A stretch of 64,000 bases of DNA from Bacteroidia bacterium (lineage in GTDB: Bacteria; Bacteroidota; Bacteroidia; Chitinophagales; UBA2359). The position numbers and the translations under genes are program-made. This document shows, one piece after another, positions 1-64,000 of this stretch. Positions within the stretch are counted from its first letter, which is position 1. Every line of letters starts with the position of its first letter. The DNA is taken from NCBI GenBank assembly GCA_030427245.1, contig JAUHXA010000001.1:91899-155898 (forward strand), written 5' to 3'. The notes beneath the pieces were generated by a model. That model did not search any database and was not told where the DNA came from. It was given only the letters and a program-made list of their open reading frames with translations.

Positions 1-111
1 ATCTACCGAGCGAGAAATGCAGCGATTGAAAACGTTTTGAATACCAAACAAAAATTGGAATTCAAACGAGTGCAGGAAAGCATGATGTCAAGAAAAGTAG
101 AGTTGGACTAA
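1..111 (+). CDS. 3' end of an unidentified gene (truncated by window edge)
   Basis: Frame 1 is open from the window edge (...IYRARNAAIENVLNTKQKLEFKRVQESMMSRKVELD) and ends at TAA 109-111. A hairpin terminator follows. No recognisable domain. Confidence 0.35.
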   Translation: MYRARNAAIENVLNTKQKLEFKRVQESMMSRKVELD

Positions 112-143
112 GTACATTCAGAACTTATAATCATATATTTGAG

Positions 144-178
144 GGCTTTAACGGTTTAACAACTGTTAAAGCCTTTTT
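144..178 (+). terminator. Rho-independent terminator
   Basis: GGCTTTAAC (144-152) pairs with GTTAAAGCC (165-173) and is followed by TTTTT. Confidence 0.6.
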
Positions 179-237
179 CGTATTAGCCTAAGTAAAAGTA
201 AGTCAATCACCTCAAACTCTATATCAAGCATTTACCT

Positions 238-3200
238 TTGAAAGAAATACAACCTTTTATACCTCACTTTATTCAAGAGCAATACATTGCCCGTCGGTTC
301 ACAGGAAATATTGAAGGGAGTGTATTTTTCGTTGACATATCGGGCTTTACCCTTATGACCCAACAGTTGATGAACAAAGGTCAAAAAGAAGGGGCAGAAG
401 TGTTGTCCAATATCCTCAATACTATTTTTGAGGTGATGGTCAGTGAAGTTTACTACGCACAAGGTTTTATTACTCACTTTGCAGGAGATGCCTTTACTGC
501 TATTTTTCCCACTAAAAAATTTCCTACTCCAAAACATTCTGCACTCACAGCGCTTCAATGCGCTCAAAATATTCAACTTTTTTTTCTACAAAATGGGGTT
601 CAACGTTCCAAATTTGGAAAATTTGATTTGCAGGTAAAAATTGGTTTGTCTTTTGGGCAAATAGATTGGGGGATTGTAGGAGATGAACACATAATGGGTC
701 TTCAGGCATCTAAGTTTTACTTTCGAGGACAAGCCATTGACGAAGCTACTCTTGTAGAACAACAAGCAGATAAAGGAGAAACATTACTGAGTCAAAATTT
801 CAAAACTATCCTAAAGGAAGTACCATTAAAGGGCAATTATCTGTCAGACAATATTTTTCATTTTGAAAGTTTTGAAGCTTATGGAAAAACACCTCTTTAT
901 CGTTCACAAGCACCTGAACTACCTCAAATCCAACCTACTATTCTCAATCTTTTTATCCCAAGTGAAGTCATTGCTTTACGTGAAAAAGGAGAATTTCGCA
1001 ATGTCATTTCGATTTTTATTTCTTTTAAAGGAATTGAAACCCATGAACAACTCAATATCTTCGCTTCCATTGTGTTGAAACACATTATCCGATATAAAGG
1101 AGCTCTAAAAGAAATTGACTTTGGCGATAAAGGAGCTACAATGGTAGGTTTTTTTGGCGCTCCAGTAGCCTATGAAAACAACCTTGCAAGAGCCTTGTAT
1201 TTTGCAGAAGAAGTAGCCAATGAAATTACCGAATCAAGTGCTTTGAAAACGCTACGATTTCGGATGGGGATTACTTCTGGCAAAGTTTACGCAGGTATCA
1301 TTGGAGGCTCCTACCGATGTGAATATACTTGTATTGGAGACATCGTAAACATGGCTTCCCGAATCATGATGCAAGCTCCTTGGCAGCAAATTTGGGTGAA
1401 CAATAACATTGCTACGGATGCCAATTTCACCTTTCAGAAAAAAGGAAAGTTTTACTACAAAGGTTTTGTAACCCCTGTTGAAACTTATGAGTTCTCGGGA
1501 CGAGCAAAGAAAAAAAACGTTGACCAAAACAATGTCCCTATTATCGGGCATGAGACTACTTTGGCTGAATTGCAGAAACAAATCACTCCAATTTTTGAAG
1601 GAAAAACAGCAGGCATTATCTATATTTTTGGAGAAGCAGGTATTGGAAAAACCCGTCTGGCTCATGCCCTGAAAGAAAAAACAATTTCTAAAACAACTTG
1701 GCTACATATCACTGCGGACCAAATTCTCCAAAAACCCTTTCAGCCCTTCAAGGATATGTTGATTGCTCATTTTAAATTTCCTCGACTGAAAAATACTTTG
1801 GCACAAAAATCCTACTTTAAAGTAGCATTTCAATCCCTGATTGTGAAACTCAATCACAATATGGCATTTTTACGTACAAAAGGGACTTCTCAAAAAAAGT
1901 TGCTTCGTATTTTCAAAGATGCACTCAATGAATTGAGAAGAACCGAACCTATTTTGGCCTCACAAGTAGGTATTGTATATGAAGACAACCTCTTGGAGCA
2001 TTTGGATGCAAAAGGCAAATATGAAAACACCATTTCCGCTATACAAAATTTCTTAAAAGTCTTGTCTTTGTTGAACCCTTTGGTGATACACTTGGAGGAC
2101 AGTCAATGGCTCGACCCAGACTCTATCGCCTTGCTACAAAAACTGTGCAATCACCTCACCGATTATCCAATTGCTATCTTGAGCACTGCCCGCTATAAGG
2201 ACGACGGAACCCAAGCTCTATTACCTCTAAAAGATTTCCCCTTTCACACCATCGAATTGGATTACTTACCTCCTCATCAAGTGAAAGCTTTAGCAGAAGT
2301 ACGATTGAATAGCTACAACGAAAACCCCATTTCCCTTAGTGATTCATTCTTGGAAGTATTGGTGGAACGTTCTAAAGGAAACCCTTTTTTTGTAGAACAA
2401 CTATTGCAATTTTTTGGAGAGAATCAATGGCTGCAAAATCGATTCGGAAAATGGCAATTAACCCAACACGTTGACAGCATTCCTGACAGTATTCAGGCCC
2501 TCTTGATGGCAAGGATTGACCGCCTATCCAAGCAAATAAAGCAAGTCGTAAAAGTAGCAGCCGTCATCGGGCGAGAATTCGACACACAGTTGCTTTCAAT
2601 GTTACTGAATCGAAATGTGCTGCCAGAAATGAAAGTAGCCGAAACAGAACAAGTATGGAATTTACAACGAGATACAAAAGGCATATTCAAGCATACCTTG
2701 TTGAGAGACATGGCTTATGATATGCAATTGAAGGCACAATTGCGTCAGTTGCATCAGTTGACTGCTGCTGCAATGGAAAACATTTTCCTCAAAAATATAG
2801 AGGAAAAATACGCTGATATTGCTTTTCACTATGAAAAAGCCGAAACAACAATTAAGGCCATTGAATATCTCGAAAAAGCAGGAAATTATGCAAAAGACAA
2901 CTTCCAAAACCAACAAGCTTTAGATCTATTTGAACGATTGTTGAAGCAACTCCGAAAACTAAATGACGATGATTTTATTTGGAAAATTCTATTGGAAAAA
3001 GCATCCGTTCTGAGAACGATTGGTAAATGGGATGCGGCAAAAACGACCTATCAAACTGCAATGGAATTGGCAAAAACACTGCAAAATAAAGCCTATCAAA
3101 CAGAAGTATTATACAGTCTTGCCCGAATTTATAGTTTGCAGGGAAAATACCAAGAATCCTTAGATTACTACCAACGCTGCCTTGAAGAATACGAATCCTC

Positions 3201-4293
3201 GAATGATAAAAAACAGATTGCCAATACAGTAGGCTATATGGGGGTAATTTACATCAACCTCTCACAAAACGATACAGCAGCAAAATGTTTTCAAAAGCAA
3301 ATCAGTTTGGCGAGCGAACTGGGTGACCAAAAGAATCACGCAACGGCTTTGGGAAATTTAGGCAGTCTCTTCAATCAAATCGGGAAATACCAGGCGGCCG
3401 TTGACTGTTATCAGAAAAGTTACCAATTGTTTGAAAAGATCAACTACCCCCAAAATGCTGCTATGAATCTTGCAAATATGGGAACTATCGCCACGATACA
3501 GGATGATTACGACGCAGCGATGAGCTACTATCAACAAAGCCTCCAAAGTTTTGAAAAAATTGGTTATCAACATGGCACGGCATACACAGTTGTCAATATC
3601 GGCTATACTTTTATGCAGAAGGGTTTGTATGAAGAAGCCCTCTCCTACTTCGACAAAAGCCTTCTTCTATCTTTAGAAATGAAAGATAGGCGTTTACAAG
3701 CCTTTGCCGAAGGAAATATGGGCAAGGTTTATTACCAACAACATATCTATGAAAAAGCCTTAACTTATTTAGAAAAAGCGATTGAAGGGCATGAACAAAT
3801 AGGTTTCAAACATTCATTACCCGACTGGTACTGGTCTAAAGCCCTCTGTTTGTATGAATTAATCGAATACTCAAAAGCTCTTGAATGGACTACAAAATCC
3901 ATTGAAGTCAGTCAGGCAATTGCAAGAACAGATATGCTCTTTAATGCAAAACTTTTACAAGGGAAACTGCAATATAAAGTGGGAGAAAAAAAAGCTGCAA
4001 TTGCACAATTAAAGGCTTTGTTGGAAAATAATGCGGAGGATGAGAATAAGGCAGCGGTTCATTTTGAGCTTTGGCAAATATACAGAGAGGAGATTAATCG
4101 ACAAAAAAAGGCTTCCAAAGCAAAAATAGCCTCGGAAGCCTTTGAAGAAGTATCTAAAAAAGATACTTTGCTGGAGATGGAAAAAAATCACCATCAAGAA
4201 GCTCTTCAATTGTTTCAAAAGTTGTTCGCAACTAAACCCAAAAAAGAATTTGAATCCAAGATAGCTCTACTAATCAAACAATATAACGGTTGA
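238..4293 (+). CDS. Signalling protein: two class III adenylate/guanylate cyclase domains + AAA/STAND P-loop ATPase + TPR array
   Basis: 1351-aa ORF. There is no in-frame ATG upstream of the first catalytic motif, so TTG at 238 is the likely start. Cyclase domain 1: FFVDISGFT...FAGDAF. Cyclase domain 2: RMGITSGKVYAGIIGG...IGDIVNMASRI. Walker A is GEAGIGKT, with a Walker B-like VIHLEDSQWLD. The C-terminal ~500 aa are TPR-like repeats (e.g. ALGNLGSLFNQIGKYQAAVDCYQKS). Confidence 0.85.
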   Translation: MKEIQPFIPHFIQEQYIARRFTGNIEGSVFFVDISGFTLMTQQLMNKGQKEGAEVLSNILNTIFEVMVSEVYYAQGFITHFAGDAFTAIFPTKKFPTPKHSALTALQCAQNIQLFFLQNGVQRSKFGKFDLQVKIGLSFGQIDWGIVGDEHIMGLQASKFYFRGQAIDEATLVEQQADKGETLLSQNFKTILKEVPLKGNYLSDNIFHFESFEAYGKTPLYRSQAPELPQIQPTILNLFIPSEVIALREKGEFRNVISIFISFKGIETHEQLNIFASIVLKHIIRYKGALKEIDFGDKGATMVGFFGAPVAYENNLARALYFAEEVANEITESSALKTLRFRMGITSGKVYAGIIGGSYRCEYTCIGDIVNMASRIMMQAPWQQIWVNNNIATDANFTFQKKGKFYYKGFVTPVETYEFSGRAKKKNVDQNNVPIIGHETTLAELQKQITPIFEGKTAGIIYIFGEAGIGKTRLAHALKEKTISKTTWLHITADQILQKPFQPFKDMLIAHFKFPRLKNTLAQKSYFKVAFQSLIVKLNHNMAFLRTKGTSQKKLLRIFKDALNELRRTEPILASQVGIVYEDNLLEHLDAKGKYENTISAIQNFLKVLSLLNPLVIHLEDSQWLDPDSIALLQKLCNHLTDYPIAILSTARYKDDGTQALLPLKDFPFHTIELDYLPPHQVKALAEVRLNSYNENPISLSDSFLEVLVERSKGNPFFVEQLLQFFGENQWLQNRFGKWQLTQHVDSIPDSIQALLMARIDRLSKQIKQVVKVAAVIGREFDTQLLSMLLNRNVLPEMKVAETEQVWNLQRDTKGIFKHTLLRDMAYDMQLKAQLRQLHQLTAAAMENIFLKNIEEKYADIAFHYEKAETTIKAIEYLEKAGNYAKDNFQNQQALDLFERLLKQLRKLNDDDFIWKILLEKASVLRTIGKWDAAKTTYQTAMELAKTLQNKAYQTEVLYSLARIYSLQGKYQESLDYYQRCLEEYESSNDKKQIANTVGYMGVIYINLSQNDTAAKCFQKQISLASELGDQKNHATALGNLGSLFNQIGKYQAAVDCYQKSYQLFEKINYPQNAAMNLANMGTIATIQDDYDAAMSYYQQSLQSFEKIGYQHGTAYTVVNIGYTFMQKGLYEEALSYFDKSLLLSLEMKDRRLQAFAEGNMGKVYYQQHIYEKALTYLEKAIEGHEQIGFKHSLPDWYWSKALCLYELIEYSKALEWTTKSIEVSQAIARTDMLFNAKLLQGKLQYKVGEKKAAIAQLKALLENNAEDENKAAVHFELWQIYREEINRQKKASKAKIASEAFEEVSKKDTLLEMEKNHHQEALQLFQKLFATKPKKEFESKIALLIKQYNG

Positions 4294-4319
4294 TAGCAAA
4301 ATTAACCCCTATCTGTTTG

Positions 4320-4496
4320 TTAATTAGAAGGTTTCGTTTTAGCTTGCTGAGAAGCAGCAACCTGTTGCGATTTTTTAGCCAACTCTTGTACATTGAGCAT
4401 ATCTCCAATCAATAAAGGTTGGTAATGCTCACTTTGAAGAGTATTGGGAGAAGGATAGAAATTACTGTCTAAAGAATTGAAAAAAGATGTAATCAT
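4320..4496 (-). CDS. Small hypothetical ORF (58 aa)
   Basis: ATG (rc of 4494-4496) to TAA (rc of 4320-4322): MITSFFNSLDSNFYPSPNTLQSEHYQPLLIGDMLNVQELAKKSQQVAASQQAKTKPSN. It lies between two convergent genes. No supporting motif. Confidence 0.2.
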   Translation of the reverse strand: MITSFFNSLDSNFYPSPNTLQSEHYQPLLIGDMLNVQELAKKSQQVAASQQAKTKPSN

Positions 4497-4718
4497 GAGT
4501 TTTTAAGGTTTGGTTTAGACTTACTAAAGTACAACAATTTTAGGAGTTTTGCAAATAAAATAGGAAGTAGTCTATGAAAAATGATTAAAGAAATTTAGAC
4601 TTTGGACGAAGGAAATAGGGAGTTGTAAATTTTGAAGAATACTCAAAAAGAAAAAGGAAGTCCGAAACGAATCGAACTCCCTTTTGACTAAACCAAACTA
4701 AAATGATAAGAATTATGA

Positions 4719-7523
4719 CTATTCTTTAATTATTTTTACCTGATGAATTGCTTGTCCATTTTGAGAAAGCTGCAATAGGTACATTCCTTTTGCAAGTTGA
4801 CTCGCATCTACTTCTATAGAATTTGCTCCTACTTCTATAGAAACCTCTTTTTGCAGTAAACGCTGCCCCATGATGTTAAAAATTTGCAATTCTGCGTTTA
4901 TTTCTTGCGAAGCATTGAAGAAAACGACAGTTTGACCTCTAACAGGATTTGGTGCAACATTGAAGTCATTGATACCTGCCAAAATCAAGTTTTCAATTGA
5001 AGAAGAAAAATCAGCCGCTATGTTTCCGTTTGCCCGTACAAAATTTGCATCTTCAAAACTTGGTATATCTGCACTGATAGTCACTGCAAAAGGCTCACTT
5101 GGAATATTGAGGATTTCGATGTGAACAGTATAAGTTCCGTAAGGAATTCCTTCAAAAGAATAGTTCCCTTGTGCATCTGTATGGGTAAAACCAACAGGAT
5201 TACCGTCTGCATCCAACAAGATAACCATGATTCCGCCCACTTCACTCAAGCTTTTACCTGCTCCATCCGAAATATTGCCGCCAATAAATCCTGGTCCACC
5301 AGGGTTTTCACCTGCTACCATATTGATATCAATGCCAAATACATTGCCATCTACTGCAACAGTTGTTGCATCCATCCAAGAAAGCACTCCATCATAGTAA
5401 GTTGGGAGATAATCATTGTAGAGAGGTGACCATACATTCATTGCAGCTTTCACCAAATATTCGCTGCCTTCTTCCAATCCGTCAAAACAGTAGAAAGAAA
5501 AGCTGCTGCTGTCGCCTTGTCCCCATCCAAAACCAATCGCAATCGTAGAATCTACGGCAGTCAAGGTATTGTTTTCGGCATCGTATTCGATTAGGTAAAC
5601 AGTCGCATCATAAGTAGTAGGCGCATTGAAGTTGTTGGCAACATTGATGCTTCCACACAAACTCAATCCTGTAGGCTGCCATCCGCCATCTCCTGCAATG
5701 AGGCTCACACACATATCGCTCACACATCCATCAGCTGTTACGACTGTCAAGCAAGCGGTATAAGTGCCATCTTCATAGGTGTGCATTGGGTTTTGTTCGG
5801 TAGAACTCGCACCATCACCAAAATCCCATTGCCAAGCTACCACATCTTGTGATGACCAATCTTCAAACTGGAAAATATTGCCGGGTGTTGTTGCTGTTCC
5901 ATCTGTTGAATACGTACTAAATTCGGCATAACAAACATCCCATTGCCCTTCTTCTACCAAAATATCTTGACAAATCGTGTCTTCACAACCTACATTGTTG
6001 GTTATCGTCAAACAAACCGTATAAGTACCTACCTCCTCATAAGTGTGGACTTCCTGTGGGCCAAAACCAGTTGTACCATCTCCAAAATCCCAAGTCCATG
6101 AAGTTGGATTGCCCAACGAACAGTCCAAGAAATTAACCGTCAATCCTCCAAATCCTGGGTCGATAATCACTACGGTATCCAATACTGCACTGTCGCCAGG
6201 CAATGCACTATGCCAAAAATGTGCTTCGCAATCGGCTGGATTCCAAATATTAATAACAGAACATTGCTGACTACTGCAACCATCATTTGTAGTAATTGTC
6301 AAACAAACAACATATTCTCCATAGTCTGCATAAGCATGTGACGGATTTTGTTCAGTTGAAAAAGTTCCATCTCCAAAATCCCATTCCCAAGAGGTCGCAT
6401 TGTCAGTAGAAAAATCTTCAAAATTATAACTCAATGTGCTACTGTCTTGTGAAAGAAAATAGTAAAATTCTGCAAAACAAAACCCTTCACCACTCACATA
6501 AATATCTTCGCAATAGGTCGAAGTACAGCCTGTATCGTTGGTTATCGTCAAACAAACCGTGTACACTCCTGTTTCGTTGTAGGTATGAATGATTTGAGGG
6601 CCTGTCAAGAGGGTATTGTCCCCCATATCCCATTCCCATAAACCTGCTCCTGTCGAACCATCCCAAAAGGTGACTGTTAAACCACCTCCACCAATAGGAG
6701 TACCGTTTCCAGTCGAATCATTGGCAGTATGGTAGAAATAAGCAGTGCATAGAGAATCAGTACCTCCTCCACCATTGGCGAGCTCATCGTATAAGTTTTG
6801 GCAGATTCCATCCCAATCGCTATTGCAACAGTAAGAATCAGCCGCAATGACCTCCAAGAAGATAGAATCATCTGCTGCATAAGGTGCGGCTCCATTTAGA
6901 ATCGTCAGACAGTCCACTGACGCATTTGCAGTAGAAATCACTTGACAGTTGGTGTCTTCGCAACCTATTGCATTGATTACAGTCAAGCAGACTGTATAAT
7001 TCCCTTCCTCAGCATATACATGGATGGGGTTTTGTTCGGTTGAAGTATTGCCATCTCCAAAATCCCATGTCCATGCAATCCCGTCAGAAGTATTGCCATT
7101 GTTAGAGAAATCCGTAAAAGCCGTAGTTGTGCCATTGGTCGTTGCAAAGAAACCCGCCCAAATATAGCACCCAGTAGAATCTGTTCCGCCACCTCCATCA
7201 TCATTAACAATGATGTCTTGGCAAAATACTGCCTGACATCCCCCATTCGTGGTAATGTATAAACAAATAGAATAAACACCTGCTCCAAAAATAGTTTCGA
7301 CCATCACATTTTGACCTGTCATGCTGAAACCTTGTCCGATAGACCAAAACCATTCTGTTACAAAATCAGAAGGGTCTGCCAAAGTCGCATTTCCGCTTAG
7401 GGTAATCGCATACTCCTCAACTGTGGCTGAAAAATCAACACTACAATCGCCCGAACCTACTGGTTGTGCCTGTAAAATCATTACAGAAAAGAGCATCAAA
7501 AAAATACTTAGAAGTTTTTGCAT
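4719..7523 (-). CDS. Secreted PKD-repeat protein with T9SS C-terminal sorting domain
   Basis: 934 aa with a signal peptide (MQKLLSIFLMLFSVMILQAQP). Six PKD-like repeats carry the signature W.WDFGDG..S.EQNP.H.Y...G.Y.V.L. A CarboxypepD_reg/SdrD-B-like segment follows (DADGNPVGFTHTDAQGNYSFEGIPYGTYTVHIE). The C-terminal ~80 aa match the typical Por/T9SS tail (FNVAPNPVRG...MYLLQLSQNGQAIHQVKIIKE). Confidence 0.85.
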   Translation of the reverse strand: MQKLLSIFLMLFSVMILQAQPVGSGDCSVDFSATVEEYAITLSGNATLADPSDFVTEWFWSIGQGFSMTGQNVMVETIFGAGVYSICLYITTNGGCQAVFCQDIIVNDDGGGGTDSTGCYIWAGFFATTNGTTTAFTDFSNNGNTSDGIAWTWDFGDGNTSTEQNPIHVYAEEGNYTVCLTVINAIGCEDTNCQVISTANASVDCLTILNGAAPYAADDSIFLEVIAADSYCCNSDWDGICQNLYDELANGGGGTDSLCTAYFYHTANDSTGNGTPIGGGGLTVTFWDGSTGAGLWEWDMGDNTLLTGPQIIHTYNETGVYTVCLTITNDTGCTSTYCEDIYVSGEGFCFAEFYYFLSQDSSTLSYNFEDFSTDNATSWEWDFGDGTFSTEQNPSHAYADYGEYVVCLTITTNDGCSSQQCSVINIWNPADCEAHFWHSALPGDSAVLDTVVIIDPGFGGLTVNFLDCSLGNPTSWTWDFGDGTTGFGPQEVHTYEEVGTYTVCLTITNNVGCEDTICQDILVEEGQWDVCYAEFSTYSTDGTATTPGNIFQFEDWSSQDVVAWQWDFGDGASSTEQNPMHTYEDGTYTACLTVVTADGCVSDMCVSLIAGDGGWQPTGLSLCGSINVANNFNAPTTYDATVYLIEYDAENNTLTAVDSTIAIGFGWGQGDSSSFSFYCFDGLEEGSEYLVKAAMNVWSPLYNDYLPTYYDGVLSWMDATTVAVDGNVFGIDINMVAGENPGGPGFIGGNISDGAGKSLSEVGGIMVILLDADGNPVGFTHTDAQGNYSFEGIPYGTYTVHIEILNIPSEPFAVTISADIPSFEDANFVRANGNIAADFSSSIENLILAGINDFNVAPNPVRGQTVVFFNASQEINAELQIFNIMGQRLLQKEVSIEVGANSIEVDASQLAKGMYLLQLSQNGQAIHQVKIIKE

Positions 7524-7623
7524 AATTTTTATTACTTTTATGTTGTAAAAAATCGTTGAGAGGCAGGACTACTTTTTGGATGCTTAATCTGGATAGTTCC
7601 GCCTCTTTTTGTTTGAGTAAAAT

Positions 7624-9060
7624 TTAAAATACCATTATTCGCTTTACAATAATTCCCACTTTCGTTTTGATCTGCAATAAGTACACCCCTTGTCTCCAAT
7701 TCTTCAAAGACAGTTCAATAGATTTTTGGTGAGGAGTTAATGTTTGATGCAGCATTTTTTCGCCCATCAAATTCGTAATTTCTATAGAAGTGCCTTGTAT
7801 GCGCTCTAAATTGATATACAAATAGTTATCCGTAGGGTTGGGGTAAAAGTCCAAAATATGGTCAATTACTTTATCTTCAATGTTGGTACTTGTATCATCA
7901 AAAACTGTCACATCACCTACACCAGTAATTGGAACGACCTCTCCCATACTATTCACCGCTCGCACTTCCAAAAAATCAAAGGAGATGTCTTGAGAGGCAA
8001 CTTTCTTTTTGCCGTCAATAAAATCTTCCATAATGAAAGTCAAAACACCAAAAACCCCTGAACCTCCTGTATTCTGTTGGTTGATGCGGCTAATGGCAGC
8101 TTCAATGCGTCCATTTCCCAAGTTTTTTTGCAGTGAAATCGTGTTTTCTTCATCTCCAATAAAAGAAGGCGGAAAGTTGATTTCCATTGTTCCAGAATCT
8201 TCTACATTGTGGTTAATGGAAAAAGCCAAACCATAAATATCAGTTGTATCACCACTCTCGCTCAAAATAATATTGGCTACTACAGTATCTCCAATGCTCA
8301 CCGAATCATTCAGAAAATCCAATACAATCGCAAAATCTGCATCCTCCATTTGTTCAACTCCTTTTTTAGCATGTATTAAGCCATAATTTTGGTCAATCAC
8401 TTCAACGTCAAAGGAATCTATCTTTCCATCTCCATTAGCATCAATGTATTTGTAGTTCAAAAAATGATTGCCTTCCAACTCCAATGAATCCTGCCAATCA
8501 TTGGCTTGCTGTGGAATCCAAAAGCTATTCGGAACGCCTCTTGTAGGGCCTTCTGTACCATAGGTCAAGCCAACCGGCAATACATCCCAAATATTTGCCC
8601 GACCACTATTATTGGTGTCTCCTGGCCACACACAGTCTGTTTCACAATCTGCTACGATTGTCACCGTTGCTGTATTTGTAAACAAAGTATCAGAACTACT
8701 CACATAACAAATGTGAATCGTATAGTCAAATTGATCAATAAAAGTACTGTCGCCAAACTCAAAAGGCACGTACAACATTTGTTTCGCAAAATCGTCCCAA
8801 TGTGCCAAACCGTATTGAGGGTTCGATGGGAGAATCAATACAATCGCACTATCGGGTAGAATGTCATTTGCCAAAATATCTATCGGAATGAAGTTAATCG
8901 CTTCAATAGGAGTAGCGATGTAGAGCGTATCATCTATCGCTTCAATATCGGGTAAAGTCTGCGTACCACCAATAGGCTGTGCGCTGAGTGTTGGAATATG
9001 TAAAACCCAACAACAGACCATCAAAAAAATTATTTTTTTAAAGAAAATAAGGTGATTCAT
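7624..9060 (-). CDS. Secreted protein with dockerin/EF-hand-like loops and T9SS C-terminal sorting domain
   Basis: 478 aa with a signal peptide (…HIPTLSAQP). Two D.N.(S/D)G...D calcium-loop-like motifs are present (DTNNSGRANIWDV, DANGDGKIDSFDV). The C-terminal T9SS tail reads FYPNPTDNYLYINL...GVYLLQIKTKVGIIVKRIMVF. Confidence 0.7.
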   Translation of the reverse strand: MNHLIFFKKIIFLMVCCWVLHIPTLSAQPIGGTQTLPDIEAIDDTLYIATPIEAINFIPIDILANDILPDSAIVLILPSNPQYGLAHWDDFAKQMLYVPFEFGDSTFIDQFDYTIHICYVSSSDTLFTNTATVTIVADCETDCVWPGDTNNSGRANIWDVLPVGLTYGTEGPTRGVPNSFWIPQQANDWQDSLELEGNHFLNYKYIDANGDGKIDSFDVEVIDQNYGLIHAKKGVEQMEDADFAIVLDFLNDSVSIGDTVVANIILSESGDTTDIYGLAFSINHNVEDSGTMEINFPPSFIGDEENTISLQKNLGNGRIEAAISRINQQNTGGSGVFGVLTFIMEDFIDGKKKVASQDISFDFLEVRAVNSMGEVVPITGVGDVTVFDDTSTNIEDKVIDHILDFYPNPTDNYLYINLERIQGTSIEITNLMGEKMLHQTLTPHQKSIELSLKNWRQGVYLLQIKTKVGIIVKRIMVF

Positions 9061-9396
9061 TCGCTGACATTTTAGCTTGTACGTTATTTCTACTACAAAA
9101 ATGCACTCTATTCAAAGCCTAAAAAAATACATTTTGATGCCATTTCCATTAATTTCCGAAGGTTTTGAGGAGTTTTACAAAAAAGTTTACTCTCCACAAA
9201 ACACTATTTATCAATACTTTAACCTTAGAAACAGGTCTTTTTTTCATCTACAAAAAAGACCTGTTTCCGAAAAAAAAGTGTATTTTACATCTAAAATTTG
9301 AATTTTCATATGCGAGAATAAAGAAGACGCTATGAGAATATTTTTTCTCTCTTGTATCTTCCTACCTCTCGCCTCCCATCTGGTCAACCCACTCCA

Positions 9397-10821
9397 ATGA
9401 AATCAAGCAAACTCATCAGCATACTACAACACTTTTCGAAGCGACAACTCAAAAGGTTGGGAGACTTTGTGGCATCTCCTTACTTCAATAAAAAAGAAGA
9501 GGTGACTGCTTTTTACCGCTATATACTTCAATATGCTCCCGATTTTGAATCGAATAAAATGACTAAAACAAGAGCTTACCGCTATGTGTATCCATCCCAA
9601 AAAGGATATGAAGAAAAGTTGGTGGGATATTGGATGAGTGATTTATTGAAGTTGGCAGAAGACTTTTTGGCGCAAGAACAATTGCAGCAAAATCCTATTC
9701 AAAAGGGTATTTATTTATTGGAGATTTACAACAATTGGCAGTTGGAAAAACCTTTTCAAAGCACGATTCGACCACTTCGTAAACAGCAATCCAAGCCCAA
9801 ACACTACGACCACCAATACTACTACAATGAGTTTTTGCTTCATGCCCACGAAAATGTCTATTTCGACCGACAGAAAAAGCACATTTACGACAACAGTTTG
9901 CAAAAGGCAATTGACAACCTCGACCTCTATTACCTTTCCGAAAAACTACGCTATTGCTGTGAAATCCTAAACCGTCAAAATGTGATGGTGTCCAACTATG
10001 AGCTTCGATTGATGAACGAAATTTTGGACTATTTGAAGCATCATCCACATGATGATGTGCCGCCAATAGCGATTTACACGGCCATTCTTCGCTGCCTATT
10101 GGAAAAAGAAAACGAACAGCATTTCAAGCATTTGAAGGAATTGTTGAAGAAATATGCTCATTTTTTTTCTAAGCAAGAAGCGAGGGATATGTATTTGTAT
10201 GGGGTGAATTATTGTATTGGCAAAATCAGAATGGGTAAGGAAAATTACCGTGCGGAGGTTTTTGATGTCTATCGAGAAGCGCTGGAAAAGGAAACTATTT
10301 TTGAAGGGAAGCACCTCTCCCCTTGGAGTTTTATGAATATCGTGGATGTGGGTGTGAGCACAAAAGAATTTGAATGGACACAAAATTTTATTGAAGGCTA
10401 CAAGGATAGGTTAGCTCCGAATTTTCGACAAAATGCCTACTCCTACAACTTGGCTTATTTGTATTTTCACCAAAATGAGTTTGAAAATGCCTTGGGTTTG
10501 TTGCATGAAGTGACCTTTGATGATATTGGATACAGCATCAAATCACGTACTTTGTTGCTACGAGTATATTACGAATTGGATGAAATTGACTCCTTTTATT
10601 CGCTGATTGACTCTTTCAAAATTTATCTGAAACGGAACAACCTATTATCAGAAAACAGGAAAAAGATTTACCTCAATTTTATCAAATTTATCGCTCGGTT
10701 GAGTCGTTTGCCGAAAGGTCAAAACAGCCGTTTATTGAAGCTCAAAAAACAAATTGAAGCAGCTCGAAATACTGCAAACATGAAGTGGTTATTGCAGAAA
10801 GTGGAGGAAAAACTGAAGTAA
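9397..10821 (+). CDS. Hypothetical helical-repeat protein
   Basis: The ORF track starts at TTG 9352; the first ATG is at 9397 (MKSSKLISILQHF...). The C-terminal half is TPR-like and helical (NAYSYNLAYLYFHQNEFENALGLLHEV). No catalytic motif recognised. Confidence 0.6.
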   Translation: MKSSKLISILQHFSKRQLKRLGDFVASPYFNKKEEVTAFYRYILQYAPDFESNKMTKTRAYRYVYPSQKGYEEKLVGYWMSDLLKLAEDFLAQEQLQQNPIQKGIYLLEIYNNWQLEKPFQSTIRPLRKQQSKPKHYDHQYYYNEFLLHAHENVYFDRQKKHIYDNSLQKAIDNLDLYYLSEKLRYCCEILNRQNVMVSNYELRLMNEILDYLKHHPHDDVPPIAIYTAILRCLLEKENEQHFKHLKELLKKYAHFFSKQEARDMYLYGVNYCIGKIRMGKENYRAEVFDVYREALEKETIFEGKHLSPWSFMNIVDVGVSTKEFEWTQNFIEGYKDRLAPNFRQNAYSYNLAYLYFHQNEFENALGLLHEVTFDDIGYSIKSRTLLLRVYYELDEIDSFYSLIDSFKIYLKRNNLLSENRKKIYLNFIKFIARLSRLPKGQNSRLLKLKKQIEAARNTANMKWLLQKVEEKLK

Positions 10822-10824
10822 AAA

Positions 10825-10848
10825 AGCCAATTGAAAAATCAATTGGCT
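10825..10848. terminator. Hairpin between convergent ORFs (bidirectional terminator candidate)
   Basis: AGCCAATTGA aaaa TCAATTGGCT. An A-run on the left gives a U-run for a minus-strand transcript. Confidence 0.4.
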
Positions 10849-10887
10849 CACATAACAGTTTCTCTATCAGAGATTTTATTGTGTACT

Positions 10888-11052
10888 TTAGTCTTCTTCG
10901 TCTTCATCCACTATGAATGTAAATAGACCATCGTCACCCTCCATTTCAAAATCCATCGAGTTTCCGCTCCAAAGAGCAGTCAGTTCGTCTTGAAGAGAAG
11001 TAGACATACCTTTAGGTTTCTTCTTATCTCCTTTCTTAAACATCCAATTCAT
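10888..11052 (-). CDS. Small acidic hypothetical ORF (54 aa)
   Basis: MNWMFKKGDKKKPKGMSTSLQDELTALWSGNSMDFEMEGDDGLFTFIVDEDEED. It is followed on its own strand by the 10825-10848 hairpin plus a U-run. Confidence 0.3.
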   Translation of the reverse strand: MNWMFKKGDKKKPKGMSTSLQDELTALWSGNSMDFEMEGDDGLFTFIVDEDEED

Positions 11053-11054
11053 AA

Positions 11055-11672
11055 GATTACCAACTGAGTAACAAAACTTTAGTGAGTGCTCGTTTGTCGG
11101 GTTTTATTCGGCATTACGAGGCGGAAAACATCGTGGTGAACCGACCCATCAATATGCAAGACCGAAAAACGGTGAGTTTTACGAGCAGTTTCCCGATTAC
11201 CGTAACGGATTGGTGGGAAGGGCGTTACAATTTTGGGGCATACTATACCTAAAGCCAACCCATCTACGAAGGCATCGTTTACAACCGCAGCTATTCTTAT
11301 TTTACCTTCAATATGACCCAAAGTTTTCAGTTGCCTAAAAAATGGGAACTGGAGTTGAACACACAGTATCGTTCTGAACGCCGTTATGGAATGGGCATTA
11401 TTCCTGTGCGTTTTGTGGTCAATACGGGTGTCAGCAAAAGTCTATTTGATGGCAAGGGAAAACTGACCTTCAATTGGAGCGATGTCTTTAATACGGGCAG
11501 CTTTTTTGAGGTGGGCTATCGTGAACCTGAGATTAATCTGCAATATAATTGGCGGTATGAGTTTGATGGTTCGGTGGCGAGATTGAGTTATACGCATAGT
11601 TTTGGGTCAGATAAATTGAAACGGAAGAATCGGAGTACGGGGAGTGGGGAGGAGCAACGGAGGGTCAATTGA
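11055..11672 (+). pseudogene. C-terminal remnant of an outer-membrane beta-barrel (TonB-dependent-receptor-like) gene
   Basis: A single frame is readable across the range but is broken by an in-frame TAA at 11250-11252. Only about the last 200 codons are present (...NTQYRSERRYGMG...ARLSYTHSFGSDKLKRKNRSTGSGEEQRRVN). No plug or N-terminal barrel region lies upstream. Confidence 0.6.
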
Positions 11673-11751
11673 GTTGGATTTCAATAAATTGAGAAAATAC
11701 ATATTTATCTTTGAAAAGCTGCTTCCTACTTTTTTCTTCAATAAGGTATGG

Positions 11752-12837
11752 TTAAGTATTATGAAACGTTTTTTGTGGAAGATTGCTCAATTGAAACAAA
11801 TTAAATTCTTGTAAGCGTTTTGGAATCTTTATATTGTATCGTTGAGCAGCATTCATTACAATGGTATTCAGCAAAGCTTCATAAACTTCCATCTCGTCCA
11901 GATGTGAAAAACATACACTTGCCTGTTTGAGTTGAACGCTCTCAGGGAATACAAGCGCAGGAAAGCCATTTACATCAAAAATTCGCAACTGCCCCTTACT
12001 GTCTAATCTTCCATCCACCCTTGTTACACCCCTTATATTCAGCACTTTACAGATTTCAGGTACTATATTTCGGACCTGACTCAATATATGTTCATCCCTT
12101 ACTATTGTCATTTGCTTCAAATCACCCCAACTCATAAATCGCTCTTTTTGCCCCATAATAGAAGTTTCGCCTGGTTTTCCTTCTACGGCGTAATAAGTGG
12201 TCAACAATTGAGTTTGCCCTTGAGGCGCAGCATAATATCCAACTGTGATGTCTGTACTCGGAAGAAAATCCTCAATAATCACATCGCTTCGAAAAGTTGT
12301 TATCATCTGATGTATTTGTTGGGTAGCCTCCTTTTCATTATCTACCAATGAATCATCGGTCATGCCTTTGCTGCCCGATTCGGCAGTCAACTTTACCACA
12401 GCAGGATAAGACAAAGCACTATTTCGTAGAATGTCAGCAATTTCCTTCAATTGTGTGGTTTTTACAACCGCAAACTCGGGAATAGGAATCCCATGAGATT
12501 TTAGTATTTTTTGGCAAACATCTTTTCGCAATACATTTTGCAAGGTTGTTTTATCCGAGCCTATGACCGGTAAGCCATAACTTTCAATGATATCTACCAG
12601 CCATGCCTTTTCTTTACTTCCTTTTTCTACATCTACATAGTAAGCATTTGGTAAAATCAGTTCCTGCGGATTGCTTTGCGACAGTATTTTATTCAGCATT
12701 GCCAAACTATCGACTTCTACATGACTGACTTCGATACCATTGCGCTCTAAAGCTGCCATCATTACTTCTAAATCTTCATAATGGCTTATCCACCCATTTT
12801 TCCAGTGCCCTTTGCTGTTTATAATTTTAACCTTCAT
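11752..12837 (-). CDS. ATP-grasp ligase, D-Ala-D-Ala-ligase-like architecture
   Basis: 361 aa. The N-terminal domain is followed by ...YGLPVIGSDKTTLQNVLRKDVCQKILKSHGIPIPEF... and a C-terminal ...VDGRLDSKGQLRIFDVNGFPAL. It overlaps the upstream GNAT gene by 11 nt, suggesting translational coupling. Confidence 0.75.
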   Translation of the reverse strand: MKVKIINSKGHWKNGWISHYEDLEVMMAALERNGIEVSHVEVDSLAMLNKILSQSNPQELILPNAYYVDVEKGSKEKAWLVDIIESYGLPVIGSDKTTLQNVLRKDVCQKILKSHGIPIPEFAVVKTTQLKEIADILRNSALSYPAVVKLTAESGSKGMTDDSLVDNEKEATQQIHQMITTFRSDVIIEDFLPSTDITVGYYAAPQGQTQLLTTYYAVEGKPGETSIMGQKERFMSWGDLKQMTIVRDEHILSQVRNIVPEICKVLNIRGVTRVDGRLDSKGQLRIFDVNGFPALVFPESVQLKQASVCFSHLDEMEVYEALLNTIVMNAAQRYNIKIPKRLQEFNLFQLSNLPQKTFHNT

Positions 12838-13411
12838 GATATGTTACATTTTTATTCGCCCAAAAATCATTTTTCCTCCAAATCTCTTTGGTCAGTCGGA
12901 ACTTTACAATTTCTCTATCTTCCTCTTTTATAGTTCGTATATCTCTAAAACCCATCCTTTGATAGAAATACATCGACTTCATATTGTCAATATGCCGTTT
13001 TCCGATAATAGCACTTGCCAAGTTGTTGTGAAAAACAGCATCAATAAGAGTCATCGAAGCTTCAATTCCTATGCCTCTCCGCCAGTAAGTTGGTTTTATA
13101 GCCGTTGCTTTTTCTATTTCTCCTTCTTCACAATAGGAACTTTTAATATATCCAATCGTTCCTACCAGTTCATGACTTGTTCGAGCCACAATGCCCAATT
13201 GACCAAAAGCATTGTTTTCATAGCGTTTCATCTGAGTATGCACCCAGGCTTTTGCCATTTCTTCATCCGTTCGATTGAGGTTGATGCCTAGGTATTGAAG
13301 GTTTGGGTTGTTTTGATAAAAATCCAACCAGCTTTCAACATCATTTTGAGTGAGTTTCCTATAAAAAAAACGTTTTGAGTGAAGTTCGTGGTAGTAATGG
13401 GTTAAGTCCAT
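12827..13411 (-). CDS. GNAT family N-acetyltransferase (RimJ/RimL-like)
   Basis: 194 aa. Acetyl-CoA-binding core: ...IKPTYWRRGIGIEASMTLIDAVF... Confidence 0.8.
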   Translation of the reverse strand: MDLTHYYHELHSKRFFYRKLTQNDVESWLDFYQNNPNLQYLGINLNRTDEEMAKAWVHTQMKRYENNAFGQLGIVARTSHELVGTIGYIKSSYCEEGEIEKATAIKPTYWRRGIGIEASMTLIDAVFHNNLASAIIGKRHIDNMKSMYFYQRMGFRDIRTIKEEDREIVKFRLTKEIWRKNDFWANKNVTYHEG

Positions 13412-13451
13412 ATAGCTGCATTATTCAATAAGTAAATAGGATTGTAAAAAT

Positions 13452-13515
13452 AAAAAACCAATACCGATAATTAAAATTTTATCAACATTGGCTTATCACG
13501 AAAATCAGCAATAGT
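13452..13515 (-). repeat. Copy 1 of a ~60-bp repeated 3'-flank/terminator module (weaker hairpin)
   Basis: AAAAACCAATACCGATAATTAAAATTTTATCAACATTGGCTTATCACGAAAATCAGCAATA closely matches 18786-18850. It sits immediately 3' of the 13527-14678 gene. Confidence 0.6.
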
Positions 13516-13526
13516 TAAAAATCAAC

Positions 13527-14678
13527 CTATACATACTCATACATTAACTTATCAGATATCACAGACTGGGCATAAGCAATAGCTACTTGGCTAATAAATG
13601 AATCCATATCTGACGAACAATAATTTCTATTTATTGATTTTTGGATGAACTTTAGCTTCTGTAATAAAGTATTTGTTGCAGGTGTATAGCAATTTAGCTC
13701 ATCTGCAAAATGCTTAAAAAATGACAAAGCATAAAAAGACTCTGTTAATCGCCTGTCTTTACATGAAATTGTTACAAACTTCCCTCTATATATTTCCTCC
13801 AACATCTTTGTAACACCGCACGATTGAATCTTCTTAGTGCGATTTAACAACCATTTTTCCAGGCTCTGAATACCCGATATGTCTAGTTTTTCAGCAACCA
13901 TCATTTGTTCATTAAAAACTTCTTGAAACAACAGAGAATACTCCTCACTTAGCCTATAAATTTCTCTTGATATTGGCTTTCCTTTTGAACGAATGAGTCC
14001 TTTAGCATTATCACATATTGCAGAAGCATTAATGGCAGAGATAGGTGAGCTTAATGCTGCTTTGAGTGTATTACCACCATCTACAAATGTGTTCTGTTCC
14101 TCTTTAAACTTTAAGTATTTGTTCAAAAAACTCAATACCCCTATTCGAGTATCTGTATCATCATGTCCTAAAGGTATCTTCGATTTAAAATCCAGTATAT
14201 TTACGGTAATTCCAGTAGAATCAACTTCACTTGTAGCGAAAATAGGTGAGTACCCAATCAAGCCTGCCTTTATAGATTCCTTTCCAAACAGCCATGTTGA
14301 GCCAAGTTTCCCTGGAAACATAATAATAGGTGTTTTCTTTACTTGGAGTATTAACTTTTGAAAATCACTAAATTGATAGATAGTTGAGTTTTGAGGAAAA
14401 CGACAACAATTGAGTATTAAATCAGACTTATCTACAATTTCTTGTAGATAAGAAGTGATGTGTATTTTCAGAAAACCACTTTTACAAATAGCATTATCTT
14501 TTTTTGCACGATTAAATACAGTTATATTATTATTTTCAATAAATCTCTTGAAAGTTTCTGCTCCTCTACTTTCGTGTTTATATCCAATTACATTCAAACC
14601 TACTTGCTGCAAGATATAGGAAATAGATATGCCAATGGCTCCCATACCAATAACTCCTACTGTTTTTATTTCTTTCAT
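13527..14678 (-). CDS. NAD(P)-binding dehydrogenase (possibly opine-dehydrogenase-like or ketopantoate-reductase-like)
   Basis: 383 aa with an N-terminal Rossmann GxGxxG motif (VGVIGMGAIGISI). Size and layout fit the octopine/nopaline dehydrogenase family, but the family cannot be confirmed by eye. Confidence 0.55.
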   Translation of the reverse strand: MKEIKTVGVIGMGAIGISISYILQQVGLNVIGYKHESRGAETFKRFIENNNITVFNRAKKDNAICKSGFLKIHITSYLQEIVDKSDLILNCCRFPQNSTIYQFSDFQKLILQVKKTPIIMFPGKLGSTWLFGKESIKAGLIGYSPIFATSEVDSTGITVNILDFKSKIPLGHDDTDTRIGVLSFLNKYLKFKEEQNTFVDGGNTLKAALSSPISAINASAICDNAKGLIRSKGKPISREIYRLSEEYSLLFQEVFNEQMMVAEKLDISGIQSLEKWLLNRTKKIQSCGVTKMLEEIYRGKFVTISCKDRRLTESFYALSFFKHFADELNCYTPATNTLLQKLKFIQKSINRNYCSSDMDSFISQVAIAYAQSVISDKLMYEYV

Positions 14679-14828
14679 CTTTTATGATTTAGAAGAAAGG
14701 CTAAGATCCAGAAAACAAATTATTCTCATATATCTGGAAAAACTTATCTCCGTCCATTATTAAGAAAACACATTGAGCTCAATGCCCCTCAGATTTCACC
14801 CAATCTTTTTAGTTATAGTATCTACTAG

Positions 14829-14860
14829 TAACGTGACCTTCGAAATCGGAAATGTGACCT
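14829..14860 (+). repeat. Bipartite GTGAC direct-repeat motif (copy)
   Basis: TAACGTGACCTTcgaaatcggAAATGTGACCT. The GTGAC cores are 21 bp apart (14833 and 14854). Confidence 0.8.
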
Positions 14861-14898
14861 TTTTGGGGAGGGATTTTTGAAAAAAATTAAAACCCTTT

Positions 14899-15560
14899 CT
14901 ATTTCACAATCATTGCTCGCTCAATCAATAAGATTGTTTTACTTTCCAAATTGAATAAATTGTGTTCTTGTACAATTGAAGGGATTGGCATATTGTATCG
15001 CCACAAACTATCTCCCATAAGAGTGTGAATCAGACATTTGAATAAATGCTTTTGGTCATAAGTAGGGAAGTGAGCAAAACATTGTTTTATCAATGCAGAA
15101 ATCGGATAATTCAGTCCAGGAAATCCATTGATGTCAAAGAAATTCATGATTCCGTTTCTATCTAATCTCCCATCAATGCGTATAGTGGTTTGGACACCGA
15201 ATACATCTACAATCATTGGCAAATAAGTTTCCAACTGACTCAATACAGTTGGGTCTTCTTCAGTACCAATGGAAATTCCAACCCTCTGAAATTATCTTTT
15301 TAGCTACTTTTCCTACATTTTGTCGTTGAAGTATAATGTTTGGAGGTACGGGAATACCTGCTTCTTTTAATTTCAATTGACAGGTATCTTTTTCTAAAAG
15401 TTGTAGTAGAGTTTTCAGTCCAGAACCGATTAAGGGTAATTGGTATTTTTCTATTGCTTCAATCTCTTTGTAATGTACTCAACCTATGCCCAAAGGATTT
15501 AGGTGGAACACCGCCCTCTTGTTTCATCCTTTCAATGGTTTTTTCGAAGAGTGTACGGTG
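14899..15560 (-). pseudogene. Decayed paralog of the 11752-12837 ATP-grasp gene
   Basis: Three frames carry homologous pieces. Examples are ...EIEAIEKYQLPLIGSGLKTLLQLLEKDTCQLKLKEAGIPVPP... and ...TTIRIDGRLDRNGIMNFFDINGFPGL...RYNMPIPSIVQEHNLFNLES. There are at least two frameshifts or stops. About 100 codons of the central ATP-binding region are missing. The 5' end abuts a GTGAC motif copy. Confidence 0.65.
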
Positions 15561-15570
15561 AATTCTTGTT

Positions 15571-15604
15571 AATAGTATCACATTGAAGCTAAAAAATGTG
15601 ACCT
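15571..15604 (+). repeat. Bipartite GTGAC motif (copy with degenerate first half)
   Basis: AATAGTATCACATTgaagctaaaAAATGTGACCT. The first core is ATCAC and the second is GTGAC, 21 bp apart. Confidence 0.6.
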
Positions 15605-15631
15605 ATTTTTTGGGTGCGAAAGATGGTAAAG

Positions 15632-15666
15632 TAAGCCACAAGTAACATTTTGCTACTTGTGGCTTA
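15632..15666 (-). terminator. 13-bp stem hairpin 3' of the CHAT gene
   Basis: TAAGCCACAAGTA acattttgc TACTTGTGGCTTA. The U-run on the minus strand is weak. It shares the CCACAAG/CTTGTGG stem with hairpins at 20489-20517, 40360-40389 and 50850-50880. Confidence 0.4.
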
Positions 15667-15726
15667 TTTACATTATCCTTCTTGAAGATAATTATCAACT
15701 ATATTGATGTATTCAACGCTCTATGT

Positions 15727-15760
15727 AAAGCGTGACTTAGGCTAGAAAAAATGTGCCCTA
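15727..15760 (+). repeat. Bipartite GTGAC motif (copy)
   Basis: AAAGCGTGACTTAggctagaaaAAATGTGCCCT, with cores 21 bp apart. The surrounding ~100 bp is homologous, in inverted orientation, to 50120-50210. Confidence 0.7.
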
Positions 15761-15804
15761 TTTGGAAAGGAAAAATATGTGTTATCACAAAAATATGACG
15801 AAAC

Positions 15805-18738
15805 TCAATCTCCCAACAACAAAAACCCACCCCAATACCTCGGTGGCAAATCTTCCTTCAATAATTGCAGCTTGGCATAACGCAAAGCTTGAGCATAATT
15901 GTCTTCTTGATTCAGCAAATAATCGTAAAAATGGTGGGCAAAAATGGCAGTTTTTTGGTCGTAAATTTTGAAGAGGGTAAAAACGATGTTGGGAACACCT
16001 GCATACAACAAGCCCCGATTGAGCGATAAAATCCCTTCTCCTGCTGCAATTTTTCCTACTCCACTTTCGCAACAACTCAAAAAAACCAAGTCGCTTTTGA
16101 GCTTCAACTGATACAGTTCGTGGGCATACAAAATGGCACTTTGAGTAGATAAAGCATTTTGTTGTCGAGGTTCGAGAGGATTTGCATTGGAGGAGGTATC
16201 AGTCGAAATTGGAGTCTGTTTTTTGTCGGGCGAAAACAAAATCCCCAATACATTTTTCTTTTGATTGGAGACTCCATGGGCTGCAATGTGTAAATATTTG
16301 GGCTGAGTCTGCTGTGCGTTTTTCTTGAATTCCTCCAAATTGGCTTTGGCACGCAGAAAAACCTGTGATTGCCAACCCTTTTGCTGAAAGTTGGCTTCGA
16401 TGTCTTTCACTTCTTTTTCGGAATAGAGCAAGGCTTTGTAGTGCGTTCCACGAATAGAGACATCTCTTGTAGCTTCTGCGGGTAGGGCTTCGGACACATT
16501 GGAGGAGAATTGTTGGGTGTCGTAAACGGGAGCGAAACCCAAAAATTGAGGTAGTAAGTTTTTGGAGTCTTTGTTTCGCTGTTGTTGATATTGACGCAAG
16601 GTGGCGGAATAGTGGTAGGTGATGCTGTATTTTTTGAGCAAATAGGGCATTTTTGAATAAGCCGTTTTGAAGGAGGTCGCTTGGGTAAGCAACAATTCAA
16701 AGGGCAATTCCAATAGGTGACTGTCGGGTAAAATCAATAGAGATTCGATTTGATTTCCTTGAAATTTTTCTTCAATCGGTGCTATCAGTAATTGATACAA
16801 TTGATGGGCTTTTTGGACATACGCTTTGCGGTTCATGCCCAAAATCGCTTCGTCTATAAAGCTGTCTAACAATTGGTTAAAGCCTTCAGTGAGATTTGTT
16901 CTTTCTAAGCAAATCGTGTGAATGTCTATATACAGGATATACAAATACTCCTCTCCCAAAATATAACTGATAGCAGCTTGGTAAGTTTTCAGTTGAGATT
17001 GAAGGTCTTTTACTTGAAGGGAAGGCATTTGGTGCTTCAATTCCAAATATTCGGGATGTTCTTTTTCGATTTGTTGGAAAAGTTGGTGGTATTCAACTTG
17101 GAGGTTGGCAAACTGTTCTCCCTTATCATCAAATGTTTTTGAATCGGTTTCTAAGTCTGCTTTTTGCAGTAGGGTTTGATGGTAATTGATTCTTGATTGC
17201 AACTGTTGTAGCTCTTGCAGTTTTTTGGTCGGAATAGCAGATAATTGAAGGGCTTCTGCCTTTTGAATAGTAGATAATAGGCTGTGAACCTTGTTTTTTT
17301 CGGAAAGAATAAAGATTTCTTCCTGTAATTTTACCTCTAAGAATTGGCTGTATTGTTCATATAGTATATTGATTGCCAAGTGATAAAATTGAGTGATGTA
17401 TTGGTGAAAGATTAATTGGTCAGCCTCTTGAAAAATAGAGGATTGTTTTTCTGCAATTAGGGCATAAGTGTTTGGAAACAGTTGAACAGCCTCTTGCAGG
17501 TATTCCACATTTTGTTCGGCTCTAAAACACTCGAAAAGAATTTGAAGGCGACGCATCTCCAATTCTATAAGAAGCTCTAAATTAAAGACTTGATGGGTTT
17601 TTTGTGCTTTTTCGCAATGCTTCAAGGCTTTTTTAATGGAAAAGAGAGCTTCACGCGGCTTATTTTGCAGACTCAACGATTTTGCATCATACCCATAATA
17701 ACGGGCTTTAAACATGTTTTGATTAATATCCAGGTTTTCAATTGCTTCTTTCCCTTTCTGAAAACACTCTTCAACCATTTCCCATTTTTGAGCGTCTAAG
17801 CACAGTACCAACCAGTTATCGTAAGCAAATACCAACCATTCATAGTTTTCAGGATTGTGTTGAAGGTGATTGTCAAGGGCTTGTTGAAAAAAATCAGATG
17901 CTTGCTCCCAATTTCCCTGTTTTACATAGAGTTCTCCAATATAAAACAGTATCATGGAAATCTCGTCATAAGCCAATTCTTGCTGTTGTAGTATCGCTAA
18001 AGTTTCTTGATATTGTTGAAATGCGGCATCGTCCTCTCCCAATTTAGCCTGTATTTCAGCCAAACTCACTTTAACATGTATGGTTATAGGATTGTCTATA
18101 CCAAGATGCACTTCGAAGAGTCGAAGTGCTTTTACTAAATAAGACTTCGAGAGGTTGTAATACTCCAATAGTCTATAGGTATGGGCAATGTTAAAATAGG
18201 TGTAAGCAGTGCTTGTAAGCGATTTTTTATTGGTCTTTCGGCTTTGTATTTTCAAAGCTTTGTAGTAGTAGGGCAAAGAATTTTGGTAACGATAGGTGTG
18301 ATTGTAATAGTTGCCAATGCCTGTATAAACCATTGCTATTCCTTCTTCATCGTTTAGATTTTGATAAACAGCCAACGCCAATTTGCTTTGCTTCAATGAG
18401 TTTTCATATTGTTTTTGGTCGAAAGAAATAGTTGCCTGCAAATCATACAAATTCCCCAATAAGGTTTGCTGCTTTTTTATTTTGTTTTCATAAACTCTTA
18501 GAGCTTCTTCGACTAGTTTTTGTGCTTCTGCCGATGCTTGCTGATTGCGTTTCCAATTCGCCATTCTATACAAACATTGGATATAAGATTCCCATTTTTC
18601 ATATTCTAAATAAATTTTGGATGCACTGTCAAATAAATCGTAGCTTTTGCTAAAGGGACTTTCTTCAAGGAGTTGCTGTCCTTCTGCAAATAACCTATCC
18701 GCTTGTTCGATTGCCGACTCGTTTAATTCTTTGTCCAT
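15805..18738 (-). CDS. TPR-repeat + CHAT domain (caspase-fold protease) protein, paralog 1
   Basis: 977 aa. The N-terminal ~450 aa are TPR-like repeats. The C-terminal CHAT domain has a His in YLHIAAHGVSN and a Cys in LVFLSCCESGVGK. A TAnnTTTG-like box (TATATTTG, rc of 18773-18780) lies ~35 nt upstream of the ATG. Confidence 0.9.
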   Translation of the reverse strand: MDKELNESAIEQADRLFAEGQQLLEESPFSKSYDLFDSASKIYLEYEKWESYIQCLYRMANWKRNQQASAEAQKLVEEALRVYENKIKKQQTLLGNLYDLQATISFDQKQYENSLKQSKLALAVYQNLNDEEGIAMVYTGIGNYYNHTYRYQNSLPYYYKALKIQSRKTNKKSLTSTAYTYFNIAHTYRLLEYYNLSKSYLVKALRLFEVHLGIDNPITIHVKVSLAEIQAKLGEDDAAFQQYQETLAILQQQELAYDEISMILFYIGELYVKQGNWEQASDFFQQALDNHLQHNPENYEWLVFAYDNWLVLCLDAQKWEMVEECFQKGKEAIENLDINQNMFKARYYGYDAKSLSLQNKPREALFSIKKALKHCEKAQKTHQVFNLELLIELEMRRLQILFECFRAEQNVEYLQEAVQLFPNTYALIAEKQSSIFQEADQLIFHQYITQFYHLAINILYEQYSQFLEVKLQEEIFILSEKNKVHSLLSTIQKAEALQLSAIPTKKLQELQQLQSRINYHQTLLQKADLETDSKTFDDKGEQFANLQVEYHQLFQQIEKEHPEYLELKHQMPSLQVKDLQSQLKTYQAAISYILGEEYLYILYIDIHTICLERTNLTEGFNQLLDSFIDEAILGMNRKAYVQKAHQLYQLLIAPIEEKFQGNQIESLLILPDSHLLELPFELLLTQATSFKTAYSKMPYLLKKYSITYHYSATLRQYQQQRNKDSKNLLPQFLGFAPVYDTQQFSSNVSEALPAEATRDVSIRGTHYKALLYSEKEVKDIEANFQQKGWQSQVFLRAKANLEEFKKNAQQTQPKYLHIAAHGVSNQKKNVLGILFSPDKKQTPISTDTSSNANPLEPRQQNALSTQSAILYAHELYQLKLKSDLVFLSCCESGVGKIAAGEGILSLNRGLLYAGVPNIVFTLFKIYDQKTAIFAHHFYDYLLNQEDNYAQALRYAKLQLLKEDLPPRYWGGFLLLGD

Positions 18739-18786
18739 ATTGCAGGGATAATGAAAAATAACTATTTCATGGCAAATATAGACAAG

Positions 18787-18827
18787 AAAAAGCCAATGCC
18801 GATAATTAAAATTTTATCGACATTGGC
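18787..18827 (-). terminator. Rho-independent terminator of the SET-domain gene (copy 2 of the repeated module)
   Basis: GCCAATGCCGATAA ttaaaatt TTATCGACATTGGC (14-bp stem, 1 mismatch). The preceding AAAAA on the plus strand gives a U-run on the minus strand. Confidence 0.7.
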
Positions 18828-18855
18828 TTATCATGAAAATCAGCAATACAAATTT

Positions 18856-19347
18856 TTATTCAGCAATAAATACCATTGTCCTCTCGCTCAATTTTGCTTC
18901 AATATGTGGAGATAATCGATATTTTTCAAGCACTTCTTCCTCCAGAAATGCCGCCCCTTGAATACGCTTCAAACACTTCTCACTTCCACACATACAATCA
19001 AAGGCTTCGGTCATTGCCCATTCGGTTGAAGGATAGAAAAATGCCATTTCTTCGCCTTTTTGAATCGGGCGTAAGGTTCGCAAAGTCATGGTTTCTAAAT
19101 CAAAAAACACGTTGGGATTACAACTGTGATTGATGTATTGCAGATATTCGGGGTCGAGGTGAATGTGCTTATTCTTGCCCATTTGCACTGTATAGCGAGT
19201 GGCTTGAGGTAATATTTTTTTGTAGCTAAATGCCATCAAAACTGTATTGGCTTCCATATCTTGAGTGACAAACATGGATTTATAATTTTCTTCGGTGAAG
19301 TGTCTTACTTCAAAAAAAGGAGTGACTTGTTGATTTTTAGAATTCAT
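18856..19347 (-). CDS. SET-domain protein (putative protein-lysine methyltransferase)
   Basis: 163 aa. It has the NHSCNPN signature (YINHSCNPNVFFD), a GEEMAFFY motif, and a Cys-rich post-SET-like CMCGSEKC. Confidence 0.85.
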   Translation of the reverse strand: MNSKNQQVTPFFEVRHFTEENYKSMFVTQDMEANTVLMAFSYKKILPQATRYTVQMGKNKHIHLDPEYLQYINHSCNPNVFFDLETMTLRTLRPIQKGEEMAFFYPSTEWAMTEAFDCMCGSEKCLKRIQGAAFLEEEVLEKYRLSPHIEAKLSERTMVFIAE

Positions 19348-19755
19348 GTTGGTTGTATTATTAGTTAAAATTTGAGCGCAATGGCTTCAACTACGTCTTG
19401 GGCAATCAACTTGTATTGGCAAGGGCTATGTCGGGTTTCTTCCCTTTTGGAGTTTTCGACTCTTGCCATTTCTTCTTCAGATAATGTATAACACCAACTG
19501 AAATTCTAATAGTCCCGCCCTACGGCTCTTTTGACTATTTCATGTTGCATTCCCAACTACCTAGACGTTTAATTTGAATAGTTTTTTAGCAGTTTATCTA
19601 CATATAAGTTTTTTTAAACAAAAATGCTTCGTGTTGAACAATATGTCCATTTGCTAATTTTCTGTGGTTATATAGAGTACTTTCGCAAAATAATATCTCC
19701 TGTTTTAGCCATGAGAGGATATTTGACCGTCGGTTATCTTTGTCATTTTCTTTTG

Positions 19756-20159
19756 TCAACAGGTTAAATAATATCCCCCTTCTGTCATCAAATCAATGTA
19801 TTTTTTAATATCGGTTAGCTTTATATGGCTTGCACCACCACATATAGAAAGAACATTGAAGGATACATTATCAATAATTTGTAAATCTAATTGGTTTTGA
19901 ACAATTAGAGTATCGTCATATAGATGCGGGTAGTCTCTATTTATAGCCATAATCGCCTCTGGAATTATATCAACACCAATCAGAGTATCAACAGCCAAAG
20001 AGCTGTTCTCTTTTATATACTTGCCCATGAGTCCACTGCCACAAGCTACATCCGGCACTTTTAATTCATTCAAACTCTTAGAGGCATGTTTCAACAATAG
20101 ATTCCCCAGCTCTCTAAAACATTGGTAGTCTAATAAGTCACACTTATATCTGTATTTAT
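19756..20159 (-). pseudogene. Truncated class I SAM-dependent methyltransferase
   Basis: The frame reads DKYRYKCDLLDYQCFRELGNLLLKHASKSLNELKVPDVACGSGLMGKY... (motif I DVACGSG). It has no start codon: the frame is closed by TAG exactly at the edge of the repeat beginning at 20160. It ends early (…GGYYLTC*) compared with the intact paralog at 33619-34251. Confidence 0.55.
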
Positions 20160-20345
20160 CCTAATTAGTTTACGCTTGTTTACTTCAGTTTACTTTGAGT
20201 TGTGAATAGCACTTAAGATTTTATCTATATTAGTAAAGCTACTTTACGTTTGCCTCTTATTAGAGTGTAAGATGTTGTATTTGATTTAATTCGGCGTTTC
20301 TATTAATAACGTGACTTAAGCTTTAGGAAATGTGACTTAACTTTC
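20160..20345 (+). repeat. Diverged, shorter copy of the ~330-bp intergenic element (ends with a bipartite GTGAC motif at 20301-20340)
   Basis: CTAATTAGTTTACGCTTGTTTACTTCAGTTTACTTTGAGTTGTGAATAGCA...TTCTATTAATAACGTGACTTAAGCTTTAGGAAATGTGACTTAAC aligns with 20552-20800. Confidence 0.65.
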
Positions 20346-20484
20346 TCAAAAAAATGAAAGAATCGCAAAGTATTTTCGGTTCATATACCTTTTTCAGTAA
20401 GAAATTTAGCATTTGTTTTCCGAGGTTTTGGGATAAACTAGTCAAAATTATGGTGCTGGCTGCGTCGGGTTAGGTTTAGGTAAA

Positions 20485-20816
20485 AAAAACCACAAGCAAT
20501 TTTCAACTACTTGTGGTAAAAATTAAGCCCAGCGCTTAAATCGTTATAAACCCTAATTAGTCCGTTTACTTCGAGTTGTGAGTAGTATTCAAAAATTTTC
20601 AGTTAAACTAGTAAAGCATTTGTCTCCTACTAGTATTTAATCACCCTTTATTTATTGTATAATGTAAATCCCAAAAGTTTCTTATGGGGACAATTTGGGA
20701 GCGTACATTATAAACTTAATAGGAGAGGGTAAGTGTTGTCTCCCATTTAACCGTCATTTCTATTAATAACGTGCCTTGCTTACTCCAAAACGTGACTTGT
20801 TTTTTGAAAAAAAATG
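20485..20816 (+). repeat. ~330-bp intergenic element, copy A
   Basis: Aligns by eye along its whole length with 40355-40686. It begins with the hairpin ACCACAAG...CTTGTGGT (20489-20517), which has an A-run on the left and so acts as a terminator for the minus strand. It ends with TATTAATAACGTGCCTTGCTTACTCCAAAACGTGACTTGTTTTTTGAAAAAAA. Confidence 0.8.
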
Positions 20817-20833
20817 TCGTTTCTAAAACCTGC

Positions 20834-21706
20834 TTAGCTTTTTATAAAAAAAGGCTCTTCCAACCCTTTAGTATTTGTTTCAAGAACCAACACGCTTCCA
20901 GCAAGTGGCTGCTGTAACAATTGTTGTGCGCTCAAATCCATTCTTGCAGAAGTAATAAAAAGTTGATTCATAGCTGGGCCTCCAAATGTACAACTAGTGG
21001 GTTGTTGAACGGGTAGTTTGATGGTTTGGTCAATATTGCCATCTGGAGCATATCGAACAACTCGCCCTGTACCCCATTTTGCACTCCAAACAAAACCTTC
21101 TACATCAACTGTTAATCCGTCAGGTTCACTACCATCTGTATCCAATGCAAAAAATCTCTCATTTGTCATCATTCCTGTTTCTATATCAAAATCATAAGCA
21201 TAAATGCAATACTTGAAGGAATCTGTATAATACATGGTTTTATTATCTGGACTCCAGCCGATACCATTTGAGCATATAACTCCTTCTTTGAAGCTGTTGA
21301 TTGTCCCATTATTATCCAACTTGTATAATACACCTACTGGTTTGTCAAAATCATTATCAAGTGACCCCGCCCAAAATCGCCCCTTTCTGTCACATTTTCC
21401 ATCGTTGAACCTCATATTCGTTTTATTTTTTAGGGGATTTGCAATCGGCGTTATAGATTCTGTTACCAAGTTTATATAAGCAAATCCTATGTCTAGTGCG
21501 GCTACAATTTCATTATCGTTCGTAGTAAAGGCAAAACTGCCAATTTTATGTTCAAGCTTAATTTCACGGAAGGCATTGGTCTCAATATGTAAAGTATAGA
21601 TTGCAGGAGTTTCTATGTCAATCCAATATAAAGCTTGCTCTTTTACTGACCAAACTGGACATTCACCCAATATGTTTTTTGAACGATATAAACACTTAGC
21701 TTTCAT
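20834..21706 (-). CDS. SMP-30/gluconolactonase/LRE-like beta-propeller hydrolase
   Basis: The probable start is MKAKCLYRSKNILGECPVWS (21706); the ORF track extends to 21817. Typical family pieces are ECPVWS..ALYWIDI, RFNDGKCD..GRFW.GS and PDGLTVD.EG..W.A. Confidence 0.8.
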   Translation of the reverse strand: MKAKCLYRSKNILGECPVWSVKEQALYWIDIETPAIYTLHIETNAFREIKLEHKIGSFAFTTNDNEIVAALDIGFAYINLVTESITPIANPLKNKTNMRFNDGKCDRKGRFWAGSLDNDFDKPVGVLYKLDNNGTINSFKEGVICSNGIGWSPDNKTMYYTDSFKYCIYAYDFDIETGMMTNERFFALDTDGSEPDGLTVDVEGFVWSAKWGTGRVVRYAPDGNIDQTIKLPVQQPTSCTFGGPAMNQLFITSARMDLSAQQLLQQPLAGSVLVLETNTKGLEEPFFIKS

Positions 21707-21852
21707 GATTATTTTTATTCCTATATTTCTTGTTAAAAAACAATTCTTATTAGCTGAATCGTTATAAGCACTTCTATAAATGTCTAGTGCATTCCAAAGC
21801 AAAACACCTAATGCCACTACTCTAAATAGATGAACTGTTTGGAAGAGGTCTG

Positions 21853-22632
21853 CTAGCTAATTTGATAATCTATGTTTTGAAGGATTCGTTTTTTTGGTCT
21901 TTTTAGTGTGGGTTCATGGAAAAAACCAAAAAGAAATACATCTCGAATAGCAGGTTGAGTCGGGTCAATCGGATGTATAGGACTCACGCTGTGCATCACA
22001 TCAGGGTCCAGAAATATCATGGTATCCATAGGTTTCGTCAAGGTAAAGCGAGTAATTAAGTTTTTGTCATTATCATAAACTGCACTTTCTCCACCTTTTG
22101 CATTTTGGCGATTCATAAGATAAACAAAGCCAGATTCTCCACCATCTCGATGAATGCCCTCTGGAGTAGGTTCTCCCAATTCTTCCGCTGAAGCAATTAC
22201 TCTAACTAAATGAACTTCTACTTTCCACGGGGAATCGAGCAGTTCCTTCTTTTTGGCATCGGGGGTTTGCGCAAAACTGAATTTTATTAACTCCAGCATG
22301 AATTTATTCTCAATGGTACGTTTTTTCAAAGGTGGAAACTCCCGATTAATTCCTCCTGCATATTCGTTATCTTCCGCTGGTTGGAAAAACGGAACTTTTT
22401 CCATGACCTGTAAAATATCCTTGCTGGGATGGTAGTAAAAATAATTGAATCGTCGATAACGAAATTTTGAATTATTTTGTAAATAATTATCTAATGGTAA
22501 GTCCTCCCAATCTTTTTTGAAGGCTTCATAGTCTTCCCATAAGCCTTTATCAATAATCATTTTATCGGAAGGAATGCGGACGAATTTTTGGACGTCCAGC
22601 AGTTGACTGTATTTATTCTCAGTTGAAATCAT
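21853..22632 (-). CDS. 2OG-Fe(II) dioxygenase, PF10014-like (family of amino-acid hydroxylases such as L-Ile 4-hydroxylase)
   Basis: 259 aa. HxD facial-triad element in PEGIHRDGGESGFVYLMNR, with a distal His in DPDVMHSVSPI. Confidence 0.7.
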   Translation of the reverse strand: MISTENKYSQLLDVQKFVRIPSDKMIIDKGLWEDYEAFKKDWEDLPLDNYLQNNSKFRYRRFNYFYYHPSKDILQVMEKVPFFQPAEDNEYAGGINREFPPLKKRTIENKFMLELIKFSFAQTPDAKKKELLDSPWKVEVHLVRVIASAEELGEPTPEGIHRDGGESGFVYLMNRQNAKGGESAVYDNDKNLITRFTLTKPMDTMIFLDPDVMHSVSPIHPIDPTQPAIRDVFLFGFFHEPTLKRPKKRILQNIDYQIS

Positions 22633-22692
22633 CGTTGTATTTTTTCTTTAAATGTTAGAAATGTGGTCATTATCCTCGTTACTGAGCGGATG

Positions 22693-24879
22693 CTATTCTA
22701 TTACTGGATATTTAGGTTTACCATTCAGCAGAAGCTTTGGTTTTACTAGTGTAGGCAATGCTTCTTTCGAAGAGGTTTTGTGTTCATCAATATGTTTTTT
22801 AATTTCTGCTTTTCGCTTTTTTCGAACAGCCTCTTGATAGGCAATTAAAGGATGAATAGAGATGCCCATGCCAGCAGTCATACTAATCTGGTTAGCAATA
22901 ATAGCTGCCAGAATACCAAAATGAAAGAAAAATACCCCTCCAGTTACCAGTCCACTAATGGTAACTGCGGTGTAGAAATTACTTTTCATACTGGCATGAT
23001 ATTGTTTCCCTATTTCAAAAAGGAGTGGAAGCTGTCGAAGAGCCTCATCCATCAGGATAATTTGTGCGGTATCGGTAGCAATAGAGGTTGCTCCATTAAG
23101 CGAGATAGAGACATCCGCTTTTTTGAGCGCAATAGAGTCATTGATGCCATCTCCGACGAAGCAAACGGTCTTCTTCTCTTTGCGAAGTAAATCAACCAGA
23201 CTGGCTTTTTCAGCAGGCAATACCTCAGCATGATAAGTCTCAATACCCAACTCCCACGCCAGGCGACGAGTGGGAGAATGGTGGTCCCCCGAAATGATGA
23301 TACATTCTATGCCTCTATTTTGAAAAAACGATACTACTTGTTTTGCTTCAGGACGAATAGTGGGGCAAAGTTCAATGACTCCTTCCAGAACACCGTTGAC
23401 TGCCACGCATACCATGGAGTTCCCGTGTTCTTGCGCTTTTTCAGTGATGTCTTTTATATTTTCAGAAATAGAAATGTCATTAATTGCCATAAAACGGGCA
23501 CTTCCGATATGAATTTCATTCTCGTCCGCTTTTGCATAAATACCGTAACCGATTTCTATTTTTGTATGAACAACATCTGGTAATGGCAAACTTCGCTTTT
23601 CTGCCTCTTCCAAAATTGCCTGTGCAATCGGGTGAGACTGTCGGTATTCGGCTGCGGCAGCAAAAGTGAGCAGTTCATTTTCTGAAAATTGGTTGAGCAG
23701 ATGGATTTTTTCAACATTAGGCAAGTTGAGCGTGAGTGTTCCAGTTTTATCAAATACGATAGTGTCCACTTTGTGAAGCAATTCTAAAACTCTTCCATCC
23801 TTGATTAGTAATCCTTCTTGAGCAGCAATGGATAAATAATTTAGGACAATCATCGGCGAAATCATCCGTAAATTGAAGCCATAGTTGGAGTTCAAAAGTG
23901 CCACACTTCCTACTGGGCCTACGAATGGTAAGGCTGCTCCCGCAAATGCTAAAAGTGGCAGTGTGGTTTTGTCTGCTCGTTTTTGTCCTTCGGCAACCAT
24001 CTCATCCCGATAATCAAGCGAGTGATTTAAAGCATCACCGATTTGATAAACCACCATAGCTTTGCCTACTTTCTCAGCCCGAATGTGGACTTTGCCCTCT
24101 ACTAGCAAGGTAGAAGCAAAGCAAGTAGCGCCGATGCCCTTGTCAATGGGTTGTGATTCGCCAGTCAACATTCGTTCATCAATCATGGCTGCACCGTCAA
24201 TGATGACTCCATCTACTGGAATCGTCTGACCTGCATATACACTTAAGACATTTCCAACCTCCACTGAATCTAAAGGGATTTCAATCTCTACGCTTCCCTT
24301 CACCAACCAAACAGTGGCTGGCAAGTCCTCCATAATCTGATACATCTGGCGAAGGGAATGGTCTTCAGTTTTTAGCAATATTTTTCGATTGGTAAAATAA
24401 AGTGTACTATCAAAAAAGGCAGAAGCTATATATCCCGTCAGCAAAGTACCTGCGAAATTCACTAAATCCATCACCTCCAACACTATTTTTCGTTCTTCGG
24501 TAAGTGCTTTCCATGCTCTTTTGGTGAAAGGTAAAGCTGAATATATGGCAGGTGGAATTGCCAATATCAGCAACGGCGGATAAACCACATAACTCATCAG
24601 AGTAAAACCCATTAACCCTGCCGAAAGTACCAAATCACGGTCAATTGCTTTTTCTTCTTCGCTTTTTTCAATGCTGCCAAATTGCTGCAATTGCTGTTCT
24701 CGTTTATCCTGACGAATAGAAGAAATAAATGAATCTATTAGCTTGGGAGCCTCTTCTTCTTCTTGGCTGTTTGACCGAAGATGTCGGGATAGTTGTTGAG
24801 TTTTTTTAGAATGCTTTTCATGCAGTTCTTTTCCAAATGTATAAATACATCCTGCGATTATTGTTCCTGTTATAAACAT
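22693..24879 (-). CDS. P-type ATPase (P1B-like fold but without a recognisable CPx metal motif or N-terminal HMA domain)
   Basis: Motifs present: TGES (MLTGESQP), DKTGTLT and GDGINDS. I prefer the start at 24879 (MFITGTIIAG...), which avoids overlap with the upstream gene; the ORF track extends to 24990. Confidence 0.85.
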   Translation of the reverse strand: MFITGTIIAGCIYTFGKELHEKHSKKTQQLSRHLRSNSQEEEEAPKLIDSFISSIRQDKREQQLQQFGSIEKSEEEKAIDRDLVLSAGLMGFTLMSYVVYPPLLILAIPPAIYSALPFTKRAWKALTEERKIVLEVMDLVNFAGTLLTGYIASAFFDSTLYFTNRKILLKTEDHSLRQMYQIMEDLPATVWLVKGSVEIEIPLDSVEVGNVLSVYAGQTIPVDGVIIDGAAMIDERMLTGESQPIDKGIGATCFASTLLVEGKVHIRAEKVGKAMVVYQIGDALNHSLDYRDEMVAEGQKRADKTTLPLLAFAGAALPFVGPVGSVALLNSNYGFNLRMISPMIVLNYLSIAAQEGLLIKDGRVLELLHKVDTIVFDKTGTLTLNLPNVEKIHLLNQFSENELLTFAAAAEYRQSHPIAQAILEEAEKRSLPLPDVVHTKIEIGYGIYAKADENEIHIGSARFMAINDISISENIKDITEKAQEHGNSMVCVAVNGVLEGVIELCPTIRPEAKQVVSFFQNRGIECIIISGDHHSPTRRLAWELGIETYHAEVLPAEKASLVDLLRKEKKTVCFVGDGINDSIALKKADVSISLNGATSIATDTAQIILMDEALRQLPLLFEIGKQYHASMKSNFYTAVTISGLVTGGVFFFHFGILAAIIANQISMTAGMGISIHPLIAYQEAVRKKRKAEIKKHIDEHKTSSKEALPTLVKPKLLLNGKPKYPVIE

Positions 24880-24898
24880 GATTTTCGAATGATTAAAT

Positions 24899-26005
24899 CT
24901 AAGAATAAGATTGCAATGTCCCTGCTCTACGAACATCAAGGGTAGCACAATGAAAGCCACCAATAAAAGGATAGTAATCCTCAAAATCACAAGGAATAGG
25001 CTGAAAGCCCCAGTTTTTTAATGCTTTGATTAAAGGCGCTTGTCGTTTTTCTACCACGATGCGTTTTTCATCCAACATTAAAGTATTGATGCTGATCCAG
25101 TTGCTCATTAATTGAGGACGTGTTTTAAATGGAACTGGATTGGGAGCAATGAGAATGTCCCAATTTTTGAATATTTTAGGTAATTTATTCACATCCGTAA
25201 AGGTTGGATTGACCAATACCTTTCCAGGAGCTAATAAAGCCATCGTAGTATCTATGTGCATCGGCTTCGGGTCAAGACTCTGGATGAGATGAATTGTATA
25301 GTCCTCCCCTAAATGACGTTGCAGCCAATCCACCCCTGCCTGATTGGTGACATGACTAAGCTGACCAATAATATCTCGACCACATCTAATGAAATCCGCA
25401 GCATCAAAAACAGGTTCAATATTCGTTAAGACATAAGGTGTAGGTGAATCAGGAGCAGTATAATTTGGATTGTATAAATTATCTGACAACAAGGGTCTGG
25501 GAGCAGCTACGATATGTGCGCCACTGATAGCATACTCTTTCCAAAGTTTTCGATAAGCTCTGGTTTCAAAAAAACGGGAACGAGAACACATCGGCGTTTC
25601 AATAATTTGATTACCGATAACCATAAACAAGTCCCGAGGATTAGCGCCACAAAATCCCCCTTCTGTATCCCAAAGTGGCGTAGCAAATTTTTGATTATAA
25701 TTTACCTCTTCTATATCTCGTACTTTAACGCCTTCCGCCTCAAGAATATGGACAAATCGTTCTCTCGCCTTCAACGCCCGATTAATATACTCCTCAGGAT
25801 AAGGTTGTTTTAGTTTTAAAAATGGCTCTATCTTTTGTAGGTCTTTTTGGCTATATAAATAATTATCAGTAGGGTCTCCGGGTGAGAAAAAAGCATTTTT
25901 TGGCGTTCCAACAATAACTTCTTCCAAGGTATCCCATTCATTATGGGAGCTAACGGTACTGTGCTGACGTACATCTGTTTCGGCAATTGCTAAACCAAGT
26001 TGCAT
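24899..26005 (-). CDS. Amidinotransferase (glycine/inosamine amidinotransferase family: AGAT, StrB1, CyrA-like)
   Basis: 368 aa. The N-terminal SSHNEWDTLEEVIVG and the C-terminal active-site Cys context GGFHCATLDVRR are hallmark strings of this family. Confidence 0.85.
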   Translation of the reverse strand: MQLGLAIAETDVRQHSTVSSHNEWDTLEEVIVGTPKNAFFSPGDPTDNYLYSQKDLQKIEPFLKLKQPYPEEYINRALKARERFVHILEAEGVKVRDIEEVNYNQKFATPLWDTEGGFCGANPRDLFMVIGNQIIETPMCSRSRFFETRAYRKLWKEYAISGAHIVAAPRPLLSDNLYNPNYTAPDSPTPYVLTNIEPVFDAADFIRCGRDIIGQLSHVTNQAGVDWLQRHLGEDYTIHLIQSLDPKPMHIDTTMALLAPGKVLVNPTFTDVNKLPKIFKNWDILIAPNPVPFKTRPQLMSNWISINTLMLDEKRIVVEKRQAPLIKALKNWGFQPIPCDFEDYYPFIGGFHCATLDVRRAGTLQSYS

Positions 26006-26318
26006 AGTAGTATTTTTTATAAATTTTGTAAGTAGGTATTCATTATTCTTTTCACAAAATCAATATTGTGATTCTGCCACACTATTGAAGTAGCGAACTA
26101 CGAAAGCACTCATCAAATATTGTTTTTTCAACATGAGCCTGATTCTCAAAAAATGACAAAGTATCCGACCGCAAGCCAATCCGAAATATCTTACAACCCA
26201 CAATATCAGAAAAGGCGATATTTGCCAATTTGACATTCGTTCACTGCAATTGGATGAAATAGTTTTGTAGTATTTAATCGGGCACTCAAATACTAGGAAG
26301 AATGAACTAATAACTCTC

Positions 26319-28064
26319 CTACCTCTTTTTCGCAAAATTCCCCAATTTCACTTCCATCATAGCTGCCGCAGCCTCTTCTGCTTGAATATAGTGTTCGTCA
26401 ATTTCTTTTTCTGTTAATTCTGATAACTGTCCTTTCTCCATAAATAAAATACGGTCAGCAATATGCCAGTATTCTTTATCATGAGAAACCACAAAAACCG
26501 TTTTATTCCGAGCTTTCAATTTAGATAGGATTTTATAATAATAGACATCCCGAAACCACGGGTCTAAGTCTGCCGCTACTTCATCATAAATATAAATGTC
26601 TTTATCTTCTAATATGGAAGTTGCCAAAGCCAAGCGTTTTTTTTGTCCACTGGATAAACTTATATTGCTAAAACCACCCTTACGGAAAACGGTCTTTTCA
26701 GGAGGCAAGTCTAATTCTATCAAGAGTTTGTTGACAATATCCTCATCAATACCTTCTAATCCATATAGTTTATCAAAAAGATGAAAGTCTGTAAAAATAA
26801 GTGTAAATAGTTCTCGATATTGATCATAGCTAGTAACGTCAATGTGTGTACCCATCTCTCCTTTTTCGATATTCCTATCTATATAAATTGTTCCTTTTTT
26901 AGGCATATAAAGCCCTATAAACATTTTTAAGAATGTAGATTTACCAGAACCATTGCCCCCTGTAATGAATATGAGTTCGCCTTTTTGAATGCTTAAATTA
27001 ATAGGTCCAACACTAAAGGCATTATTATTATATTGATAGCTCAAATTGTGAAGTTCGATTTGGTTTTTAAAACTTAATTTTTCCAACTCGTAGTCCATAT
27101 TTGCTTTTGAGGAAGTTTGTTTGTTTTGTTTCAGTTTTTTATTCAATTCTTTCTCTAATTCCAAAATATTATAAGCAGCATTATCTGCAATAAAAAAATT
27201 AACACTAGCATTCAAGATGGCTTCCAAGGGGCCCAAGATAAAAAATATAACAGCGATGGTTTTAATAATAGAATCTGCTTGTTCTTCATGGTAAAAAGGT
27301 AAAACAAACACAAGAATACACAAGGTTACATAGATGCAAGCTTGTGCATACACAAATTTATTGTTGAACATTTTCATTACAGAAATTCTTAATCGACTTT
27401 TTTCACCCAAGACCTTGGTATAGGTAGCAAAAACACTATTGTTCTTTTTTCTATTCACTCTTATTTCCTTGAATCCACCCAAGATATGATTGAATTTTTC
27501 AAAAAACTCTTTCTCCTTAATAGATTGTGATTTCCAATATTGCACAGAACGTTCATTATCCTCCAAAAAATTATACACTGCTAATAATACCCCTAGAAAA
27601 ACTAGCCCAAAAGCTGCAGGAGAAATAAAAAGCAAATAAATTAACATGAAACACACCATAAAAGCGGTTTGTGTGTTCCAAATAATAGCCGCAGACATAT
27701 TTGAAATATCAAGTGAATCTTGGGTCAGCCTTGTATAAATAGAAGGTATGCCCACATCTTCTAAAGTTGCTAGTTCTGTTTGGCGTATTTTATCGGTAAT
27801 TCGATAACGAATTCGATAAACGATATTTTCCATGACCTCACAAGCCATGTCAAGCGTATATTTTTTTGACATTAAAAATAGAAAACAACAAAGGATATAA
27901 ATTACGAAATATCGTTGTTGTATATTGTTATTAGCTACATTTTCGGCAGCCGAATGAACTACTTCAACGAGCATTATATTAGACAACCCTGCCAGTAGAG
28001 TTAAACCTAACAATTTAGTTTTGTGTGGTTTTAATTCGGATTTAACCAATTGCAATAGTTTCAT
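26319..28064 (-). CDS. ABC exporter, fused permease-ATPase, cyclic-peptide/siderophore exporter type (SyrD/PvdE-like)
   Basis: 581 aa with six N-terminal TM helices. Walker A is GGNGSGKST, the signature is LSSGQKKRL, and Walker B is IYIYDEVAADLD. Confidence 0.8.
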   Translation of the reverse strand: MKLLQLVKSELKPHKTKLLGLTLLAGLSNIMLVEVVHSAAENVANNNIQQRYFVIYILCCFLFLMSKKYTLDMACEVMENIVYRIRYRITDKIRQTELATLEDVGIPSIYTRLTQDSLDISNMSAAIIWNTQTAFMVCFMLIYLLFISPAAFGLVFLGVLLAVYNFLEDNERSVQYWKSQSIKEKEFFEKFNHILGGFKEIRVNRKKNNSVFATYTKVLGEKSRLRISVMKMFNNKFVYAQACIYVTLCILVFVLPFYHEEQADSIIKTIAVIFFILGPLEAILNASVNFFIADNAAYNILELEKELNKKLKQNKQTSSKANMDYELEKLSFKNQIELHNLSYQYNNNAFSVGPINLSIQKGELIFITGGNGSGKSTFLKMFIGLYMPKKGTIYIDRNIEKGEMGTHIDVTSYDQYRELFTLIFTDFHLFDKLYGLEGIDEDIVNKLLIELDLPPEKTVFRKGGFSNISLSSGQKKRLALATSILEDKDIYIYDEVAADLDPWFRDVYYYKILSKLKARNKTVFVVSHDKEYWHIADRILFMEKGQLSELTEKEIDEHYIQAEEAAAAMMEVKLGNFAKKR

Positions 28065-28149
28065 TTTCTATTTTTTTTACATTTCTTTCAAACCTCCATG
28101 TAAAGACGATAAACGCTCGCCTCCTCTTATTAAACATTAACTCACCTCT

Positions 28150-28803
28150 TTACACCTTTTTTCCAAAAATGAGGCTTCCAATTCTAACCATCGTACTTCC
28201 CTCTTCTATCGCAATCTTATAATCGCCTGACATTCCCATAGAGATTTCTTTAAAATCACTCTTTTCTTCAAAAAACTCATTCCTTAAAGTTTTAAAAATA
28301 TGATTCAAGTACTGAAATTCGTTCTTAATCTGCTGGTGCTCTTTCGTGAAAGTTGCCATCCCCATTACACCGATGATATTAATATGTGCAAACTTTTTAA
28401 ATTCTTCAGATTTTAATAAGGTTCGAGCTTCTTCTAAGTCCAACCCAAATTTGCTTTGCTCCTCAGCAATATGAAACTGTAACAAGCAATCAATTACACG
28501 CTTTTCTTTTTGGGCTTGCTTATTAATTTCCTTCAATAAGTTCATACTATCAACACCATGAATGAGTTTTACAAATGAAGCAATATATTTGACTTTATTG
28601 CGCTGTAAATGACCTATGAAATGCCAATCAATATCTTTTGGCATGTGTTCATATTTAGTGACTAATTCTTGTACTTTATTTTCACCAAATATTCTTTGAC
28701 CTTGATTGTAAATTTTTAGAATCTGTTCTGGTGATTTGGTTTTAGAAACAGCCACTAATTGTGTATCTGAATGATTAAATTCAGCTAAAATTTGTTGTAA
28801 CAT
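28150..28803 (-). CDS. yggS: YggS-family pyridoxal-phosphate-binding protein
   Basis: LVAVSKTKSPEQI...GENKVQE...WHFIGHLQRNKVKYI...MGMSGDY...GSTMVRIGSLIFG. The likely start is MLQQILAEF at 28803; the ORF track extends to 28866. Confidence 0.85.
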   Translation of the reverse strand: MLQQILAEFNHSDTQLVAVSKTKSPEQILKIYNQGQRIFGENKVQELVTKYEHMPKDIDWHFIGHLQRNKVKYIASFVKLIHGVDSMNLLKEINKQAQKEKRVIDCLLQFHIAEEQSKFGLDLEEARTLLKSEEFKKFAHINIIGVMGMATFTKEHQQIKNEFQYLNHIFKTLRNEFFEEKSDFKEISMGMSGDYKIAIEEGSTMVRIGSLIFGKKV

Positions 28804-30163
28804 AAAGTGTAGAGTTTTGATAATTTGTAGATTGATCCCCATCAAGTAAATAGAGAAAATGGTCATATCTTTCTCCGAGAAACCCTTTAGCTTTCTCTAG
28901 CATATCATCCATAGTTAAATCAGTAGGATATAAATCGAATAAATCTGACTTTCTGTACAAAGGAAATACCAGTGTCATAATCAGCACATAAAATAGGTGA
29001 TGATCCACTTTATAAGACATTCGACGTTCAATAGACCACTCTGTTAGAATTGCCTCTTTATGCCTTTGCAATAACATCCAATGTGGAATGAAATAATTCC
29101 ACAATCGTTTACTAACAGATTTTATTTCTTGTTCAGATGCCGTTGGAAAATAGCCCAATAACAATTCATATAATGGGTCAAAACGAAGTAGATTGGATAA
29201 GGTATAATCTCCTAAAACACTGGGATAAGCATATTTAGATAACATTCGATAAGCCGTTGAGCCTAAATCTCTTAATACCTCCAATGCTTGGGCTTCAGGT
29301 GGACGTATTTCTAAAGGCAAGCTAGAGTCTAAATCCGTCAAATAAACCTGTTTAGTTGCTCTATTAAATTCAAAATTAGCCCAACCAGAAGCATGACGGA
29401 ATAAGCCTGCTGCTGAAAAATCATGAATTATTTTTCCTACCTGCCTAGCCATATAGGTTAGTGTTTTCAACCTAGTGGTTTCCAATTCGGGATTCCCATC
29501 AATATGAATAGCCGCTCGAATCTCATCATAATAAGCATCTGCATGAGAATCTAAACCTCGTTTAACTGCCTTTCCGAATTGAATAGTAGATAAACGTTCT
29601 CCTCTTGATTCTGGTGCAAGACAAATAACAGCCCCCATTGGTTCACCCTCAAATTGATAATTGTCACTAAAACGGACGACCATTAATGGTATCGTACAAG
29701 GCACACCATGACGATAGAGTTGAACTGCATTTTTATATTCTCTTAAAGCTCTTTCATACGTAATGCCACCTAGTGGCGCAGGCTTACTATAAGCTGTCGT
29801 ATACTCCCCTGTTACTGTTAATCCGAAATGGGGATAGGTTAATAAACTTTCAAAGGCAATTTCATTAGAAGGATATGTCGGTTTCTCAGCAATGGTTTGG
29901 TTAAGCGCATAATTGTATTTTTTAGTTTTACCTACTGGATTCCAGTAAGCTACGCCTTTCATTTTAGCTGCTCTTAAGATTGGATTTCGTGCGCCTTCTG
30001 CAAGGGCATCTTCTTTTAAAACATACCAAGCAGTCCGTCCCGGAGCTATAAAAGGCGGTACTTCTTCCCATTCTAAAAAGGCTAACAGTTGCTCATAATC
30101 TTTAGGAGATATGTGAACGCCATCAAATTGATGCGTTATCGTTACATTGTATTTTTTTTTCAT
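28781..30163 (-). CDS. Hypothetical 460-aa protein, possibly protein-kinase-like fold with atypical catalytic loop
   Basis: ERALREYKNAVQLYRHGVPCTIPL resembles the Kdo/WaaP/RIO-type helix-plus-strand segment. LFRHASGWANFEF....VYLTDLDSS resembles an HxDxxxxN...DxD arrangement with the Asp replaced. This is a weak, by-eye call only. Confidence 0.6.
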   Translation of the reverse strand: MKKKYNVTITHQFDGVHISPKDYEQLLAFLEWEEVPPFIAPGRTAWYVLKEDALAEGARNPILRAAKMKGVAYWNPVGKTKKYNYALNQTIAEKPTYPSNEIAFESLLTYPHFGLTVTGEYTTAYSKPAPLGGITYERALREYKNAVQLYRHGVPCTIPLMVVRFSDNYQFEGEPMGAVICLAPESRGERLSTIQFGKAVKRGLDSHADAYYDEIRAAIHIDGNPELETTRLKTLTYMARQVGKIIHDFSAAGLFRHASGWANFEFNRATKQVYLTDLDSSLPLEIRPPEAQALEVLRDLGSTAYRMLSKYAYPSVLGDYTLSNLLRFDPLYELLLGYFPTASEQEIKSVSKRLWNYFIPHWMLLQRHKEAILTEWSIERRMSYKVDHHLFYVLIMTLVFPLYRKSDLFDLYPTDLTMDDMLEKAKGFLGERYDHFLYLLDGDQSTNYQNSTLYVTTNFS

Positions 30164-30215
30164 GTTATATGTTTAGAAATAACCAAATAGTGTTCAATTA
30201 CTTTTCACTGTAGAA

Positions 30216-31190
30216 TCAATTACATAAACCTTTAACAGCCGCCTCCAAAACTTCCCAAGCAGCTTCTGCCATAGCATTGCCTTTGTCATCCTCTAATGGA
30301 TTGACTTCGCAGATTTCTAGGCAACAGACTTTGGGGTTATTCGTGAAAATGTACATCATATCAACCACTTCATTCAGATAAAAGCCATTGGGTTCTGGTG
30401 TGCCTGTTCCTTTTGAAACCACATCACAATCGAAACTATCTACATCAAAAGAGATAAACAACCTATCGCAATTTTTTAAGTGTTCATTTACAGCAGCAGT
30501 TAAAGCAAGGACACCTTGCGCCCGAACTTCTTCTACGCTATGCAATTGGATATTCAAATCCTTGATGATAATAGAATGTTCGGGTTTGAAATAACGAACA
30601 CCAATTAAGACCACATCTTCTGGTAATACTTTAGGAACAATACCTCCTAATTCTTTGAGGTGGTTCCATTGTCGCTGAATAGATATGGGTACGTCATTAG
30701 GTGCTTTATTCAATAGTTTTCTTGCTTCATCATCCAAAGCTAAGGAAACCCCCAAGGGCATACCGTGCATATTTCCCGAATAGGTTGTATAAGGAGCGTG
30801 CAAATCACTATGTGCATCTATCCAAATAATACCCAAACGATCTTCTGGATAAGCTTGCTTTATACCTGCAATGACCCCTGCAGCCGAAGAATGGTCAGCA
30901 GAGAGAACAATGGGAAAATGATTGTCCTCCAATACATCGGAAAGGGTATTACAAACTGTTTGACAATTTTCAAGTATATATTTTATTCGTTTTGCTTTTT
31001 CATAAGCTGGCTTTTTCTTTTTTTTAGATAAAATGCTATTTCGGTCAGGCAGTCTTACTATTTCTTTTCCTATAAAAAAAGAACTGCCCATCTTATCCGC
31101 TGCAAGTTTAATTGCTGCTGGACCTAAACAAGCACCACGTTTAGCACAACCCACTTCAGAAGGCACTTCGATAATTTTAAAGTTCTTCAT
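30216..31190 (-). CDS. Ureohydrolase (arginase/agmatinase/guanidino-acid hydrolase family)
   Basis: Mn-binding motifs SADHSSAAG, WIDAHSDLH and SFDVDSFDCD, followed by GTGTPEPNGF. Confidence 0.85.
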   Translation of the reverse strand: MKNFKIIEVPSEVGCAKRGACLGPAAIKLAADKMGSSFFIGKEIVRLPDRNSILSKKKKKPAYEKAKRIKYILENCQTVCNTLSDVLEDNHFPIVLSADHSSAAGVIAGIKQAYPEDRLGIIWIDAHSDLHAPYTTYSGNMHGMPLGVSLALDDEARKLLNKAPNDVPISIQRQWNHLKELGGIVPKVLPEDVVLIGVRYFKPEHSIIIKDLNIQLHSVEEVRAQGVLALTAAVNEHLKNCDRLFISFDVDSFDCDVVSKGTGTPEPNGFYLNEVVDMMYIFTNNPKVCCLEICEVNPLEDDKGNAMAEAAWEVLEAAVKGLCN

Positions 31191-31230
31191 AATACTTTTA
31201 TGATTTTATAATGGAGGACTATAAGATTTC

Positions 31231-31665
31231 TTATACCTTTTTTGAAAGTACTTTTAGCATTGCTTCAAGTGCAATAAAATAAGAATCTATCCCAAAACCT
31301 TGTATCATACCTAACGCAGCCTCGGACATGACTGAACGAATATTCCGCTGATCAATATTGGTTAGGTGAATTTCTATATAAGGTGGTTTGACATATTTCA
31401 AACAGTCTCTTAAAGCGTAAGCATTATAAGTAAAACCTGCTGGATTGGCTAGAATGCCATCTACACCTGCCTCTACACTTTCGTAAACCTTATTGATGGC
31501 TTCCCCTTCAAGGTTGGTATAGAAAATTTCTAAGTCATAGTTGAAGGATAGAGCATGCTGTTTTAAAAGCGTATCTAATTGTTCTGCTGTTGTAGCACCA
31601 TAGGTATTACCTTGTCTATTGCCTAAAGAATTTAGATTGGCACCTTGTACTAAAAGAAGTTTCAT
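31231..31665 (-). CDS. Type II 3-dehydroquinate dehydratase-like protein (divergent)
   Basis: 144 aa. QGANLNSLGNRQGNTYG corresponds to the GPNLN.LG.RE...YG motif, and IEIHLTNI to EVH.SN. The usual THTS segment reads TYNA here. Confidence 0.75.
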   Translation of the reverse strand: MKLLLVQGANLNSLGNRQGNTYGATTAEQLDTLLKQHALSFNYDLEIFYTNLEGEAINKVYESVEAGVDGILANPAGFTYNAYALRDCLKYVKPPYIEIHLTNIDQRNIRSVMSEAALGMIQGFGIDSYFIALEAMLKVLSKKV

Positions 31666-31669
31666 ATTT

Positions 31670-32647
31670 TTAATTGGTAGAGCTGACTACTGATTGGAAA
31701 CCAATATCCGCCAAAGTTTTATTTAATTGATTATTAGGAATTTGTTGAATAAAATTCAAACTCTCTGCACCATATCTATCCCAAATCATTTTTACCCAAC
31801 CTTGTTCCAAGTTTTTTCTCCCCGAATGCTTGAACAAATAAGCATATTCTGGTGAATTATCTAATTCAATCAAATCATGAAGATTAACAGACCCTAATTG
31901 AATATCTGTTCGCTTGTCGTGAAGTAAAGCCAAAAGGTCTGAAAGTTTGGTATTACCTCCGCCAAAACTATAGCCCTTGATAGAAGCATCTAAAAACTCA
32001 ACACCTGCTGAAAGAGCTGCTTTAACATTCTCAATTGCTAATCCTTGATTATTATGTCCGTGAAATCCAAGTGGCTTACCCCATATCTTCCCTAATAAAT
32101 CGAATATTTCAAAAGCACGGTCAGGTTGAAGTGTTCCTCTTGAATCTGCGATATAAAGCATATCTACACAATCTTTAGCCATCACTTTGTCCAACATCCA
32201 TAGAATCTCATCATTTGTAAAAGAGGTAATACTCGTAAAGTTGAAACTGGTAAATATGTCAAACTTTTTGACATTTGCTATCATCTCTAATTCCCGCTCA
32301 AAAGCCTCTTCGGTGCAGGCCATTCTAATCATATCTATATGGTCTGCTGTTTTTTCTAACATTTCCAGATAATTATCTCCATCATCAGACCGAAGCATGA
32401 CCGCCATTTTTGTTTCAGGACGCAATTTGCTTCTAAGTAATTTTAAATAACTTTCCGAACATTGCAGGGCAATCGGTTTGGTGGTATCGCTATGTAAATA
32501 ACCGACTTCGATAATATCAATGCCGATATGAGAAAGTGCTGTCACCATATTGATAATGTCTTGATTATCAAAATACCAGTCGTTTAAATAGCCACCATCA
32601 CGAATGGTTACATCAAGAATTACAGGTTTTTTATTAGGAATTATCAT
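31670..32647 (-). CDS. HMGL-like (pyruvate carboxyltransferase/aldolase TIM-barrel) enzyme
   Basis: N-terminal DVTIRDGGY (the D.T.RDG motif of the HMGL-like family), with a later HGHNNQGLA. Confidence 0.7.
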   Translation of the reverse strand: MIIPNKKPVILDVTIRDGGYLNDWYFDNQDIINMVTALSHIGIDIIEVGYLHSDTTKPIALQCSESYLKLLRSKLRPETKMAVMLRSDDGDNYLEMLEKTADHIDMIRMACTEEAFERELEMIANVKKFDIFTSFNFTSITSFTNDEILWMLDKVMAKDCVDMLYIADSRGTLQPDRAFEIFDLLGKIWGKPLGFHGHNNQGLAIENVKAALSAGVEFLDASIKGYSFGGGNTKLSDLLALLHDKRTDIQLGSVNLHDLIELDNSPEYAYLFKHSGRKNLEQGWVKMIWDRYGAESLNFIQQIPNNQLNKTLADIGFQSVVSSTN

Positions 32648-32708
32648 AAGTCGTATTTTTTTAAATGACTGAAATTTGATTTACACCCAACTAGGTAATT
32701 CATACTCA

Positions 32709-33626
32709 TCAACTAACCTCCCATTGACGCATATAATTCGCAAGCGTATTTGTAAATATATCGGATCTTCGGAGATCTGATTCTTTAGTATTCCATGCCC
32801 GGCAAGGACTTGTAATTAAATTGGGCAAGGCTTTATATTTATTATCTGGACGCATCAAATCAAGACAGGCAGCTGAAAGTTTACCGTTCTCTAAGGCCTT
32901 CTTTAAAGCATCAAATTCTATTAATTTTTCTGGACACACATTAATCAAAATAGCACCTGTTTTTATTTTAGAAAATGCCTGTTCATCAAGAATATGTTTT
33001 GAATAATCCGTAAGTGGTAGTACTAGAAAAATGACATCACTTTTTTTGAGTAAGGTATCTAAATCCGTTTGCTTTCCAAGTTCCGACATCATTTTAGTCC
33101 GTCGATGATAATAGACCTCCATGCCCAAGCCATTAAGTATTTTGGCTATTCGTTGCCCAATATCTCCAAAACCAATGATGCCTGCTTTTTTTTGATACAA
33201 TTCTATTGAAGGCTGTGCAAAAGAATAGAAATCGTTTTTTGTTATTTTGCCATTCAATGCAACTATATTTTTAGCGGCGGCCAGCATTAAAGCAACAGCG
33301 TGTTCTGCTACCGCAGGACCAGAAAACTTTGGTGTATTTAATATTTTGATTCCATTTTTTTGGCAATAAGATTTATCTATAAATGTCGTACTTGTCGTCA
33401 TCGTAATGATTAATTCTAAATGCGGCAATTTTTGTAAGTTGGTAGCATTCAAATTTAGATAACGTGCTATTAAAATTTGTGTATCTTGATGCCGATCCAA
33501 GACAGATGCCAAAGATGTCGCAACCGATTCGTCCTGCACCCAACTGACGACAATATTTGGAATATGGTCAAATAAACCCTCTGGAAAAGGAATTTTGTCA
33601 TTCAGAAATAAACACTTTTTAACCAT
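32709..33626 (-). CDS. D-isomer-specific 2-hydroxyacid dehydrogenase (NAD-binding)
   Basis: GIIGFGDIGQRIAKIL Rossmann motif. 305 aa. It overlaps the upstream methyltransferase gene by 8 nt. Confidence 0.8.
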   Translation of the reverse strand: MVKKCLFLNDKIPFPEGLFDHIPNIVVSWVQDESVATSLASVLDRHQDTQILIARYLNLNATNLQKLPHLELIITMTTSTTFIDKSYCQKNGIKILNTPKFSGPAVAEHAVALMLAAAKNIVALNGKITKNDFYSFAQPSIELYQKKAGIIGFGDIGQRIAKILNGLGMEVYYHRRTKMMSELGKQTDLDTLLKKSDVIFLVLPLTDYSKHILDEQAFSKIKTGAILINVCPEKLIEFDALKKALENGKLSAACLDLMRPDNKYKALPNLITSPCRAWNTKESDLRRSDIFTNTLANYMRQWEVS

Positions 33627-34251
33627 TCGTCAGTATTTTTTTTTGGGTATTAGGAATCGAAAAAGCCCAGTAATGAGCATCCGCTTCATTTCCTAGATAA
33701 GGTTTATTCATTCTCTTTTCTATTAACTTTAAATGCTTCATTTGTTCCATCTTTTTGTAATATCCCTCAAAGTCATAAGTATTACAATACGTTGTTTTTG
33801 TATTCATAATAATTAAACCGCCTGGTTTAGTTACTCGAATTAACCAATTTAAAGCTTCTGGCTTTACGAAATCAAGCGCAAACACCCCACAACAAATAGT
33901 AATATCGTACTGATTAAGTAGAAAAAACGGCAATTCCTTATTCAAATCACACCATCCGATAAGCGTTTGATAAGCTTTAGTTTGATAGGCTTCCAAGAGC
34001 ATTCCCTGAGAATAGTCAATGCCATCAAGATGTAAAAATCCTTCTCGTTTTAAGGCTTTTCCTACTAAACCTGTACCGCATCCAACATCCAATACTTTGG
34101 TAGCAGGATGATGTGGTACTATACTTGTCTTTTGAGCCGTCACCAGTTCTAAAAGAAAGGAAACCATATATTCAGGTCCTACATAGCCTCTTGCTCTTAC
34201 ATTTTTGTCATAATTTGGTGCAAACTCATCGTATTCTTCTTTTTTCCGCAT
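33619..34251 (-). CDS. Class I SAM-dependent methyltransferase
   Basis: Motif I is KVLDVGCGTGLVG, with post-I DGIDYS and motif II/III context ...KPGGLIIMN. Confidence 0.8.
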   Translation of the reverse strand: MRKKEEYDEFAPNYDKNVRARGYVGPEYMVSFLLELVTAQKTSIVPHHPATKVLDVGCGTGLVGKALKREGFLHLDGIDYSQGMLLEAYQTKAYQTLIGWCDLNKELPFFLLNQYDITICCGVFALDFVKPEALNWLIRVTKPGGLIIMNTKTTYCNTYDFEGYYKKMEQMKHLKLIEKRMNKPYLGNEADAHYWAFSIPNTQKKILTNG

Positions 34252-34296
34252 ATTTTTTTTTTGTAGCTATAAATTAGTGAAGTAGGAAATACATTT

Positions 34297-35907
34297 CTAC
34301 TTAAAACTTTCCTCATATCTTGATTTGCTGGCAGCAACACAAGGAGCAGGGGCATTCAAGACTTTCTTAGTTGCAGCTAGTGCTGTTTGAATAGCCCCTT
34401 GAATACAGCCATGAATAATGCCTAAATGTTCTCCTGCAAAAAAAACTCTTGGTGCTTCTTTAGGAAAGGGCTCCGTTAAAACTTTCTGGTATCTTTGATG
34501 TTCTCCTGGTCCAAAAAAGGCATGTGCCCCATAGCCAGGATTGGTCTGAGTATCCCAAGCTATTGAAACAGTTCCTTCCACATATTTTTCTATCGTAGGG
34601 TGAATTAGTTTTAATTCGTTCAGAATGAGTTCAACGCGCTCGCTTTCAGATAAAGTAGCAAATCGCAAAGCATTGTCTCCCCAAGCATAAGAAGCTAATA
34701 AAACCCCAGGCGAATGAGACCGTTCCTTATCTTTAACCTGTAGTTTTACCTTCGCTATTTCTGGAACAGCATATCCATTTCTTGAAGGAACATATTGTCT
34801 GTTTTTGGAAAGAGCAACATTATCAGAAGGATACCAACACTGTTGGAAAGATAAGTCTGAAAAAGAACCCCCGCCATAAATATGGTCATCAAATTCCCAC
34901 GGACGTTTTTTAACATGAAAAAACATTTTACTCGCATTTTCATAAGTAACTCCTCTAATCGCTTCTAATTTTCGAGAGGGAAGTGACGGTTGAAAATCCA
35001 TTTTCATCAAAGCGGGTAGAGGCACCGTCACAATGGCATAATCAAATACTGCTTGTTTATTGATGATACCTAATTGCTTCCAGAATAGTTTAGTTTTATT
35101 ACCTTCTACTTGTATTTTCTGTATTTTAGCATTACAAACAATATGGTTTTTTAAGCCTTTTACAAAGGCCTGAATAAGTGTCTCCATGCCTCCTACGATT
35201 TCCACTTTATCTCCATGAAGTACAGAAAAATGATCTAATATAATCGTCAAAAAGGACGCTTTCTTTTGATGCAACATACTAGTGGCAGCAGAAACATAAT
35301 CAATAGCTTCATCCGAAAGATGGGCGTGTAGTACCTGCCAAAGTGTTTGTTCTTCAAAACTTTTTAAAAGTGGGTTGCTAAAATCGGAGGCAAAAATTTG
35401 CCATTTTTCTTTATCTGATAAGCCGTCAATTGCTTTTTGTAAAATTTGGTCATAAAGTGCTATAGGCGATTTTTGTTCATGTATAGGAAGGTTAAATGCT
35501 GAGAGCAGTCGTTTCCAATGGCCAATACGTGTTTTGATGCCTCGGGCATAACAATATGCATTTTCATTATGGTTAATAAAAGGACGAGTTTTTAACCCAA
35601 ATTGCTCAATATAGTGTAAAACCATCTGATGATTAACAGGTATCCGCATTGCTCCTAATTCTCCATAGGTGCCATCACTAAAAAAATGAGTGTGAATTCT
35701 TCCACCAATTCGATTAGAGGCTTCAAAAATCTGAACCTCATGGCCTAGTTTTTTGAGTTCATAAGCTGCCACAAGCCCTGCTATACCTGCTCCCACAATA
35801 GCTACTTTTTTTCTTGGTTGATTGTTATCGTATTGAGCGATATTTTTAGGAAATGCAAAGAGGTGCTCAAAAGAGAATGATTTTCGTCCTATTTTATTAC
35901 TGTACAT
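34297..35907 (-). CDS. FAD-dependent amine oxidase / L-amino-acid oxidase family
   Basis: KVAIVGAGIAGLVAAYELKKLGHEVQIFEASNRIGGRI (dinucleotide-binding plus GG motif). The C-terminal FFAGEH is typical of flavin amine oxidases. Confidence 0.8.
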   Translation of the reverse strand: MYSNKIGRKSFSFEHLFAFPKNIAQYDNNQPRKKVAIVGAGIAGLVAAYELKKLGHEVQIFEASNRIGGRIHTHFFSDGTYGELGAMRIPVNHQMVLHYIEQFGLKTRPFINHNENAYCYARGIKTRIGHWKRLLSAFNLPIHEQKSPIALYDQILQKAIDGLSDKEKWQIFASDFSNPLLKSFEEQTLWQVLHAHLSDEAIDYVSAATSMLHQKKASFLTIILDHFSVLHGDKVEIVGGMETLIQAFVKGLKNHIVCNAKIQKIQVEGNKTKLFWKQLGIINKQAVFDYAIVTVPLPALMKMDFQPSLPSRKLEAIRGVTYENASKMFFHVKKRPWEFDDHIYGGGSFSDLSFQQCWYPSDNVALSKNRQYVPSRNGYAVPEIAKVKLQVKDKERSHSPGVLLASYAWGDNALRFATLSESERVELILNELKLIHPTIEKYVEGTVSIAWDTQTNPGYGAHAFFGPGEHQRYQKVLTEPFPKEAPRVFFAGEHLGIIHGCIQGAIQTALAATKKVLNAPAPCVAASKSRYEESFK

Positions 35908-36084
35908 TTCATTTGTTTAAGATTTACAATTAATTGGAAATTAATATCAAAATATCAATCATTTCCCTTTGTGTCTAAAACTTAGTCATGGGTCTATATA
36001 GAAAACAAAAAAAGTTTAGTCATTTCCGCACTCCGTTCTACCATTTGCTCACTATGACACAACTTGGTCTTATGATTACGCTTC

Positions 36085-36954
36085 TTACTCCTCTTTCTTT
36101 TCAAGCAATGTAGAGTCCACTTCTGTCGAAATATTTTGAAGCAGCGAGTCCACCCCTAAGTTATGTGATAAAGAATCTATTCCTGCCGAAACGTCTTGAA
36201 TCAGTGAGTCAATGCCAAGTGCCTGTTCTGCAGAATAAAGCACCTCTCCGCTTTCTGAGACAACCTCTTCCATAGCTTTATTTACTTTTGCAGGAAAGAG
36301 ACTTTCCCTAAAAAACCATCCACCGAACAACACAACACCTATCGCAAGAATTGAAATCATCCATTTGCGCCTACGCTTATTACGTTTGGCCTTAGTAATA
36401 TTCTTTTGTTGTTTTTGTAATTTATCCAAAGAATCTTGTAGTACCTTCAATTCTTGACTTAAGGCTACTCGCTTTTCTATAAGTTGGGCTGCCGTTGCAT
36501 TTTTATAGCTTTCAATTTCTTTTTTCTTATAGTAATTCTGAAAAGCAATTTGCCAGTCTTCCGCTTTGAAATCAGTAAAGTTGCCGCCTTTAGAAAAATG
36601 ATTGCTAAAAACCTGTCCCAAAGCATAAGTCGTTCCTACCCCAACTGTTGAAACAGCTGCTCCACCCAATGCACTTCCCAATCCAGGAATAAACTTAACT
36701 GCCCCTATTGTTCCCAAACTTCCTGTGAGTGAGCCGATAAGCGTTTTTACCACCTGTTTTTTAAAAGGAATGCCATAAATTTTGGAAATGCTTCTAATCA
36801 TAATCATTTGAGCACCCAAAATGAGAGAGGCATCTAATAAGGGAATCGGTATAAGCCCAATTCCAGCCACATAAAAACAAGTATGGGTAATGACTCTATC
36901 CGTCTCTTGCCTCAACATAGGAATGGGGTATTCCATTTTATTCTTTTTATCCAC
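36085..36954 (-). CDS. Membrane protein, DUF697/YcjF-like core, paralog A, with C-terminal coiled coil and TM
   Basis: 289 aa. The core ...GIGLIPIPLLDASLILGAQMIMIRSISKIYGIPFKK...GAVKFIPGLGSALGGAAVS...ALGQVF is shared with 37136-38002 and 38244-38939. Confidence 0.6.
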   Translation of the reverse strand: MDKKNKMEYPIPMLRQETDRVITHTCFYVAGIGLIPIPLLDASLILGAQMIMIRSISKIYGIPFKKQVVKTLIGSLTGSLGTIGAVKFIPGLGSALGGAAVSTVGVGTTYALGQVFSNHFSKGGNFTDFKAEDWQIAFQNYYKKKEIESYKNATAAQLIEKRVALSQELKVLQDSLDKLQKQQKNITKAKRNKRRRKWMISILAIGVVLFGGWFFRESLFPAKVNKAMEEVVSESGEVLYSAEQALGIDSLIQDVSAGIDSLSHNLGVDSLLQNISTEVDSTLLEKKEE

Positions 36955-36964
36955 TTAACTAAGA

Positions 36965-37132
36965 TTAATTGCTTCTAAAAATTACAATAAAAAAAGCGGG
37001 TATAAATGGCGTAAGCAAAATACTTAGAAAGAACACCCCCCAGAAACCAATAGCGGTTTTTCTACCACCTATTGCCACCAATATGCAAAAGAAAAAATAG
37101 GCACCAATAAAAAAGGTCAATTTAGTAGGCAT
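36965..37132 (-). CDS. Small two-TM membrane ORF (55 aa)
   Basis: MPTKLTFFIGAYFFFCILVAIGGRKTAIGFWGVFFLSILLTPFIPAFFIVIFRSN. Its ATG lies 4 nt after the stop of the upstream paralog, so it is tightly packed in the operon. It is below the ORF-track size cut-off. Confidence 0.45.
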   Translation of the reverse strand: MPTKLTFFIGAYFFFCILVAIGGRKTAIGFWGVFFLSILLTPFIPAFFIVIFRSN

Positions 37133-37135
37133 AAA

Positions 37136-38002
37136 TTAATTTGATTTTGCGTGTTTTTTATCTGAATATTTCTTGTCTTTTAATTTCTTCTGTAAAATTG
37201 CTAATTCTTTAAACTTACCAGTCGCTATCAAAGCCGCTTGTTCGGGCCAGCTTTCTGGGTCAGCAAGTCTAAAATTACCTTTAGCTTCTTCTAAAATCCC
37301 TTGAATAACCGTAGGTTCAGTATTAGATAATTGATGCCAATTGTGAATGCCAGAAGCGTTCAAAGCAGCCTCAATTTTGGGCCCTACACCATCAATGACT
37401 TTCAAGTCTGTTGAGACGATATCTACTTTCTTCGTAGTTTGCATTCTCTGTTTTTCCACTAATTGATTGGCTTTTTCTTGCAGTTTGTTCAGTGCGGCTC
37501 TGTTTTTTTGACTATCGGCAACCAACTCTTTGAGTGTGTTTACTTGTTTCTTATTTTTCATACCTAAGACATAGTTTTTCCCTTTTTCAAGCTCTTGCTG
37601 AAAATAAGCCCTTGATTTTTCAGGGTCAAAATCGAAAAGCGTTCCTCCCTGATCAAAATGCTGTGTAAAAACTTTTCCCAGCGCATAAGTCGACGCACCT
37701 CCAATAGAAGACACCGTCACACCACCAATAATTTTCCCTACGCCTGGCAAAAATTTGAAACCACTAACTGTTCCAACACTTGCTAAAAAGGCAGCAGATA
37801 ATGAAGTCGCCAAATGGTCTTTAAACGGTGTTTCATACAAATTTGCAAGCTGCTTAATCATTATTAATTGAATACTTGCAATCGTTGCGGAATCAATAAG
37901 AGGTAGTGGAATCCATCCTGCTCCTGCACTAAAAATAGCATATCGCCTAACTAGTTTATCCGCTTCTTTTTTTTTATCTAAAAAAACTGCTTGTGGAAAC
38001 AT
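37136..38002 (-). CDS. Membrane protein, DUF697/YcjF-like core, paralog B, with C-terminal helix-hairpin-helix-like module
   Basis: 288 aa. It has the same core (GAGWIPLPLIDSATIASIQLIMIKQLANLYETPFKD...), then a coiled coil, then LKVIDGVGPKIEAALNASGIHNWHQL (HhH-like). Confidence 0.6.
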   Translation of the reverse strand: MFPQAVFLDKKKEADKLVRRYAIFSAGAGWIPLPLIDSATIASIQLIMIKQLANLYETPFKDHLATSLSAAFLASVGTVSGFKFLPGVGKIIGGVTVSSIGGASTYALGKVFTQHFDQGGTLFDFDPEKSRAYFQQELEKGKNYVLGMKNKKQVNTLKELVADSQKNRAALNKLQEKANQLVEKQRMQTTKKVDIVSTDLKVIDGVGPKIEAALNASGIHNWHQLSNTEPTVIQGILEEAKGNFRLADPESWPEQAALIATGKFKELAILQKKLKDKKYSDKKHAKSN

Positions 38003-38243
38003 ATTTTAAAATTGAATTACAAAAAATAGACTGGTCTCTATTCAACTTAATAACGTCAGGTAATTTGTGGACTGAAGATGCAATAGGTTTTTAAAATCTG
38101 GTACATCTTCAATCCACACAATCACCTCTTAAGCTACTCTCAGGTAGCTTATAGATTAGAACAAATACCAATTGTTTTAATAAGTTAGTAAATCAGAATA
38201 ATTAACTAATCTTCAATCTATTAGGGTTCTTTTCGATAAATTA

Positions 38244-38939
38244 TTACCCTTGATTCTCTTTCAAAGATTCCATCGTCTCCTGAAGTTGTAAAATGGCTAA
38301 TTTTAATTCTTCATTCGTCTTTTGTAATTCTGCCAAAGTAATTATCTCCTCTTCTTTTTCTTCTTTTGGTGCACTTTTCTTAATCCATATATTCCAAATC
38401 TCCTTGAGATTCGGTAATTTTTTTGAGTCCTTTTCTGCCTCTTTCAAATCAGCAACCACCAATTTTCCTTCTTCAAATGCTTTTTGAAAATAAGCCCGAG
38501 AAGTAACGGGATCGAAATCTAAGAGCGTTCCCCCTTGACTGAAATGCTGTTCAAAGACCTTCCCGATAGCAAAAGTCGCTGCACCTGCCACCAAAGAAGT
38601 AGAAAAAGCGCCCACTACACTTCCTACGCCAGGAATAAGCTTGATGCCACCCACTACGCCTAAGTTACCAACAAGTGTGATGATAAAAGATCGAACCATT
38701 TTCTCTTTAAACTCTATGTTATAGACTTTGGACAAATCTCGAATCATCCATATTTGGATGCCAAGAACCAAAGCCGCATCCACCGCAGGAAAAGGAATCA
38801 AACCAATACCCGCTGAATAAAGCGTTCGCCTAAGAATAATCTTGTTAGCTTCTGATCTTGCCAAGCTAGGTGATTTTTCTATTATTTCCTCATTGAGTTG
38901 TTCATTCTCAATTGTAGTGCTTTCTACTGTAGTTGTCAT
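38244..38939 (-). CDS. Membrane protein, DUF697/YcjF-like core, paralog C
   Basis: 231 aa. GIGLIPFPAVDAALVLGIQIWMIRDLSKVYNIEFKE...GGTLLDFDPVTSRAYFQKAFEEGK; this last block is conserved in paralog B. Confidence 0.6.
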   Translation of the reverse strand: MTTTVESTTIENEQLNEEIIEKSPSLARSEANKIILRRTLYSAGIGLIPFPAVDAALVLGIQIWMIRDLSKVYNIEFKEKMVRSFIITLVGNLGVVGGIKLIPGVGSVVGAFSTSLVAGAATFAIGKVFEQHFSQGGTLLDFDPVTSRAYFQKAFEEGKLVVADLKEAEKDSKKLPNLKEIWNIWIKKSAPKEEKEEEIITLAELQKTNEELKLAILQLQETMESLKENQG

Positions 38940-38989
38940 GATAAAATGATTAAAATGAAATAATTATACTTAAATTGAACCTATTTTTT

Positions 38990-39844
38990 TTAATTGCCTC
39001 CCAAAATAATGGGCAAATCCTTGCTGTCCGTACCAATCACAATTACTTTAGCATTAGGTGATTTAGCAAGTTCTTCAGTAGCCTCCAGCCCTCTAAATTT
39101 GAGGTAATCAATCTTGGTCGAATCCTCAAAATTCCGAATACCTTGCCCTTCAAATCTTTTGCGTTGTGCTTCATGCTTCTCTCTTTCCAGAATAAAGGTA
39201 TAGGCTAACATTTTTTGTTCTTCTATCAACTTATTAGCAATTTCTTGCTCCACATCAGGATGAAGAGCGACATTTTTTATGAGCATATCAATTATTTCAA
39301 TAGGATATACACCATGTATTTGAACAGCCACCTCATTGGTCATATCAGCCTGTAATTCATTTCGGCTTGTAGAATATAGCCTATCCACACGATGATGGCT
39401 AATAACATTTCGTGTCACTGCTGCCACTAATGGTTTTAATATCGTAGTTACATATTGAGGCCCCAGTGTTTTATGTAAGACCCCCAAAGAATCTATGTTT
39501 GGACGGTATCGGTAAGACACTTCCACATCTACTGATAGACCATCTTCAGTTAATGCAGTCATTTTATAATCTCCTTCCTGAACACGTGTATTATATGGAA
39601 TTATTACTTGCCACGGAAAAACAATATGAAACCCTTCATCATAGCTTTTTTTGGTATCAGTTCCGTTGTCAAGACGATCAAATAATACCCCTTTATGACC
39701 TGCTTCTACCACAATAAAAACAAACTCTGCGAAGTACAATACAACCGTTGCTGCAACCATTAAACCCATGATAATGTGCATATAGTAGCCATTCTTTTTC
39801 GGCTGTGGTAGTTCTAAATTTTCTTCTAAAAGTTGTTCTTCCAT
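38990..39844 (-). CDS. SPFH/Band-7 (prohibitin/HflC-like) membrane protein
   Basis: An N-terminal TM helix is followed by VVEAGHKGVLFDRL... and a long SPFH body. The first ATG is at 39844; the ORF track uses TTG at 39856. Confidence 0.8.
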   Translation of the reverse strand: MEEQLLEENLELPQPKKNGYYMHIIMGLMVAATVVLYFAEFVFIVVEAGHKGVLFDRLDNGTDTKKSYDEGFHIVFPWQVIIPYNTRVQEGDYKMTALTEDGLSVDVEVSYRYRPNIDSLGVLHKTLGPQYVTTILKPLVAAVTRNVISHHRVDRLYSTSRNELQADMTNEVAVQIHGVYPIEIIDMLIKNVALHPDVEQEIANKLIEEQKMLAYTFILEREKHEAQRKRFEGQGIRNFEDSTKIDYLKFRGLEATEELAKSPNAKVIVIGTDSKDLPIILGGN

Positions 39845-39850
39845 TAATAT

Positions 39851-40356
39851 TTCCAAATCATTTAATACTCTTTTACTATAACGTGTCTAAAAGCCAACAA
39901 AACGTGACCAATTTTGGAATATTTTTTTGAATGGGAGGAAAAACTCAAAATTTTGGGTTCAAATCAATTTGAGACCCTTTTATTATAACGTGTCCAAAAA
40001 CCAACAAAGCGTGACCGATTTTGGAATATTTTTTGAATGGGAGGGAAAAATTAAAATAGTATTTTCAAATCATTTAATGCTCTTTTACTATAACGTGTCC
40101 AAAAACCAACAAAGCGTGACCGATTTTGGAATATTTTTTTGAATGGGAGGGAAAAATTAAAATAGTATTTTCAAATCATTTAATGCTCTTTTACTATAAC
40201 GTGTCCAAAAACCAACAAAGCGTGACCAATCTTGGAATATTTTTTTTGAATGGGAGGGAAAAATTAAAATAGTATTTTCAAATTATTTAATCATCGTTTC
40301 TATTAATAACGTGCCTTGCTTACTCCAAAATGTGACTTGTTTTTTGAAAAAAATCA
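39851..40356 (+). repeat. Tandem array of ~4.7 units of a 105-110-bp repeat, each carrying the bipartite GTG motif
   Basis: The unit reads TTCAAATCATTTAATGCTCTTTTACTATAACGTGTCCAAAAACCAACAAAGCGTGACCGATTTTGGAATATTTTTTGAATGGGAGGGAAAAATTAAAATAGTATT. The first motif cores fall at 39883, 39990, 40095, 40201 and 40311. Confidence 0.9.
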
Positions 40357-40686
40357 AAAACCACAAGCAATTTTTCAACTACTTGTAGTAAAAATTAAGT
40401 CCAGCGCTTAAATCGTTATAAACCCTAATTAGTCCGTTTATTTCGAGTTGTGAGTAGTATTCAAGAATTTTAGTTAAACTAGTAAAGCATTTGCTTCCTA
40501 CTAGTATTTAATCACCCTTTATTTATTGAATAATGTAAACCCCAAAAGTTTCTTATGAGGTGACAATTTGGGGGACTATGATTATAAACTTAATAGGAGA
40601 GGATAAGTGCTGCATCTCATTTAATCATTGTTTCTATTAATGACGTGCCTTGCTTACTGCAAAACGTGACTTGTTTTTTGAAAATA
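40355..40686 (+). repeat. ~330-bp intergenic element, copy B
   Basis: Collinear with 20485-20816. It includes the hairpin ACCACAAG...CTTGTAGT (40360-40389) and the terminal motif TATTAATGACGTGCCTTGCTTACTGCAAAACGTGACTTG. Confidence 0.8.
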
Positions 40687-40792
40687 TCTTAGATTTTTTT
40701 TTCTAAGATATTTTCATTTGCCTCGTAGATGAAAAAAAACAATGATTTTGGACTCTTTTAAGTCCCCATCAAATATGAATATATAACTCCTC

Positions 40793-41746
40793 TTACCAAG
40801 TCTTAGACAATCCATACGTCAAGCCTAAAACCCAATACGTTTGAATGGGATTGTTAGTCAATTCTCTAGCAGAAGCTTCTTGCTTATTGCTTCTCAATCC
40901 AATGTCTAAACCTACTCCAATGCCTTTCACCGCAGTGCTAAAATGATTGACCCAAGTCCAATTGGATAGCTCCTTCAAATCCTTGTAGCTCGCAAAAAGA
41001 GAAAGATTAGATTTCCAAGCAAAGTCTTTATTGAACTGTTTTGTGTAATCCAATATGACTTTTGCGCCCAAAGAAGATTGATAATCAGAATCTTCCTTCG
41101 AAAAAACCCAATTGAAGTTCAAGGAATGGGCAACAGCTCTGAAATTTGGAGAAGGAGTCCAGGTAAACCCACCTCCCCCTATATCCAAATACCCTGGATT
41201 ATTGAAAGTGCCATCCAACAAAGAAGTGCGGTATTCAGCTAAGACGGAAAGAGCAAGCTTTGGAGTTATTTTCCAACCAAACAAAGAAGTCGCATTGAAG
41301 GCATCTGAGGCAACCTCAAAACCAGTCTCGTCTTCCGTATTGTCTTTGTTGTCAAACTTAAGCCATCCTGTATTGTTATTGAAGGCATTTTTCCAAAAAT
41401 ATTTCCTTTGTTCGATTTCTACAAAGCCGTTGACAGTCAATCCAATATTGACCGCTGTGGTATTGGGAGCTTCTTTACCAAGCCAATCAGAGTAGGTAGA
41501 AACATTGAAGCCTCCTGTGCCAAACACACCAAATTTCCATCTCGGAAAGGGCGTAATCTTGTCTTTTAGATTGGCTACTTCTTTTGTCAATGAGTCTGTT
41601 TGTTCAGTTAGGGTTTTTAGTTGAATTTTCAGGCTATCCAATTGTTTGGATTTAGAATCATATTGTTTACTCAATAGGTTTGATTCTTGCGCTCTTAGAC
41701 CGCTAAAGAGGAAAAGGAATAGGATAGAGAATAAAGAATATTTCAT
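40793..41746 (-). CDS. Outer-membrane beta-barrel protein (DUF3078-like) with N-terminal coiled coil
   Basis: The likely start is MKYSLFSILFLFLFSGLRAQ (41746). Alternating beta-strand pattern: ...LSVLAEYRTSL...GGGGFTWTPSPNFRAVAHSLNFNWVFS...WVLGLTYGLSKTW. Confidence 0.65.
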   Translation of the reverse strand: MKYSLFSILFLFLFSGLRAQESNLLSKQYDSKSKQLDSLKIQLKTLTEQTDSLTKEVANLKDKITPFPRWKFGVFGTGGFNVSTYSDWLGKEAPNTTAVNIGLTVNGFVEIEQRKYFWKNAFNNNTGWLKFDNKDNTEDETGFEVASDAFNATSLFGWKITPKLALSVLAEYRTSLLDGTFNNPGYLDIGGGGFTWTPSPNFRAVAHSLNFNWVFSKEDSDYQSSLGAKVILDYTKQFNKDFAWKSNLSLFASYKDLKELSNWTWVNHFSTAVKGIGVGLDIGLRSNKQEASARELTNNPIQTYWVLGLTYGLSKTW

Positions 41747-41917
41747 TTTTACATTTATTGTATGTATTAGTAATTTTAGACTTTGGACGAAAGAAGTAGG
41801 ACGTAAGATGCAAGACATAAAACTATGTAAATCAAACACTTAATCAAATTAATGTCCTGCTCACAAATTGTTCATTATCAAGAATTTGAATCCTGCTTCT
41901 TGCTTCTTTGCTCCTTC

Positions 41918-41959
41918 GTCCAAAGTCCAAAGTCCTTCGTCCAAAGTCCAAAGTCCAAA
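41918..41959. repeat. Heptanucleotide microsatellite (GTCCAAA)x6, one unit GTCCTTC
   Basis: gtccaaa gtccaaa gtccttc gtccaaa gtccaaa gtccaaa. It lies 170-210 nt upstream of the 41746 start codon. Related GACTTTGGACGAA words occur at ~4597 and ~41776. Confidence 0.85.
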
Positions 41960-42190
41960 GTATTGGTTTTTAGAAAAATATTTCTTCCTTTGAAGAATCA
42001 GTACGAAAAGAAAGGAAAAAGCAAAAAAGGTTTGTTCGTAAGACAGTTGTATTTTTAATGGCGCATAAACGAAGCCTCTAAAGAAAATCCTATGTTGTTG
42101 ATAGACATATAAATCGCAAATTTTGTGACAGCTACAAGCTTCCAGCACACACCCATTCATGCCGTAAAAAGTGCAATCAATAAAAGGGCT

Positions 42191-43051
42191 TTATGATACA
42201 GTTATTGCTTGCTTCTTACCAAACTCCCTCATAGCAAATTCCGCAAAACTTGTTGGCTCACTGCCCACTATAGTTTTATAATCATCTGTCACTTCCTCTT
42301 CTGAACCCGCTTTCACCCTGTCGTACAGCCAGATACAGTATTTTGCAGCTTCGGCACTCCACCCTTTTTCCACCATTTTATTGACATAGCCCTCATTCGT
42401 CATATCTCTGTATTGCACGTTTCTACTAGAAGCCTTCCCAATTGCAGCAGCGACCTCATCGAAGTCAATCGCTTTAGAACCTGTCAAAGAATAAATTTTG
42501 CCAACATGTCCATCCGTTGTAAGGATTTCTGCAATGGCAATTCCCAAATCCTTCAAATCAAAATAAGCGACTTTGGCTTTTCCTGTTGGCAGACAAATTT
42601 CATCATCCTCTAAGGTTGTTCCCAACCAAGTGTGAAAATTCTGCATATACCAAGCAGGTCGAATGATGCACACATTCGCATCACTATTCTTCAAATCTTG
42701 TTCAATTTCATAGAGAGGTTTGCCTTTATAAGTCCCTGATGTTCCACCAGACTGAAACAATACAAAATCAACTCCCGCTTTTTGGACTGCTTGCATCAAT
42801 TCTCTGGCGATTGCAGGGTCTTTTTTGGGAGGAGGGGCAATGAAAAACAATTTGTTCACACCCTCCAATGCTGCATCGTAGGTGCTTTTATCCAAATAAT
42901 CGAAGTACGCATAGTCCACGCCTTCACCAAGTTGGGCTTTTGCTTTTTCGATATCTCTTACTGCGGCAGTGGGTTTTACACCCTTTGCCTTCAATGCTTT
43001 GATAGCATTTGAGCCAGCATTACCTGTTGCTCCTATGATTAAAATTTTCAT
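42191..43051 (-). CDS. NmrA-like/atypical SDR NAD(P)-binding protein
   Basis: MKILIIGATGNAGSNAIKAL (start at 43051; the ORF track extends to 43150). Confidence 0.75.
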   Translation of the reverse strand: MKILIIGATGNAGSNAIKALKAKGVKPTAAVRDIEKAKAQLGEGVDYAYFDYLDKSTYDAALEGVNKLFFIAPPPKKDPAIARELMQAVQKAGVDFVLFQSGGTSGTYKGKPLYEIEQDLKNSDANVCIIRPAWYMQNFHTWLGTTLEDDEICLPTGKAKVAYFDLKDLGIAIAEILTTDGHVGKIYSLTGSKAIDFDEVAAAIGKASSRNVQYRDMTNEGYVNKMVEKGWSAEAAKYCIWLYDRVKAGSEEEVTDDYKTIVGSEPTSFAEFAMREFGKKQAITVS

Positions 43052-43091
43052 TTCGTGATTGTTTAATAATAAAAAAATAGATGTGTTTGTT

Positions 43092-43952
43092 TTAATTGAC
43101 ACGCATTTCTGCTCCTTGAACTTCCACAACAGGTGTCCCAAATTCTCCATAAGCTACACCAGTAGGATACGCAACCTGAATCTTGTTGTCATACAAAGCT
43201 TTAATGACAGCTTCATTTACTTTTGGGTTCGCTACCCAATATTTTTTGGGATCTAAAGCAAAAGACAAACTCAATTTGATATAGTGTTCGCCATAATCGC
43301 TGAGGTACATAAAAGGTTTGATGCTCGAATCTATTTCGGGAATAGCATAGACTGTATCCGTAATCAACTGCTTGACTTTGAAGAAATCTTCTGTGTAAGG
43401 TACATTTACCTTGACAGCCATTTTTCGGTTGGGAAGGGTAGAAAGATTTTGAATAGTGCCACTCAAAATCATACTATTGGGAATAATCAGCATCGTATTG
43501 TCAAACTCCTTGAAAATGGTGTGAAAAATCTGAATCTCTTTCACAAAGAGCCACTTACCTTGCAATTTTACTTCATCACTTACTTTGAAGGGGCGCATTA
43601 CTAAAATCAATACACCTGCTGCAAAATTGCTTAGATTGCCCTGCAATGCTAATCCTACCGCAAAACCCATTGCAGCGAGAATCCCTACAATAGAAGTTGT
43701 TTCTATTCCTAATATTCCAGCCACACTAATGACCAAGAGTACTTTTAAGCCAAGATTGACAATAGAATGTACGAAAGATTGAATTTCGGGAGTGGTAAAC
43801 TTTGACTTTTTGAGAGAAGCATCTACTAGCCTATTGATGTAATTGATAACCAACCAACCCACTACCAATACGAACAGTGCCATTGCTACCTTTGGAGCAT
43901 ACTCTATGCACATAGAAATAATTTGCTGAACGTAAACATTTGCTTGTTCCAT
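43092..43952 (-). CDS. Small-conductance mechanosensitive channel (MscS family)
   Basis: 286 aa. Three N-terminal TM helices are followed by the pore-helix/beta-domain string ...GLALQGNLSNFAAGVLILVMRPFKVSDEV... Confidence 0.8.
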   Translation of the reverse strand: MEQANVYVQQIISMCIEYAPKVAMALFVLVVGWLVINYINRLVDASLKKSKFTTPEIQSFVHSIVNLGLKVLLVISVAGILGIETTSIVGILAAMGFAVGLALQGNLSNFAAGVLILVMRPFKVSDEVKLQGKWLFVKEIQIFHTIFKEFDNTMLIIPNSMILSGTIQNLSTLPNRKMAVKVNVPYTEDFFKVKQLITDTVYAIPEIDSSIKPFMYLSDYGEHYIKLSLSFALDPKKYWVANPKVNEAVIKALYDNKIQVAYPTGVAYGEFGTPVVEVQGAEMRVN

Positions 43953-43996
43953 AAGAAAAGTATTTTTTAAATTTTTTAATGGTAAATTTTATTATA

Positions 43997-45925
43997 TTAT
44001 TTCGTTTTTCTGCAATCCATCATTAGGTGTTGTCTGATATGTGTTACTTCATTTTCCGTCAATACCCCCAGCAGCTTTCCTTCCTTGACAACAGGCAAAC
44101 AAGCAATAGATTGACTCCCCATCAGCTCAAATGCTTGCTGCAAATCCATTTCTGGCTCAATAACTTGTATCTTTGTCAGCATAATATCTCCTACTGTAAT
44201 CCACTTATCTTTTTCGACAGAATTGGCAAGTGTTTCTGGACTTGGTAATAGATAGCTTACTACCAACCCTACAAAGTCACCTTCAGCATCTTCTGCGGCT
44301 AAAAAATTAAGCTTCTGCCACTTCATAACATTCACTGCCAACTCCGCTACATCCTCTACTCCGATTGTTTGCAAGTCTGTCTGCATCACCTCCTCCACCT
44401 TCAAACCTATTGGAAAGTACCCCTCCAAATTAGCCGATTTGGGCATTTCCCATGTATGCACTGCCCGTTTTTTCCATTGATTTTTGATGATATTTGCTGT
44501 CAATACAGTCAAGGCTTTTTGAGGAGGATTTTTTTTCAGTAAATTGTTATATGCACTCAGAATCCAACTAGCTCCACTGGTTTTTTGCTGAGTTCTTTTT
44601 TCGATGATTCCGAGATATAGATCAATATCCGATGAATCCACACCTCTACTTTTCAATCCCTTTCGGGCGAGTGGGATGAGTTTATGAAGTAATAAATCAG
44701 TCGCCGCTATTTTTTGACCATCCAGCCAAGACAGTTCAGACTCAATTCCATACTTTGCAGCTTTTCCAAAATTTTCCTTCACTTCCACAAATGAAATCCG
44801 CTTCCGCACATCTTCCACTTCCTCTGCCAAGCCAATCATTGTCCCCCACCACAAAGCAGCATTTGCCATTTCATCCTCAACAGTCGGTCCAGCAGGCAAC
44901 ATTCTATTTTCAATCCGCAAATGTGGTTTACCATTCGGACTAATACCATAACAAGGACGATTCCAACGATAAACGGTCGAGTTGTAAATTTGCAGTGCCT
45001 TTAACTGAGGAGTTATTCCTTGCTGAATTTTTTCAAAAGGGTTTTCGACTATATCTCCCGTAATCATCACTTTGAAGCGAGCAATATCTTCTTTGAAAAT
45101 ATCCAAAACGGAATGTTGTACCCAATCGTTACCAAAAATGACACGTGGTCGCCTTTCCTTCAAATACTCACAAGTTAAGCTTGTATCCGAAGCCTGTTGA
45201 TAAAATTTCATTCGTGATTCGTGCCAAAGTCGCTTGCCAAATACAAGGGGCGAATTGGCAGCAGTCGCCAATACAGGACCTGCAAGCGCCTGAGCAATAT
45301 TGTAGTATTTGGCAAATTCGTCTGAAGCTACTTGAAGGTGAAGCTGAAAACTGGTATTGCAGGCCGGCAATAAAGACGAACGAGAATGAAAAACCAACTC
45401 GTCTATGCCTTCCATATGGAACTTAAATTTTCGGTCAGGTATTTGATTTTGCGTATTTTCCAGTATTCCTCTATATCGCTTATTGTTCGTCAAATTGTGC
45501 AAATCCACATCGTAACGATGCAAAGTAGGTAAAATCCCTGTTAGCACTACTTCTGCTCCCAAAGAATGTGCAACAGCTCTGATTGTAGCTAGATAGTCAT
45601 GGCTTTCTCTTACCATTTCGCTCAAAGAATTCCCTTTCAATTCCAAAGGATTCAAATTGGTTTCGAGATTGAACTTTCCCAGCTCTGTTTTCAACCATGG
45701 CTTTTCCTTCAATATTTGCAATATCTGCATGTTGATTGGGCTTGGCTTCAATGAGTGTTTATCTACCAAGAAGATTTCTTGTTCTGCTCCAATTCGGGTG
45801 ATATTGTTTTCGAACCAGTCGTGTTTCAGCAAATACTCCAATGCTGCGACATCCTTTAATAAGGCACGCACGAATTGCTGCACCTGTGTTTGACTTTTTA
45901 CACGAGATACTGTTTGAAGTCCCAT
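43997..45925 (-). CDS. Carboxylate-amine ligase (glutamate-cysteine ligase family 2-like) fused to C-terminal CBS pair
   Basis: 642 aa. N-terminal ...RIGAEQEIFLVD... and ...LHLQV..., typical of GCS2/YbdK-like ligases. The C-terminal ~130 aa have two CBS-like repeats (…VMQTDLQTIGVEDV… and …IMLTKIQVIEPEMDLQQAFELM…CLPVVKEGKLLGVLTENEV). Confidence 0.7.
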   Translation of the reverse strand: MGLQTVSRVKSQTQVQQFVRALLKDVAALEYLLKHDWFENNITRIGAEQEIFLVDKHSLKPSPINMQILQILKEKPWLKTELGKFNLETNLNPLELKGNSLSEMVRESHDYLATIRAVAHSLGAEVVLTGILPTLHRYDVDLHNLTNNKRYRGILENTQNQIPDRKFKFHMEGIDELVFHSRSSLLPACNTSFQLHLQVASDEFAKYYNIAQALAGPVLATAANSPLVFGKRLWHESRMKFYQQASDTSLTCEYLKERRPRVIFGNDWVQHSVLDIFKEDIARFKVMITGDIVENPFEKIQQGITPQLKALQIYNSTVYRWNRPCYGISPNGKPHLRIENRMLPAGPTVEDEMANAALWWGTMIGLAEEVEDVRKRISFVEVKENFGKAAKYGIESELSWLDGQKIAATDLLLHKLIPLARKGLKSRGVDSSDIDLYLGIIEKRTQQKTSGASWILSAYNNLLKKNPPQKALTVLTANIIKNQWKKRAVHTWEMPKSANLEGYFPIGLKVEEVMQTDLQTIGVEDVAELAVNVMKWQKLNFLAAEDAEGDFVGLVVSYLLPSPETLANSVEKDKWITVGDIMLTKIQVIEPEMDLQQAFELMGSQSIACLPVVKEGKLLGVLTENEVTHIRQHLMMDCRKTK

Positions 45926-46001
45926 AGTTGTTGTTATGTTTAAACGAAAGGAATAGCCCTATTTTCTTTTTTTTCAATAATTATGTCATGCCCCTCAATT
46001 T

Positions 46002-47039
46002 CTATACAACTGCCATGCTCACTTGAGTAGAGCGACGTTTTAGGTTTTGTAAAGGCAACATCTTGAAGAACAATTCTGCAATGGGTAATTTCAGTTCTTC
46101 AATCATATCGAAGTAAACTCCAGGGTGGCAATTGATATCCACCACCTTGTACCCCTCTGAGGTTTTAATCAAGTCTAAACCGAAATAATTAGCTCCCAAT
46201 ACTTCTCCAATTTTTTTAGCAATCGCTTCAATTTCTGGACTGGGTTTTACATAGTCCGCCTGCCCTCCCGTTTGATGCTTATCATAGACCTTCCAACCAG
46301 CTATTTTTTCATGCCTCTTGCGAAAGCCATACAAAACCGTTCCGTTGAACACCGTCAATCCCAACCAATCTTTCATATCATTGGGATAGAACTTCTCTAA
46401 ATAGAATTGCTTTCCTCCATTGTATTCGATAATGTCTCGCAACTGCGTGTATTTATCTACTTTGATGATACCTATTCCCCAAGAAGAACGTCTGGGCTTG
46501 ATCAAGAAAGAAGATTCTTTGAATTTCTCCTCTAACAGTTCGTGATTGTTCTGACTTACCAAATACAATTCAGAAACAGGAATTCCATGACTGTGCAAAA
46601 TGCTAAAAGCCGTAAATTTATCTGTTGCCACATTATAGAAGCTGTAAGGGTTGTGTACCTTTGTGCTTAACTCCAATACACGAAGCACCTCTAATTGATA
46701 GCTGTCAATGTGTCTATCTAAGTCTCCCATCCAGATATAATGGTCGAAATCATTCAAACAAACACCGTTCTGCAATAAAATTCGATGGTTTTGGATGTTG
46801 GCATCTCTAAAATCCAAATTATTTGTATAATTCACTCCTAAGTCATCCAAATATGCTATATACAAATCATACAGTCTTTGGTCGATATTTCCTGGATTGT
46901 CCTCGTTCATGGCTTGGCTCAAATCTCGACGAGGTGGAATCCACAAACCAATTTTTAAATTTTTGTCCATTTTGTAGTCTATTTTTGGTTGATTACTTTT
47001 TTGAATAATTGTCTTAACAATAGTTTGGGTAGTTTTCAT
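46002..47039 (-). CDS. ATP-grasp ligase (RimK/alpha-L-glutamate-ligase-like)
   Basis: 345 aa. ...FLIKPRRSSWGIGIIKV...YLEKFY...NYFGLDLIKTSEGYKVVDINCHPG. An alternative start is MDKNLKIG at ~46970. Confidence 0.7.
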   Translation of the reverse strand: MKTTQTIVKTIIQKSNQPKIDYKMDKNLKIGLWIPPRRDLSQAMNEDNPGNIDQRLYDLYIAYLDDLGVNYTNNLDFRDANIQNHRILLQNGVCLNDFDHYIWMGDLDRHIDSYQLEVLRVLELSTKVHNPYSFYNVATDKFTAFSILHSHGIPVSELYLVSQNNHELLEEKFKESSFLIKPRRSSWGIGIIKVDKYTQLRDIIEYNGGKQFYLEKFYPNDMKDWLGLTVFNGTVLYGFRKRHEKIAGWKVYDKHQTGGQADYVKPSPEIEAIAKKIGEVLGANYFGLDLIKTSEGYKVVDINCHPGVYFDMIEELKLPIAELFFKMLPLQNLKRRSTQVSMAVV

Positions 47040-47088
47040 TGAATTTAGAGAAGCAAATTATTGACTATCATTTCTCTGTAAAAAAAAA

Positions 47089-48120
47089 TCATGACATGAC
47101 ACCAGATTTTATTGTAGTAGATTTAATTGCTGCTACAATATTTTTGTGCATTTGAATGCAAATCATTTTATCAGAGAAATCTTTTCTCCAAACAATTCCA
47201 GGCATCGTATTCAATTCGTACACCCATATTTTCCCACTTCTACCTACCCCTATATCAATAGTGTAATATCTGGGCACATACTGATTAAAAGCATTGTCTA
47301 TTTCATAAGCTACCTCTCTGAATCTTTTTGGAAGTTCCCCCACATTAAAATAGAAGAACTCTGCACCACGAGACTGATTACAAATAAAAGTGTTTGCTGG
47401 AGCTACCCTTACAAAAAAGTCTTTGATTTCTCCATTGTAAATAAGTATTCTTAAATCATGCCTACCGTAAATTCCCAATTCTGGAATCCCTAAATCCGAT
47501 TCCATTATAGGCTGAACAATGAATCCTTCTTTTTTGGCAACATAGTCAGACTCCAAATCAGCAAAATTTATTACTTCTATTCCCTTACCCCTTTCTCCAT
47601 ACCGAGGCTTTAGAATAAGCTTATCAGTTCTAAGGTCTGGATGATTTGATGCTGTTCTCAAACTATTACTGATATCAGGTACAGATGTATCAAAAGTTGG
47701 AGGAACGAAATTTGGCAAAAGCTGATAGGTAAGAATTTTGTCTGTCAAGCAATCGCTCATGTCTAAATCATTGAAAAAAATAACCTCGTTTTTAATTAGA
47801 ATATTTCTCAATTCATTAGATTCTGGAAAATTTTGGGGAAGATCCGCATAAGAGGAAGTTATTTCCGATGCTGCAAGTTCAACCATCTTCCACTCACCAT
47901 TTTTGAATATCCATGAAAGTACCTCAGAATCATTTATTGTATTGGCAAAATGCGTGATATAAAGATTGATATTCAATTCATCGCAAAGCATACTTAAATG
48001 TGCATAAGCATCATTAGAGTGTTCTTGATTGAAGGGCTCTTTTTGTCGTACTTGACTGGCAATTGTAGCAATTAAAAGCACATTACTGCGATTGTTCATA
48101 GAGTCATTTAATGAATTCAT
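47089..48120 (-). CDS. ATP-grasp ligase (YheC/YheD-like)
   Basis: 343 aa. ...LILKPRYGERGKGIEVI...FIVQPIM...DLRILIYNGE...YYTIDIGVGRSGKIWVYELNTMPG. Confidence 0.7.
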   Translation of the reverse strand: MNSLNDSMNNRSNVLLIATIASQVRQKEPFNQEHSNDAYAHLSMLCDELNINLYITHFANTINDSEVLSWIFKNGEWKMVELAASEITSSYADLPQNFPESNELRNILIKNEVIFFNDLDMSDCLTDKILTYQLLPNFVPPTFDTSVPDISNSLRTASNHPDLRTDKLILKPRYGERGKGIEVINFADLESDYVAKKEGFIVQPIMESDLGIPELGIYGRHDLRILIYNGEIKDFFVRVAPANTFICNQSRGAEFFYFNVGELPKRFREVAYEIDNAFNQYVPRYYTIDIGVGRSGKIWVYELNTMPGIVWRKDFSDKMICIQMHKNIVAAIKSTTIKSGVMS

Positions 48121-48244
48121 ACTTCTTTTGAATAATTGTCTTGAATAATGTTTGCTATTAATAGCATGACTTTAACAAATAAAAATGTGACCTAATTTTG
48201 AGTTTTTTTAAAAAAAAGTTTTCTTTTTGAAATGTACTTTAAAT

Positions 48245-48285
48245 TAAGTCACATTTTTGCTCCCAATAGATACGTTATTAATAAA
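48245..48285 (-). repeat. Bipartite GTGAC motif (reverse orientation; first half degenerate), plus an extra half-site at 48181-48195 (+)
   Basis: The rc reads TATTAATAACGTATCTATtgggagcAAAAATGTGACTTAA. It lies between the divergent 47089-48120 and sigma-factor genes. Confidence 0.6.
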
Positions 48286-48299
48286 CAACGACTCAAAAT

Positions 48300-48917
48300 A
48301 TGACCCAACAAAACATCATTGAAGGCTTCATCAAAAATGATAAAGAAGTCATTTTATATTTTTACAAAAAACTATTTGCCCAAATAAAGAAGATGATAAT
48401 GGAAAATGGAGGAGATGAAGACGATGTGCGAAACACAATTTGGAAGGCTTTTCACGCATTTAAGATACAATGTCAAAAAAAAGAAAATCATCCCAATAAT
48501 CCCGAAGCCTACATCGTACAAATAGCTCGATTTTTGTGGTATAAAGAATTGAAGCAAAAGAAACGAAAGCAGATGATTCACCAATATTATGATAATCTTC
48601 AAGAAGATATAGAGTTGGTAGAAAGCATTGAAACCACTTTAGTCGAGACCGATAGACAAGAAATTGCTCTCCAATTTCAACAGCAGTTGAACAATATATC
48701 CATCTACTGTCAGCAAATCATCCGATTGAGGTATCAACACGAATTGCCTCATAGCGATATTGCCGCTCGGTACGGAATTTCTGAAACTGCATCTCGAAAA
48801 CGACTGTCTCGCTGCCTAAAAGAATTGGCACGTTTTATTGACTCAAAGGGACTTACCAATCAAATAGCGCATCATTTTCCTTCTGTTATTAAGTATGTTA
48901 AAAAACATGTCCATTAA
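48300..48917 (+). CDS. Sigma-70 family (ECF-like) RNA polymerase sigma factor
   Basis: 205 aa. Region-2-like: ...DDVRNTIWKAFHAF...YIVQIARFLWYKE. Region-4 HTH: CQQIIRLRYQHELPHSDIAARYGISETASRKRLSRCLKEL. Confidence 0.8.
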   Translation: MTQQNIIEGFIKNDKEVILYFYKKLFAQIKKMIMENGGDEDDVRNTIWKAFHAFKIQCQKKENHPNNPEAYIVQIARFLWYKELKQKKRKQMIHQYYDNLQEDIELVESIETTLVETDRQEIALQFQQQLNNISIYCQQIIRLRYQHELPHSDIAARYGISETASRKRLSRCLKELARFIDSKGLTNQIAHHFPSVIKYVKKHVH

Positions 48918-48978
48918 TATATTTTTTACTTAATTTTTAAAGTTATATTTTTATTAATTACACCTAAATTCTCGACTC

Positions 48979-49557
48979 ATGGACTTCAACGAATTAGCTG
49001 ACAAATTTTTAAATGACCAATTGAATGAGCAAGAACGTACACAATTTGACGAGCTACTAAAAAATCCTGACTTTATGGAATCAACCTATCTCAGCGTACT
49101 TTTAAAACAATCATTTAAGAAAAACGACGACCTCCAATTTTTAAGAACGCTTAAGGAAGTAGAACAAACCTTCTATTATCAACAATCCTATACTTTGGAA
49201 GAATTATTGGCTTGTTTTTCTCCTGTTCAAGAATATGAAGATAACCTGTCGACCGTTAGCAGGGCAAGCGATGTAGAAATTTTGCATCCCAAAAACCACA
49301 TCAATTGTGTTGATAACCTGTATTTTGAATGGAGCAAACCCAATCACATTCCTCTATTGCTTATCATCGAAAACAATGAATACGATGTATTGATTCGCAA
49401 AGAAATCCCTATTCAAACGCTCTCATTCAGCATCAATTTGGACTTCAAAAAAGGCTTCAAGCCTGGTCGCTATTATTGGAAATTGACCTCCAAAAGGCAT
49501 GAGATTTCTGCAATAGGGGCGTTTTTTATTGCAAAAGACCTACTCAAAAGAACTTGA
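48979..49557 (+). CDS. Hypothetical soluble protein, anti-sigma-like N-terminus
   Basis: 192 aa. It sits 61 nt downstream of the sigma gene. The N-terminus ELADKFLNDQLNEQERTQFDELLKNPDF resembles the N-terminal helices of short anti-sigma factors. No TM segment. A GGGGCAA...TTGCCCC hairpin follows at ~49585-49611. Confidence 0.55.
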   Translation: MDFNELADKFLNDQLNEQERTQFDELLKNPDFMESTYLSVLLKQSFKKNDDLQFLRTLKEVEQTFYYQQSYTLEELLACFSPVQEYEDNLSTVSRASDVEILHPKNHINCVDNLYFEWSKPNHIPLLLIIENNEYDVLIRKEIPIQTLSFSINLDFKKGFKPGRYYWKLTSKRHEISAIGAFFIAKDLLKRT

Positions 49558-49629
49558 TTGTATTTTTTACAACTCAATACCAACGGGGGCAAAACCCAAA
49601 ACTTGCCCCCTTCAATTAAAAGTACAACA

Positions 49630-50141
49630 AGTTACTCCCAAATACTTACACATTGCAGCACATGGAGTTTCCAATCGCCGCAAAAACGTATTGGGAATTT
49701 TGGTTTCACCAGAGAAAGAGGCACGAAGTGCTTATACCTTCAATGTCATTCCTTCAAAAAAAAACTCCTTTGCAGGCTCGACAACAAACAACTTCCTCGC
49801 CCCAAAGTACCATTTTGTATGCCCACGAACTGTATCAATTGAAGCTCAAAAGCGATCTGGTCTTTTTGAGTTGCTGCGAAAGTGGCGTAGGCAAAATTGC
49901 AGCAAGGGAAGGAATTTTATCCCTTAACAGAGGTCTGCTGTATGTAGGTATTCCCAACATTGTTTTTACCCTCTTCAAAATTTACGACCCAAAAACCGCC
50001 ATTTTTGCCCATCATTTCTACGATTATCTGCTGAATCAAGAAGACAACTATACCGAAGCCTTGCGTTATGCCAAGTTACAATTATTGAAGGAAGATTTGC
50101 CGCCGAGATATTGGGGAACTGAGTATTGCCATATTTTGTAA
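49630..50141 (+). pseudogene. Orphan C-terminal CHAT cassette (frameshifted)
   Basis: Nucleotide-level homolog of 53458-53966, covering TPKYLHIAAHG through LPPRYWG. The A9 tract at ~49756-49764 (A8 in the intact paralog) shifts the frame. The last codons are replaced (…YWGTEYCHIL*). The N-terminal ~800 codons are missing. The three overlapping track ORFs (49529-, 49558-, 49653-) are pieces of this one remnant. Confidence 0.8.
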
Positions 50142-50162
50142 TAGTATGTTTTTTTCTTCCAA

Positions 50163-50200
50163 AGAGGTCACATTTTTTCTCGCCTTAGTCACGCTTAATA
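50163..50200 (-). repeat. Bipartite GTGAC motif (reverse orientation)
   Basis: The rc reads TATTAAGCGTGACTAAggcgagaaaAAATGTGACCTCTT. The cores (50167-50171 and 50188-50192) are 21 bp apart. Confidence 0.75.
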
Positions 50201-50331
50201 TGCAGGTAAATTACTTAAAAAAAGTCTTCTTGACTTGAAGTAAAAAAGGGTTATCCAAAACCTTGTAAAAAAAGTGGACGCAAAGCCAAAAGCGATAGAG
50301 TAGGCACTCATTTAATATAAATTGTAAACCA

Positions 50332-50664
50332 ATGACAATTACAGTAAACCAAAATCAAAACGTACAAGTATTACACCTTAATGGAAAGCTTACAATTGGC
50401 TATGACATGGATTTAAGAAATAAGGTGATGGAACTGGTAGATGCAGGAAATAAAAATTTTGTTATTGACCTAAAACAGGTTCCTCGCATGGATTCTTCTG
50501 GCATGGGAATGCTTATAAATATCCATGTAATAATGAATAGTGAGGGGGGAAGACTCATACTTTGTGAAGCAAACTCCCAAATAATACAACTTTTGGAACT
50601 AGCTCAATTGGATAGTATATTGGAAATAGTTTCAACAGAACAGGAAGCAGTGAGTTCCTTCTAA
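50332..50664 (+). CDS. STAS-domain protein (anti-sigma-factor antagonist, SpoIIAA/RsbV-like)
   Basis: 110 aa. ...VLHLNGKLTIGYDMDLRNKVMELVDAGNKNFVIDLKQVPRMDSSGMGMLINI..., carrying the conserved DSSG phosphorylation-site context. Confidence 0.8.
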   Translation: MTITVNQNQNVQVLHLNGKLTIGYDMDLRNKVMELVDAGNKNFVIDLKQVPRMDSSGMGMLINIHVIMNSEGGRLILCEANSQIIQLLELAQLDSILEIVSTEQEAVSSF

Positions 50665-50849
50665 GTAATAGCAGTCTTAGAATATAGAAATACAGACTAA
50701 GTAAAAAAGAAAAAATAACTCATCGACCAATATTCCCCTTTTGAAAAGCCTGCCCCGATTTCTCGGTGGGGGATGGGGTATGTTAGCAAAAAAAAACGAA
50801 GAGTTATTTTTTTACCCTTACTAAGGCAAATTCGAACTAAAAGAACTTG

Positions 50850-50891
50850 ACCACAAGCGACCTCAATGGTTGTTTGTGGTTTTTTGTTGTT
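50850..50891 (+). terminator. Rho-independent terminator
   Basis: ACCACAAGCGA cctcaatgg TTGTTTGTGGT (11 pairs including 2 G-U), followed by TTTTTGTTGTT. Confidence 0.7.
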
Positions 50892-51041
50892 CAGAAAAGT
50901 AAGTCTCATGGAGATAAATTATTTCTTTCCTATATTTGTCATTGTTTTCAGTTTTCTTTCAAGCAAAAAATATTTTTGTTGCTAAACTGATTAAAAATTG
51001 TTTGAGGAAATCAAATAATTCCATTTTTTGTTTATTAAGCT

Positions 51042-53966
51042 ATGAACAACTCTATTGATTTGACCACTGTACAGGCAGATGCCTTATTTGAACAAGGAGA
51101 AAATCTTTTTCAAAAAGATAGTAGTAGCGATTACTATGTTTTTTTTGAAAAAGCATCTGAGATATACTGGAAAGTTGAAAATTGGGAAAAATACCTATGG
51201 TGTCAATGCAAAATGACGGATTGGCTGAATGTAAAAAATCATGTCCAAAAGGCAAAAAAAATCACAGAGGAGGGATTGGAGCTATGTAATCAAAAAATAA
51301 CTGTACCTCACGAATTGAAAGCTGAATTTCATTATAGGTTGTTTAAGTGCAATTTTCTTCAACGCCATTATGAACAAGCCCACCTCCATGCAGCCCAAAT
51401 GCTTGAAATAGCGCAAGCCTTGAATCATAATAGACTCACCGCAAAGGCATATCTATCAATGGCTAATGTTAACATGCACACTGAAAAATATGCACATAGT
51501 TTATCTCTTTTATTCAAAGCACTGCCTTATACGAAAGAATCGGCTGACAAATCAGAGAAAATAGATTTATGGAAATCAATAGGTCATGCTTACTTTCATT
51601 TGAAGCAATACCAACTTTCCAAAATTTACTTTTTGAGGACGGTCTATTTATTCAAACAGCACTTTGGAAGCGATTCTCTTTTTCTTGCCAATCCCATGAT
51701 AATGCTGGGAAAGATTGATATGCGAGTAGGTGACTATACGGAAGCATTGAAGCATTACGAAAAAGCTTTGAAAATCAAAGAAAAACATGCTATCGAAGAT
51801 GTAGAACTGTCTTATCTATTTTCTTTGTTGGGAGAGATTTATTTTCTTTTAGAAAAATGGGAGAATGCAGATAACTATTTTGAAAAAGCCATCAGAACAC
51901 AAAAAAACATCAATGAGAAGGATTTTAGATGGTTTGCTGCCGCCTATTATCAATGGGCAAACCTACATTTACAACAAAATCGCCTAAAACAAGGAAGACA
52001 GTTCTTAGAAAAAGCCAAGGCAGTTTTACTCCCTACTAATGCTGCGTTTTTAATGGCTCATACTTATCTATTGGAAGTAGATTTTGCTTGTGCAGCGCAT
52101 GAATTTAACTACGCATTGAAGGTGGTAACACAAGCAAACAAATATGTTGAAGATGTTGGGGTCAATAAAAAAGCGGATAGCCACTTATTGAAGTTTTCAT
52201 TGTATGAAAAACAACTAAATGTTTATTGGAACCTTTATCAAAATAGTTCTTCAAAAACCTTCTTGGAAAAAGGACATCAACTATTGCCTAAAATCCAGCA
52301 ACACATTGAGAGTGTACGTTTATCTTTTTTTAATGAGGCAGATAAATTGACATTCAATCAAGCTGCGACCAACATTTACCATCTTTCGATTAATCTCTTG
52401 TATGTGCTTTATTCACTGCAACCGAGTAAAAAGCTTTTAGAAGAAATTTTTTCTGTATCAGAAAAAAATAAAGTACACAGCCTATTGGCTTCTATTCAAA
52501 GCTTTGAAGCACTGCAATTATCCAAAATTCCTAAACAACACATAGAGAAGCTACAAATGCTTCCATCACAGATAAATAATTGTCAAGTATTCTTAACACA
52601 GCAAGGGAAAAGACTCCTCCCAGAAGAAAAATTTGATGAAAAATCAAAGGAGTTAGCTCGGCTCCAAATCCAATACCATCAGCTTATTCTCCAAATAGAA
52701 CAAGAAAATCCAGCATATTTTGCATTGAAACATCAGATGCCTTCTATTCACTTGAGCGATTTCCAAGTTCAACTAGCCCATCACCAAATTGCGATTAGTT
52801 ATGTACTTGAAGCGGAATTTTTGTATCTATTATACATAGACAATCAGAATATTCACCTAAAGAGAATTTCTCTTCCTCCCCATTTCCCTCAATTATTGGA
52901 TACCTTTATTGATGAGGCCATTTTGGGCATGAACCGCAAAGCTTATGTCAAACAAGCCCACCAATTGTACCAATTGCTCATCGCTCCAATTGAAGGAAAA
53001 CTAAATCAAAACAAAATTCAATCGTTGCTGATTCTTCCAGACAGTCACTTATTGGAACTGCCCTTTGGATTATTGTTGACTGAAGCAAGTTCTTTCAAAA
53101 CGGCTTATTCATCTCTCCCCTATTTACTCAAAAAATACAACATTACCTACCATTATTCCGCTACTTTGCGGCAATATCAACAGCAGCGAAACCAAGGCTC
53201 TAAAAACTTAACCCCTCAATTTTTGGGCTTTGCACCTGTTTACGACAATCAACACTTTCCCTCTGAAGTATCTGAAGCCCTACCTGCATTGGCAACGAGA
53301 GATATTTCCATTCGGGGAAGTCACTACAAGGCATTGCTTTATTCCGAAAAAGAGGTGAAAGACATTGAAGATACTTTTCGAGAAAAGGGCTACAATTCAC
53401 AGGTTTTTCTACGTTCAAAAGCCAATTTGACACGATTCAAAGAAAAAGCACAAAGATTTACTCCCAAATACTTACACATTGCAGCACATGGAGTTTCCAA
53501 TCGCCGCAAAAATGTGTTGGGGATTTTGTTTTCACCAGAGAAAGAGGCACTAAGTGCTTCTACCTTCAATGTCATTCCTTCAAAAAAAACTCCTTTACAG
53601 GCTCGCCAACAAACAGCTTCCTCGTCCCAAAGTGCCATTTTGTATGCCCACGAACTGTATCAATTGAAGCTCAAAAGTGATTTGGTGTTTTTGAGTTGTT
53701 GTGAAAGTGGTGTAGGCAGAATTGCAGAAGGGGAAGGCATTTTGTCGCTCAACAGAGGCCTCTTGTATGCAGGTGTTCCCAACATCGTTTTTACCCTCTT
53801 CAAGATTTACGACCAAACCACCGCCATTCTTGCCCATCATTTCTACGATTATCTACTGAATCAAGAAGACAATTATGCCCAAGCCTTGCGTTATGCCAAG
53901 CTGCAATTATTGAAGGAAGATTTGCCGCCGAGGTATTGGGGTGGTTTTTTGTTATTAGGAGATTGA
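51042..53966 (+). CDS. TPR-repeat + CHAT domain protein, paralog 2
   Basis: 974 aa with the same architecture as paralog 1. Catalytic His is in YLHIAAHGVSN and Cys in LVFLSCCESGVGR. Confidence 0.9.
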   Translation: MNNSIDLTTVQADALFEQGENLFQKDSSSDYYVFFEKASEIYWKVENWEKYLWCQCKMTDWLNVKNHVQKAKKITEEGLELCNQKITVPHELKAEFHYRLFKCNFLQRHYEQAHLHAAQMLEIAQALNHNRLTAKAYLSMANVNMHTEKYAHSLSLLFKALPYTKESADKSEKIDLWKSIGHAYFHLKQYQLSKIYFLRTVYLFKQHFGSDSLFLANPMIMLGKIDMRVGDYTEALKHYEKALKIKEKHAIEDVELSYLFSLLGEIYFLLEKWENADNYFEKAIRTQKNINEKDFRWFAAAYYQWANLHLQQNRLKQGRQFLEKAKAVLLPTNAAFLMAHTYLLEVDFACAAHEFNYALKVVTQANKYVEDVGVNKKADSHLLKFSLYEKQLNVYWNLYQNSSSKTFLEKGHQLLPKIQQHIESVRLSFFNEADKLTFNQAATNIYHLSINLLYVLYSLQPSKKLLEEIFSVSEKNKVHSLLASIQSFEALQLSKIPKQHIEKLQMLPSQINNCQVFLTQQGKRLLPEEKFDEKSKELARLQIQYHQLILQIEQENPAYFALKHQMPSIHLSDFQVQLAHHQIAISYVLEAEFLYLLYIDNQNIHLKRISLPPHFPQLLDTFIDEAILGMNRKAYVKQAHQLYQLLIAPIEGKLNQNKIQSLLILPDSHLLELPFGLLLTEASSFKTAYSSLPYLLKKYNITYHYSATLRQYQQQRNQGSKNLTPQFLGFAPVYDNQHFPSEVSEALPALATRDISIRGSHYKALLYSEKEVKDIEDTFREKGYNSQVFLRSKANLTRFKEKAQRFTPKYLHIAAHGVSNRRKNVLGILFSPEKEALSASTFNVIPSKKTPLQARQQTASSSQSAILYAHELYQLKLKSDLVFLSCCESGVGRIAEGEGILSLNRGLLYAGVPNIVFTLFKIYDQTTAILAHHFYDYLLNQEDNYAQALRYAKLQLLKEDLPPRYWGGFLLLGD

Positions 53967-54048
53967 TTTTTGCCTGCTATTTCTTATTTGTAAGCAATAA
54001 ATTCTCTTTTTCGTAAATTTGTGTTTTTTGTAAACAACTGCACTTATT

Positions 54049-56964
54049 ATGAAAGGGGTTAATTTGAATAAAGATATAGCAAAAGCAGATGAATTATTTG
54101 AAGAAGGGGAATGTCTATTTCAAGCAAACAATGCCAATGATTACTACGATTTTTTTGAAAAGGCATCTATCACCTATCAATTTTTTGAAAATTGGGAGAA
54201 GTACCTATGGTGTCAGTATAGAATAACTATTTGGCTGTGTGTGAGACATCAAATTCAAAAAGCGAAGGATATTGCAGAAAATGAATTGGAGAGATGTTTA
54301 CAAAAAATAGTTGGAGAGCATGAGTTGAAAGCAGAATTTCACTACAGATTGTTTTACTGCAATTTTTATCAAGCAAATTACGAATCTGCTACCTATCATG
54401 CAAATGAATGTCTAAAAATAGCACAGGCTCTAAATCATTCGACACTCATTATAAAAGCTTACAATGCAATTGCGAGCATAAATTTACATCTTGAAAAATA
54501 CACAGAGGGTTTATCATTTTTATTCAAGGCGCTGTCTTATTCAAAGTTTTTGGCTCAAAATTTAGAAACAATTCACATCTATCAAACGATGGGTCATGCG
54601 TATTTTCATTTAAGACAATTTCACCTTTCTCGTGTTTATTTTTTGAGAACGATTGATTTGTATAAAAAACTATTTGGAAATGAGTATCCCCCTCTCACCA
54701 ATTGTATGCTGATGATGGGCATGATAGACACAGAACAAGAAAGTTTCTCAGAGGCATTAGAATACTTTAGCAAACTTATAGACATTAAGGAAAAGTTACA
54801 AATTGAAGATAGAGAGCTTACAAGTACATTGTTTTATTTGGCAAAAATCAATGTTTATTTAGGAAATTGGGAGAAGGCAGGAGAATATTTTGAAAAATCC
54901 ATTAGCGTTCAGGAACGTATTCAAGAAAATAGTTATCGGTGGTTTGCAAATACTTATTATACATGGGCTAACATACATATAGAGAATGGTCATTTTGAAG
55001 TTGGCAAGTTTTATTTGGAAAAGGCAATTACAACACTTCCCTCAGAAACCACCTTGCCTCTTATACATGCTTACTTATTGAAAGTCGACATTGCGTTGAA
55101 AGAAAACAAATATACTGATGCGCTTAATTATATTGGAATGGTTCGGGATTGTTTGAGAAATATTATTGCAAACCAATCGGGGGAGTGGCGATTTCTTCAA
55201 TTTTCATTTTATAAAAGGCAGCTATTTATATACTGGAAACTTTATTTGGAAAACCATTCAATAACCTACTTACAAAAAGGAAATGCGCTTTTGTCTAAGG
55301 CTCTTCAACTCATTGATGAAACACGCATGAGTTTGTTTTCTAATTTAGATAAGTTGGAGTTCAATCAAACTGCAATAAGTATTTATCATACTGCGATTAA
55401 CCTAACTTATGCGCTTTTCTCAATCAATCGTGAGCATAAACTATTGGAACAAATATTCATTCTATCTGAAAAAAGCAAAGTTCATAGTCTTTTAGCTTCG
55501 ATTCAAGATTTTGAAGCACTTCAACTGACCAATATCCCCAAAAAACAGACGACAAAATTGCTAAAACTTCAATCACAAATAAAAGATTATCAAAAATATT
55601 TGGAAGTAAATGAAGCAGATATAAGTAAAGAAAATTTTGATAAAAATGCGGAAGAACTTGCTAACCTTCAAGTTCGATACCATCAACTTATACAACAAAT
55701 AGAACAAGAAAATTCCGAATATTTTGCGTTGAAACATCAGATGCCTTCTATTCACTTGAGCGATTTCCAAGTTCAACTAGCCCATCACCAAACTGCGATT
55801 AGTTATGTACTTGAAGCGGAATTTTTGTATATACTATACATGGACAATCAAAACCTCCATCTAACGAGTATTTCTCTTCCTGCTCATTTTCCTCAATTAT
55901 TGGATACTTTTATTGACGAAGCAATTTTGGGCATGAATCGCAAAGTTTTTGTAGAACAAGCACACCAATTGTATCAATTGCTTATCCTTCCCATTGAAGG
56001 AAAATTAAAACAAAACAAAACTCAATCTCTGCTGATTCTTCCAGATAGTCACCTATTGGAACTTTCCTTTGGCTTGCTATTGACTGAAGCGACTCCCTTC
56101 AAAACAGCGTATTCCAATATGCCGTATTTGTTCAAAGAATACAGCATTACCTACCATTATTCCGCTACTTTGCGGCAATATCAACAACAGCGAAACAAAG
56201 GCTCCAAGAACTTGCCCCCTCAATTTTTGGGTTTCGCTCCCGTTTACGATACCCAACAATTTCCCTCCAATGTGTCCGAAGCCCTACCTGCATTGGCAAC
56301 AAGGGATGTTTCCATTCGGGGTACTCACTACAAGGCATTGCTTTATTCTGAAAAAGAGGTGAAAGACATTGAAGATACTTTTCGAAAAAAAGGCTGGAAT
56401 TCACAGGTTTTTCTGCGTTCAAAAGCCAATTTGACACAATTTAAAGAAAAAGCACAGCAATTTACTCCTAAATACTTACACATCGCAGCACATGGAGTTT
56501 CCAATCGCCGCAAAAATGTATTGGGGATTTTGTTTTCGCCCGACAAAAAACAGACTCCAATTTCGACTGATACCTCCTCCAATGCAAATCCTCTCGAACC
56601 TCGACAACAAAATGCTTTATCTACTCAAAGTGCCATTTTGTATGCCCACGAACTGTATCAACTAAAGCTCAAAAGCGACTTGGTTTTTTTGAGTTGTTGC
56701 GAAAGTGGGGTAGGTAAAATTGCAGCAGGAGAAGGGATTTTATCGCTCAATCGGGGCTTGTTGTATGCAGGTGTTCCCAACATCGTTTTTACCCTCTTCA
56801 AGATTTATGACCAAAAAACAGCCATTTTTGCCCACCATTTTTACGATTATTTGCTGAATCAAGAAGACAATTATGCTCAAGCTTTGCGCTATGCCAAGCT
56901 GCAATTATTGAAGGAAGATTTGCCGCCGAGGTATTGGGGTGGGTTTTTGTTGTTGGGGAATTGA
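54049..56964 (+). CDS. TPR-repeat + CHAT domain protein, paralog 3
   Basis: 971 aa, 82 nt downstream of paralog 2. The C-terminal 150 aa are identical to paralog 1 except the last residue. Confidence 0.9.
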   Translation: MKGVNLNKDIAKADELFEEGECLFQANNANDYYDFFEKASITYQFFENWEKYLWCQYRITIWLCVRHQIQKAKDIAENELERCLQKIVGEHELKAEFHYRLFYCNFYQANYESATYHANECLKIAQALNHSTLIIKAYNAIASINLHLEKYTEGLSFLFKALSYSKFLAQNLETIHIYQTMGHAYFHLRQFHLSRVYFLRTIDLYKKLFGNEYPPLTNCMLMMGMIDTEQESFSEALEYFSKLIDIKEKLQIEDRELTSTLFYLAKINVYLGNWEKAGEYFEKSISVQERIQENSYRWFANTYYTWANIHIENGHFEVGKFYLEKAITTLPSETTLPLIHAYLLKVDIALKENKYTDALNYIGMVRDCLRNIIANQSGEWRFLQFSFYKRQLFIYWKLYLENHSITYLQKGNALLSKALQLIDETRMSLFSNLDKLEFNQTAISIYHTAINLTYALFSINREHKLLEQIFILSEKSKVHSLLASIQDFEALQLTNIPKKQTTKLLKLQSQIKDYQKYLEVNEADISKENFDKNAEELANLQVRYHQLIQQIEQENSEYFALKHQMPSIHLSDFQVQLAHHQTAISYVLEAEFLYILYMDNQNLHLTSISLPAHFPQLLDTFIDEAILGMNRKVFVEQAHQLYQLLILPIEGKLKQNKTQSLLILPDSHLLELSFGLLLTEATPFKTAYSNMPYLFKEYSITYHYSATLRQYQQQRNKGSKNLPPQFLGFAPVYDTQQFPSNVSEALPALATRDVSIRGTHYKALLYSEKEVKDIEDTFRKKGWNSQVFLRSKANLTQFKEKAQQFTPKYLHIAAHGVSNRRKNVLGILFSPDKKQTPISTDTSSNANPLEPRQQNALSTQSAILYAHELYQLKLKSDLVFLSCCESGVGKIAAGEGILSLNRGLLYAGVPNIVFTLFKIYDQKTAIFAHHFYDYLLNQEDNYAQALRYAKLQLLKEDLPPRYWGGFLLLGN

Positions 56965-56991
56965 AGTTTCCATTTTGAAATGTAATTTTCG

Positions 56992-58452
56992 CTACAAATT
57001 CACAAATAAATCATCTAAGGTCAATGTTTGAGAAAAAATAGCCTGACTATGTACATTTTCTACAACCCCTTGTGCAGCAATCAACACATAAAAAATCTGT
57101 TTTTGGGTTTTGGTTATGCTTTTGAATATACTCCGTTTTTGCCTCAAATTATCTGCATAAGATTTGGAAACGATAAAAGGGTCTGCATAAAATTTAATCT
57201 CAAAAAGATTGATAGCTCCATCATTGCGGTCAATCAATAAATCTATTTGTGTGCCTGATTCTGTAGAAGAGCCTTTGTAGTAAAAAGAGGAAGACAAAGA
57301 ATAAATTCCCGCTATGTCCAAACTCTTTTTTATCTGTGGAATGTGCTTTAAACACAAACTTTCAAACGCATAACCACTCCAAGTTTTAAAGGCTTGTGTT
57401 TGGCTGAGGTGATTCCAAACCGATTTGCCCTCATAGGCTTTTCTTTCAATAAACTTTAGGTAAAACAAGGAATACTCATCTGTGAGTCGGTAGAGGCGAT
57501 TTTTCTTCTTTTTGTTAAAAGGGCGATAGGCAGAGATGAAGCCCGAATACTCCAATTCCTCCAATACACGGGTAGTGCTATTGCCATTTGGAAGGTTCAC
57601 AGTTTTAATGATTTCATTTCTGGTCAAGCCTTTTTGTTTGGTAGCCAAAGCTCTGATAACGGCAATGTGCTTGTCTGCATGGGCAAATAAAGCAGGGTAA
57701 AGGCGAGAAAATTCGGTACGGAGTAAGCCATTTGGGGAAAAGCAAATTTGATTGATATTTTGAACAGCCGTTTTTCCTCTTTGCACTTCTTTCAAATGAT
57801 GCGGAATGCCGCCCAATGCCAAATACAATTGAGTGATTTGATAACGGGTGAAGTCAAAATCTTTTGCTTGAAAGTAAGTTTCCGTTTCTGCCAAAGTAAA
57901 AGGGGATAAAAAAATACGTTTGGTTACCCGATTGTAAAGTCCTCCTTTGTTATTGATGACTTTTTGAATCATCCAAGATGCTGCCGAACCACATACCACC
58001 AAGACGATGTTTTTTTTGGCTGCCCAACTGTTCCAGAAATAACTCAAACCTGTTAAAAAACCCGATTTATGGGTGGACAACCAAGGCAATTCATCTAAGA
58101 ACACCACCTTTTTTTCCGCTCCAAGTTGTTCATCTAAGTAAGTCGTCAATATATCAAAAGCACGCAACCAACTTTTGGGTCTTTCCAAAGGAATTTTGGA
58201 TTGGGTTAGTTTTGTCAATCGAATCGCAAAATTGTCCAACTGTTCTGCTTTGGTAGCATCCTGCAAACCTGTTATTTGAAAAACGATTTGGTCTTGGTAA
58301 ACAGACTCAATTAAGTAAGTCTTACCTACTCGCCTGCGTCCAATCACTGCAATCATTTCCGCCTCTTTGGAGCTAAGGGCAGCTTCCAAAATTTCTTTTT
58401 CTTCATTTCGACCAATAAAAAAGCTTGCCATAGTATAGAGTATTTCTGACAA
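56992..58452 (-). CDS. P-loop ATPase of the Arch_ATPase (PF01637)/DUF234 type
   Basis: 486 aa. FIGRNEEKEILEAALSSKEAEMIAVIGRRRVGKTYLI (Walker A), VVFLDELPWL (Walker B), and a C-terminal winged-helix/DUF234-like region. It is convergent with CHAT paralog 3, with a 27-nt gap. Confidence 0.75.
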   Translation of the reverse strand: MSEILYTMASFFIGRNEEKEILEAALSSKEAEMIAVIGRRRVGKTYLIESVYQDQIVFQITGLQDATKAEQLDNFAIRLTKLTQSKIPLERPKSWLRAFDILTTYLDEQLGAEKKVVFLDELPWLSTHKSGFLTGLSYFWNSWAAKKNIVLVVCGSAASWMIQKVINNKGGLYNRVTKRIFLSPFTLAETETYFQAKDFDFTRYQITQLYLALGGIPHHLKEVQRGKTAVQNINQICFSPNGLLRTEFSRLYPALFAHADKHIAVIRALATKQKGLTRNEIIKTVNLPNGNSTTRVLEELEYSGFISAYRPFNKKKKNRLYRLTDEYSLFYLKFIERKAYEGKSVWNHLSQTQAFKTWSGYAFESLCLKHIPQIKKSLDIAGIYSLSSSFYYKGSSTESGTQIDLLIDRNDGAINLFEIKFYADPFIVSKSYADNLRQKRSIFKSITKTQKQIFYVLIAAQGVVENVHSQAIFSQTLTLDDLFVNL

Positions 58453-58473
58453 AAATAAAACTTTTGGTCGTCA

Positions 58474-58550
58474 ATATAGATTTATTTGTGACTAAATGTA
58501 GCGTTTTGGAGGTAGATTTGGTCATTAATACTGTTTTATTAGTGACCAAA
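58474..58550. promoter_or_regulatory. Two ~33-bp direct repeats, each an inverted repeat (TTTGGTCA-N18-TGACCAAA), upstream of the ATPase gene
   Basis: TTGGTCGTCAATATAGATTTATTTGTGACTAAA (58474-58506) and TTGGTCATTAATACTGTTTTATTAGTGACCAAA (58518-58550). They lie 20-100 nt upstream of the start at 58452. Confidence 0.45.
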
Positions 58551-58582
58551 AATAATTTAATTTCAAAATATTGTTTTTTATC

Positions 58583-58624
58583 AAAAAAAAAAGGCTTCAA
58601 AACGAGATTGTTTTGAAGCCTTTT
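58583..58624 (-). terminator. Bidirectional hairpin terminator 3' of tRNA-Cys
   Basis: GGCTTCAAAAC gagatt GTTTTGAAGCC, flanked by A10 on the left (a U-run on the minus strand) and TTTT on the right. Confidence 0.75.
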
Positions 58625-58632
58625 ACAATTAT

Positions 58633-58706
58633 TGGAGGTCGAGAGCGGATTCGAACCGCTGTACAAGGTTTTGCAGACCTCTGCCTAGCCACTCGGCCAC
58701 TCGACC
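58633..58706 (-). tRNA. tRNA-Cys: tRNA-Cys (anticodon GCA), CCA encoded
   Basis: The rc reads GGTCGAGTGGCCGAGTGGCTAGGCAGAGGTCTGCAAAACCTTGTACAGCGGTTCGAATCCGCTCTCGACCTCCA. Acceptor stem: 7 bp, GGTCGAG/CTCGACC. Anticodon stem GAGGT/ACCTT with loop CTGCAAA. T arm AGCGG-TTCGAAT-CCGCT. The discriminator is U, as expected for tRNA-Cys. Confidence 0.9.
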
Positions 58707-58798
58707 ATTCTTTAAAATGGAACGCAAAGATAGTTTTTTTTTATTGTAGTCAAAAATTTTTCTTCTTTTTCATGCAAGTCTTTTGATAAAATTAGACT

Positions 58799-59155
58799 TC
58801 AAAAACTCCTTTCTACTTCAATATAAGTACGCTCTACTTTTGAAGAAAAAGGAGGGTTCCATTTTGACACCCTTATTTTGATGTGTTTCAAATTAGCCTC
58901 TAATGCAATAACTTGTGTTAAAATTTGCTGCGCTACATGTTCGATTAATTTTGAAGGTTTTTGCATGACCTCTTGTGTGATAGCAAACACCGTTTCGTAG
59001 TTAATCGTTCCCGAAAGCTCATCTTTTTCGGCTGCTTTATCAAAGTTGGTACTTAAATATACATCCACAGTATATTGTCCTCCAATGATTTGTTCTTCGG
59101 CATAATAACCGTGATACGCATAAAATTCCATTCCTTCGAGGGCAATGAGTGACAT
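58799..59155 (-). CDS. folB: Dihydroneopterin aldolase
   Basis: 118 aa. MSLIALEGMEFYAYHGYYAEEQIIGGQYTVDVYL...INYETV...LIEHVAQQI is typical of FolB. Confidence 0.8.
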   Translation of the reverse strand: MSLIALEGMEFYAYHGYYAEEQIIGGQYTVDVYLSTNFDKAAEKDELSGTINYETVFAITQEVMQKPSKLIEHVAQQILTQVIALEANLKHIKIRVSKWNPPFSSKVERTYIEVERSF

Positions 59156-59243
59156 TCTTTGTATTTTTGTGGTTTAGAGATAGACGTAAGATTTAAGACA
59201 AAAGACGTAAGACTCTTAATTTTCTAAAAACAAACAAACACAA

Positions 59244-60482
59244 ATGTCGACAAAACTCGTAGAACCCCAAACTTCAAACGGCACTGCACACTCTAAAACG
59301 GCTGCGGGGCAAGACTTATACAAACATCCTGACTATTTTTTGGTAGAAGAACTTTTGACGGACGAACACCGATTGATTCGTGAATCGGTACAGGCTTGGG
59401 TCAAAAAGGAGGTCAGTCCTATTATTGAAGATTATGCACAACGTGCTGCTTTTCCACATCAGTTATTGAAAGGATTGGGCGAAATTGGAGCTTTTGGTCC
59501 CACGATTCCTGTGGAATATGGCGGTTCGGGTTTGGATTACATTTCGTATGGCATCATCATGCAGGAATTGGAGCGTGGAGATTCGGGAATTCGCTCGACG
59601 GCATCGGTGCAAAGTTCTTTGGTGATGTATCCGATATACACTTTTGGTACTGAGGAACAAAGAAAAAAATACTTACCCAAACTCGCAACGGGTGAAATGA
59701 TGGGTTGTTTTGGTTTGACTGAACCTGATCATGGCTCGAATCCTGGCGGCATGGTGACAACTATCAAAGACAAAGGCGACCATTATTTGTTGAATGGCGC
59801 AAAAATGTGGATTTCAAATTCTCCTTTTGCAGACATCGCTGTGGTGTGGGCAAAAGATGAGGAAGGAATCATTCGTGGTTTGATAGTTGAACGTGGTATG
59901 GAGGGTTTTACGACTCCCGAAATTCATGGAAAATGGTCGCTTCGTGCTTCGGCTACGGGTGAGTTGGTGTTTGACAATGTGAAAGTTCCGAAAGAAAACT
60001 TGTTGCCAAAATCAAAGGGATTGAAGTCGCCTTTGATGTGTTTGTCTTCGGCTCGTTTTGGCATTGCTTGGGGCGCAATTGGCGCAGCTTCTGACTGTTA
60101 TGATTCTGCTTTGCGTTATTCTTTGCAGCGAGAACAGTTCGGCAAACCGATTGCAGCGTTCCAATTGACGCAAAAAAAACTCGCTGAAATGATTACCGAA
60201 ATCACCAAGGCTCAGTTGTTGGCTTGGCGTTTGGGCGTTTTGAAAAACGAAGGTCGTGCGACTCCTGCCCAAATCTCGATGGGCAAGCGCAACAATGTGG
60301 ACATGGCTTTGAAGATTGCTCGGGAAGCCCGACAGATTCATGGCGGTATGGGCATTAGCGGCGAATATTCGATTATGCGCCATAGTATGAATTTGGAGTC
60401 TGTGGTGACGTATGAAGGTACGCACGATATTCACCTATTGATTACGGGAATGGATGTAACGGGGATTAATGCTTTTATGTAA
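59244..60482 (+). CDS. Acyl-CoA dehydrogenase, glutaryl-CoA-dehydrogenase-like
   Basis: 412 aa. ...GCFGLTEPDHGSNPGGM...NGAKMWISNSP.ADIAVVWAK...QFGKPIAAFQLTQKKLAEM...YEGTHDIH. Confidence 0.85.
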   Translation: MSTKLVEPQTSNGTAHSKTAAGQDLYKHPDYFLVEELLTDEHRLIRESVQAWVKKEVSPIIEDYAQRAAFPHQLLKGLGEIGAFGPTIPVEYGGSGLDYISYGIIMQELERGDSGIRSTASVQSSLVMYPIYTFGTEEQRKKYLPKLATGEMMGCFGLTEPDHGSNPGGMVTTIKDKGDHYLLNGAKMWISNSPFADIAVVWAKDEEGIIRGLIVERGMEGFTTPEIHGKWSLRASATGELVFDNVKVPKENLLPKSKGLKSPLMCLSSARFGIAWGAIGAASDCYDSALRYSLQREQFGKPIAAFQLTQKKLAEMITEITKAQLLAWRLGVLKNEGRATPAQISMGKRNNVDMALKIAREARQIHGGMGISGEYSIMRHSMNLESVVTYEGTHDIHLLITGMDVTGINAFM

Positions 60483-60667
60483 AACTGAAAGGATGGAACA
60501 CTGACTGAATAGATTTAACTGATTGAGACTGATAACTGTTCAAATCTTTTGAATCTGTTCAATCAGCGTGCTATTTCATCAAATACTTCAACCTGAAGAA
60601 AAATGATAAGAAGTTTTGGAGATAAAAAAACGGAAACATTAGCCAATTTGGATAATAAGTCTTTTTC

Positions 60668-61228
60668 TTACTGTATCTCTATATCAAAAATCACTTCAAT
60701 GTCCGTTTCACCACCTGCATTGCTGATATCACCTGTCGAAACTCCAGAAGCCGTTTTGTTTGGTTCGTGGCGAAGCGTCACCTGAAACTGTCCAGTACTT
60801 GCCTCACCCGTTTGAAAAAGAACCTCCAAACCAATTGGATTGCCATTTGTATCCGTATCATCGTAAGCAAAACTCAGATTTACTCCCGCAGTTGTTGCGT
60901 AGAAAAACTGATGGTCTTCTCCTTCACTTCTCACTTCATTGGTAATGTTTTCGGCAGGGGAAACCGATTCGTTTAGCAACTCAAGTGTGGCATTATAAAT
61001 GGTGTTTGCAGCCAGCGTACCACTTGTGATAACAGGATCATTACCGCCATCTCCGTCCGTATCTCGAAATCGAAATAAGACATCACTTCCACCACCTTCT
61101 GGAGTCATTGTCAAGGTCAAAGTGGTAATCAACTCTTCTTCATTTGGAGGAGTTGGGTCGTCTTTGTCACAACTCGAAAAAGAAAAAATAGCCAATACAA
61201 GTCCGAATAAAAAAAGATACTGCTTCAT
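60668..61228 (-). CDS. Lipoprotein of unknown function, co-oriented with the TonB-dependent receptor
   Basis: The signal peptide with lipobox-like ...AIFSFSSC is followed by DKDDPTPP. 186 aa. It starts 76 nt downstream of the receptor gene. Confidence 0.65.
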   Translation of the reverse strand: MKQYLFLFGLVLAIFSFSSCDKDDPTPPNEEELITTLTLTMTPEGGGSDVLFRFRDTDGDGGNDPVITSGTLAANTIYNATLELLNESVSPAENITNEVRSEGEDHQFFYATTAGVNLSFAYDDTDTNGNPIGLEVLFQTGEASTGQFQVTLRHEPNKTASGVSTGDISNAGGETDIEVIFDIEIQ

Positions 61229-61304
61229 GTTTTTGTGTTAAATTGTTAATATAAAAATTGTTATTCTGAAAAGTCTATTGTTAGCGCATAAGGCCTATCA
61301 GATT

Positions 61305-63638
61305 TCAAAAATGATAGTTCAACCGTAGTGCAAAATTGCGTCCTGTCTCATCTGCAAAGTATCGCAAGCGATTTAAATAATCCCGATAAACTGTATTAAA
61401 AACGTTTTGAACTTCAAAGTGAATCCCTAAAGTATTTTGCTGCAATGGGAACTTCGCTCCTACTTCAAAATGAATCAATTGATAGGATTCGGGCGGTTCG
61501 GTGAAATCTACATTTGCAGGAACTCGATTTTGTTTACCTACCAAGGTATGTCCCAGCTTTACTTCTATGTCCTTCCACTTTCCCCAATCTTTTTGTGCAT
61601 AGACCAGACTGTTTTCCAATCGATTGGCAGGCATAAAAATCAGGTAATCTCCCTTCGTCACATCTTTTGCCCACAACAATGAACCCTTGAACTGCCAAGC
61701 CCATTTGGAATGGAATTGCCACTGTCCGACTCCATCCAAGCCCAGCAATCGAGCGTCCGTTTGAAGGTATTGAAAAACTGGAAATGCGCCTCTTATTGTC
61801 AATCGTTGCTCTCCCGTTGGAGTGAGGTAAATAAAATCTTTCAACCAATGGGCATAAGCACTCACCTCCCATTGCCATTTTTTTGAGTCATTGTATTGAA
61901 GCGTTTGCACCCACTTCCATGACTTTTCAGTGGTCAAATCTGCATCTCCTTCTTCAATTGCGGCTGCTCCATGATGCAATCCTTCACTAAACAATTCATT
62001 TATACTTGGAGGGCGAAAAGCTGTTCCTAAATTGCTGCGAAAGGATAGTTTTCCATTGAAGTCCACCATTCCCCCAATGCTTGCTGAGACATTGTGAAAA
62101 TTGAAGGTAGGCTCTAATAATTCATTAGTAGTAGAGAATTTTTTCACCAATAAATGCTGAAAATCATAGCGAATTCCAGCTTCCAGCTCCCAGTTTTCCT
62201 GCTTCAAATGTTCTATCCAAAAAGCCCCTAATCCATACTGATTGTAGTAGGGGACTAAGGGACGCACACCTGTATCGGGGTCGTTTCGATTGAGTTTGTA
62301 ACTCCCTGTTATACCCATTCTTCCTTTTAGCTTGCTCCATTCTTTGTGTTCAAAAGTAAGGTCAATGTGTTGGGATTGAAGGTCTAAGTCCAAAGAAGGA
62401 ATATCAGAACGGCTGCCTCTGCGTATGTCAAATTCTTTGCGGTTGTCATACTGAAAAGCGTATAGCAGTTGAAGTTTCCCCCAATTCTCGCCTCGCCAAT
62501 AGACATTCATTTTGGCTAAATGATGGTCGACTTTTTGTTTGGGATTGAGAATGTCGTAGTTGAAATCTTCGGTAAACAAAGGCACTTCACGCTCCAATGC
62601 TGCCTGCAAATCGGTCAAATTGCCAATATGTGAACCCCGCAAAATACCCAATTCAGTATGAAAATAACTGTAAAAAACTTCCATTCCAAAATGGTACTTT
62701 TTGAAGCCGAAAGCAGCAGATACATTGCTTTCTTGCATGGCCGTGTTGGTGAGTGAATAGTTGGGAGTGTGGAAATCACCCGATTTTTTGAGCGTTCCTT
62801 GCAGTCTCCAACCCACGCCTTTCCACTTTGAAGAACCGCCTTCTATCTGTGCAGATGCAATACCTTGTCTCCCATTACTCATGCCCACCAAATTGATTTT
62901 TCCTTTGAAGGTCTTGCTAATCGGCAAAGGAGCAGGTTCTACCAAAATAACTCCTCCGATGGCATCCGAACCATATTGAACACTCGCTGCACCTTTGATA
63001 ACCGACAGTTCGGCTGCAATAAAAGGGTCCATTTCGGGAGCGTGTTCTGTACCCCATTGCTGACCTTCTTGCCGCACGCCATTGTTGAGCATCAAAATTC
63101 GATTGCTGTGTAAGCCGTGAATGATGGGTTTGGAAATCGTGGGTCCCGTTTGTAGGGAATTGACTCCCGAAATTTTGGTCAATGCTTCTCCCAAGGACTT
63201 CCCTGCCAACTGCTCCAACTCTGTACCTTTGAGGTTGTTTTGGGTCATTGAGACAGCCTGTTGGTTCTTTTTACCTGTTATTTTGATGGTTTCGAGAATC
63301 TCTTCGTGGTGTTCGGTCGTAAAATTTTGGACAGTGTGGTTTCGGAGGTTGATTTTTTTGGTGACAGATTCACAACCAATGTGACTGGCGATGACCGTAT
63401 AAAAACCTTCGCATAGCCCTTCAATGCGGTAATTTCCCAAGCTGTCACTGACCACGCCTGTTTTGAGTTCTTCTATATAAATAGCTGCAAAAGGCAAAGG
63501 CTGTCGGTCGTGTTCGTCACTGACATTTCCCGAAAGCGAATAATTACAGGGAGACTTTGGCACTTGCCCATCCATATCATTGAAGTGGGCGAATAGCAGA
63601 AAGGTTAGGAAATAGGGTAAAAAAAGGTGTTTTCTCAT
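61305..63638 (-). CDS. TonB-dependent receptor with N-terminal carboxypeptidase-regulatory-like domain
   Basis: 777 aa. A signal peptide is followed by a CarboxypepD_reg-like segment (GNVSDEHDRQPLPFAAIYIEELKTGVVSDSLGNYRIEGL). A plug region follows (…ISKPIIHGLHSNRILMLNNGVRQEGQQWG…). The terminal barrel strand ...GRNFALRLNYHF ends in Phe. Confidence 0.85.
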   Translation of the reverse strand: MRKHLFLPYFLTFLLFAHFNDMDGQVPKSPCNYSLSGNVSDEHDRQPLPFAAIYIEELKTGVVSDSLGNYRIEGLCEGFYTVIASHIGCESVTKKINLRNHTVQNFTTEHHEEILETIKITGKKNQQAVSMTQNNLKGTELEQLAGKSLGEALTKISGVNSLQTGPTISKPIIHGLHSNRILMLNNGVRQEGQQWGTEHAPEMDPFIAAELSVIKGAASVQYGSDAIGGVILVEPAPLPISKTFKGKINLVGMSNGRQGIASAQIEGGSSKWKGVGWRLQGTLKKSGDFHTPNYSLTNTAMQESNVSAAFGFKKYHFGMEVFYSYFHTELGILRGSHIGNLTDLQAALEREVPLFTEDFNYDILNPKQKVDHHLAKMNVYWRGENWGKLQLLYAFQYDNRKEFDIRRGSRSDIPSLDLDLQSQHIDLTFEHKEWSKLKGRMGITGSYKLNRNDPDTGVRPLVPYYNQYGLGAFWIEHLKQENWELEAGIRYDFQHLLVKKFSTTNELLEPTFNFHNVSASIGGMVDFNGKLSFRSNLGTAFRPPSINELFSEGLHHGAAAIEEGDADLTTEKSWKWVQTLQYNDSKKWQWEVSAYAHWLKDFIYLTPTGEQRLTIRGAFPVFQYLQTDARLLGLDGVGQWQFHSKWAWQFKGSLLWAKDVTKGDYLIFMPANRLENSLVYAQKDWGKWKDIEVKLGHTLVGKQNRVPANVDFTEPPESYQLIHFEVGAKFPLQQNTLGIHFEVQNVFNTVYRDYLNRLRYFADETGRNFALRLNYHF

Positions 63639-63648
63639 GGTTTCACTT

Positions 63649-63706
63649 TATGCAACAGTGTTGCAAATATAAACCATCCTTTTCATTTTTGCAACACTGT
63701 TGCAAA
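63649..63706. promoter_or_regulatory. Two copies of a 15-19-bp palindrome (TTGCAACA-N-TGTTGCAA) upstream of the TonB-dependent receptor
   Basis: TATGCAACAgTGTTGCAAA (63649-63667) and TTTGCAACAcTGTTGCAAA (63688-63706, a perfect 19-mer). Their centres are 39 bp apart, 10-70 nt upstream of the ATG at 63638. Confidence 0.6.
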
Positions 63707-63721
63707 TAATAGTCTAAAAAC

Positions 63722-63760
63722 AAAAAAGCAGGTACACAACATTCGTGCACCTGCTTTTTT
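63722..63760 (-). terminator. Hairpin terminator (bidirectional)
   Basis: AAAAAAGCAGGTACAC aacatt CGTGCACCTGCTTTTTT. It lies 3' of the minus-strand ORF ending at 63791. Confidence 0.65.
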
Positions 63761-63790
63761 GGAAATAAAAACTTATTAAACATACATGGA

Positions 63791-64000
63791 CTATGACTCC
63801 ATATCGTCTTCTTTTTTCATCTTTCCTTTTTTCTTGTTTTTATTTTTCATTTTAGTTTTCACCTTTTTGGTTTTGTTCTTTTTGATTTTTTTGGCTTTCT
63901 TTTCAGGCTTGTCATCAGCCGCAGCCAATAGAACTGCATCGTCCTCTTCTTCCAAATCCGGTACAACTATCAAATCTTCTACCTCTTCATCAGTAGATTG
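63791..64000 (-). CDS. 3' part of an ORF with acidic stretch and Lys-rich tail (open to window edge)
   Basis: ...QSTDEEVEDLIVVPDLEEEDDAVLLAAADDKPEKKAKKIKKNKTKKVKTKMKNKNKKKGKMKKEDDMES*. There is no stop between 63973 and the window end. Function unknown. Confidence 0.4.
   Translation of the reverse strand, partial: QSTDEEVEDLIVVPDLEEEDDAVLLAAADDKPEKKAKKIKKNKTKKVKTKMKNKNKKKGKMKKEDDMES

Follow-up and report, generated by a model that had tools for sequence, protein, structure and literature searches.

The protease halves of three TPR-CHAT genes in a single Chitinophagales bacterium very probably overwrite one another repeatedly by gene conversion, while their TPR halves stay as old, separate lineages. 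The genes lie in a window of 64,000 nucleotides, which is the whole stretch of DNA analysed here and the one to which all coordinates refer. The process is a known one, and these genes are a clear new example of it in a protein family where it was previously undescribed; our literature searches found no account of gene conversion in TPR-CHAT genes, nor of an association of CHAT with SET or STAS. A first, sequence-only reading of this DNA had proposed gene conversion and concerted evolution of the protease half, and the proposal is strongly supported by lowered synonymous divergence, by significant breakpoints, and by a CHAT half that groups by genome, as against a TPR half that groups by type, in three genomes.

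The three full-length paralogs on which that reading was built correspond exactly to open reading frames with Pfam CHAT and TPR matches: paralog 1 (p1; 15805..18738, minus strand, 977 aa, A-type TPR), paralog 2 (p2; 51042..53966, plus strand, 974 aa, B-type TPR) and paralog 3 (p3; 54049..56964, plus strand, 971 aa, B-type TPR), the last in tandem with p2 and starting 82 nt after it. A fourth CHAT gene survives as a decayed 3' remnant, recognised with blastn, tblastn and alignment, at about 49618..50141 on the plus strand, where some 165 codons up to the gene's end are left. At least one frameshift interrupts this remnant, with ORF fragments in two frames, and 19 nt are deleted near its end; its nearest relative is p2 (90.6% at the nucleotide level), and by its informative sites it is p2-like over the first ~200 nt and of mixed affinity after that. 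A genome scan returned two close loci and no more, both in one MAG. In a protein-collection cluster look-up p1, p2 and p3 were present, all from one contig and with no strain variants, and scanning metagenomes with the CHAT alignment yielded no relatives.

It is well supported that the paralogs are soluble TPR-CHAT cysteine proteases of the separase/craspase type. Each has N-terminal TPR matches and a C-terminal CHAT domain in a Pfam scan (PF12770; E 1e-47 to 1e-52, 163-180 bits against a gathering cutoff of 24). The AF2 model of p1 (pLDDT 89.9, pTM 0.87) has a TPR solenoid at residues 7-434 (17437-18738, from the gene start to about residue 434), long helices at 438-569 (17032-17427) and the CHAT fold at 587-977 (15808-16980). 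The predicted catalytic dyad is His821 and Cys890 in p1, both invariant among 82 aligned homologs, and His816 and Cys887 in p2, and the dyad motifs HIAAHG and SCCESG occur in all three paralogs. With Foldseek, the best PDB fold match of the p1 model is Csx29 (8eey_B, E 6e-13), and the top matches are Csx29, human separase and DdvA (8rw5, 8rot), with E from 6e-13 to 1e-9 and low whole-chain TM-scores (0.3-0.58); PDB sequence searches, run with p1 and with the sigma factor described below, yielded nothing beyond chance matches or TPR matches of the kinesin-light-chain kind. None of the three proteins has a transmembrane segment (maximal Kyte-Doolittle 19-residue mean 1.2-1.4).

Along the genes, protein identity is 23-47% in the TPR halves and 79-99% in the CHAT halves. 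Scanned in 50-column windows, the TPR part (columns 1-450) shows 14-40% identity of p1 to p2 or p3 and 26-64% between p2 and p3, which agrees with the scattered identity described for the first ~450 aa. High similarity had been said to begin at about residue 560; this holds for p2 and p3, but p1 remains at 56-78% until about residue 700. The pairing of p2 with p3 in the middle segment is evident in columns 551-600, where the two quoted peptides HQMPSIHLSDFQVQLAHHQ and HQMPSLQVKDLQSQLKTYQ are found and where p2 and p3 are 90% identical, each having 56-58% identity to p1. In the stretch that starts at column 830 and runs to the end, p1 and p3 share all of 149 residues and differ at the last one alone (D/N), p2 being 79-94% identical to them. 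The nearest relative thus does switch along the gene: informative sites, tallied per 150 nt, join p2 and p3 up to column ~830 and p1 and p3 from there on, and p3 is a mosaic, resembling p2 as far as residue 821 and p1 in all that follows, residue 822 onward. A 3SEQ-type walk that treated p3 as a p2 (5') and p1 (3') mosaic gave a permutation p<5e-5, both for the whole gene and for columns 551-981 alone. In a GENECONV-type run test the longest run of matching polymorphic sites was 44 in the p1-p3 pair and 23 in the p2-p3 pair (p=2e-4 in both cases), the p1-p2 pair being not significant. Uniform divergence with one consistent phylogeny, named beforehand as the pattern that would speak against recombination, is not what was found, as the breakpoints are significant and the trees conflict.

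Synonymous sites carry the argument further. Over residues 1-450 pS is 0.71-0.80 for every pair; it falls to 0.29-0.37 for p2-p3 in residues 561-830, from ~0.7 upstream, and to 0.11 for p1-p3 in residues 831-977. Inside the tracts pS is thus 0.11-0.37 against 0.58-0.84 elsewhere, and orthologs from different genomes stand at 0.58-0.76 in the same CHAT regions. An explanation by purifying selection alone, in which catalytic constraint holds the CHAT domain while the TPR part drifts freely and no recombination takes place, would account for CHAT being best conserved between genomes as well (protein identity of 61-79%, with 23-53% for TPR) and for dN/dS values that are low throughout (0.02-0.24). 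However, selection on the protein cannot bring pS down to 0.11-0.37 when orthologs stand at 0.58-0.76, nor can it give nucleotide-level clustering by genome at 100% bootstrap or a statistically significant change in which paralog is nearest. Given the collapse of synonymous divergence inside these tracts, purifying selection alone is insufficient; the synonymous sites and the tree incongruence refute it unless the tracts are assembly errors, and we give it hardly any credence.

The CHAT halves show three levels of dS: 0.13 for p1-p3, 0.35-0.40 for p2-p3, and 0.75-0.9 for all three. The p1-p3 tract (15808..16257 on the minus strand in p1, residues 828-977; 56512..56961 on the plus strand in p3) has a sharp 5' edge, with no difference in its first 155 nt and then 12 in ~300 nt; its dS is 0.13, against 0.75-0.81 to p2, and it contains the catalytic Cys890 and a disordered variable loop (845-865). 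The homogenised segment of p2 and p3 (52647..53507 and 55651..56511, both on the plus strand; residues ~541-830 in p1 numbering) is 83-96% identical at the nucleotide level in 40-codon windows, and for p1 the change from a closer ortholog to a closer paralog falls at residues ~520-560. Third-position GC is 0.39-0.44 in the homogenised half and 0.30-0.36 in the other, in the window and in a related genome (G2, below), which is compatible with GC-biased conversion. With one genome of this species, the tracts fit conversion or double crossover, and either donor or direction.

These results show the 3' portions of the genes to have been overwritten repeatedly and non-reciprocally through intragenomic homologous recombination; the portions begin near residue 540, in the last long helix ahead of the CHAT fold, and extend as far as the stop codon. 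Events of differing age can be made out, namely an older homogenisation of all three copies, a p2-p3 event over residues ~541-830 and a recent p1-p3 event over the last 150 codons; the difference-free first 155 nt of the p1-p3 tract may represent a separate, still later event. Conversion would last only where nucleotide identity suffices for homologous recombination, and the TPR halves would stay outside it because they are too diverged (35-55% at the nucleotide level for p1 against p2 or p3). We infer that conversion sustains itself in those parts whose nucleotide identity is held high by purifying selection acting on the catalytic domain. The outcome would be one protease module per genome, carried on different TPR modules.

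Two related Chitinophagales MAGs, G2 (whose sequence includes a 3.6-Mb contig) and G3, allow the two halves to be compared between genomes, and this comparison provides decisive evidence of concerted evolution. In neighbour-joining trees with bootstrap, the TPR half groups by type, with p1, G2_A and G3_P0002 together at 99-100% and p2, p3, G2_B and G3_B at 100%, whereas the CHAT half groups by genome, with p1, p2 and p3 together at 100%, the G3 copies at 92-100%, and G2_A and G2_B at 76-96%, this last grouping being weak in residues 641-830 (22-44%). G2_A and G2_B reach 98% nucleotide identity in 40-codon windows over residues 901-960, and the A-type and B-type genes of G3 encode proteins with 95% identity over residues 641-775 but 28% in TPR. 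For the A-type and third-type genes of G3 (P0002 and P0003), pS is 0.58-0.64, near the between-genome values, and their homogenisation is suggested by protein similarity and by the B-type copy. The TPR types are shown to be ancient orthologous lineages (A for p1, B for p2 and p3), and not a recent diversification, because the TPR half of p1 is nearer to the A-types of the other genomes (40% to G2_A and G3_P0002) than to p2 and p3 (23-26%); p2 and p3 are 47% identical to one another in this half, level with the 45-49% of each to G2_B.

The same comparison bears on a simpler history, in which one CHAT half was duplicated and fused by one-off recombination to older, divergent TPR halves, homogenisation not being ongoing. 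The transition near residue 540 is indeed fairly sharp. Furthermore, pseudogene fragments of PhyH and a D-Ala-D-Ala ligase (Ddl), detected with tblastn, lie downstream of p1 (14902..15581, minus strand), and since intact PhyH and Ddl genes follow the B-type CHAT gene of G2, the 3' flank of p1 is syntenic with a B-type locus, which suggests at least one crossover that moved the whole 3' end with its flank. Yet a single fusion predicts uniform divergence past one junction, and we observed at least three CHAT tracts of differing age and partner, with a by-genome pattern in three genomes whose tract boundaries differ. The pseudogene remnants also follow their own genome, the CHAT remnant that precedes the STAS gene of G2 being 91-92% identical to G2's own genes and 78-79% to those of the window. 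One-off domain shuffling therefore seems to us improbable as the whole history, if somewhat less so than purifying selection alone.

Mosaics could also be made by a metagenome assembler that collapsed or cross-joined repeats. The source is probably a MAG contig, the comparison genomes are MAGs too, and such repeats can break or confuse assemblies. Short-read assemblies of other samples break exactly at the remnant: the four Logan contigs examined with an identical copy of the 192-aa gene described below all end ~100 nt past that gene, where the remnant starts, and these contigs hold no second copy of the paralogs. Against this, the p1-p3 tract is not collapsed, as it has 12 differences and well-supported distinct flanks; the older tracts, at 80-93% identity, are easily resolved by assemblers; and the pattern recurs in three independent assemblies, including the 3.6-Mb contig. 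An assembly artefact is thus about as poor an explanation as purifying selection alone, and repeated conversion of the protease half remains the reading that we retain.

The sequence-only reading went further and saw the TPR module as a sensor that diversifies as in immune-receptor families. In such an arms race the TPR halves would be diversifying pathogen sensors, and conversion would be selected to keep a common death effector. A variable repeat sensor with a conserved effector does recall the logic of NLR and Avs proteins; solved TPR-CHAT relatives act in defence, Csx29, the best fold match, as part of Craspase (PMC10028731) and DdvA as the regulator of a CBASS-CRISPR island (PMC11506125); and a cyclase-AAA-TPR protein with PycC-like matches lies at 238-4293. 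Our data do not support this part of the proposal. The TPR types are old, with orthologs conserved from genome to genome, and there is no measurable excess of replacements, although the dN/dS of the TPR halves (~0.2) is uninformative because dS is saturated (pS 0.71-0.80). PADLOC gave no system match, only a generic 'TPR repeats containing protein' hit for the paralogs (E 1e-5 to 1e-6). The Pfam scan of the paralogs detected no NTPase family, and in the AF2 model there are only helices between TPR and CHAT, with no STAND- or NACHT-type NTPase between sensor and effector parts. The window has no Cas7-11 and no CRISPR-like tandem array, its sole ORF above 1000 aa being the cyclase-AAA-TPR protein, and we saw no recognisable defence island in the neighbourhood. 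The neighbours are metabolic and regulatory (sigma factor, STAS, SET), and are also conserved beside the B-type gene in G3. We consider an arms race unlikely, while regarding it as the least improbable of the rivals to conversion without such selection.

The regulatory neighbours form a partly conserved gene set beside the TPR-CHAT genes: an ECF sigma factor, a 192-aa partner, a STAS antagonist and a SET protein. The ECF-type sigma-70 family factor (48300..48917, plus strand, 205 aa; TIGR02937 at 54.4 bits against a cutoff of 42.9, and Sigma70_r4_2) has an ortholog in G2 that is 79% identical and adjoins TPR-CHAT genes. It is followed by a soluble protein of 192 aa (48979..49557, plus strand) with N-terminal helices and a C-terminal DUF3244-like beta-sandwich. 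The two genes are paired in all five loci examined. In three of these a TPR-CHAT gene adjoins them; in the other two the contig covers no more than 2.2 kb (L009) or 1.6 kb (L010) before the sigma gene, so that a copy may lie beyond its end. We found no support for the 192-aa protein being Csx30 or an anti-sigma factor: it has no PDB sequence match and no similar fold (AF2 and Foldseek), and Pfam and NCBIfam gave nothing in favour. Its model matches only DUF3244/Ig-like sandwiches, the N-terminal helices being of low confidence (pLDDT 45-73), and a profile run against 1.8 billion representatives gave 337 relatives with DUF3244 as the sole informative domain. The STAS-domain anti-sigma-factor antagonist (50332..50664, plus strand, 110 aa; TIGR00377 at 68.2 bits against a cutoff of 53.45) sits between the remnant and p2, as its ortholog sits between CHAT remnant and CHAT-B in G2. 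The SET-domain protein (18856..19347, minus strand, 163 aa) is immediately upstream of p1, and its ortholog (74%) immediately downstream of CHAT-A in G2. A promoter-like motif, GGTCAC-N16-GWCACG, is strongly over-represented in the window, with eight sites.

The gene set and this motif hint at a proteolytic sigma switch. It is possible, though we hold it with reserve, that the proteases feed different inputs to one shared target within the set of ECF sigma factor, 192-aa protein, STAS and SET, neighbourhood association being what links the proteases to the sigma module. This would recall the cleavage of the sigma inhibitor Csx30 by Csx29, or the control of DdvS by DdvA. More speculative still is the fuller scheme, in which the paralogs would be alternative inputs of a single proteolytic sigma-factor switch that works independently of CRISPR. 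The TPR types would each respond to a cue of their own; the shared protease module, kept uniform by conversion, would allow all of them to cut one co-encoded target, be it the ECF sigma factor, the DUF3244-like 192-aa partner, the STAS antagonist or the SET protein; and cleavage would free the sigma factor onto GGTCAC-N16-GWCACG promoters. If true, the switch would be related to the Craspase-Csx30-CASP-sigma and DdvA-DdvS circuits but free-standing, and concerted evolution would be a readout of protease-substrate co-evolution.

There are likenesses to, and differences from, these known systems. Csx29 of the type III-E CRISPR Craspase has the same TPR and CHAT architecture with a His-Cys dyad, and the protein that it cleaves, Csx30, inhibits the ECF-type CASP-sigma (PMC10028731); here too an ECF sigma factor adjoins. 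However, the window lacks Cas7-11/gRAMP and a CRISPR array, the proteins have no sequence match to Csx29 and are ~250-300 residues longer, and the 192-aa neighbour resembles Csx30 neither in sequence nor in fold. DdvA is a Myxococcus anti-sigma factor in which a periplasmic TPR-CHAT part and an ECF sigma factor are linked in function (PMC11506125). DdvA combines a transmembrane helix and an N-terminal zinc-binding anti-sigma domain in one protein; p1-p3 have neither feature, their TPR helices starting from residue 7, and the sigma factor and its candidate partner are here separate soluble proteins.

For the mode of evolution, the closest parallel is found in the outer-membrane protein genes babA/babB and homA/homB of Helicobacter pylori, where, like here, paralogs of one genome swap segments by intragenomic recombination. 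Pride and Blaser are said to have found in 2002 that the 3' segments of the bab genes are the homogenised part. Concerted evolution and gene conversion have been described for both the bab and hom families (PMC4552749, PMC2795765, PMC3444412). In contrast to these surface antigens, our proteins are cytoplasmic proteases for which a rationale of antigenic variation is not obvious, and the pattern extends across genera and not across strains. Fungal and plant NLR families, in which repeat or effector parts undergo concerted evolution or conversion, are likewise modular and multigene, with recombination shaping their modules unequally (PMC1805685, PMC13449251), but there the repeat sensor is reshuffled and positively selected, whereas here the TPR half is stable and the enzymatic half homogenised, in paralogs that have no NTPase domain.

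These genes thus offer a clean case, replicated in three genomes, of recombination acting on one half of a multidomain family, with ortholog and paralog trees in conflict. Full-length similarity or single trees will misassign TPR-CHAT orthology, and short-read assemblies break at these genes; stand-alone TPR-CHAT proteases are widespread. One protease module per cell, presumably with one specificity, on differing TPR scaffolds constrains models of how such stand-alone proteins function, and the linked ECF sigma, STAS and SET genes with the promoter-like motif provide a concrete, testable hypothesis for a role outside CRISPR.

As to the arrangement of the loci, we considered how the two sub-clusters of the window might derive from the single cluster of G2, by an inversion between p1 and the remnant or by a deletion between the A and B genes, and rejected both, since no single event gives the position of the SET gene. 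Just after the p1 stop codon lies a conserved element (15731..15758, minus strand; GGGCAC-N16-GTCACG, preceded by CCAAA), for which an Rfam scan gave no known RNA. An element of the same GGGCAC-N16-GTCACG type follows the remnant (50166..50193, plus strand), 138 nt upstream of the STAS gene, and the element after p1 is homologous to those after the remnant and after the CHAT genes of the other genomes.

Recombination, beyond constraint alone, produced the pattern of similarity among the three full-length TPR-CHAT paralogs of the window, p1 (15805-18738, minus strand, 977 aa), p2 (51042-53966, plus strand, 974 aa) and p3 (54049-56964, plus strand, 971 aa). The sequence-only reading had placed all three exactly; each open reading frame has N-terminal TPR matches and a C-terminal CHAT domain (PF12770, 163-180 bits), and a check for transmembrane segments found none in any of them. 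In an AlphaFold2 model of p1 (82-sequence alignment, pLDDT 89.9, pTM 0.87), a TPR solenoid (residues 7-434) is followed by four long helices (438-569) and a caspase-like alpha/beta fold (587-977) with two disordered loops (747-765 and 845-865). Searched against the PDB, this model matched best to the type III-E Craspase protein Csx29 (8eey_B, E 6e-13), to human separase and to DdvA, an anti-sigma factor. All three paralogs carry the catalytic His-Cys pair (H821/C890, p1 numbering), which is invariant in the 82 homologs. A decayed fourth copy, a CHAT 3' remnant at about 49618-50141, is nearest to p2 (90.6% nucleotide identity), lies in two reading frames and misses 19 nt near its end.

Measured in 50-column alignment windows, the protein identity of p1 to p2 and p3 is 14-40% over columns 1-450, where p2 and p3 share 26-64%. 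At columns 551-600, p2 and p3 are 90% identical, versus 56-58% for p1 against the others, and from column 830 to the end p1 and p3 differ at a single position, the last residue, with p2 79-94% identical to each. These values bear out what had been read by eye, namely low identity (14-64% across pairs) in the N-terminal ~450 aa, a grouping of p2 with p3 in the middle segment (the peptides quoted for it are present), and p1 and p3 differing only in the final residue of the last 150 aa, with p2 distinct.

The suspected switch of nearest relative is significant in recombination tests. Pairwise Nei-Gojobori estimates by gene region show saturated synonymous differences in the TPR half of every pair (pS 0.71-0.80), with pS falling to 0.11 (dS 0.13) between p1 and p3 over the final ~147 codons and, at residues 561-830, to 0.29-0.37 between p2 and p3; the third gene in each of these regions still stands at 0.45-0.73. 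At informative sites, support for p2+p3 gives way to p1+p3 at alignment column ~830, and a 3SEQ-type random-walk test that took p3 as the recombinant of p2 and p1 gave p<5e-5, over the full gene as well as over its 3' 430 codons by themselves. In a GENECONV-type test, p1 and p3 matched at 44 polymorphic sites in a row and p2 and p3 at 23 (p=2e-4 in each case); the test gave nothing for p1-p2. The p1-p3 tract (p1 16257-15808, minus strand; p3 56512-56961, plus strand) has a sharp 5' edge, with five differences in the two preceding codons, then none over 155 nt and 12 in the next ~300 nt, and it ends at the stop codon. Inside it lie the catalytic Cys and the family's most variable segment, the disordered loop between His and Cys (p1 residues 845-865, window about 16144-16206). 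This loop exists as two 'alleles' in this genome, one shared by p1 and p3 (DKKQTPISTDTSSNANPLEP...) and one in p2 and, approximately, the remnant (EKEALSASTFNVIPSKKTPLQA...), and it is exactly what the zero-difference start of the tract copied.

Sequence comparison with other genomes is decisive for the homogenisation case. The closest relatives are Chitinophagales MAGs, of which G2 (GCA_041392475.1) has two copies on one 3.6-Mb contig, G3 (SGMAG-61) has three on three contigs, and G4 (GCA_964353105.1) served as outgroup; all the genomes involved, that of the window too, are metagenome assemblies, and such repeats are prone to assembly problems. Over the TPR half, p1 is nearer to G2_A and G3_P0002 (40%) than to p2 and p3 (23-26%), which group with G2_B and G3_B (42-50%). 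The relationship is reversed in the CHAT half, where the three paralogs are 79-99% alike and only 61-79% similar to any foreign copy. Neighbour-joining trees of each half, from protein and nucleotide alignments, recovered {p1, G2_A, G3_P0002} (bootstrap 98-100%) and {p2, p3, G2_B, (G3_B)} (100%) for TPR, and {p1, p2, p3} (100%), the G3 copies (92-100%) and {G2_A, G2_B} (76-96%) for CHAT. In G3, an A-type (p1-lineage) and a B-type (p2/p3-lineage) gene are 95% identical at residues 641-775 and 28% in the TPR; G2_A and G2_B reach 98% nucleotide identity in 40-codon windows over residues 901-960. The same 3'-biased homogenisation has thus occurred separately in three genomes or more. In p1, the changeover from closer ortholog to closer paralog falls at residues ~520-560, in the last long helix, upstream of the Pfam CHAT boundary. 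A CHAT 3' remnant lies directly before the STAS gene in both the window and G2, and each resembles its own genome's genes (91-92% vs 78-79%), which suggests either that pseudogene remnants exchange sequence as well or that each had its own origin. In the window and in G2 the homogenised half has the higher GC3, weak evidence of GC-biased conversion.

Low pS, the mosaic tests and the by-genome clustering of CHAT therefore confirm gene conversion and concerted evolution of the protease half. The accompanying proposal, of a TPR module diversifying like that of an immune receptor, finds no support: the TPR types are ancient lineages with orthologs conserved across genomes, and TPR divergence within the tandem pair p2/p3 equals that of either gene from G2_B. 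The dN/dS of the TPR half is uninformative because dS is saturated there. A PADLOC scan gave no defence-system match, a Pfam scan of the TPR-CHAT proteins no NTPase domain, and a search of the window no CRISPR array. Nucleotide identity between paralogs is 68-94% in the catalytic half and 35-55% in the TPR half (p1 vs p2/p3). An economical explanation is that homologous recombination, needing near-identical stretches, would act where purifying selection keeps the catalytic half nearly identical, and that the TPR halves would be too diverged for it to reach. Protease uniformity may also be selected, for instance through a shared substrate. Concerted evolution confined to one domain is a familiar process among bacterial paralogs, as in the bab and hom genes of H. 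pylori (PMC4552749, PMC2795765); our literature search found no description of it in TPR-CHAT proteases, so that this well-supported, replicated case is a known process in a family for which we found no prior description.

The neighbourhood bears on possible function. The cluster runs in the order ECF sigma factor (48300-48917, TIGR02937 above cutoff), 192-aa protein (48979-49557), CHAT remnant, STAS anti-sigma antagonist (50332-50664, TIGR00377 above cutoff), p2 and p3; a SET-domain gene (18856-19347) lies directly upstream of p1, away from the sigma cluster. G2 has the same gene set in one cluster, with a 188-aa protein and sigma divergent, then CHAT-A, SET, CHAT remnant, STAS, CHAT-B, PhyH and Ddl. 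The sigma/192-aa pair is kept in all five loci examined, and a TPR-CHAT gene adjoins it in three. The 192-aa protein is soluble, and its predicted structure joins helices at the N-terminus, modelled with low confidence, to a beta-sandwich resembling DUF3244. It belongs to a family of 337 or more representative clusters; sequence, fold and profile searches detected no relation of the protein to Csx30 or to a known anti-sigma domain. TPR-CHAT proteases are coupled to ECF sigma factors in Csx29, which cleaves the sigma inhibitor Csx30 (PMC10028731), and in DdvA-DdvS (PMC11506125). By analogy, a proteolytic sigma switch would be the likeliest function, though its probability is low; in membership tests, the window locus fell outside both systems. 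Logan short-read contigs from other samples with identical sigma and 192-aa genes (four read, three places shown, L006-L008) all stop ~100 nt past the 192-aa gene, where the CHAT remnant starts; the TPR-CHAT repeat family breaks assemblies.

A promoter-like motif, CCAAAA-N-GG(T/G)CAC-N15-17-G(T/A)CA(C/T)G, occurs eight times in the window (0.03 expected) and may be what the local ECF sigma factor recognises. Its copies, at 14832-14859(-), 15731-15758(-), 39882-40227(-) (four), 48165-48192(-) and 50166-50193(+), are all intergenic and each aimed at a downstream gene, these being a 383-aa dehydrogenase-like gene, the PhyH remnant, the SPFH gene, the ATP-grasp operon and STAS. The four adjacent copies reflect a tandem repeat (39848-40291, 106 nt x 4.2 copies, 90% matches; one motif per unit) upstream of the SPFH/Band-7 gene (38990-39856, minus strand). 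Elsewhere the motif is found in L005 (12973-13000, 13694-13721, 17668-17695) and L001 (3646-3673), both loci of other genomes; in G2 and G3 it sits directly 3' of CHAT stop codons and 5' of SET, STAS and PhyH.

Downstream of p1, pieces of two genes remain at 14902-15581 (minus strand), 38 of the 304 aa of a PhyH-like gene and aa 76-136 and 241-359 of a D-Ala-D-Ala ligase; in G2, intact PhyH and Ddl stand behind the B-type CHAT gene, and the window has an intact, divergent Ddl paralog (11752-12837, 38% identity). Such remains suggest that the region was once rearranged, with a break within or close to a CHAT gene; a rearrangement would also have parted p1 and SET from the rest of the cluster. 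The two TPR-CHAT sub-clusters are separated by a ~27-kb block (20834-48120), all on the minus strand, encoding two ATP-grasp enzymes, GCS2-CBS, MscS, NmrA, DUF3078, SPFH, three tandem DUF697 paralogs (36085-38939), amine oxidase, methyltransferase, 2-hydroxyacid dehydrogenase, HMGL-like, arginase, ABC ATPase, a P-type ATPase-like ORF and SMP-30; CBS, DUF3078, MscS and NmrA genes also adjoin the B-type CHAT gene in G3. Convergent with p3, with stop codons 27 nt apart, is a 486-aa ATPase_2/AAA protein (56992-58452, minus strand; PF01637, E 2e-13) to which NCBIfam gave no name. At 238-4293 (plus strand), a 1351-aa protein starts with nucleotide-cyclase domains (PycC-like matches in PADLOC, E 7e-14) and continues into a long TPR region; its sequence suggests an ATPase-like middle part, and a role in signalling or defence is possible. 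Finally, the translation of 4719-7523 (minus strand) is a 934-aa secreted protein with many internal WDFGDG..S.EQNP.H.Y-type (PKD-like) repeats, and its C-terminus looks like a type IX secretion sorting domain.

Follow-up and report, generated by a model that had tools for sequence, protein, structure and literature searches.

Our analyses of the window, the whole 64-kb stretch of DNA under study, revealed a run of 13 consecutive minus-strand ORFs (20834-35907) that sequence comparisons indicate to be a mosaic of three recurrent modules, each met separately in other bacteria. Module A consists of an orphan protein with a predicted kinase-like fold and a YggS homolog, together with a small methyltransferase, a 2-hydroxyacid dehydrogenase and a cysteine-less P-type ATPase; module B of an L-amino-acid oxidase, an HMGL-like aldolase, a type II dehydroquinase-like protein and an arginase; and module C of an SxtG-like amidinotransferase, an ABC exporter, a PF10014 dioxygenase and an SMP-30 lactonase. 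In the direction of transcription, the module order is B-A-A-B-B-B-A-A-C-C-A-C-C. This interleaving, rather than a side-by-side arrangement, favors a single pathway, and our leading but tentative reading, to which we give a little under an even chance, is of one operon-like specialized small-molecule locus, recombined from the three modules, that would convert arginine/ornithine into an exported or released product. What we observed directly is the gene order, the protein families, the intact motifs and the recurrence and recombination of the modules, in a locus with no known counterpart.

The sequence-only reading had described, at the same positions, minus-strand genes separated mostly by short gaps or overlaps, and the ORF list and gap lengths bear this out. 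Spacing across the 13 genes is 4-146 nt or an overlap, with a sole exception of 313 nt. Specifically, the oxidase gene is followed after 45 nt by the methyltransferase gene, which overlaps the dehydrogenase gene by 8 nt; gaps of 61, 4, 40 and 52 nt then lead to the aldolase, dehydroquinase-like, arginase and orphan genes, the last of which overlaps yggS. The ABC exporter gene lies 85 nt further on, and after the 313-nt gap, which divides the set into 9 + 4, come the amidinotransferase gene and, at gaps of 16 nt (corrected start), 60 nt and 146 nt (corrected start), the P-type ATPase, PF10014 and SMP-30 genes. Three starts in the mechanical ORF list were too far upstream; the most likely starts are 24882 for the P-type ATPase, 21706 for the SMP-30 protein and near 28803 for YggS, the last adopted from a gene call on an identical contig. 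All ORFs of at least 150 aa between ~13.5 and 48.1 kb are on the minus strand, as are five of the six between 11.7 and 13.5 kb (the sixth is not). Because the flanking long ORFs share this strand, co-directionality by itself is not distinctive; the real operon signal is the tight spacing combined with a single strong terminator hairpin. This intrinsic-terminator-like hairpin (20489..20517, minus strand; 13-bp stem, then T8) lies 320 nt past the last gene, SMP-30, within a repeated element, and is probably where transcription of the unit stops. Inside the 13-gene set we detected no strong terminator, and the G+C content of the locus does not differ from that of its flanks. The host is a marine-type bacterium of the Bacteroidota, of Saprospirales/Chitinophagales type.

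The family assignments of the sequence-only reading were confirmed for 12 of the proteins by Pfam, NCBIfam and PDB searches; the thirteenth, called an orphan, appears to have a divergent protein-kinase-like fold. This 460-aa core protein of module A and partner of YggS (28781..30163, minus strand) has no sequence match in Pfam, NCBIfam or the PDB. Its AlphaFold2 model (pLDDT 90) matched SelO/YdiU, PRPK, WaaP and kinases in Foldseek (E ~1e-5, TM 0.35-0.39). The invariant residues include K67, K69, E142, N263, D277 and D279, and the HRD aspartate is absent. Only 69 homologs were found among 5.8 billion clusters, and the closest (52-56% identity) have a C-terminal SET domain. A stand-alone SET-domain protein is encoded in the window (18856..19347, minus strand; Pfam SET 4.8e-10) and is 26-27% identical to these SET domains; the terminator and repeat elements lie between its gene and the cluster, so that it is a possible accessory gene whose link to the cluster is uncertain.

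The YggS/PLPBP-family PLP-binding protein (28150..28803, minus strand) scores 187.8 bits against TIGR00044 (cut-off 106). A yggS gene adjoins the orphan gene in 26 of 46 genome loci, and all nine orphan-adjacent YggS proteins tested pass TIGR00044. To our knowledge, no enzymatic activity has been described for YggS, which counts against a single pathway. The P1B-like P-type ATPase (22693..24882, minus strand; TIGR01525 379 bits) carries a DKTGT motif and has SPM at the transmembrane position expected as CPC. It lacks a CPx metal site, any metal-binding cysteine and an N-terminal metal-binding domain, and none of the 147 best relatives checked has a canonical CPC, CPH, SPC, PCP or N-terminal CxxC. 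Homologs associated with either the orphan or the amidinotransferase (36-58% identity) occur in L002, L009, L010, L134 and L139: in L009 and L010 the cysteine-less ATPase gene sits inside the orphan operon, in L002 it is next to the orphan gene, and in L134 it is 6 kb from the amidinotransferase gene. Judging from these neighborhoods, the orphan and ATPase belong to a widespread, uncharacterized YggS-centered cluster family, which probably alters the likely core of the pathway from that first proposed.

The two remaining module A enzymes are linked to this family at 26-32% identity, that is, at the family level only. The class I SAM-dependent methyltransferase (33619..34251, minus strand; 210 aa; Pfam Methyltransf_25/12/31/11) has the SAM motif VLDVGCGTG, and groups with orphan-adjacent methyltransferases of L010, L024, L035 and L047 (28-32% identity). 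An analogy with the β-methylarginine route of the MrsA/ArgN type had been drawn; it found no support, the enzyme being a generic one whose best match in the PDB is METTL27 (1.4e-18) and whose recurrent relatives sit in clusters unlinked to arginine. The D-isomer-specific 2-hydroxyacid dehydrogenase (32709..33626, minus strand; Pfam 2-Hacid_dh_C 7e-39) has family members in orphan clusters L024, L029, L047, L037 and L038 (~26% identity). As a set, module A recurs in at least five phyla, often adjoining an MscS channel.

Two metagenome contigs, L137 and L054, carry module B at 58-72% identity. The FAD-dependent L-amino-acid oxidase (34297..35907, minus strand; Pfam Amino_oxidase 2.4e-64) has snake-venom-type L-amino-acid oxidases as its best solved relatives (5e-56), and since it lacks a signal peptide it is expected to be cytoplasmic. 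Its arginine in LGAMRIP and a tyrosine tentatively align with what we take to be Arg90 and Tyr372 of the Calloselasma enzyme. A 58% identical homolog in L137 adjoins dehydroquinase-like and arginase homologs. The HMGL-like metal-dependent aldolase/synthase (31670..32647, minus strand; Pfam HMGL-like 1.2e-22) forms a distinct subfamily with motifs RDGGY and GFHGHNNQ; its best PDB match is the putative aldolase 3dxi (6e-26), followed by citramalate/homocitrate synthases and DmpG, and DmpG also provides its best annotated matches among plasmid proteins (30%). Homologs (61-63%) adjoin the dehydroquinase-like gene in L054 and L137. The type II 3-dehydroquinate-dehydratase-like protein (31231..31665, minus strand; Pfam DHquinase_II 5e-38) scores at or under the NCBIfam cut-offs and is 63-72% identical to its counterparts in both contigs. 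The ureohydrolase (30216..31190, minus strand; Pfam Arginase 3.8e-48), 61-70% identical to theirs, is arginase-like rather than agmatinase-like: it has the Mn-ligand motifs DHS, DAHSDLH and SFDVDSFD as well as GNMHGMP, and scores 189 bits against the TIGR01229 arginase model, below the cut-off of 227.6.

In module C, the fused permease/ATPase ABC exporter (26319..28064, minus strand) is of the SyrD/YojI "cyclic peptide exporter" type, with PRK10522 (288 bits) and TIGR01194 (257 bits) scores both under cut-off. Its identity is 61% to the ABC protein of L006 and 43-45% to two ABC proteins encoded beside the amidinotransferase in L051. The L-arginine-dependent amidinotransferase (24899..26005, minus strand) is ~58% identical to SxtG (6u1r, 1e-134), with HsvA, AGAT and StrB1 as other PDB matches, and keeps the catalytic Cys (FHCATLD), His (MHIDTT) and Asp (FDAADF, ANPRD) motifs. 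The Fe(II)/2-oxoglutarate dioxygenase (21853..22632, minus strand; Pfam 2OG-Fe_Oxy_2 2e-59) is a predicted member of the free-amino-acid hydroxylase family PF10014 (best PDB match 9dqp, 3e-62; isoleucine 4-hydroxylase and TqaL, ~1e-10). The SMP-30/gluconolactonase/LRE-family hydrolase, a putative lactonase (20834..21706, minus strand; Pfam SGL 1.1e-82), is 91% identical to the L139 protein. Between these two genes lies a 77-nt relic of a different P-type ATPase gene (21750..21826, minus strand), 88% identical in nucleotides to positions 1707-1783 within the L139 ATPase gene; the first 37 codons of the mechanical SMP-30 ORF are relic. This points to cassette replacement.

From the chemistry of these families, we propose a seven-step pathway in which free L-arginine, and ornithine derived from it, would be converted, by way of a γ/δ-hydroxylated 2-oxo acid, into a guanidino or hydroxy-acid end product that is small, polar and cationic. 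The PF10014 dioxygenase would hydroxylate the free amino acid, and the SMP-30 lactonase would open the γ-lactone that such hydroxy acids form. The oxidase would then yield the 2-oxo acid, on which the aldolase and dehydratase could carry out aldol and β-elimination chemistry at a C(OH)-CH2-C(=O)-COO- motif, the local motif also used by dehydroquinase. Reduction of the 2-oxo group by the dehydrogenase and methylation of the product by the methyltransferase may follow. The arginase-like enzyme would remove a guanidino group as urea, and the amidinotransferase would place one from arginine on a pathway amine. The orphan, through ATP-dependent activation, may act jointly with PLP-bearing YggS, and the ABC exporter and P-type ATPase would move the product or a counter-ion. 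Arginine is a plausible substrate given the amidinotransferase donor and the arginase-like enzyme, and the product is, at our best guess, polar and cationic and either exported or osmolyte-like.

The complete 13-gene set was absent from every other genome searched; synteny in relatives, which the sequence-only reading had looked to, is replaced by separate occurrence of the three modules, and that interpretation is overall partly supported. Thus, the case for one pathway draws on the gene layout in this single window and on pairwise links. The closest relative, L139, has a run of amidinotransferase (88% identical), P-type ATPase, SMP-30 and YggS genes; L006 (same MAG) has the order ABC-PhyH-orphan-SET-YggS, and L052 a trio of PF10014 (59%), APH kinase and amidinotransferase (81%). 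Linkage of module B to A or C was not found outside this window. Amidinotransferase relatives occur within secondary-metabolite clusters, and the amidinotransferase, arginase, dehydratase and aldolase each retain intact catalytic motifs.

These separate occurrences could mean that there is no single pathway and that two or three unrelated units lie together by chance in a long co-directional stretch, which we consider unlikely: an oxidase/aldolase/dehydratase/arginase set that would break down a guanidino or hydroxy amino acid, an orphan-YggS pair of housekeeping type and a small amidinotransferase unit. Orphan-SET and YggS pairs have only housekeeping neighbors in L050 and L007, and Thioploca has the amidinotransferase alone, without cluster partners. 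The L137 copy of module B adjoins a BCCT uptake-type transporter and an AraC regulator and looks catabolic by these neighbors, so that a catabolic or osmolyte-turnover role is possible there; the orphan-YggS pair of Stappia and Mesorhizobium, beside LysR, a TRAP transporter and an IlvD/Edd dehydratase, likewise appears catabolic. The shared strand of all ORFs of at least 150 aa between ~13.5 and 48.1 kb and the 313-nt gap between the ABC and amidinotransferase genes also fit unrelated units. However, the modules are interleaved and not contiguous blocks, module-junction gaps are 45-85 nt without a strong internal terminator, L139 unites four of the genes in one run, and the set includes no uptake transporter or regulator. 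Moreover, the anabolic, exporting character first ascribed to the locus holds, given the amidinotransferase with its intact catalytic set, the SAM methyltransferase and the SyrD/YojI-type exporter.

An equally improbable alternative is that the product is a cytoplasmic osmolyte, a methylated or guanidino amino-acid derivative released by channels or exporters, and no toxin or antibiotic. This overlaps with our preferred reading, the sole difference being the role of the product. One MscS subfamily lies inside or beside orphan clusters in L003, L004/L048, L024, L029 and L047 (with 42% identity between the Bacteroidota and Myxococcota copies), L049 has an additional MscS gene next to the orphan, and another lies 7 kb upstream within the window. 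MscS genes are also present in some ectoine clusters, which we counted in its favor, as we did an EamA exporter in L035, a Na+/H+-antiporter-like gene in L002, the BCCT transporter in L137 and the mostly marine hosts (Stappia, Plesiocystis, Leptolyngbya PCC 7376, Thiohalocapsa, Microscilla, Bernardetia, Kentron). Yet the 13-gene set itself has no MscS or BCCT gene, its transporter is an exporter of the type usual with peptides and siderophores, and, MscS genes being common, the enrichment draws on about four independent lineages; the enzymes match those of no known osmolyte, and osmolyte pathways tend to be widespread, unlike this very rare locus. Least probable is a metallophore, a small arginine/ornithine-built chelator exported by the ABC pump with the ATPase handling metal, for although the SyrD/PvdE/YojI-type exporter, the TIGR01525 "heavy metal P-type ATPase" score over cut-off and the hydroxy-acid and amino-acid chemistry would suit one, the canonical CPx cysteines and N-terminal CxxC are missing from the ATPase and from all 147 best relatives checked, no gene for a TonB-dependent receptor or importer occurs in the cluster (25 kb separate it from the nearest such receptor), which also encodes no hydroxamate-, catechol-, opine- or nicotianamine-type enzyme.

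No match to a characterized cluster was found, as first claimed; nine window proteins are present in a 15-billion-protein collection, all nine as singletons at 90% identity, and the reported absence of NRPS and PKS genes holds across the 64-kb window. Relative to the Helicobacter pylori enzyme, the dehydratase aligns the catalytic Arg, Tyr, Asn, Glu, His and Arg, whereas His82 is replaced by Tyr. Similarly, the pocket residues E58/E59 of SxtG (PMC12371840) are K/D in the amidinotransferase. In support of a single pathway, the window parallels the orphan-YggS cluster family, with PF10014 in place of a PhyH dioxygenase, SMP-30 in place of an MBL lactonase or AXE1 esterase, and the oxidase in place of a class III aminotransferase.

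The ORF list runs from 35907 down to 20834 as 13 minus-strand ORFs in unbroken succession. After start correction (P-type ATPase, 24882; SMP-30 lactonase, 21706; YggS, ~28803; all minus strand), the genes overlap or are 4 to 146 nt apart; the one exception is the 313 nt that separate the ABC exporter gene from the amidinotransferase gene. A terminator-like 13-bp hairpin followed by T8 lies at 20517 to 20489, 320 nt past the last cluster gene, and no internal terminator of similar strength was found within the cluster. Thus, the ORF list, the tight spacing and the 3′ hairpin with T8 bear out the 13-gene cluster that a sequence-only reading had delineated. Its co-directionality is not special, since all ORFs of at least 150 aa between ~13.5 and 48.1 kb lie on the minus strand. 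Profile and structure-database searches confirmed all 12 gene families named in that reading. Its statement that NRPS and PKS genes are absent also held, as window ORFs of at least 150 aa gave no match to a condensation, adenylation, KS, AT, ACP or AONS domain. The cluster has the same G+C content as its flanks, with no base-composition sign of horizontal transfer. An Rfam search for RNA leaders, guanidine and other riboswitches among them, gave no match, and a sigma-70 promoter scan, with a model unsuited to Bacteroidota, gave counts no higher than the shuffled-sequence level. The sole long cluster gap holds a hydrophobic, basic ORF of 59 to 91 aa (26060 to 26335, minus strand) that may be spurious.

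The locus is a genuine mosaic cluster, both rare and uncharacterised. We searched for synteny from the 460-aa orphan protein (one genome per species, 46 loci), from the HMGL-like gene (metagenomes, 80 loci) and from homologues of the amidinotransferase and the oxidase, and no locus reached from these anchors held the full 13-gene set. Synteny of the whole set in relatives was not seen; instead, three modules recur separately. Module A comprises the orphan, YggS, a small methyltransferase, a 2-hydroxyacid dehydrogenase and a P-type ATPase; module B, the oxidase, the HMGL-like aldolase, a dehydroquinase-like (DHQ2) protein and an arginase-like protein; and module C, the amidinotransferase, the ABC exporter, a PF10014 dioxygenase and the SMP-30 lactonase. 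HMGL relatives at ~30% identity had no neighbours in common with the window. In a plasmid collection, the orphan had 0 matches and the HMGL-like protein matched DmpG-type genes only. All nine window proteins (9/9) present in a 15-billion-protein collection are singletons at 90% identity. The closest homologues, 88% identical in a Chitinophagales MAG and 76% in Lewinellaceae, together with T9SS sorting domains, assign the window to the Bacteroidota, order Saprospirales/Chitinophagales. Literature searches on 9DQP, PF10014 substrates, the Lepto7376 locus tags and the gene combination returned nothing relevant, and no known system fits, in keeping with the earlier failure to recognise a characterised cluster.

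The orphan of module A (28781 to 30163, minus strand) had no match in sequence-family searches. Its structure model (pLDDT 90) has a protein-kinase-like fold, and Foldseek gave a probability of 1.0 to SelO/YdiU, PRPK, WaaP and kinases, with TM-scores of only 0.35 to 0.39. Invariant residues include K67/K69, E142, N263 and D277, the counterparts of the ATP-binding Lys/Glu and metal-binding Asn/Asp of kinases, and the loop reads GL(Y/F)R(Y/H)xxxWxNF. The HRD/HxD aspartate is missing: a conserved Asp five residues before N263 occurs in 0 of 27 aligned sequences. The modelled fold, the invariant Lys/Glu/Asn/Asp set and the missing aspartate together suggest that the orphan is an atypical ATP-using transferase. 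Only 69 homologues were present among 5.8 billion clusters, and a genuine YggS gene adjoins the orphan in 26 of the 46 genome loci. The window YggS scored 187.8 bits against TIGR00044 (cut-off 106.25), and nine orphan-linked YggS neighbours scored 161 to 227 bits. YggS corresponds in bacteria to human PLPBP, and the YggS/PLPBP protein has a link to vitamin-B6-dependent epilepsy; YggS itself is a fold type III PLP protein with no known activity. The pairing matters in that it gives YggS/PLPBP a conserved genomic partner, a rare kinase-like protein.

Orphan–YggS clusters recur in Calothrix (MO_192.B10), Leptolyngbya sp. PCC 7376 (the Lepto7376_3946 neighbourhood), Thiohalocapsa PB-PSB1, Nannocystaceae, Plesiocystis pacifica SIR-1 and a Saprospiraceae MAG, and our literature search found no paper mentioning them. 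Beyond the pair, they encode an aminotransferase of class III, a PhyH dioxygenase and SDRs, either an MBL lactonase or an AXE1 esterase, a 2-hydroxyacid dehydrogenase, two methyltransferases and a haem-oxygenase-like (di-iron) protein; an MscS channel is often present, and the Cys-less P-type ATPase sometimes. In Bacteroidota, the closest orphans carry a fused SET domain, and minimal sets consist of orphan-SET plus YggS (locus L050) or ABC–PhyH–orphan-SET–YggS (locus L006). The PhyH protein beside the latter orphan-SET (L006 1210 to 2412, Chitinophagales SGMAG-61) resembles carrier-independent/SyrB2-type “chlorinating enzymes” (TIGR01762, 115 bits, below cut-off). In the window, a stand-alone SET-domain gene (18856 to 19347) lies beyond the cluster terminator and is ~26% identical to the SET domains fused to the closest orphans. 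In Stappia and Mesorhizobium, the orphan–YggS pair has LysR, an IlvD/Edd dehydratase and a TRAP transporter as its neighbours, a catabolic-looking context. A guanitoxin-like reading of the orphan clusters was dropped: the sole Gnt-family match among ten neighbouring proteins scanned with NCBIfam was a distant, sub-threshold GntE-like aminotransferase, and neither the orphan nor the di-iron protein matched a Gnt model.

The P-type ATPase of module A (22693 to 24882, minus strand) has the expected core, with DKTGT and the actuator and HAD domains and the Pfam E1-E2_ATPase and Hydrolase matches, and it exceeds the cut-off of the heavy-metal model TIGR01525 (379 versus 346 bits). Its transmembrane motif is SPM instead of CPC, and it has no N-terminal metal-binding domain. 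Linked ATPase homologues have APM or APV, and unrelated ATPases in other loci have CPC. The protein belongs to a clade (P0316 to P0465) that comprises 150 or more 50%-identity clusters (E < 1e-126) and in which CPx is replaced by APL, GPL, API, SPM and similar motifs; among the closest 50%-cluster representatives, all 147 that were checked lack both a canonical CPC/CPH/SPC/PCP motif and an N-terminal CxxC. Because these proteins have no metal-binding cysteines, a large clade of “heavy-metal” P-type ATPases is probably mis-annotated. A bolder proposal, which we consider improbable as a whole, is that the orphan and YggS would form a new two-protein catalytic unit, coupling ATP-dependent activation to PLP chemistry at the core of cross-phylum pathways to cationic metabolites or osmolytes. 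The family would then have its own MscS subfamily and its own Cys-less ATPase clade pumping an organic cation, not a metal, and the window would hold its arginine/guanidino version.

The amidinotransferase of module C matched the solved family members SxtG (1e-134), HsvA (2.5e-92), AGAT (3e-84) and StrB1 (2e-63) over residues 13 to 367, with ~58% identity to SxtG over its full length. The motifs FHCATLD, MHIDTT, FDAADF and ANPRD are conserved relative to SxtG and supply the catalytic Cys, His and Asp, whose roles in SxtG-type amidinotransferases have been described (PMC12371840). This full-length similarity and conserved catalytic set secure the earlier assignment to the AGAT/StrB1/CyrA family. 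L-Arginine is the presumed amidino donor, as judged from these sequence matches. In the pocket, the acidic E58/E59 of SxtG are replaced by K/D. The closest relative, locus L139, has an amidinotransferase (88%)–P-type ATPase (46%)–SMP-30 (91%)–YggS (68%) arrangement, and L052 has PF10014 (59%)–APH kinase–amidinotransferase (81%). Between the PF10014 and SMP-30 genes, at 21750 to 21826, 77 nt of an L139-type ATPase gene persist as a relic (L139 1707 to 1783), as a result of which the mechanical SMP-30 ORF appears 37 codons too long. The relic points to cassette replacement, with a recent exchange of the ATPase/PF10014 segment between flanks that are otherwise 88 to 91% identical. Homologues of the amidinotransferase and ABC exporter also lie inside NRPS clusters, in L051 and L053. 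The L051 cluster (Lewinellaceae, JACJYN010000003.1) is NRPS-based, with a 76%-identical amidinotransferase, two ABC exporters, MbtH, a PPTase, an FMO and a desaturase. It is flanked by DUF697 genes similar to the ones immediately upstream of the cluster in the window; such genes beside two different clusters suggest a conserved chromosomal site with swapped content.

In module B, the oxidase is closer to L-amino-acid oxidases than to amine oxidases. Its carboxylate-binding Arg is presumably kept, a tentative assignment from alignment to a reference sequence. A secreted oxidase was ruled out, as there is no signal peptide. The arginase-like protein has all metal (Mn)-ligand motifs and the arginase-type GNxHGMP, and it carries a ~20-residue insertion and scored 189 bits against TIGR01229, below the 227.6 cut-off. 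The dehydroquinase-like protein matched Pfam at 5e-38 and NCBIfam models at 130.2, 138 and 128 bits (cut-offs 130, 146 and 170, respectively). It keeps the catalytic Arg, Tyr, Asn, Glu, His and Arg, the substrate-binding His82 being replaced by Tyr, and its conserved neighbours are the aldolase, oxidase and arginase genes, not shikimate-pathway genes. The HMGL-like protein retains the metal ligands (RDG..., HGH) and is ~30% identical to DmpG; its nearest solved relative is 3dxi, an uncharacterised “putative aldolase”. The DmpG motif is RDGxH, and that of isopropylmalate synthases is RDGEQ. Since the window protein has RDGGY, it appears to represent a subfamily separate from DmpG and closest to 3dxi. 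Contig L137 carries HMGL (63%)–DHQ2 (72%)–oxidase (58%)–arginase (70%), followed by an FrhB-like gene, a BCCT transporter and an AraC regulator, and contig L054 carries HMGL–DHQ2–arginase at 61 to 67% identity. The conserved four-gene module suggests that the dehydroquinase fold is put to a new use.

Several features surround the cluster. A direct repeat of ~335 nt, ~93% identical (20482 to 20816 and 40370 to 40695), brackets a 19.5-kb segment containing Band7, three DUF697 genes and the 13-gene cluster. Its ~60-nt core has further copies at 20297, 40297 and 48152, one core copy lying 32 nt upstream of an ATP-grasp operon, and a 21-nt piece of the core occurs 5 times in the window (0.02 expected). 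On the coding strand, the repeat consists of the core, ~230 nt and then a strong hairpin with T8, resembling a small RNA gene or a promoter–terminator cassette; its fold z-score is −2.84, and it matched no Rfam family. Upstream of the cluster, a second tight gene set (42191 to 48120, minus strand) comprises YheC/D-like and RimK-like ATP-grasp ligases, a GCS2 glutamate-cysteine-ligase-like–CBS fusion, MscS and an NmrA-like reductase, and could be a pathway for a peptide-like solute. In a Scytonema locus (L138), a GCS2 gene adjoins an oxidase homologue. A truncated methyltransferase-like ORF (19756 to 20097, 113 aa, weak Methyltransf_25 match) lies beyond the cluster terminator, three TPR-CHAT paralogues of ~975 aa flank the region (15805 to 18738, 51042 to 53966 and 54049 to 56964), and the left end encodes a 1351-aa adenylate/guanylate cyclase–AAA–TPR protein (238 to 4293).

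That the locus encodes a single biosynthetic pathway is, in our judgment, slightly short of an even call; to this we add, as a separate and unlikely reading, the same pathway yielding an osmolyte-like solute. In transcription order the modules run B-A-A-B-B-B-A-A-C-C-A-C-C, and this interleaving, the short junctions between modules and the ties between modules A and C in L139, L006, L009, L010, L002 and L134 all favour one pathway. Counting against it, module B is joined to A and C in this window only, each module also exists alone, and both module B and the orphan–YggS pair have catabolic-looking contexts elsewhere.

If the 13 genes do form one pathway, arginine is a plausible scaffold, as judged only from the presence of the amidinotransferase and the arginase-like enzyme. 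Free L-amino acids are the substrates of PF10014 enzymes, which place a hydroxyl on the gamma or delta carbon, and isoleucine 4-hydroxylase is a solved relative of the window enzyme. The dioxygenase would thus carry out gamma- or delta-hydroxylation of a free L-amino acid, and the hydroxy acid could lactonise, giving the adjacent SMP-30 lactonase a role; the PhyH–lactonase adjacency in L008 and L049 is a parallel to this pair. The L-amino-acid oxidase would then yield a 4-hydroxy-2-oxo acid, the kind of compound on which DmpG-type aldolases act. The aldolase may instead add pyruvate to a 2-oxo acid made by the oxidase. Either route would give a C(OH)-CH2-C(=O) motif for dehydration by the dehydroquinase-type enzyme, and the acid might then be tailored by the D-2-hydroxyacid dehydrogenase and the methyltransferase. 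The guanidino group could be removed by the arginase-like enzyme and added by the amidinotransferase, the orphan and YggS may couple ATP-dependent activation to PLP chemistry, and export would involve the ABC exporter and the Cys-less ATPase. The sequence-only reading describes the genes correctly, and its chemical interpretation is plausible in outline only. A single pathway would mean a new guanidino or hydroxy-acid metabolite from the chemically little explored Saprospirales group and a worked example of a cluster assembled from recombining sub-modules. We consider the kinase-like/YggS pair, the Cys-less P-type ATPase clade and the oxidase/aldolase/dehydroquinase-like/arginase module the most interesting parts.

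Among known systems, ectoine-type compatible-solute synthesis does not fit: EctA, EctB and EctC had no match in the window, and relatives gave only a weak PhyH/ectoine hydroxylase match (73 bits, cut-off 336) and a HemL/GntE-like aminotransferase. Arginine catabolic loci are defined by astABCDE (AST), arcABC (ADI) or, for the arginine transaminase/oxidase–guanidinobutyrase type, aruHI/kauB/gbuA, together with genes for uptake and regulation. Among the 13 genes there is no importer, regulator, deiminase, succinyltransferase, carbamate kinase or aldehyde dehydrogenase; only the arginase-like protein and L-amino-acid oxidase are present, so that the close match to such a locus that the sequence-only reading had considered is not found. 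Its analogy to beta-methylarginine formation (MrsA/ArgN) received no support either, as the 210-aa methyltransferase (33619 to 34251, minus strand) matched only generic class I models, all below cut-offs, and METTL27 was the sole match in a PDB search at 1e-6. The saxitoxin and cylindrospermopsin pathways have similar amidinotransferases (SxtG, CyrA), again with arginine as presumed donor. However, these are cyanotoxin systems, whereas the window host is a member of the Bacteroidota, and the window has neither an SxtA or CyrB-E PKS-type partner nor a Rieske oxygenase; with no PKS in the window, we rejected this fit.

VioC/VioD, GntB/GntC and MppP/MppR/MppQ combine an arginine hydroxylase with a PLP enzyme in routes to cyclic guanidine amino acids (in part, PMC12371840). 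The logic is common, with a basic amino acid oxygenated before PLP-assisted chemistry, and by analogy a 4-hydroxy-2-oxo-guanidino acid is a plausible shared intermediate. However, the window hydroxylase is a PF10014 enzyme, its sole PLP protein is YggS and its oxidase is FAD-dependent; because none of the enzymes of those routes is homologous to the window's, the routes were rejected as a fit. DmpE/DmpG of meta-cleavage and the HMG/CHA aldolases are hydratase/aldolase pairs acting on 4-hydroxy-2-oxo acids. The window likewise pairs an HMGL-fold metal-dependent enzyme with a predicted beta-hydroxy-ketone dehydratase, but the partner has a dehydroquinase II rather than a fumarylacetoacetate-hydrolase fold, and there is no acylating aldehyde dehydrogenase.

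The transamination route to DMSP proceeds from Met through MTOB and D-MTHB to DMSHB, and DsyGD adjoins a predicted reductase (PMC11306096). The window would follow the same order, from amino acid to 2-oxo acid, 2-hydroxy acid and SAM-dependent methylation, and in each case a methyltransferase gene lies next to a reductase gene, in an osmolyte context. A DMSP-type reading would leave the guanidino enzymes without explanation, and the window has no DsyD-like decarboxylase. The likeness to DMSP synthesis is a chemical analogy only. The orphan–YggS clusters rely on PhyH, SDRs, a class III aminotransferase, the haem-oxygenase-like di-iron protein and MscS, and they are without the L-amino-acid oxidase, aldolase, dehydroquinase-like, arginase and amidinotransferase genes, all of which the window has. 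In common with them, the window has the orphan, YggS, the small methyltransferase, the 2-hydroxyacid dehydrogenase and the Cys-less P-type ATPase, and it has analogous enzymes for three further steps, with PF10014 as the dioxygenase in place of PhyH, SMP-30 where they have the lactonase or esterase, and the oxidase instead of the aminotransferase in amine-to-oxo conversion.

Follow-up and report, generated by a model that had tools for sequence, protein, structure and literature searches.

Recurrent linkage of an alternative sigma factor, a soluble inhibitor-like partner and TPR-CHAT proteases in Chitinophagales-type Bacteroidota

What brings a sigma factor gene, a small ORF, a STAS gene and tandem TPR-CHAT protease genes together in the genome of a Bacteroidia bacterium? 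To our knowledge, TPR-CHAT proteins abound in Bacteroidota and Cyanobacteria but hardly any has been characterised, and we know of sigma factor release by CHAT or caspase-like proteases so far only from CRISPR type III and CBASS-like outputs, or from DdvA. The stretch of DNA analysed here, referred to as the window, is 64,000 nucleotides long. A preliminary description had proposed a protease-gated signalling or conflict locus in part of it, and domain and DNA-level searches recovered all of its elements where it had placed them (Table 1). The module of a small alternative sigma factor, a soluble inhibitor-like partner and a large cytoplasmic TPR-CHAT protein is recurrent in Chitinophagales-type Bacteroidota. 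The best model for its function, offered tentatively, is a CRISPR-independent, protease-gated sigma factor switch, in which TPR-CHAT would cut the anti-sigma-like partner and thereby free an autoregulated sigma factor.

Table 1. Features of the sigma factor, partner and TPR-CHAT locus and its surroundings, in window coordinates.
Feature	Position	Strand	Basis or remark
TPR-CHAT protease C, 977 aa, TPR type II	15805..18738	-	CHAT 1.3e-52
SET-domain protein, 163 aa, directly upstream of CHAT-C	18856..19347	-	PF00856 4.8e-10
Motif upstream of SET and CHAT-C transcription unit	20308..20336	-	Exact match
ATP-grasp operon	47089..48120	-	
Motif, 42 nt upstream of ATP-grasp operon, divergent from sigma promoter	48163..48191	-	1 mismatch
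Motif GTCACATTT-N15-ACGTT, putative autoregulated sigma-dependent promoter	48248..48276	+	Exact match, ends 23 nt upstream of sigma start codon
Divergent ECF-type sigma factor, 205 aa	48300..48917	+	Pfam Sigma70_r4_2/r4, NCBIfam TIGR02937
Soluble partner, putative anti-sigma factor, 192 aa	48979..49557	+	Own family profile, AF2 fold
TPR-CHAT relic, last ~190 codons only, one frameshift	49568..50141 (about)	+	blastx
Second motif copy, 136 nt upstream of STAS gene	50167..50195	+	Exact match
STAS protein, anti-sigma-antagonist type, 110 aa, DSSG site	50332..50664	+	PF01740 5.9e-20
TPR-CHAT protease A, 974 aa, TPR type I, cytoplasmic	51042..53966	+	CHAT 8.4e-51 and TPR families
TPR-CHAT protease B, 971 aa, TPR type I, tandem paralog of A	54049..56964	+	CHAT 1e-47
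Convergent ATPase	56992..58452	-	ATPase_2 (PF01637); PADLOC PDC-S27
tRNA-Cys	58633..58706	-	

The sigma factor matches Sigma70_r4_2 (7.7e-8) and, also above the cut-off, Sigma70_r4 in Pfam, and it scores 54.4 bits against the NCBIfam sigma70-ECF model TIGR02937, for which the cut-off is 42.9. On the strength of TIGR02937 and the Pfam region 4 matches it belongs to the ECF (group IV) sigma-70 family. Region 2 (Sigma70_r2) has no Pfam match in the 205 aa protein, and distant members of the linked sigma set have sub-threshold matches to it only. Orthologues with 72-78% identity are found in Chitinophagales MAGs.

The gene for the 192 aa protein begins after a gap of 61 nt, and the order of the two genes is identical in more than 20 loci. 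The protein has no Pfam match at E <= 1 and no NCBIfam match. A search with a profile of its own family identified 337 representatives at 50% clustering, and this previously unnamed family of ~200 aa soluble proteins can now be defined as candidate soluble anti-sigma factors. In its members, anti-sigma-like helices at the N-terminus are joined by a conserved linker (YTLEELLxxFxPxxxYE) to a DUF3244-like beta-sandwich, which is C-terminal and carries an invariant PGRYYWKL. The N-terminus contains an IExYLxGxLxxxExxxFE helix, of a type that is typical of anti-sigma N-termini. The AF2 model of the partner has six helices and a seven-strand sandwich, with a low-confidence linker followed by the invariant motif and the beta-sandwich, and its closest PDB fold is the DUF3244 protein BT_1867. 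In Pfam, DUF3244 was detected in 16 of 39 family members; a profile search of the PDB with the family gave chance-level matches only.

No transmembrane segment or signal peptide is seen in the 192 aa sequence. The HxxxCxxC zinc ligands are absent and the N-terminal helices have no His or Cys ligands, placing the protein outside the class I anti-sigma domain (PF13490, zf-HC2). The proposal that the small ORF encodes an anti-sigma factor is nonetheless plausible from its location directly 3' of the sigma gene, its anti-sigma-like N-terminal helix and a weak zf-HC2 match in 2 of the 39 family members (best 1e-3, Pfam). An AF2 model of the partner fused to the sigma factor had a pLDDT of 85 and a pTM of only 0.52, with the sigma part extended, not sequestered, and supports no conclusion on binding; in the partner rows of its alignment, the final 12-18 residues had been wrongly set against the sigma tail by MAFFT. 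The pLDDT of the partner helices was higher in the fused model, perhaps from the deeper alignment alone. A Foldseek search with this model was uninformative.

Three intact TPR-CHAT genes are present in the window. Protease C and the SET gene, ~30 kb upstream of the region first described, are part of the same system. They supply the missing half of a cluster whose genes are all together in a related genome; SET orthologues are inside the CHAT cluster of the related locus L001 and at the edge of L007. Proteases A and B have 65% amino acid identity. All three match CHAT (PF12770) over profile positions 3-289 of 289, with E values of 1e-47 to 1e-52, and, like their orthologues, they retain the HIAAHG and FLSCCES motifs. 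With full-length matches and the catalytic His and Cys in place, the three are predicted CHAT peptidases. A PDB sequence search with CHAT-A returned TPR proteins only, with no link at the sequence level to Csx29, separase or DdvA. None of the Bacteroidota CHAT proteins adjoining a sigma/partner pair has a signal peptide or transmembrane segments, which places them in the same compartment as the partner.

The two halves of these proteases have different histories. Synonymous divergence between A and B is saturated in codons 1-480 and is 0.5-0.7 in codons 540-974. The TPR half of CHAT-A is 45% identical to CHAT970 of L001. In CHAT-C, identity to A and B is 27-30% over the TPR half and 78-83% over the CHAT half, its TPR half being nearer to L001 CHAT974 (41%). 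These comparisons point to concerted evolution of the paralogous CHAT halves inside a genome, and to two old types of TPR half. Gene conversion between the paralogs, as had been suggested, is supported with an outgroup genome as a control. The further idea of a diversifying sensor family is not, as the TPR halves are two old orthologous types kept between genomes. The homogenised protease halves, set against old and divergent sensor halves, make this a clear case of domain-specific concerted evolution.

A decayed TPR-CHAT sequence begins right after the stop codon of the 192 aa ORF, where the preliminary description had expected a full CHAT gene; a full gene does come next in L013 and L014, in which the sigma gene (or contig start), the partner and two CHAT genes are on one strand. 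The His and Cys motifs of the relic can still be read. Its DNA at 49618-50116 is closest to CHAT-A (90.6% identity, nt 2403-2900), followed by B (81.6%) and C (80.9%). The 3' flank is homologous to the downstream flank of CHAT-C and to a 44 aa CHAT relic between SET and STAS in L001, in which the sequence is more eroded. Judged by these homologies the decayed cassette is an ancestral recombination scar, common to L001, and its reading as a silent donor cassette was rejected as unsupported.

The association of these genes is not confined to the window. The partner family is directly downstream of a ~200 aa ECF-like sigma gene in the window, L001, L007, L009, L027 and L028, and the same sigma-then-partner order is seen in 13 of 17 loci from species-representative genomes. 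In a small sample of loci, gathered via one peptide pattern (PGRYYWKL) and mostly from short MAG contigs, 18 were informative, and in 12 of these one or two TPR-CHAT genes, in every relative orientation, are no more than about 2 kb from the pair. The scanned genome loci, ~190 kb in all, contain 11 CHAT genes, every one of which adjoins the pair, in a scan that used partner members keeping PGRYYWKL and is biased thereby. The adjacency of sigma factor, small ORF and TPR-CHAT is recurrent and non-random in other genomes. Six informative loci (L009, L011, L017, L020, L021 and L024) have no CHAT within 5-10 kb of the sigma/partner pair, so CHAT is either not obligatory or acts in trans. Genes for T9SS cargo are frequent near the distant loci; they are abundant in these genomes and were therefore not counted as linkage.

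In five orthologous loci (the window, L001, L007, L009 and L028), a bipartite motif, GTCACATTT-N15-ACGYT, precedes the sigma gene by 22-25 nt. Only the blocks GTCACA and ACG are invariant in the aligned sigma upstream regions. There are 14 occurrences in the window, with 0.94 expected, and 4 in L001, with 0.38 expected. A CRP-type operator was considered and rejected, since the half-elements are direct rather than inverted and their position relative to the start codons is fixed. The motif is a putative promoter dependent on this sigma factor, which would make the sigma gene autoregulated.

In the model preferred here, the 205 aa ECF-type sigma factor would be co-transcribed with its soluble ~190 aa partner, the N-terminal helices of which may bind the sigma factor and keep it inactive. 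The DUF3244-like beta-sandwich and the conserved linker of the partner would provide the docking and cleavage sites. The TPR arrays of the cytoplasmic TPR-CHAT proteins, of two old types, would sense a cue, upon which CHAT would cut the partner and the sigma factor would be freed. Transcription could then start from GTCACATTT-N15-ACGYT promoters at the sigma operon itself, STAS, the SET and CHAT-C unit and several neighbouring operons. CHAT-A and CHAT-B, downstream of STAS, would perhaps also be transcribed from the STAS motif. As the operon of the sigma factor and other units of the module bear the motif, positive feedback would be expected.

The same sites lend themselves to another explanation, in which this is a conventional sigma/anti-sigma pair responding to some other signal, with TPR-CHAT, STAS and SET as outputs of its regulon, in stress, cell death or protein processing, and no protease at the input. 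In the window and in L001 alike the motif precedes STAS and SET, and it recurs before neighbouring operons; in L001 the site at 5313-5341, orthologous to that in the window, is 83 nt upstream of the STAS gene, and another is 16 nt upstream of the SET gene. Regulon membership accounts for these sites equally well, and it fits the six loci in which the pair is without a nearby CHAT. It has been cautioned in the reclassification of ECF sigma factors that conserved gene neighbours may be targets rather than regulators (PMC7826278), which could apply here. None of CHAT-A, B and C, however, has an exact copy of the motif directly upstream. A terminator-like hairpin at 50849-50881, between the STAS gene and CHAT-A, and a housekeeping-type TAnnTTTG element upstream of CHAT-A suggest that CHAT-A and B may not be driven by the motif. 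In many loci, moreover, CHAT is convergent with or divergent from the pair, and no motif common to sigma and CHAT upstream regions in distant loci was seen by eye. A soluble anti-sigma factor with a small beta-sandwich as its only sensor domain also needs an input, for which the linked TPR protease is the obvious candidate. The regulon explanation is regarded as rather unlikely, though it is the strongest of the alternatives.

It has also to be considered whether the STAS protein takes the central part, antagonising the 192 aa partner or a kinase encoded elsewhere, with CHAT processing STAS or some other component instead of the partner. The STAS protein does score 68.2 bits against the anti-sigma-antagonist model TIGR00377 (cut-off 53.45) and keeps the serine of the DSSG site, as in partner switching of the SpoIIAA/RsbV type. 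Its position is conserved in the window and L001, after the CHAT relic and motif and before a type I CHAT. Unlike SpoIIAA/RsbV systems, however, the 64-kb window lacks a partner kinase and phosphatase: none of its sizeable ORFs has a HATPase_c or SpoIIE match, which bears out the earlier observation that an RsbW/SpoIIAB-type kinase and a PP2C phosphatase are absent, and the partner has no kinase fold. The STAS protein is absent from L027, L028 and all 17 genome loci (phmmer E <= 1e-3), so is accessory rather than core, being present only in the two closest loci. This form of partner switching is very unlikely.

The ATPase at the end of the cluster had been included in the system as an Arch_ATPase/DUF234 protein. 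The P-loop ATPase_2 domain (PF01637) was found and DUF234 was not detected in Pfam. Over residues 12-483 the protein matches positions 4-473 of 474 of the PADLOC model PDLC04984 (E = 1.2e-194), making it a full-length PDC-S27 protein. PDC systems are candidate, not validated, defence systems, and PDC-S27 is a single-gene phage-defence candidate. As a single-gene match that is absent from every related locus, the ATPase does not belong to the system as had been supposed. In PADLOC the CHAT proteins have a generic TPR match and nothing more, the sigma factor has a marginal match to PDC-M01B (E ~1e-3), and neither the partner nor the STAS protein matches any model; with the CHAT genes matched by no defence-system model, their reading as conflict or abortive-infection genes is speculation. 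That the TPR-CHAT proteins are stand-alone effectors of this kind, in a defence island with the PDC-S27 ATPase and beside the sigma factor by chance, might be argued from the strong match of the ATPase next to a tRNA gene, the expanded and recombining paralogs and the action of CHAT proteases in CRISPR type III and CBASS-like defence (PMC10028731; bioRxiv 10.1101/2023.06.23.546230), but is very unlikely given that the sigma/partner/CHAT linkage recurs with different flanks and orientations, in which the ATPase never recurs, and that there is no compositional break, no CRISPR-like repeat array in the window or L001 and no Cas domain in any sizeable ORF of the window.

The protease-gated sigma factor switch has its closest parallel in type III-E CRISPR, and in its working the module probably resembles that protease-released sigma switch, minus the CRISPR. 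In the Craspase output module (Csx29, Csx30, Csx31 and CASP-sigma), as here, a cytoplasmic TPR-CHAT protein is encoded beside an ECF-like sigma factor and a soluble protein of two domains that inhibits it, or here would do so. Csx29 cleaves Csx30 and frees CASP-sigma; the N-terminal part of Csx30 binds the sigma factor, and its C-terminal domain docks on the protease and is cut in one of its loops, at residues 427-429 (PMC10028731). Some binding sites of the Craspase sigma factor are within its own locus (PMC10028731), for which the motif would be the counterpart here. The window has no Cas7-11, CRISPR array or Csx31 and is thus not a type III-E Craspase locus, nor can the activating signal be target RNA bound by Cas7-11. 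The partner is ~190 aa with a DUF3244-like sandwich compared to 565 aa for Csx30, a likeness drawn without a demonstrated sequence relationship, and there are two to three paralogous proteases with differing TPR arrays. Another precedent is PCaspase, which is activated by a SAVED-CHAT protease and then cuts a putative sigma factor (bioRxiv 10.1101/2023.06.23.546230).

In DdvA, too, TPR-CHAT is coupled to an ECF sigma/anti-sigma pair and protease-triggered release of the sigma factor has been proposed. There an N-terminal zinc anti-sigma domain, a transmembrane helix and TPR-CHAT are in one membrane protein, with a periplasmic CHAT that has an incomplete active site, whereas here the parts are separate and soluble, the CHAT proteins having no transmembrane segment, signal peptide or anti-sigma domain and matching the full Pfam model. 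ECF54 sigma factors are likewise genomically linked to CHAT-domain proteins (PMC8999054). Their gene context also includes carboxypeptidase and subtilase proteins, and proteolytic control has been proposed from context alone (PMC8999054; PMC7826278). ECF54 is from Actinobacteria and is said to be without an anti-sigma factor, in contrast to the Bacteroidota loci here, in which a dedicated partner follows the sigma gene. No description of a module of sigma factor, DUF3244-like partner and TPR-CHAT in Bacteroidota was found in the literature searched, which excluded subscription-only papers.

It is possible, if doubtful, that the TPR-CHAT sensors, as stand-alone proteases, make up a CRISPR-independent counterpart of the whole Craspase/Csx30/sigma circuit, with a different intracellular cue for each TPR type, a new class of soluble anti-sigma factor with a DUF3244-like docking domain as their substrate, and a GTCACATTT-N15-ACGYT regulon that takes in further genes of the module and so has positive feedback. 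Should such a counterpart exist, type III-E CRISPR would have borrowed its sigma-release output from a bacterial signalling module that is both wider and older. The module matters because the same logic of a protease-released sigma factor would operate here without CRISPR. It offers a compact test system of one sigma factor, one ~190 aa candidate substrate and two or three proteases, in which activity could be read out through the predicted promoter motif. More widely, TPR-CHAT proteins may be general signal-sensing proteases.

All of the genes listed in the preliminary description of the window were found, namely an ECF-type sigma factor, a small ORF, a CHAT fragment, a STAS protein, tandem TPR-CHAT genes, an ATPase and a tRNA-Cys, the last being the sole match in an Rfam scan of the window. 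The tandem TPR-CHAT genes A and B stand as described, and a third intact copy, C, with a SET-domain gene beside it, is added to them from outside 48300-58452. The reported lack of an RsbW/SpoIIAB kinase and a PP2C phosphatase holds, as HATPase_c and SpoIIE/PP2C are absent from the sizeable ORFs of the 64-kb window. No CRISPR-like array is present in the window.

Features of the sigma factor, TPR-CHAT and motif sites in the window
Feature	Position	Strand	Remarks
TPR-CHAT C	15805-18738	-	Intact, 977 aa
SET-domain gene	18856-19347	-	Directly upstream of C
ECF-type sigma factor	48300-48917	+	Pfam region 4, no match to Pfam region 2; NCBIfam sigma70-ECF 54.4 bits (cut-off 42.9)
192-aa ORF (partner)	48979-49557	+	No family match
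CHAT gene 3' fragment (relic)	about 49568-50141		Frameshifted; 49618-50116 has 90.6% DNA identity to nt 2403-2900 of A
STAS protein	50332-50664		DSSG site; between relic and A
TPR-CHAT A	51042-53966		Intact, 974 aa; 65% identical to B
TPR-CHAT B	54049-56964		Intact, 971 aa; 65% identical to A
ATPase_2 protein	56992-58452	-	Convergent, 486 aa; directly 3' of B
tRNA-Cys	58633-58706	-	
Motif before STAS	50167-50195		Likewise before the STAS gene of locus L001
Motif before SET	20308-20336		16 nt upstream of SET in L001
Motif before ATP-grasp operon	48163-48191	-	Operon divergent from sigma
Motifs before genes downstream of C	15729-15757, 14830-14858	-	
Tandem motif array	39817-40670 (motif copies 39880-40670)	-	About five 106-nt units, upstream of SPFH/Band_7 gene 38990-39856 (-)

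The SET gene and C (15.8-19.3 kb), together with the stretch from sigma to B (48.3-57 kb), make up a gene set that is contiguous in the related locus L001, and a D-Ala-D-Ala-ligase-like downstream gene context is common to both. The two halves are separated in the window by a same-strand run of enzyme genes, mostly on the - strand (20834-48120). It encodes SMP-30/gluconolactonase, 2OG-Fe dioxygenase, P-type ATPase, ABC transporter, arginase-family, dehydroquinase II, HMGL-like, 2-hydroxyacid dehydrogenase, methyltransferase, amine oxidase, three DUF697, GCS2+CBS and two ATP-grasp ligase proteins, and may be a small-molecule or peptide-modification cluster. A promoter-like motif is present at its ATP-grasp end. 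A further large TPR signalling protein of 1351 aa (238-4293, +) combines an adenylate/guanylate cyclase, AAA_16 (STAND-like NTPase) and a long TPR array.

The 192-aa ORF, referred to here as the partner, belongs to a family of its own. A word-based search identified just eight close relatives, each from a Chitinophagales metagenome genome; with a profile built from these, 337 representatives pass E <= 1e-3, of which 126 pass E <= 1e-10. Almost every member is 185-230 aa long, and none has a transmembrane segment or signal peptide. The N-terminus has a helix, IExYLxGxLxxxExxxFE, of a type found in anti-sigma N-termini. This is followed by a variable low-confidence stretch, the highly conserved YTLEELLxMFxPxxxYE and a C-terminal domain with an invariant PGRYYWKL. 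The AF2 model has six helices and then a confident seven-strand beta-sandwich, the closest PDB fold being the DUF3244 protein BT_1867. Of 39 members, 16 have a Pfam match to DUF3244 and just 2 to the anti-sigma domain zf-HC2 (best E = 1e-3).

One genome per species was scanned with the invariant peptide of the partner family, which gave 17 loci. All but one are from Bacteroidota MAGs (Chitinophagales, Saprospiraceae, Sphingobacteriales), the exception being from Calditrichaceae; the sample is small, seeded by a single peptide pattern and mainly on short MAG contigs. Some genomes have several partner paralogs, with five in one MAG. Using custom HMMs and Pfam, an ECF-like sigma gene of about 200 aa was identified immediately 5' of the partner in 13 of the 17 loci; in the remaining four a contig end interrupts or the arrangement differs. 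TPR-CHAT genes (900-1120 aa) directly adjoin this sigma-partner pair in eight loci. They are downstream in tandem twos in L013 and L014, on each side of the pair in L016, divergent from it in L018 and convergent with it in L019, L023, L025 and L026. Across the approximately 190 kb of scanned loci, all 11 CHAT genes adjoin the pair and none is found elsewhere.

The contexts of close relatives were added by exact protein look-up. In L001, CHAT970, STAS, a 44-aa ORF, SET and CHAT974 share one strand and diverge from sigma and partner. L028 has sigma, partner and a convergent CHAT974, and in L027 a CHAT976 gene is 2 kb from the partner and its sigma, which is 47% identical to that of the window. 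There is no CHAT gene within the L009 contig, and L007, where the contig stops at the SET gene, was left out as uninformative. The proposed adjacency of sigma, small ORF and TPR-CHAT thus recurs in other genomes, with a CHAT gene beside the pair in 12 of 18 informative loci and with varying flanks and orientations. The Bacteroidota CHAT proteins adjoining the pair are all without signal peptides and transmembrane segments; in more distant TPR-CHAT homologues both are often present.

Other genes are found near these modules. In L027 (1388-2506, -), the gene immediately 3' of TPR-CHAT encodes a 372-aa protein that matches actin (PF00022). In L018, a 692-aa Peptidase_C14 (caspase) and TPR protein (3374-5452, -) is directly 3' of TPR-CHAT and beside the pair, so that this module has two caspase-fold proteases, recalling the cascade from SAVED-CHAT to PCaspase. 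Type IX secretion cargo genes (Por_Secre_tail or CHU_C, with PKD, SprB or HYR repeats) are no more than 10 kb from the pair in the distant loci L013, L016, L017, L019, L020, L023 and L024, which may reflect the mere abundance of such genes in these genomes. In MAG SGMAG-61 (L029, 1-7028), genes for CBS, DUF3078, MscS and NmrA precede a TPR-CHAT gene of type I. All four are also present in the window, at 40793-45925, 3-8 kb upstream of sigma; the wider neighbourhood is therefore syntenic though the module is rearranged.

The two halves of the TPR-CHAT genes differ in their history. By identity, the TPR halves are of two old types: type I (A, B, L001-CHAT970 and P0012; 44-52% mutual identity) and type II (C and L001-CHAT974; 41%), with 27-33% between types. 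The C-terminal halves (linker and CHAT) are 86% (A-B), 78% (A-C) and 83% (B-C) identical within the window and 70% in the L001 pair, whereas orthologues of different genomes share 60-69%. Synonymous divergence between A and B is saturated over codons 1-480 and is 0.5-0.7 over codons 540-974. This agrees with the gene conversion proposed earlier: the protease half alone is under concerted evolution, via gene conversion or recombination. No sign of diversifying selection was found in the TPR halves, and the idea of a diversifying sensor family is not supported. Of the three genes, the relic is nearest to A (90.6% identity; B 81.6%, C 80.9%). The sequence flanking it on the 3' side has homology both with the region that follows C and with the L001 stretch between SET and STAS, which encodes a 44-aa CHAT C-terminus, DFYDYLLNQEDNY...RYWGGFLLLGD. 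A CHAT remnant just 5' of STAS was therefore present before the two genomes diverged. The relic had been seen as a silent cassette; it is an old recombination scar, and a role as donor is not supported.

A promoter-like motif, GTCAC[AG][TC]TT-N15-ACG[CT]T, was derived from the conserved flank. Allowing up to two mismatches, the window has 14 copies where 0.94 are expected (100 shuffles gave at most 3), and L001 has 4 where 0.38 are expected. In the window (48248-48276), L001, L007, L009 and L028 the motif precedes the sigma start codon by 22-25 nt, and an alignment of these upstream regions has no invariant blocks apart from GTCACA and ACG. In L027 the first half is preserved at that position. 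Each unit of the tandem array carries GTCACGYTT-N15-ACGTT, with two further copies at 40308 and 40642. Similar tandem copies, two or three at a spacing of about 93 nt, are divergent from sigma in L007 and L009. None was found in other parts of the motif-bearing loci or in any distant locus. The fixed distance to the start codon, consistent orientation and bipartite shape fit a promoter for the window's sigma factor, which would then control itself and a local regulon.

The motif is not found directly before A, B or C. Between STAS and A there is a terminator-like hairpin with a 14-bp stem and a T-run (50849-50881, +), which might end or reduce transcription running on from the STAS promoter, and a TAnnTTTG-type element. 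Together these suggest that the TPR-CHAT proteases may be expressed constitutively.

The linkage, topology, intact catalytic motifs and promoter-like motif are direct observations, and our reading of them, held with a little less than even confidence, is that the locus is a protease-gated sigma switch. The main rival, somewhat less probable, is that CHAT, STAS and SET are outputs of the sigma regulon and not inputs; STAS and SET have the motif, and the CHAT genes do not have it directly before them. Neither reading excludes the other. Partner switching centred on STAS is less likely; the DSSG site is there, and the window has no kinase or phosphatase of the required families. An incidental neighbourhood in a defence island is also less likely, given the recurrent linkage; the ATPase, beside tRNA-Cys, does match PDC-S27, a single-gene phage-defence candidate of PADLOC, along its entire length (E = 1e-194), with ATPase_2 but not the DUF234 once assigned to it, and since it recurs in no related locus it is treated as an unrelated neighbour and not as a component of the system.

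No description of a Bacteroidota sigma/partner/TPR-CHAT module was found in the searchable literature. The nearest known system in logic is the type III-E Craspase, where the TPR-CHAT protein Csx29 cuts the two-domain inhibitor Csx30 and frees CASP-sigma (PMC10028731). However, the window is without Cas7-11, CRISPR and Csx31, and its partner is a different and far smaller protein than Csx30. In DdvA an anti-sigma domain, a transmembrane helix and a periplasmic TPR-CHAT domain are fused (PMC11506125), whereas in the window the parts are separate and cytoplasmic. CHAT proteins are also found in the gene context of ECF54 in Actinobacteria, without an anti-sigma factor (PMC8999054, PMC7826278).

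If the locus is a protease-gated switch, the N-terminal helices of the partner would sequester the sigma factor. The cytoplasmic TPR-CHAT proteases, with their two sensor types, would answer a cue and cut the partner, and the released sigma factor would then switch on the operon that encodes it, along with the units bearing the motif.
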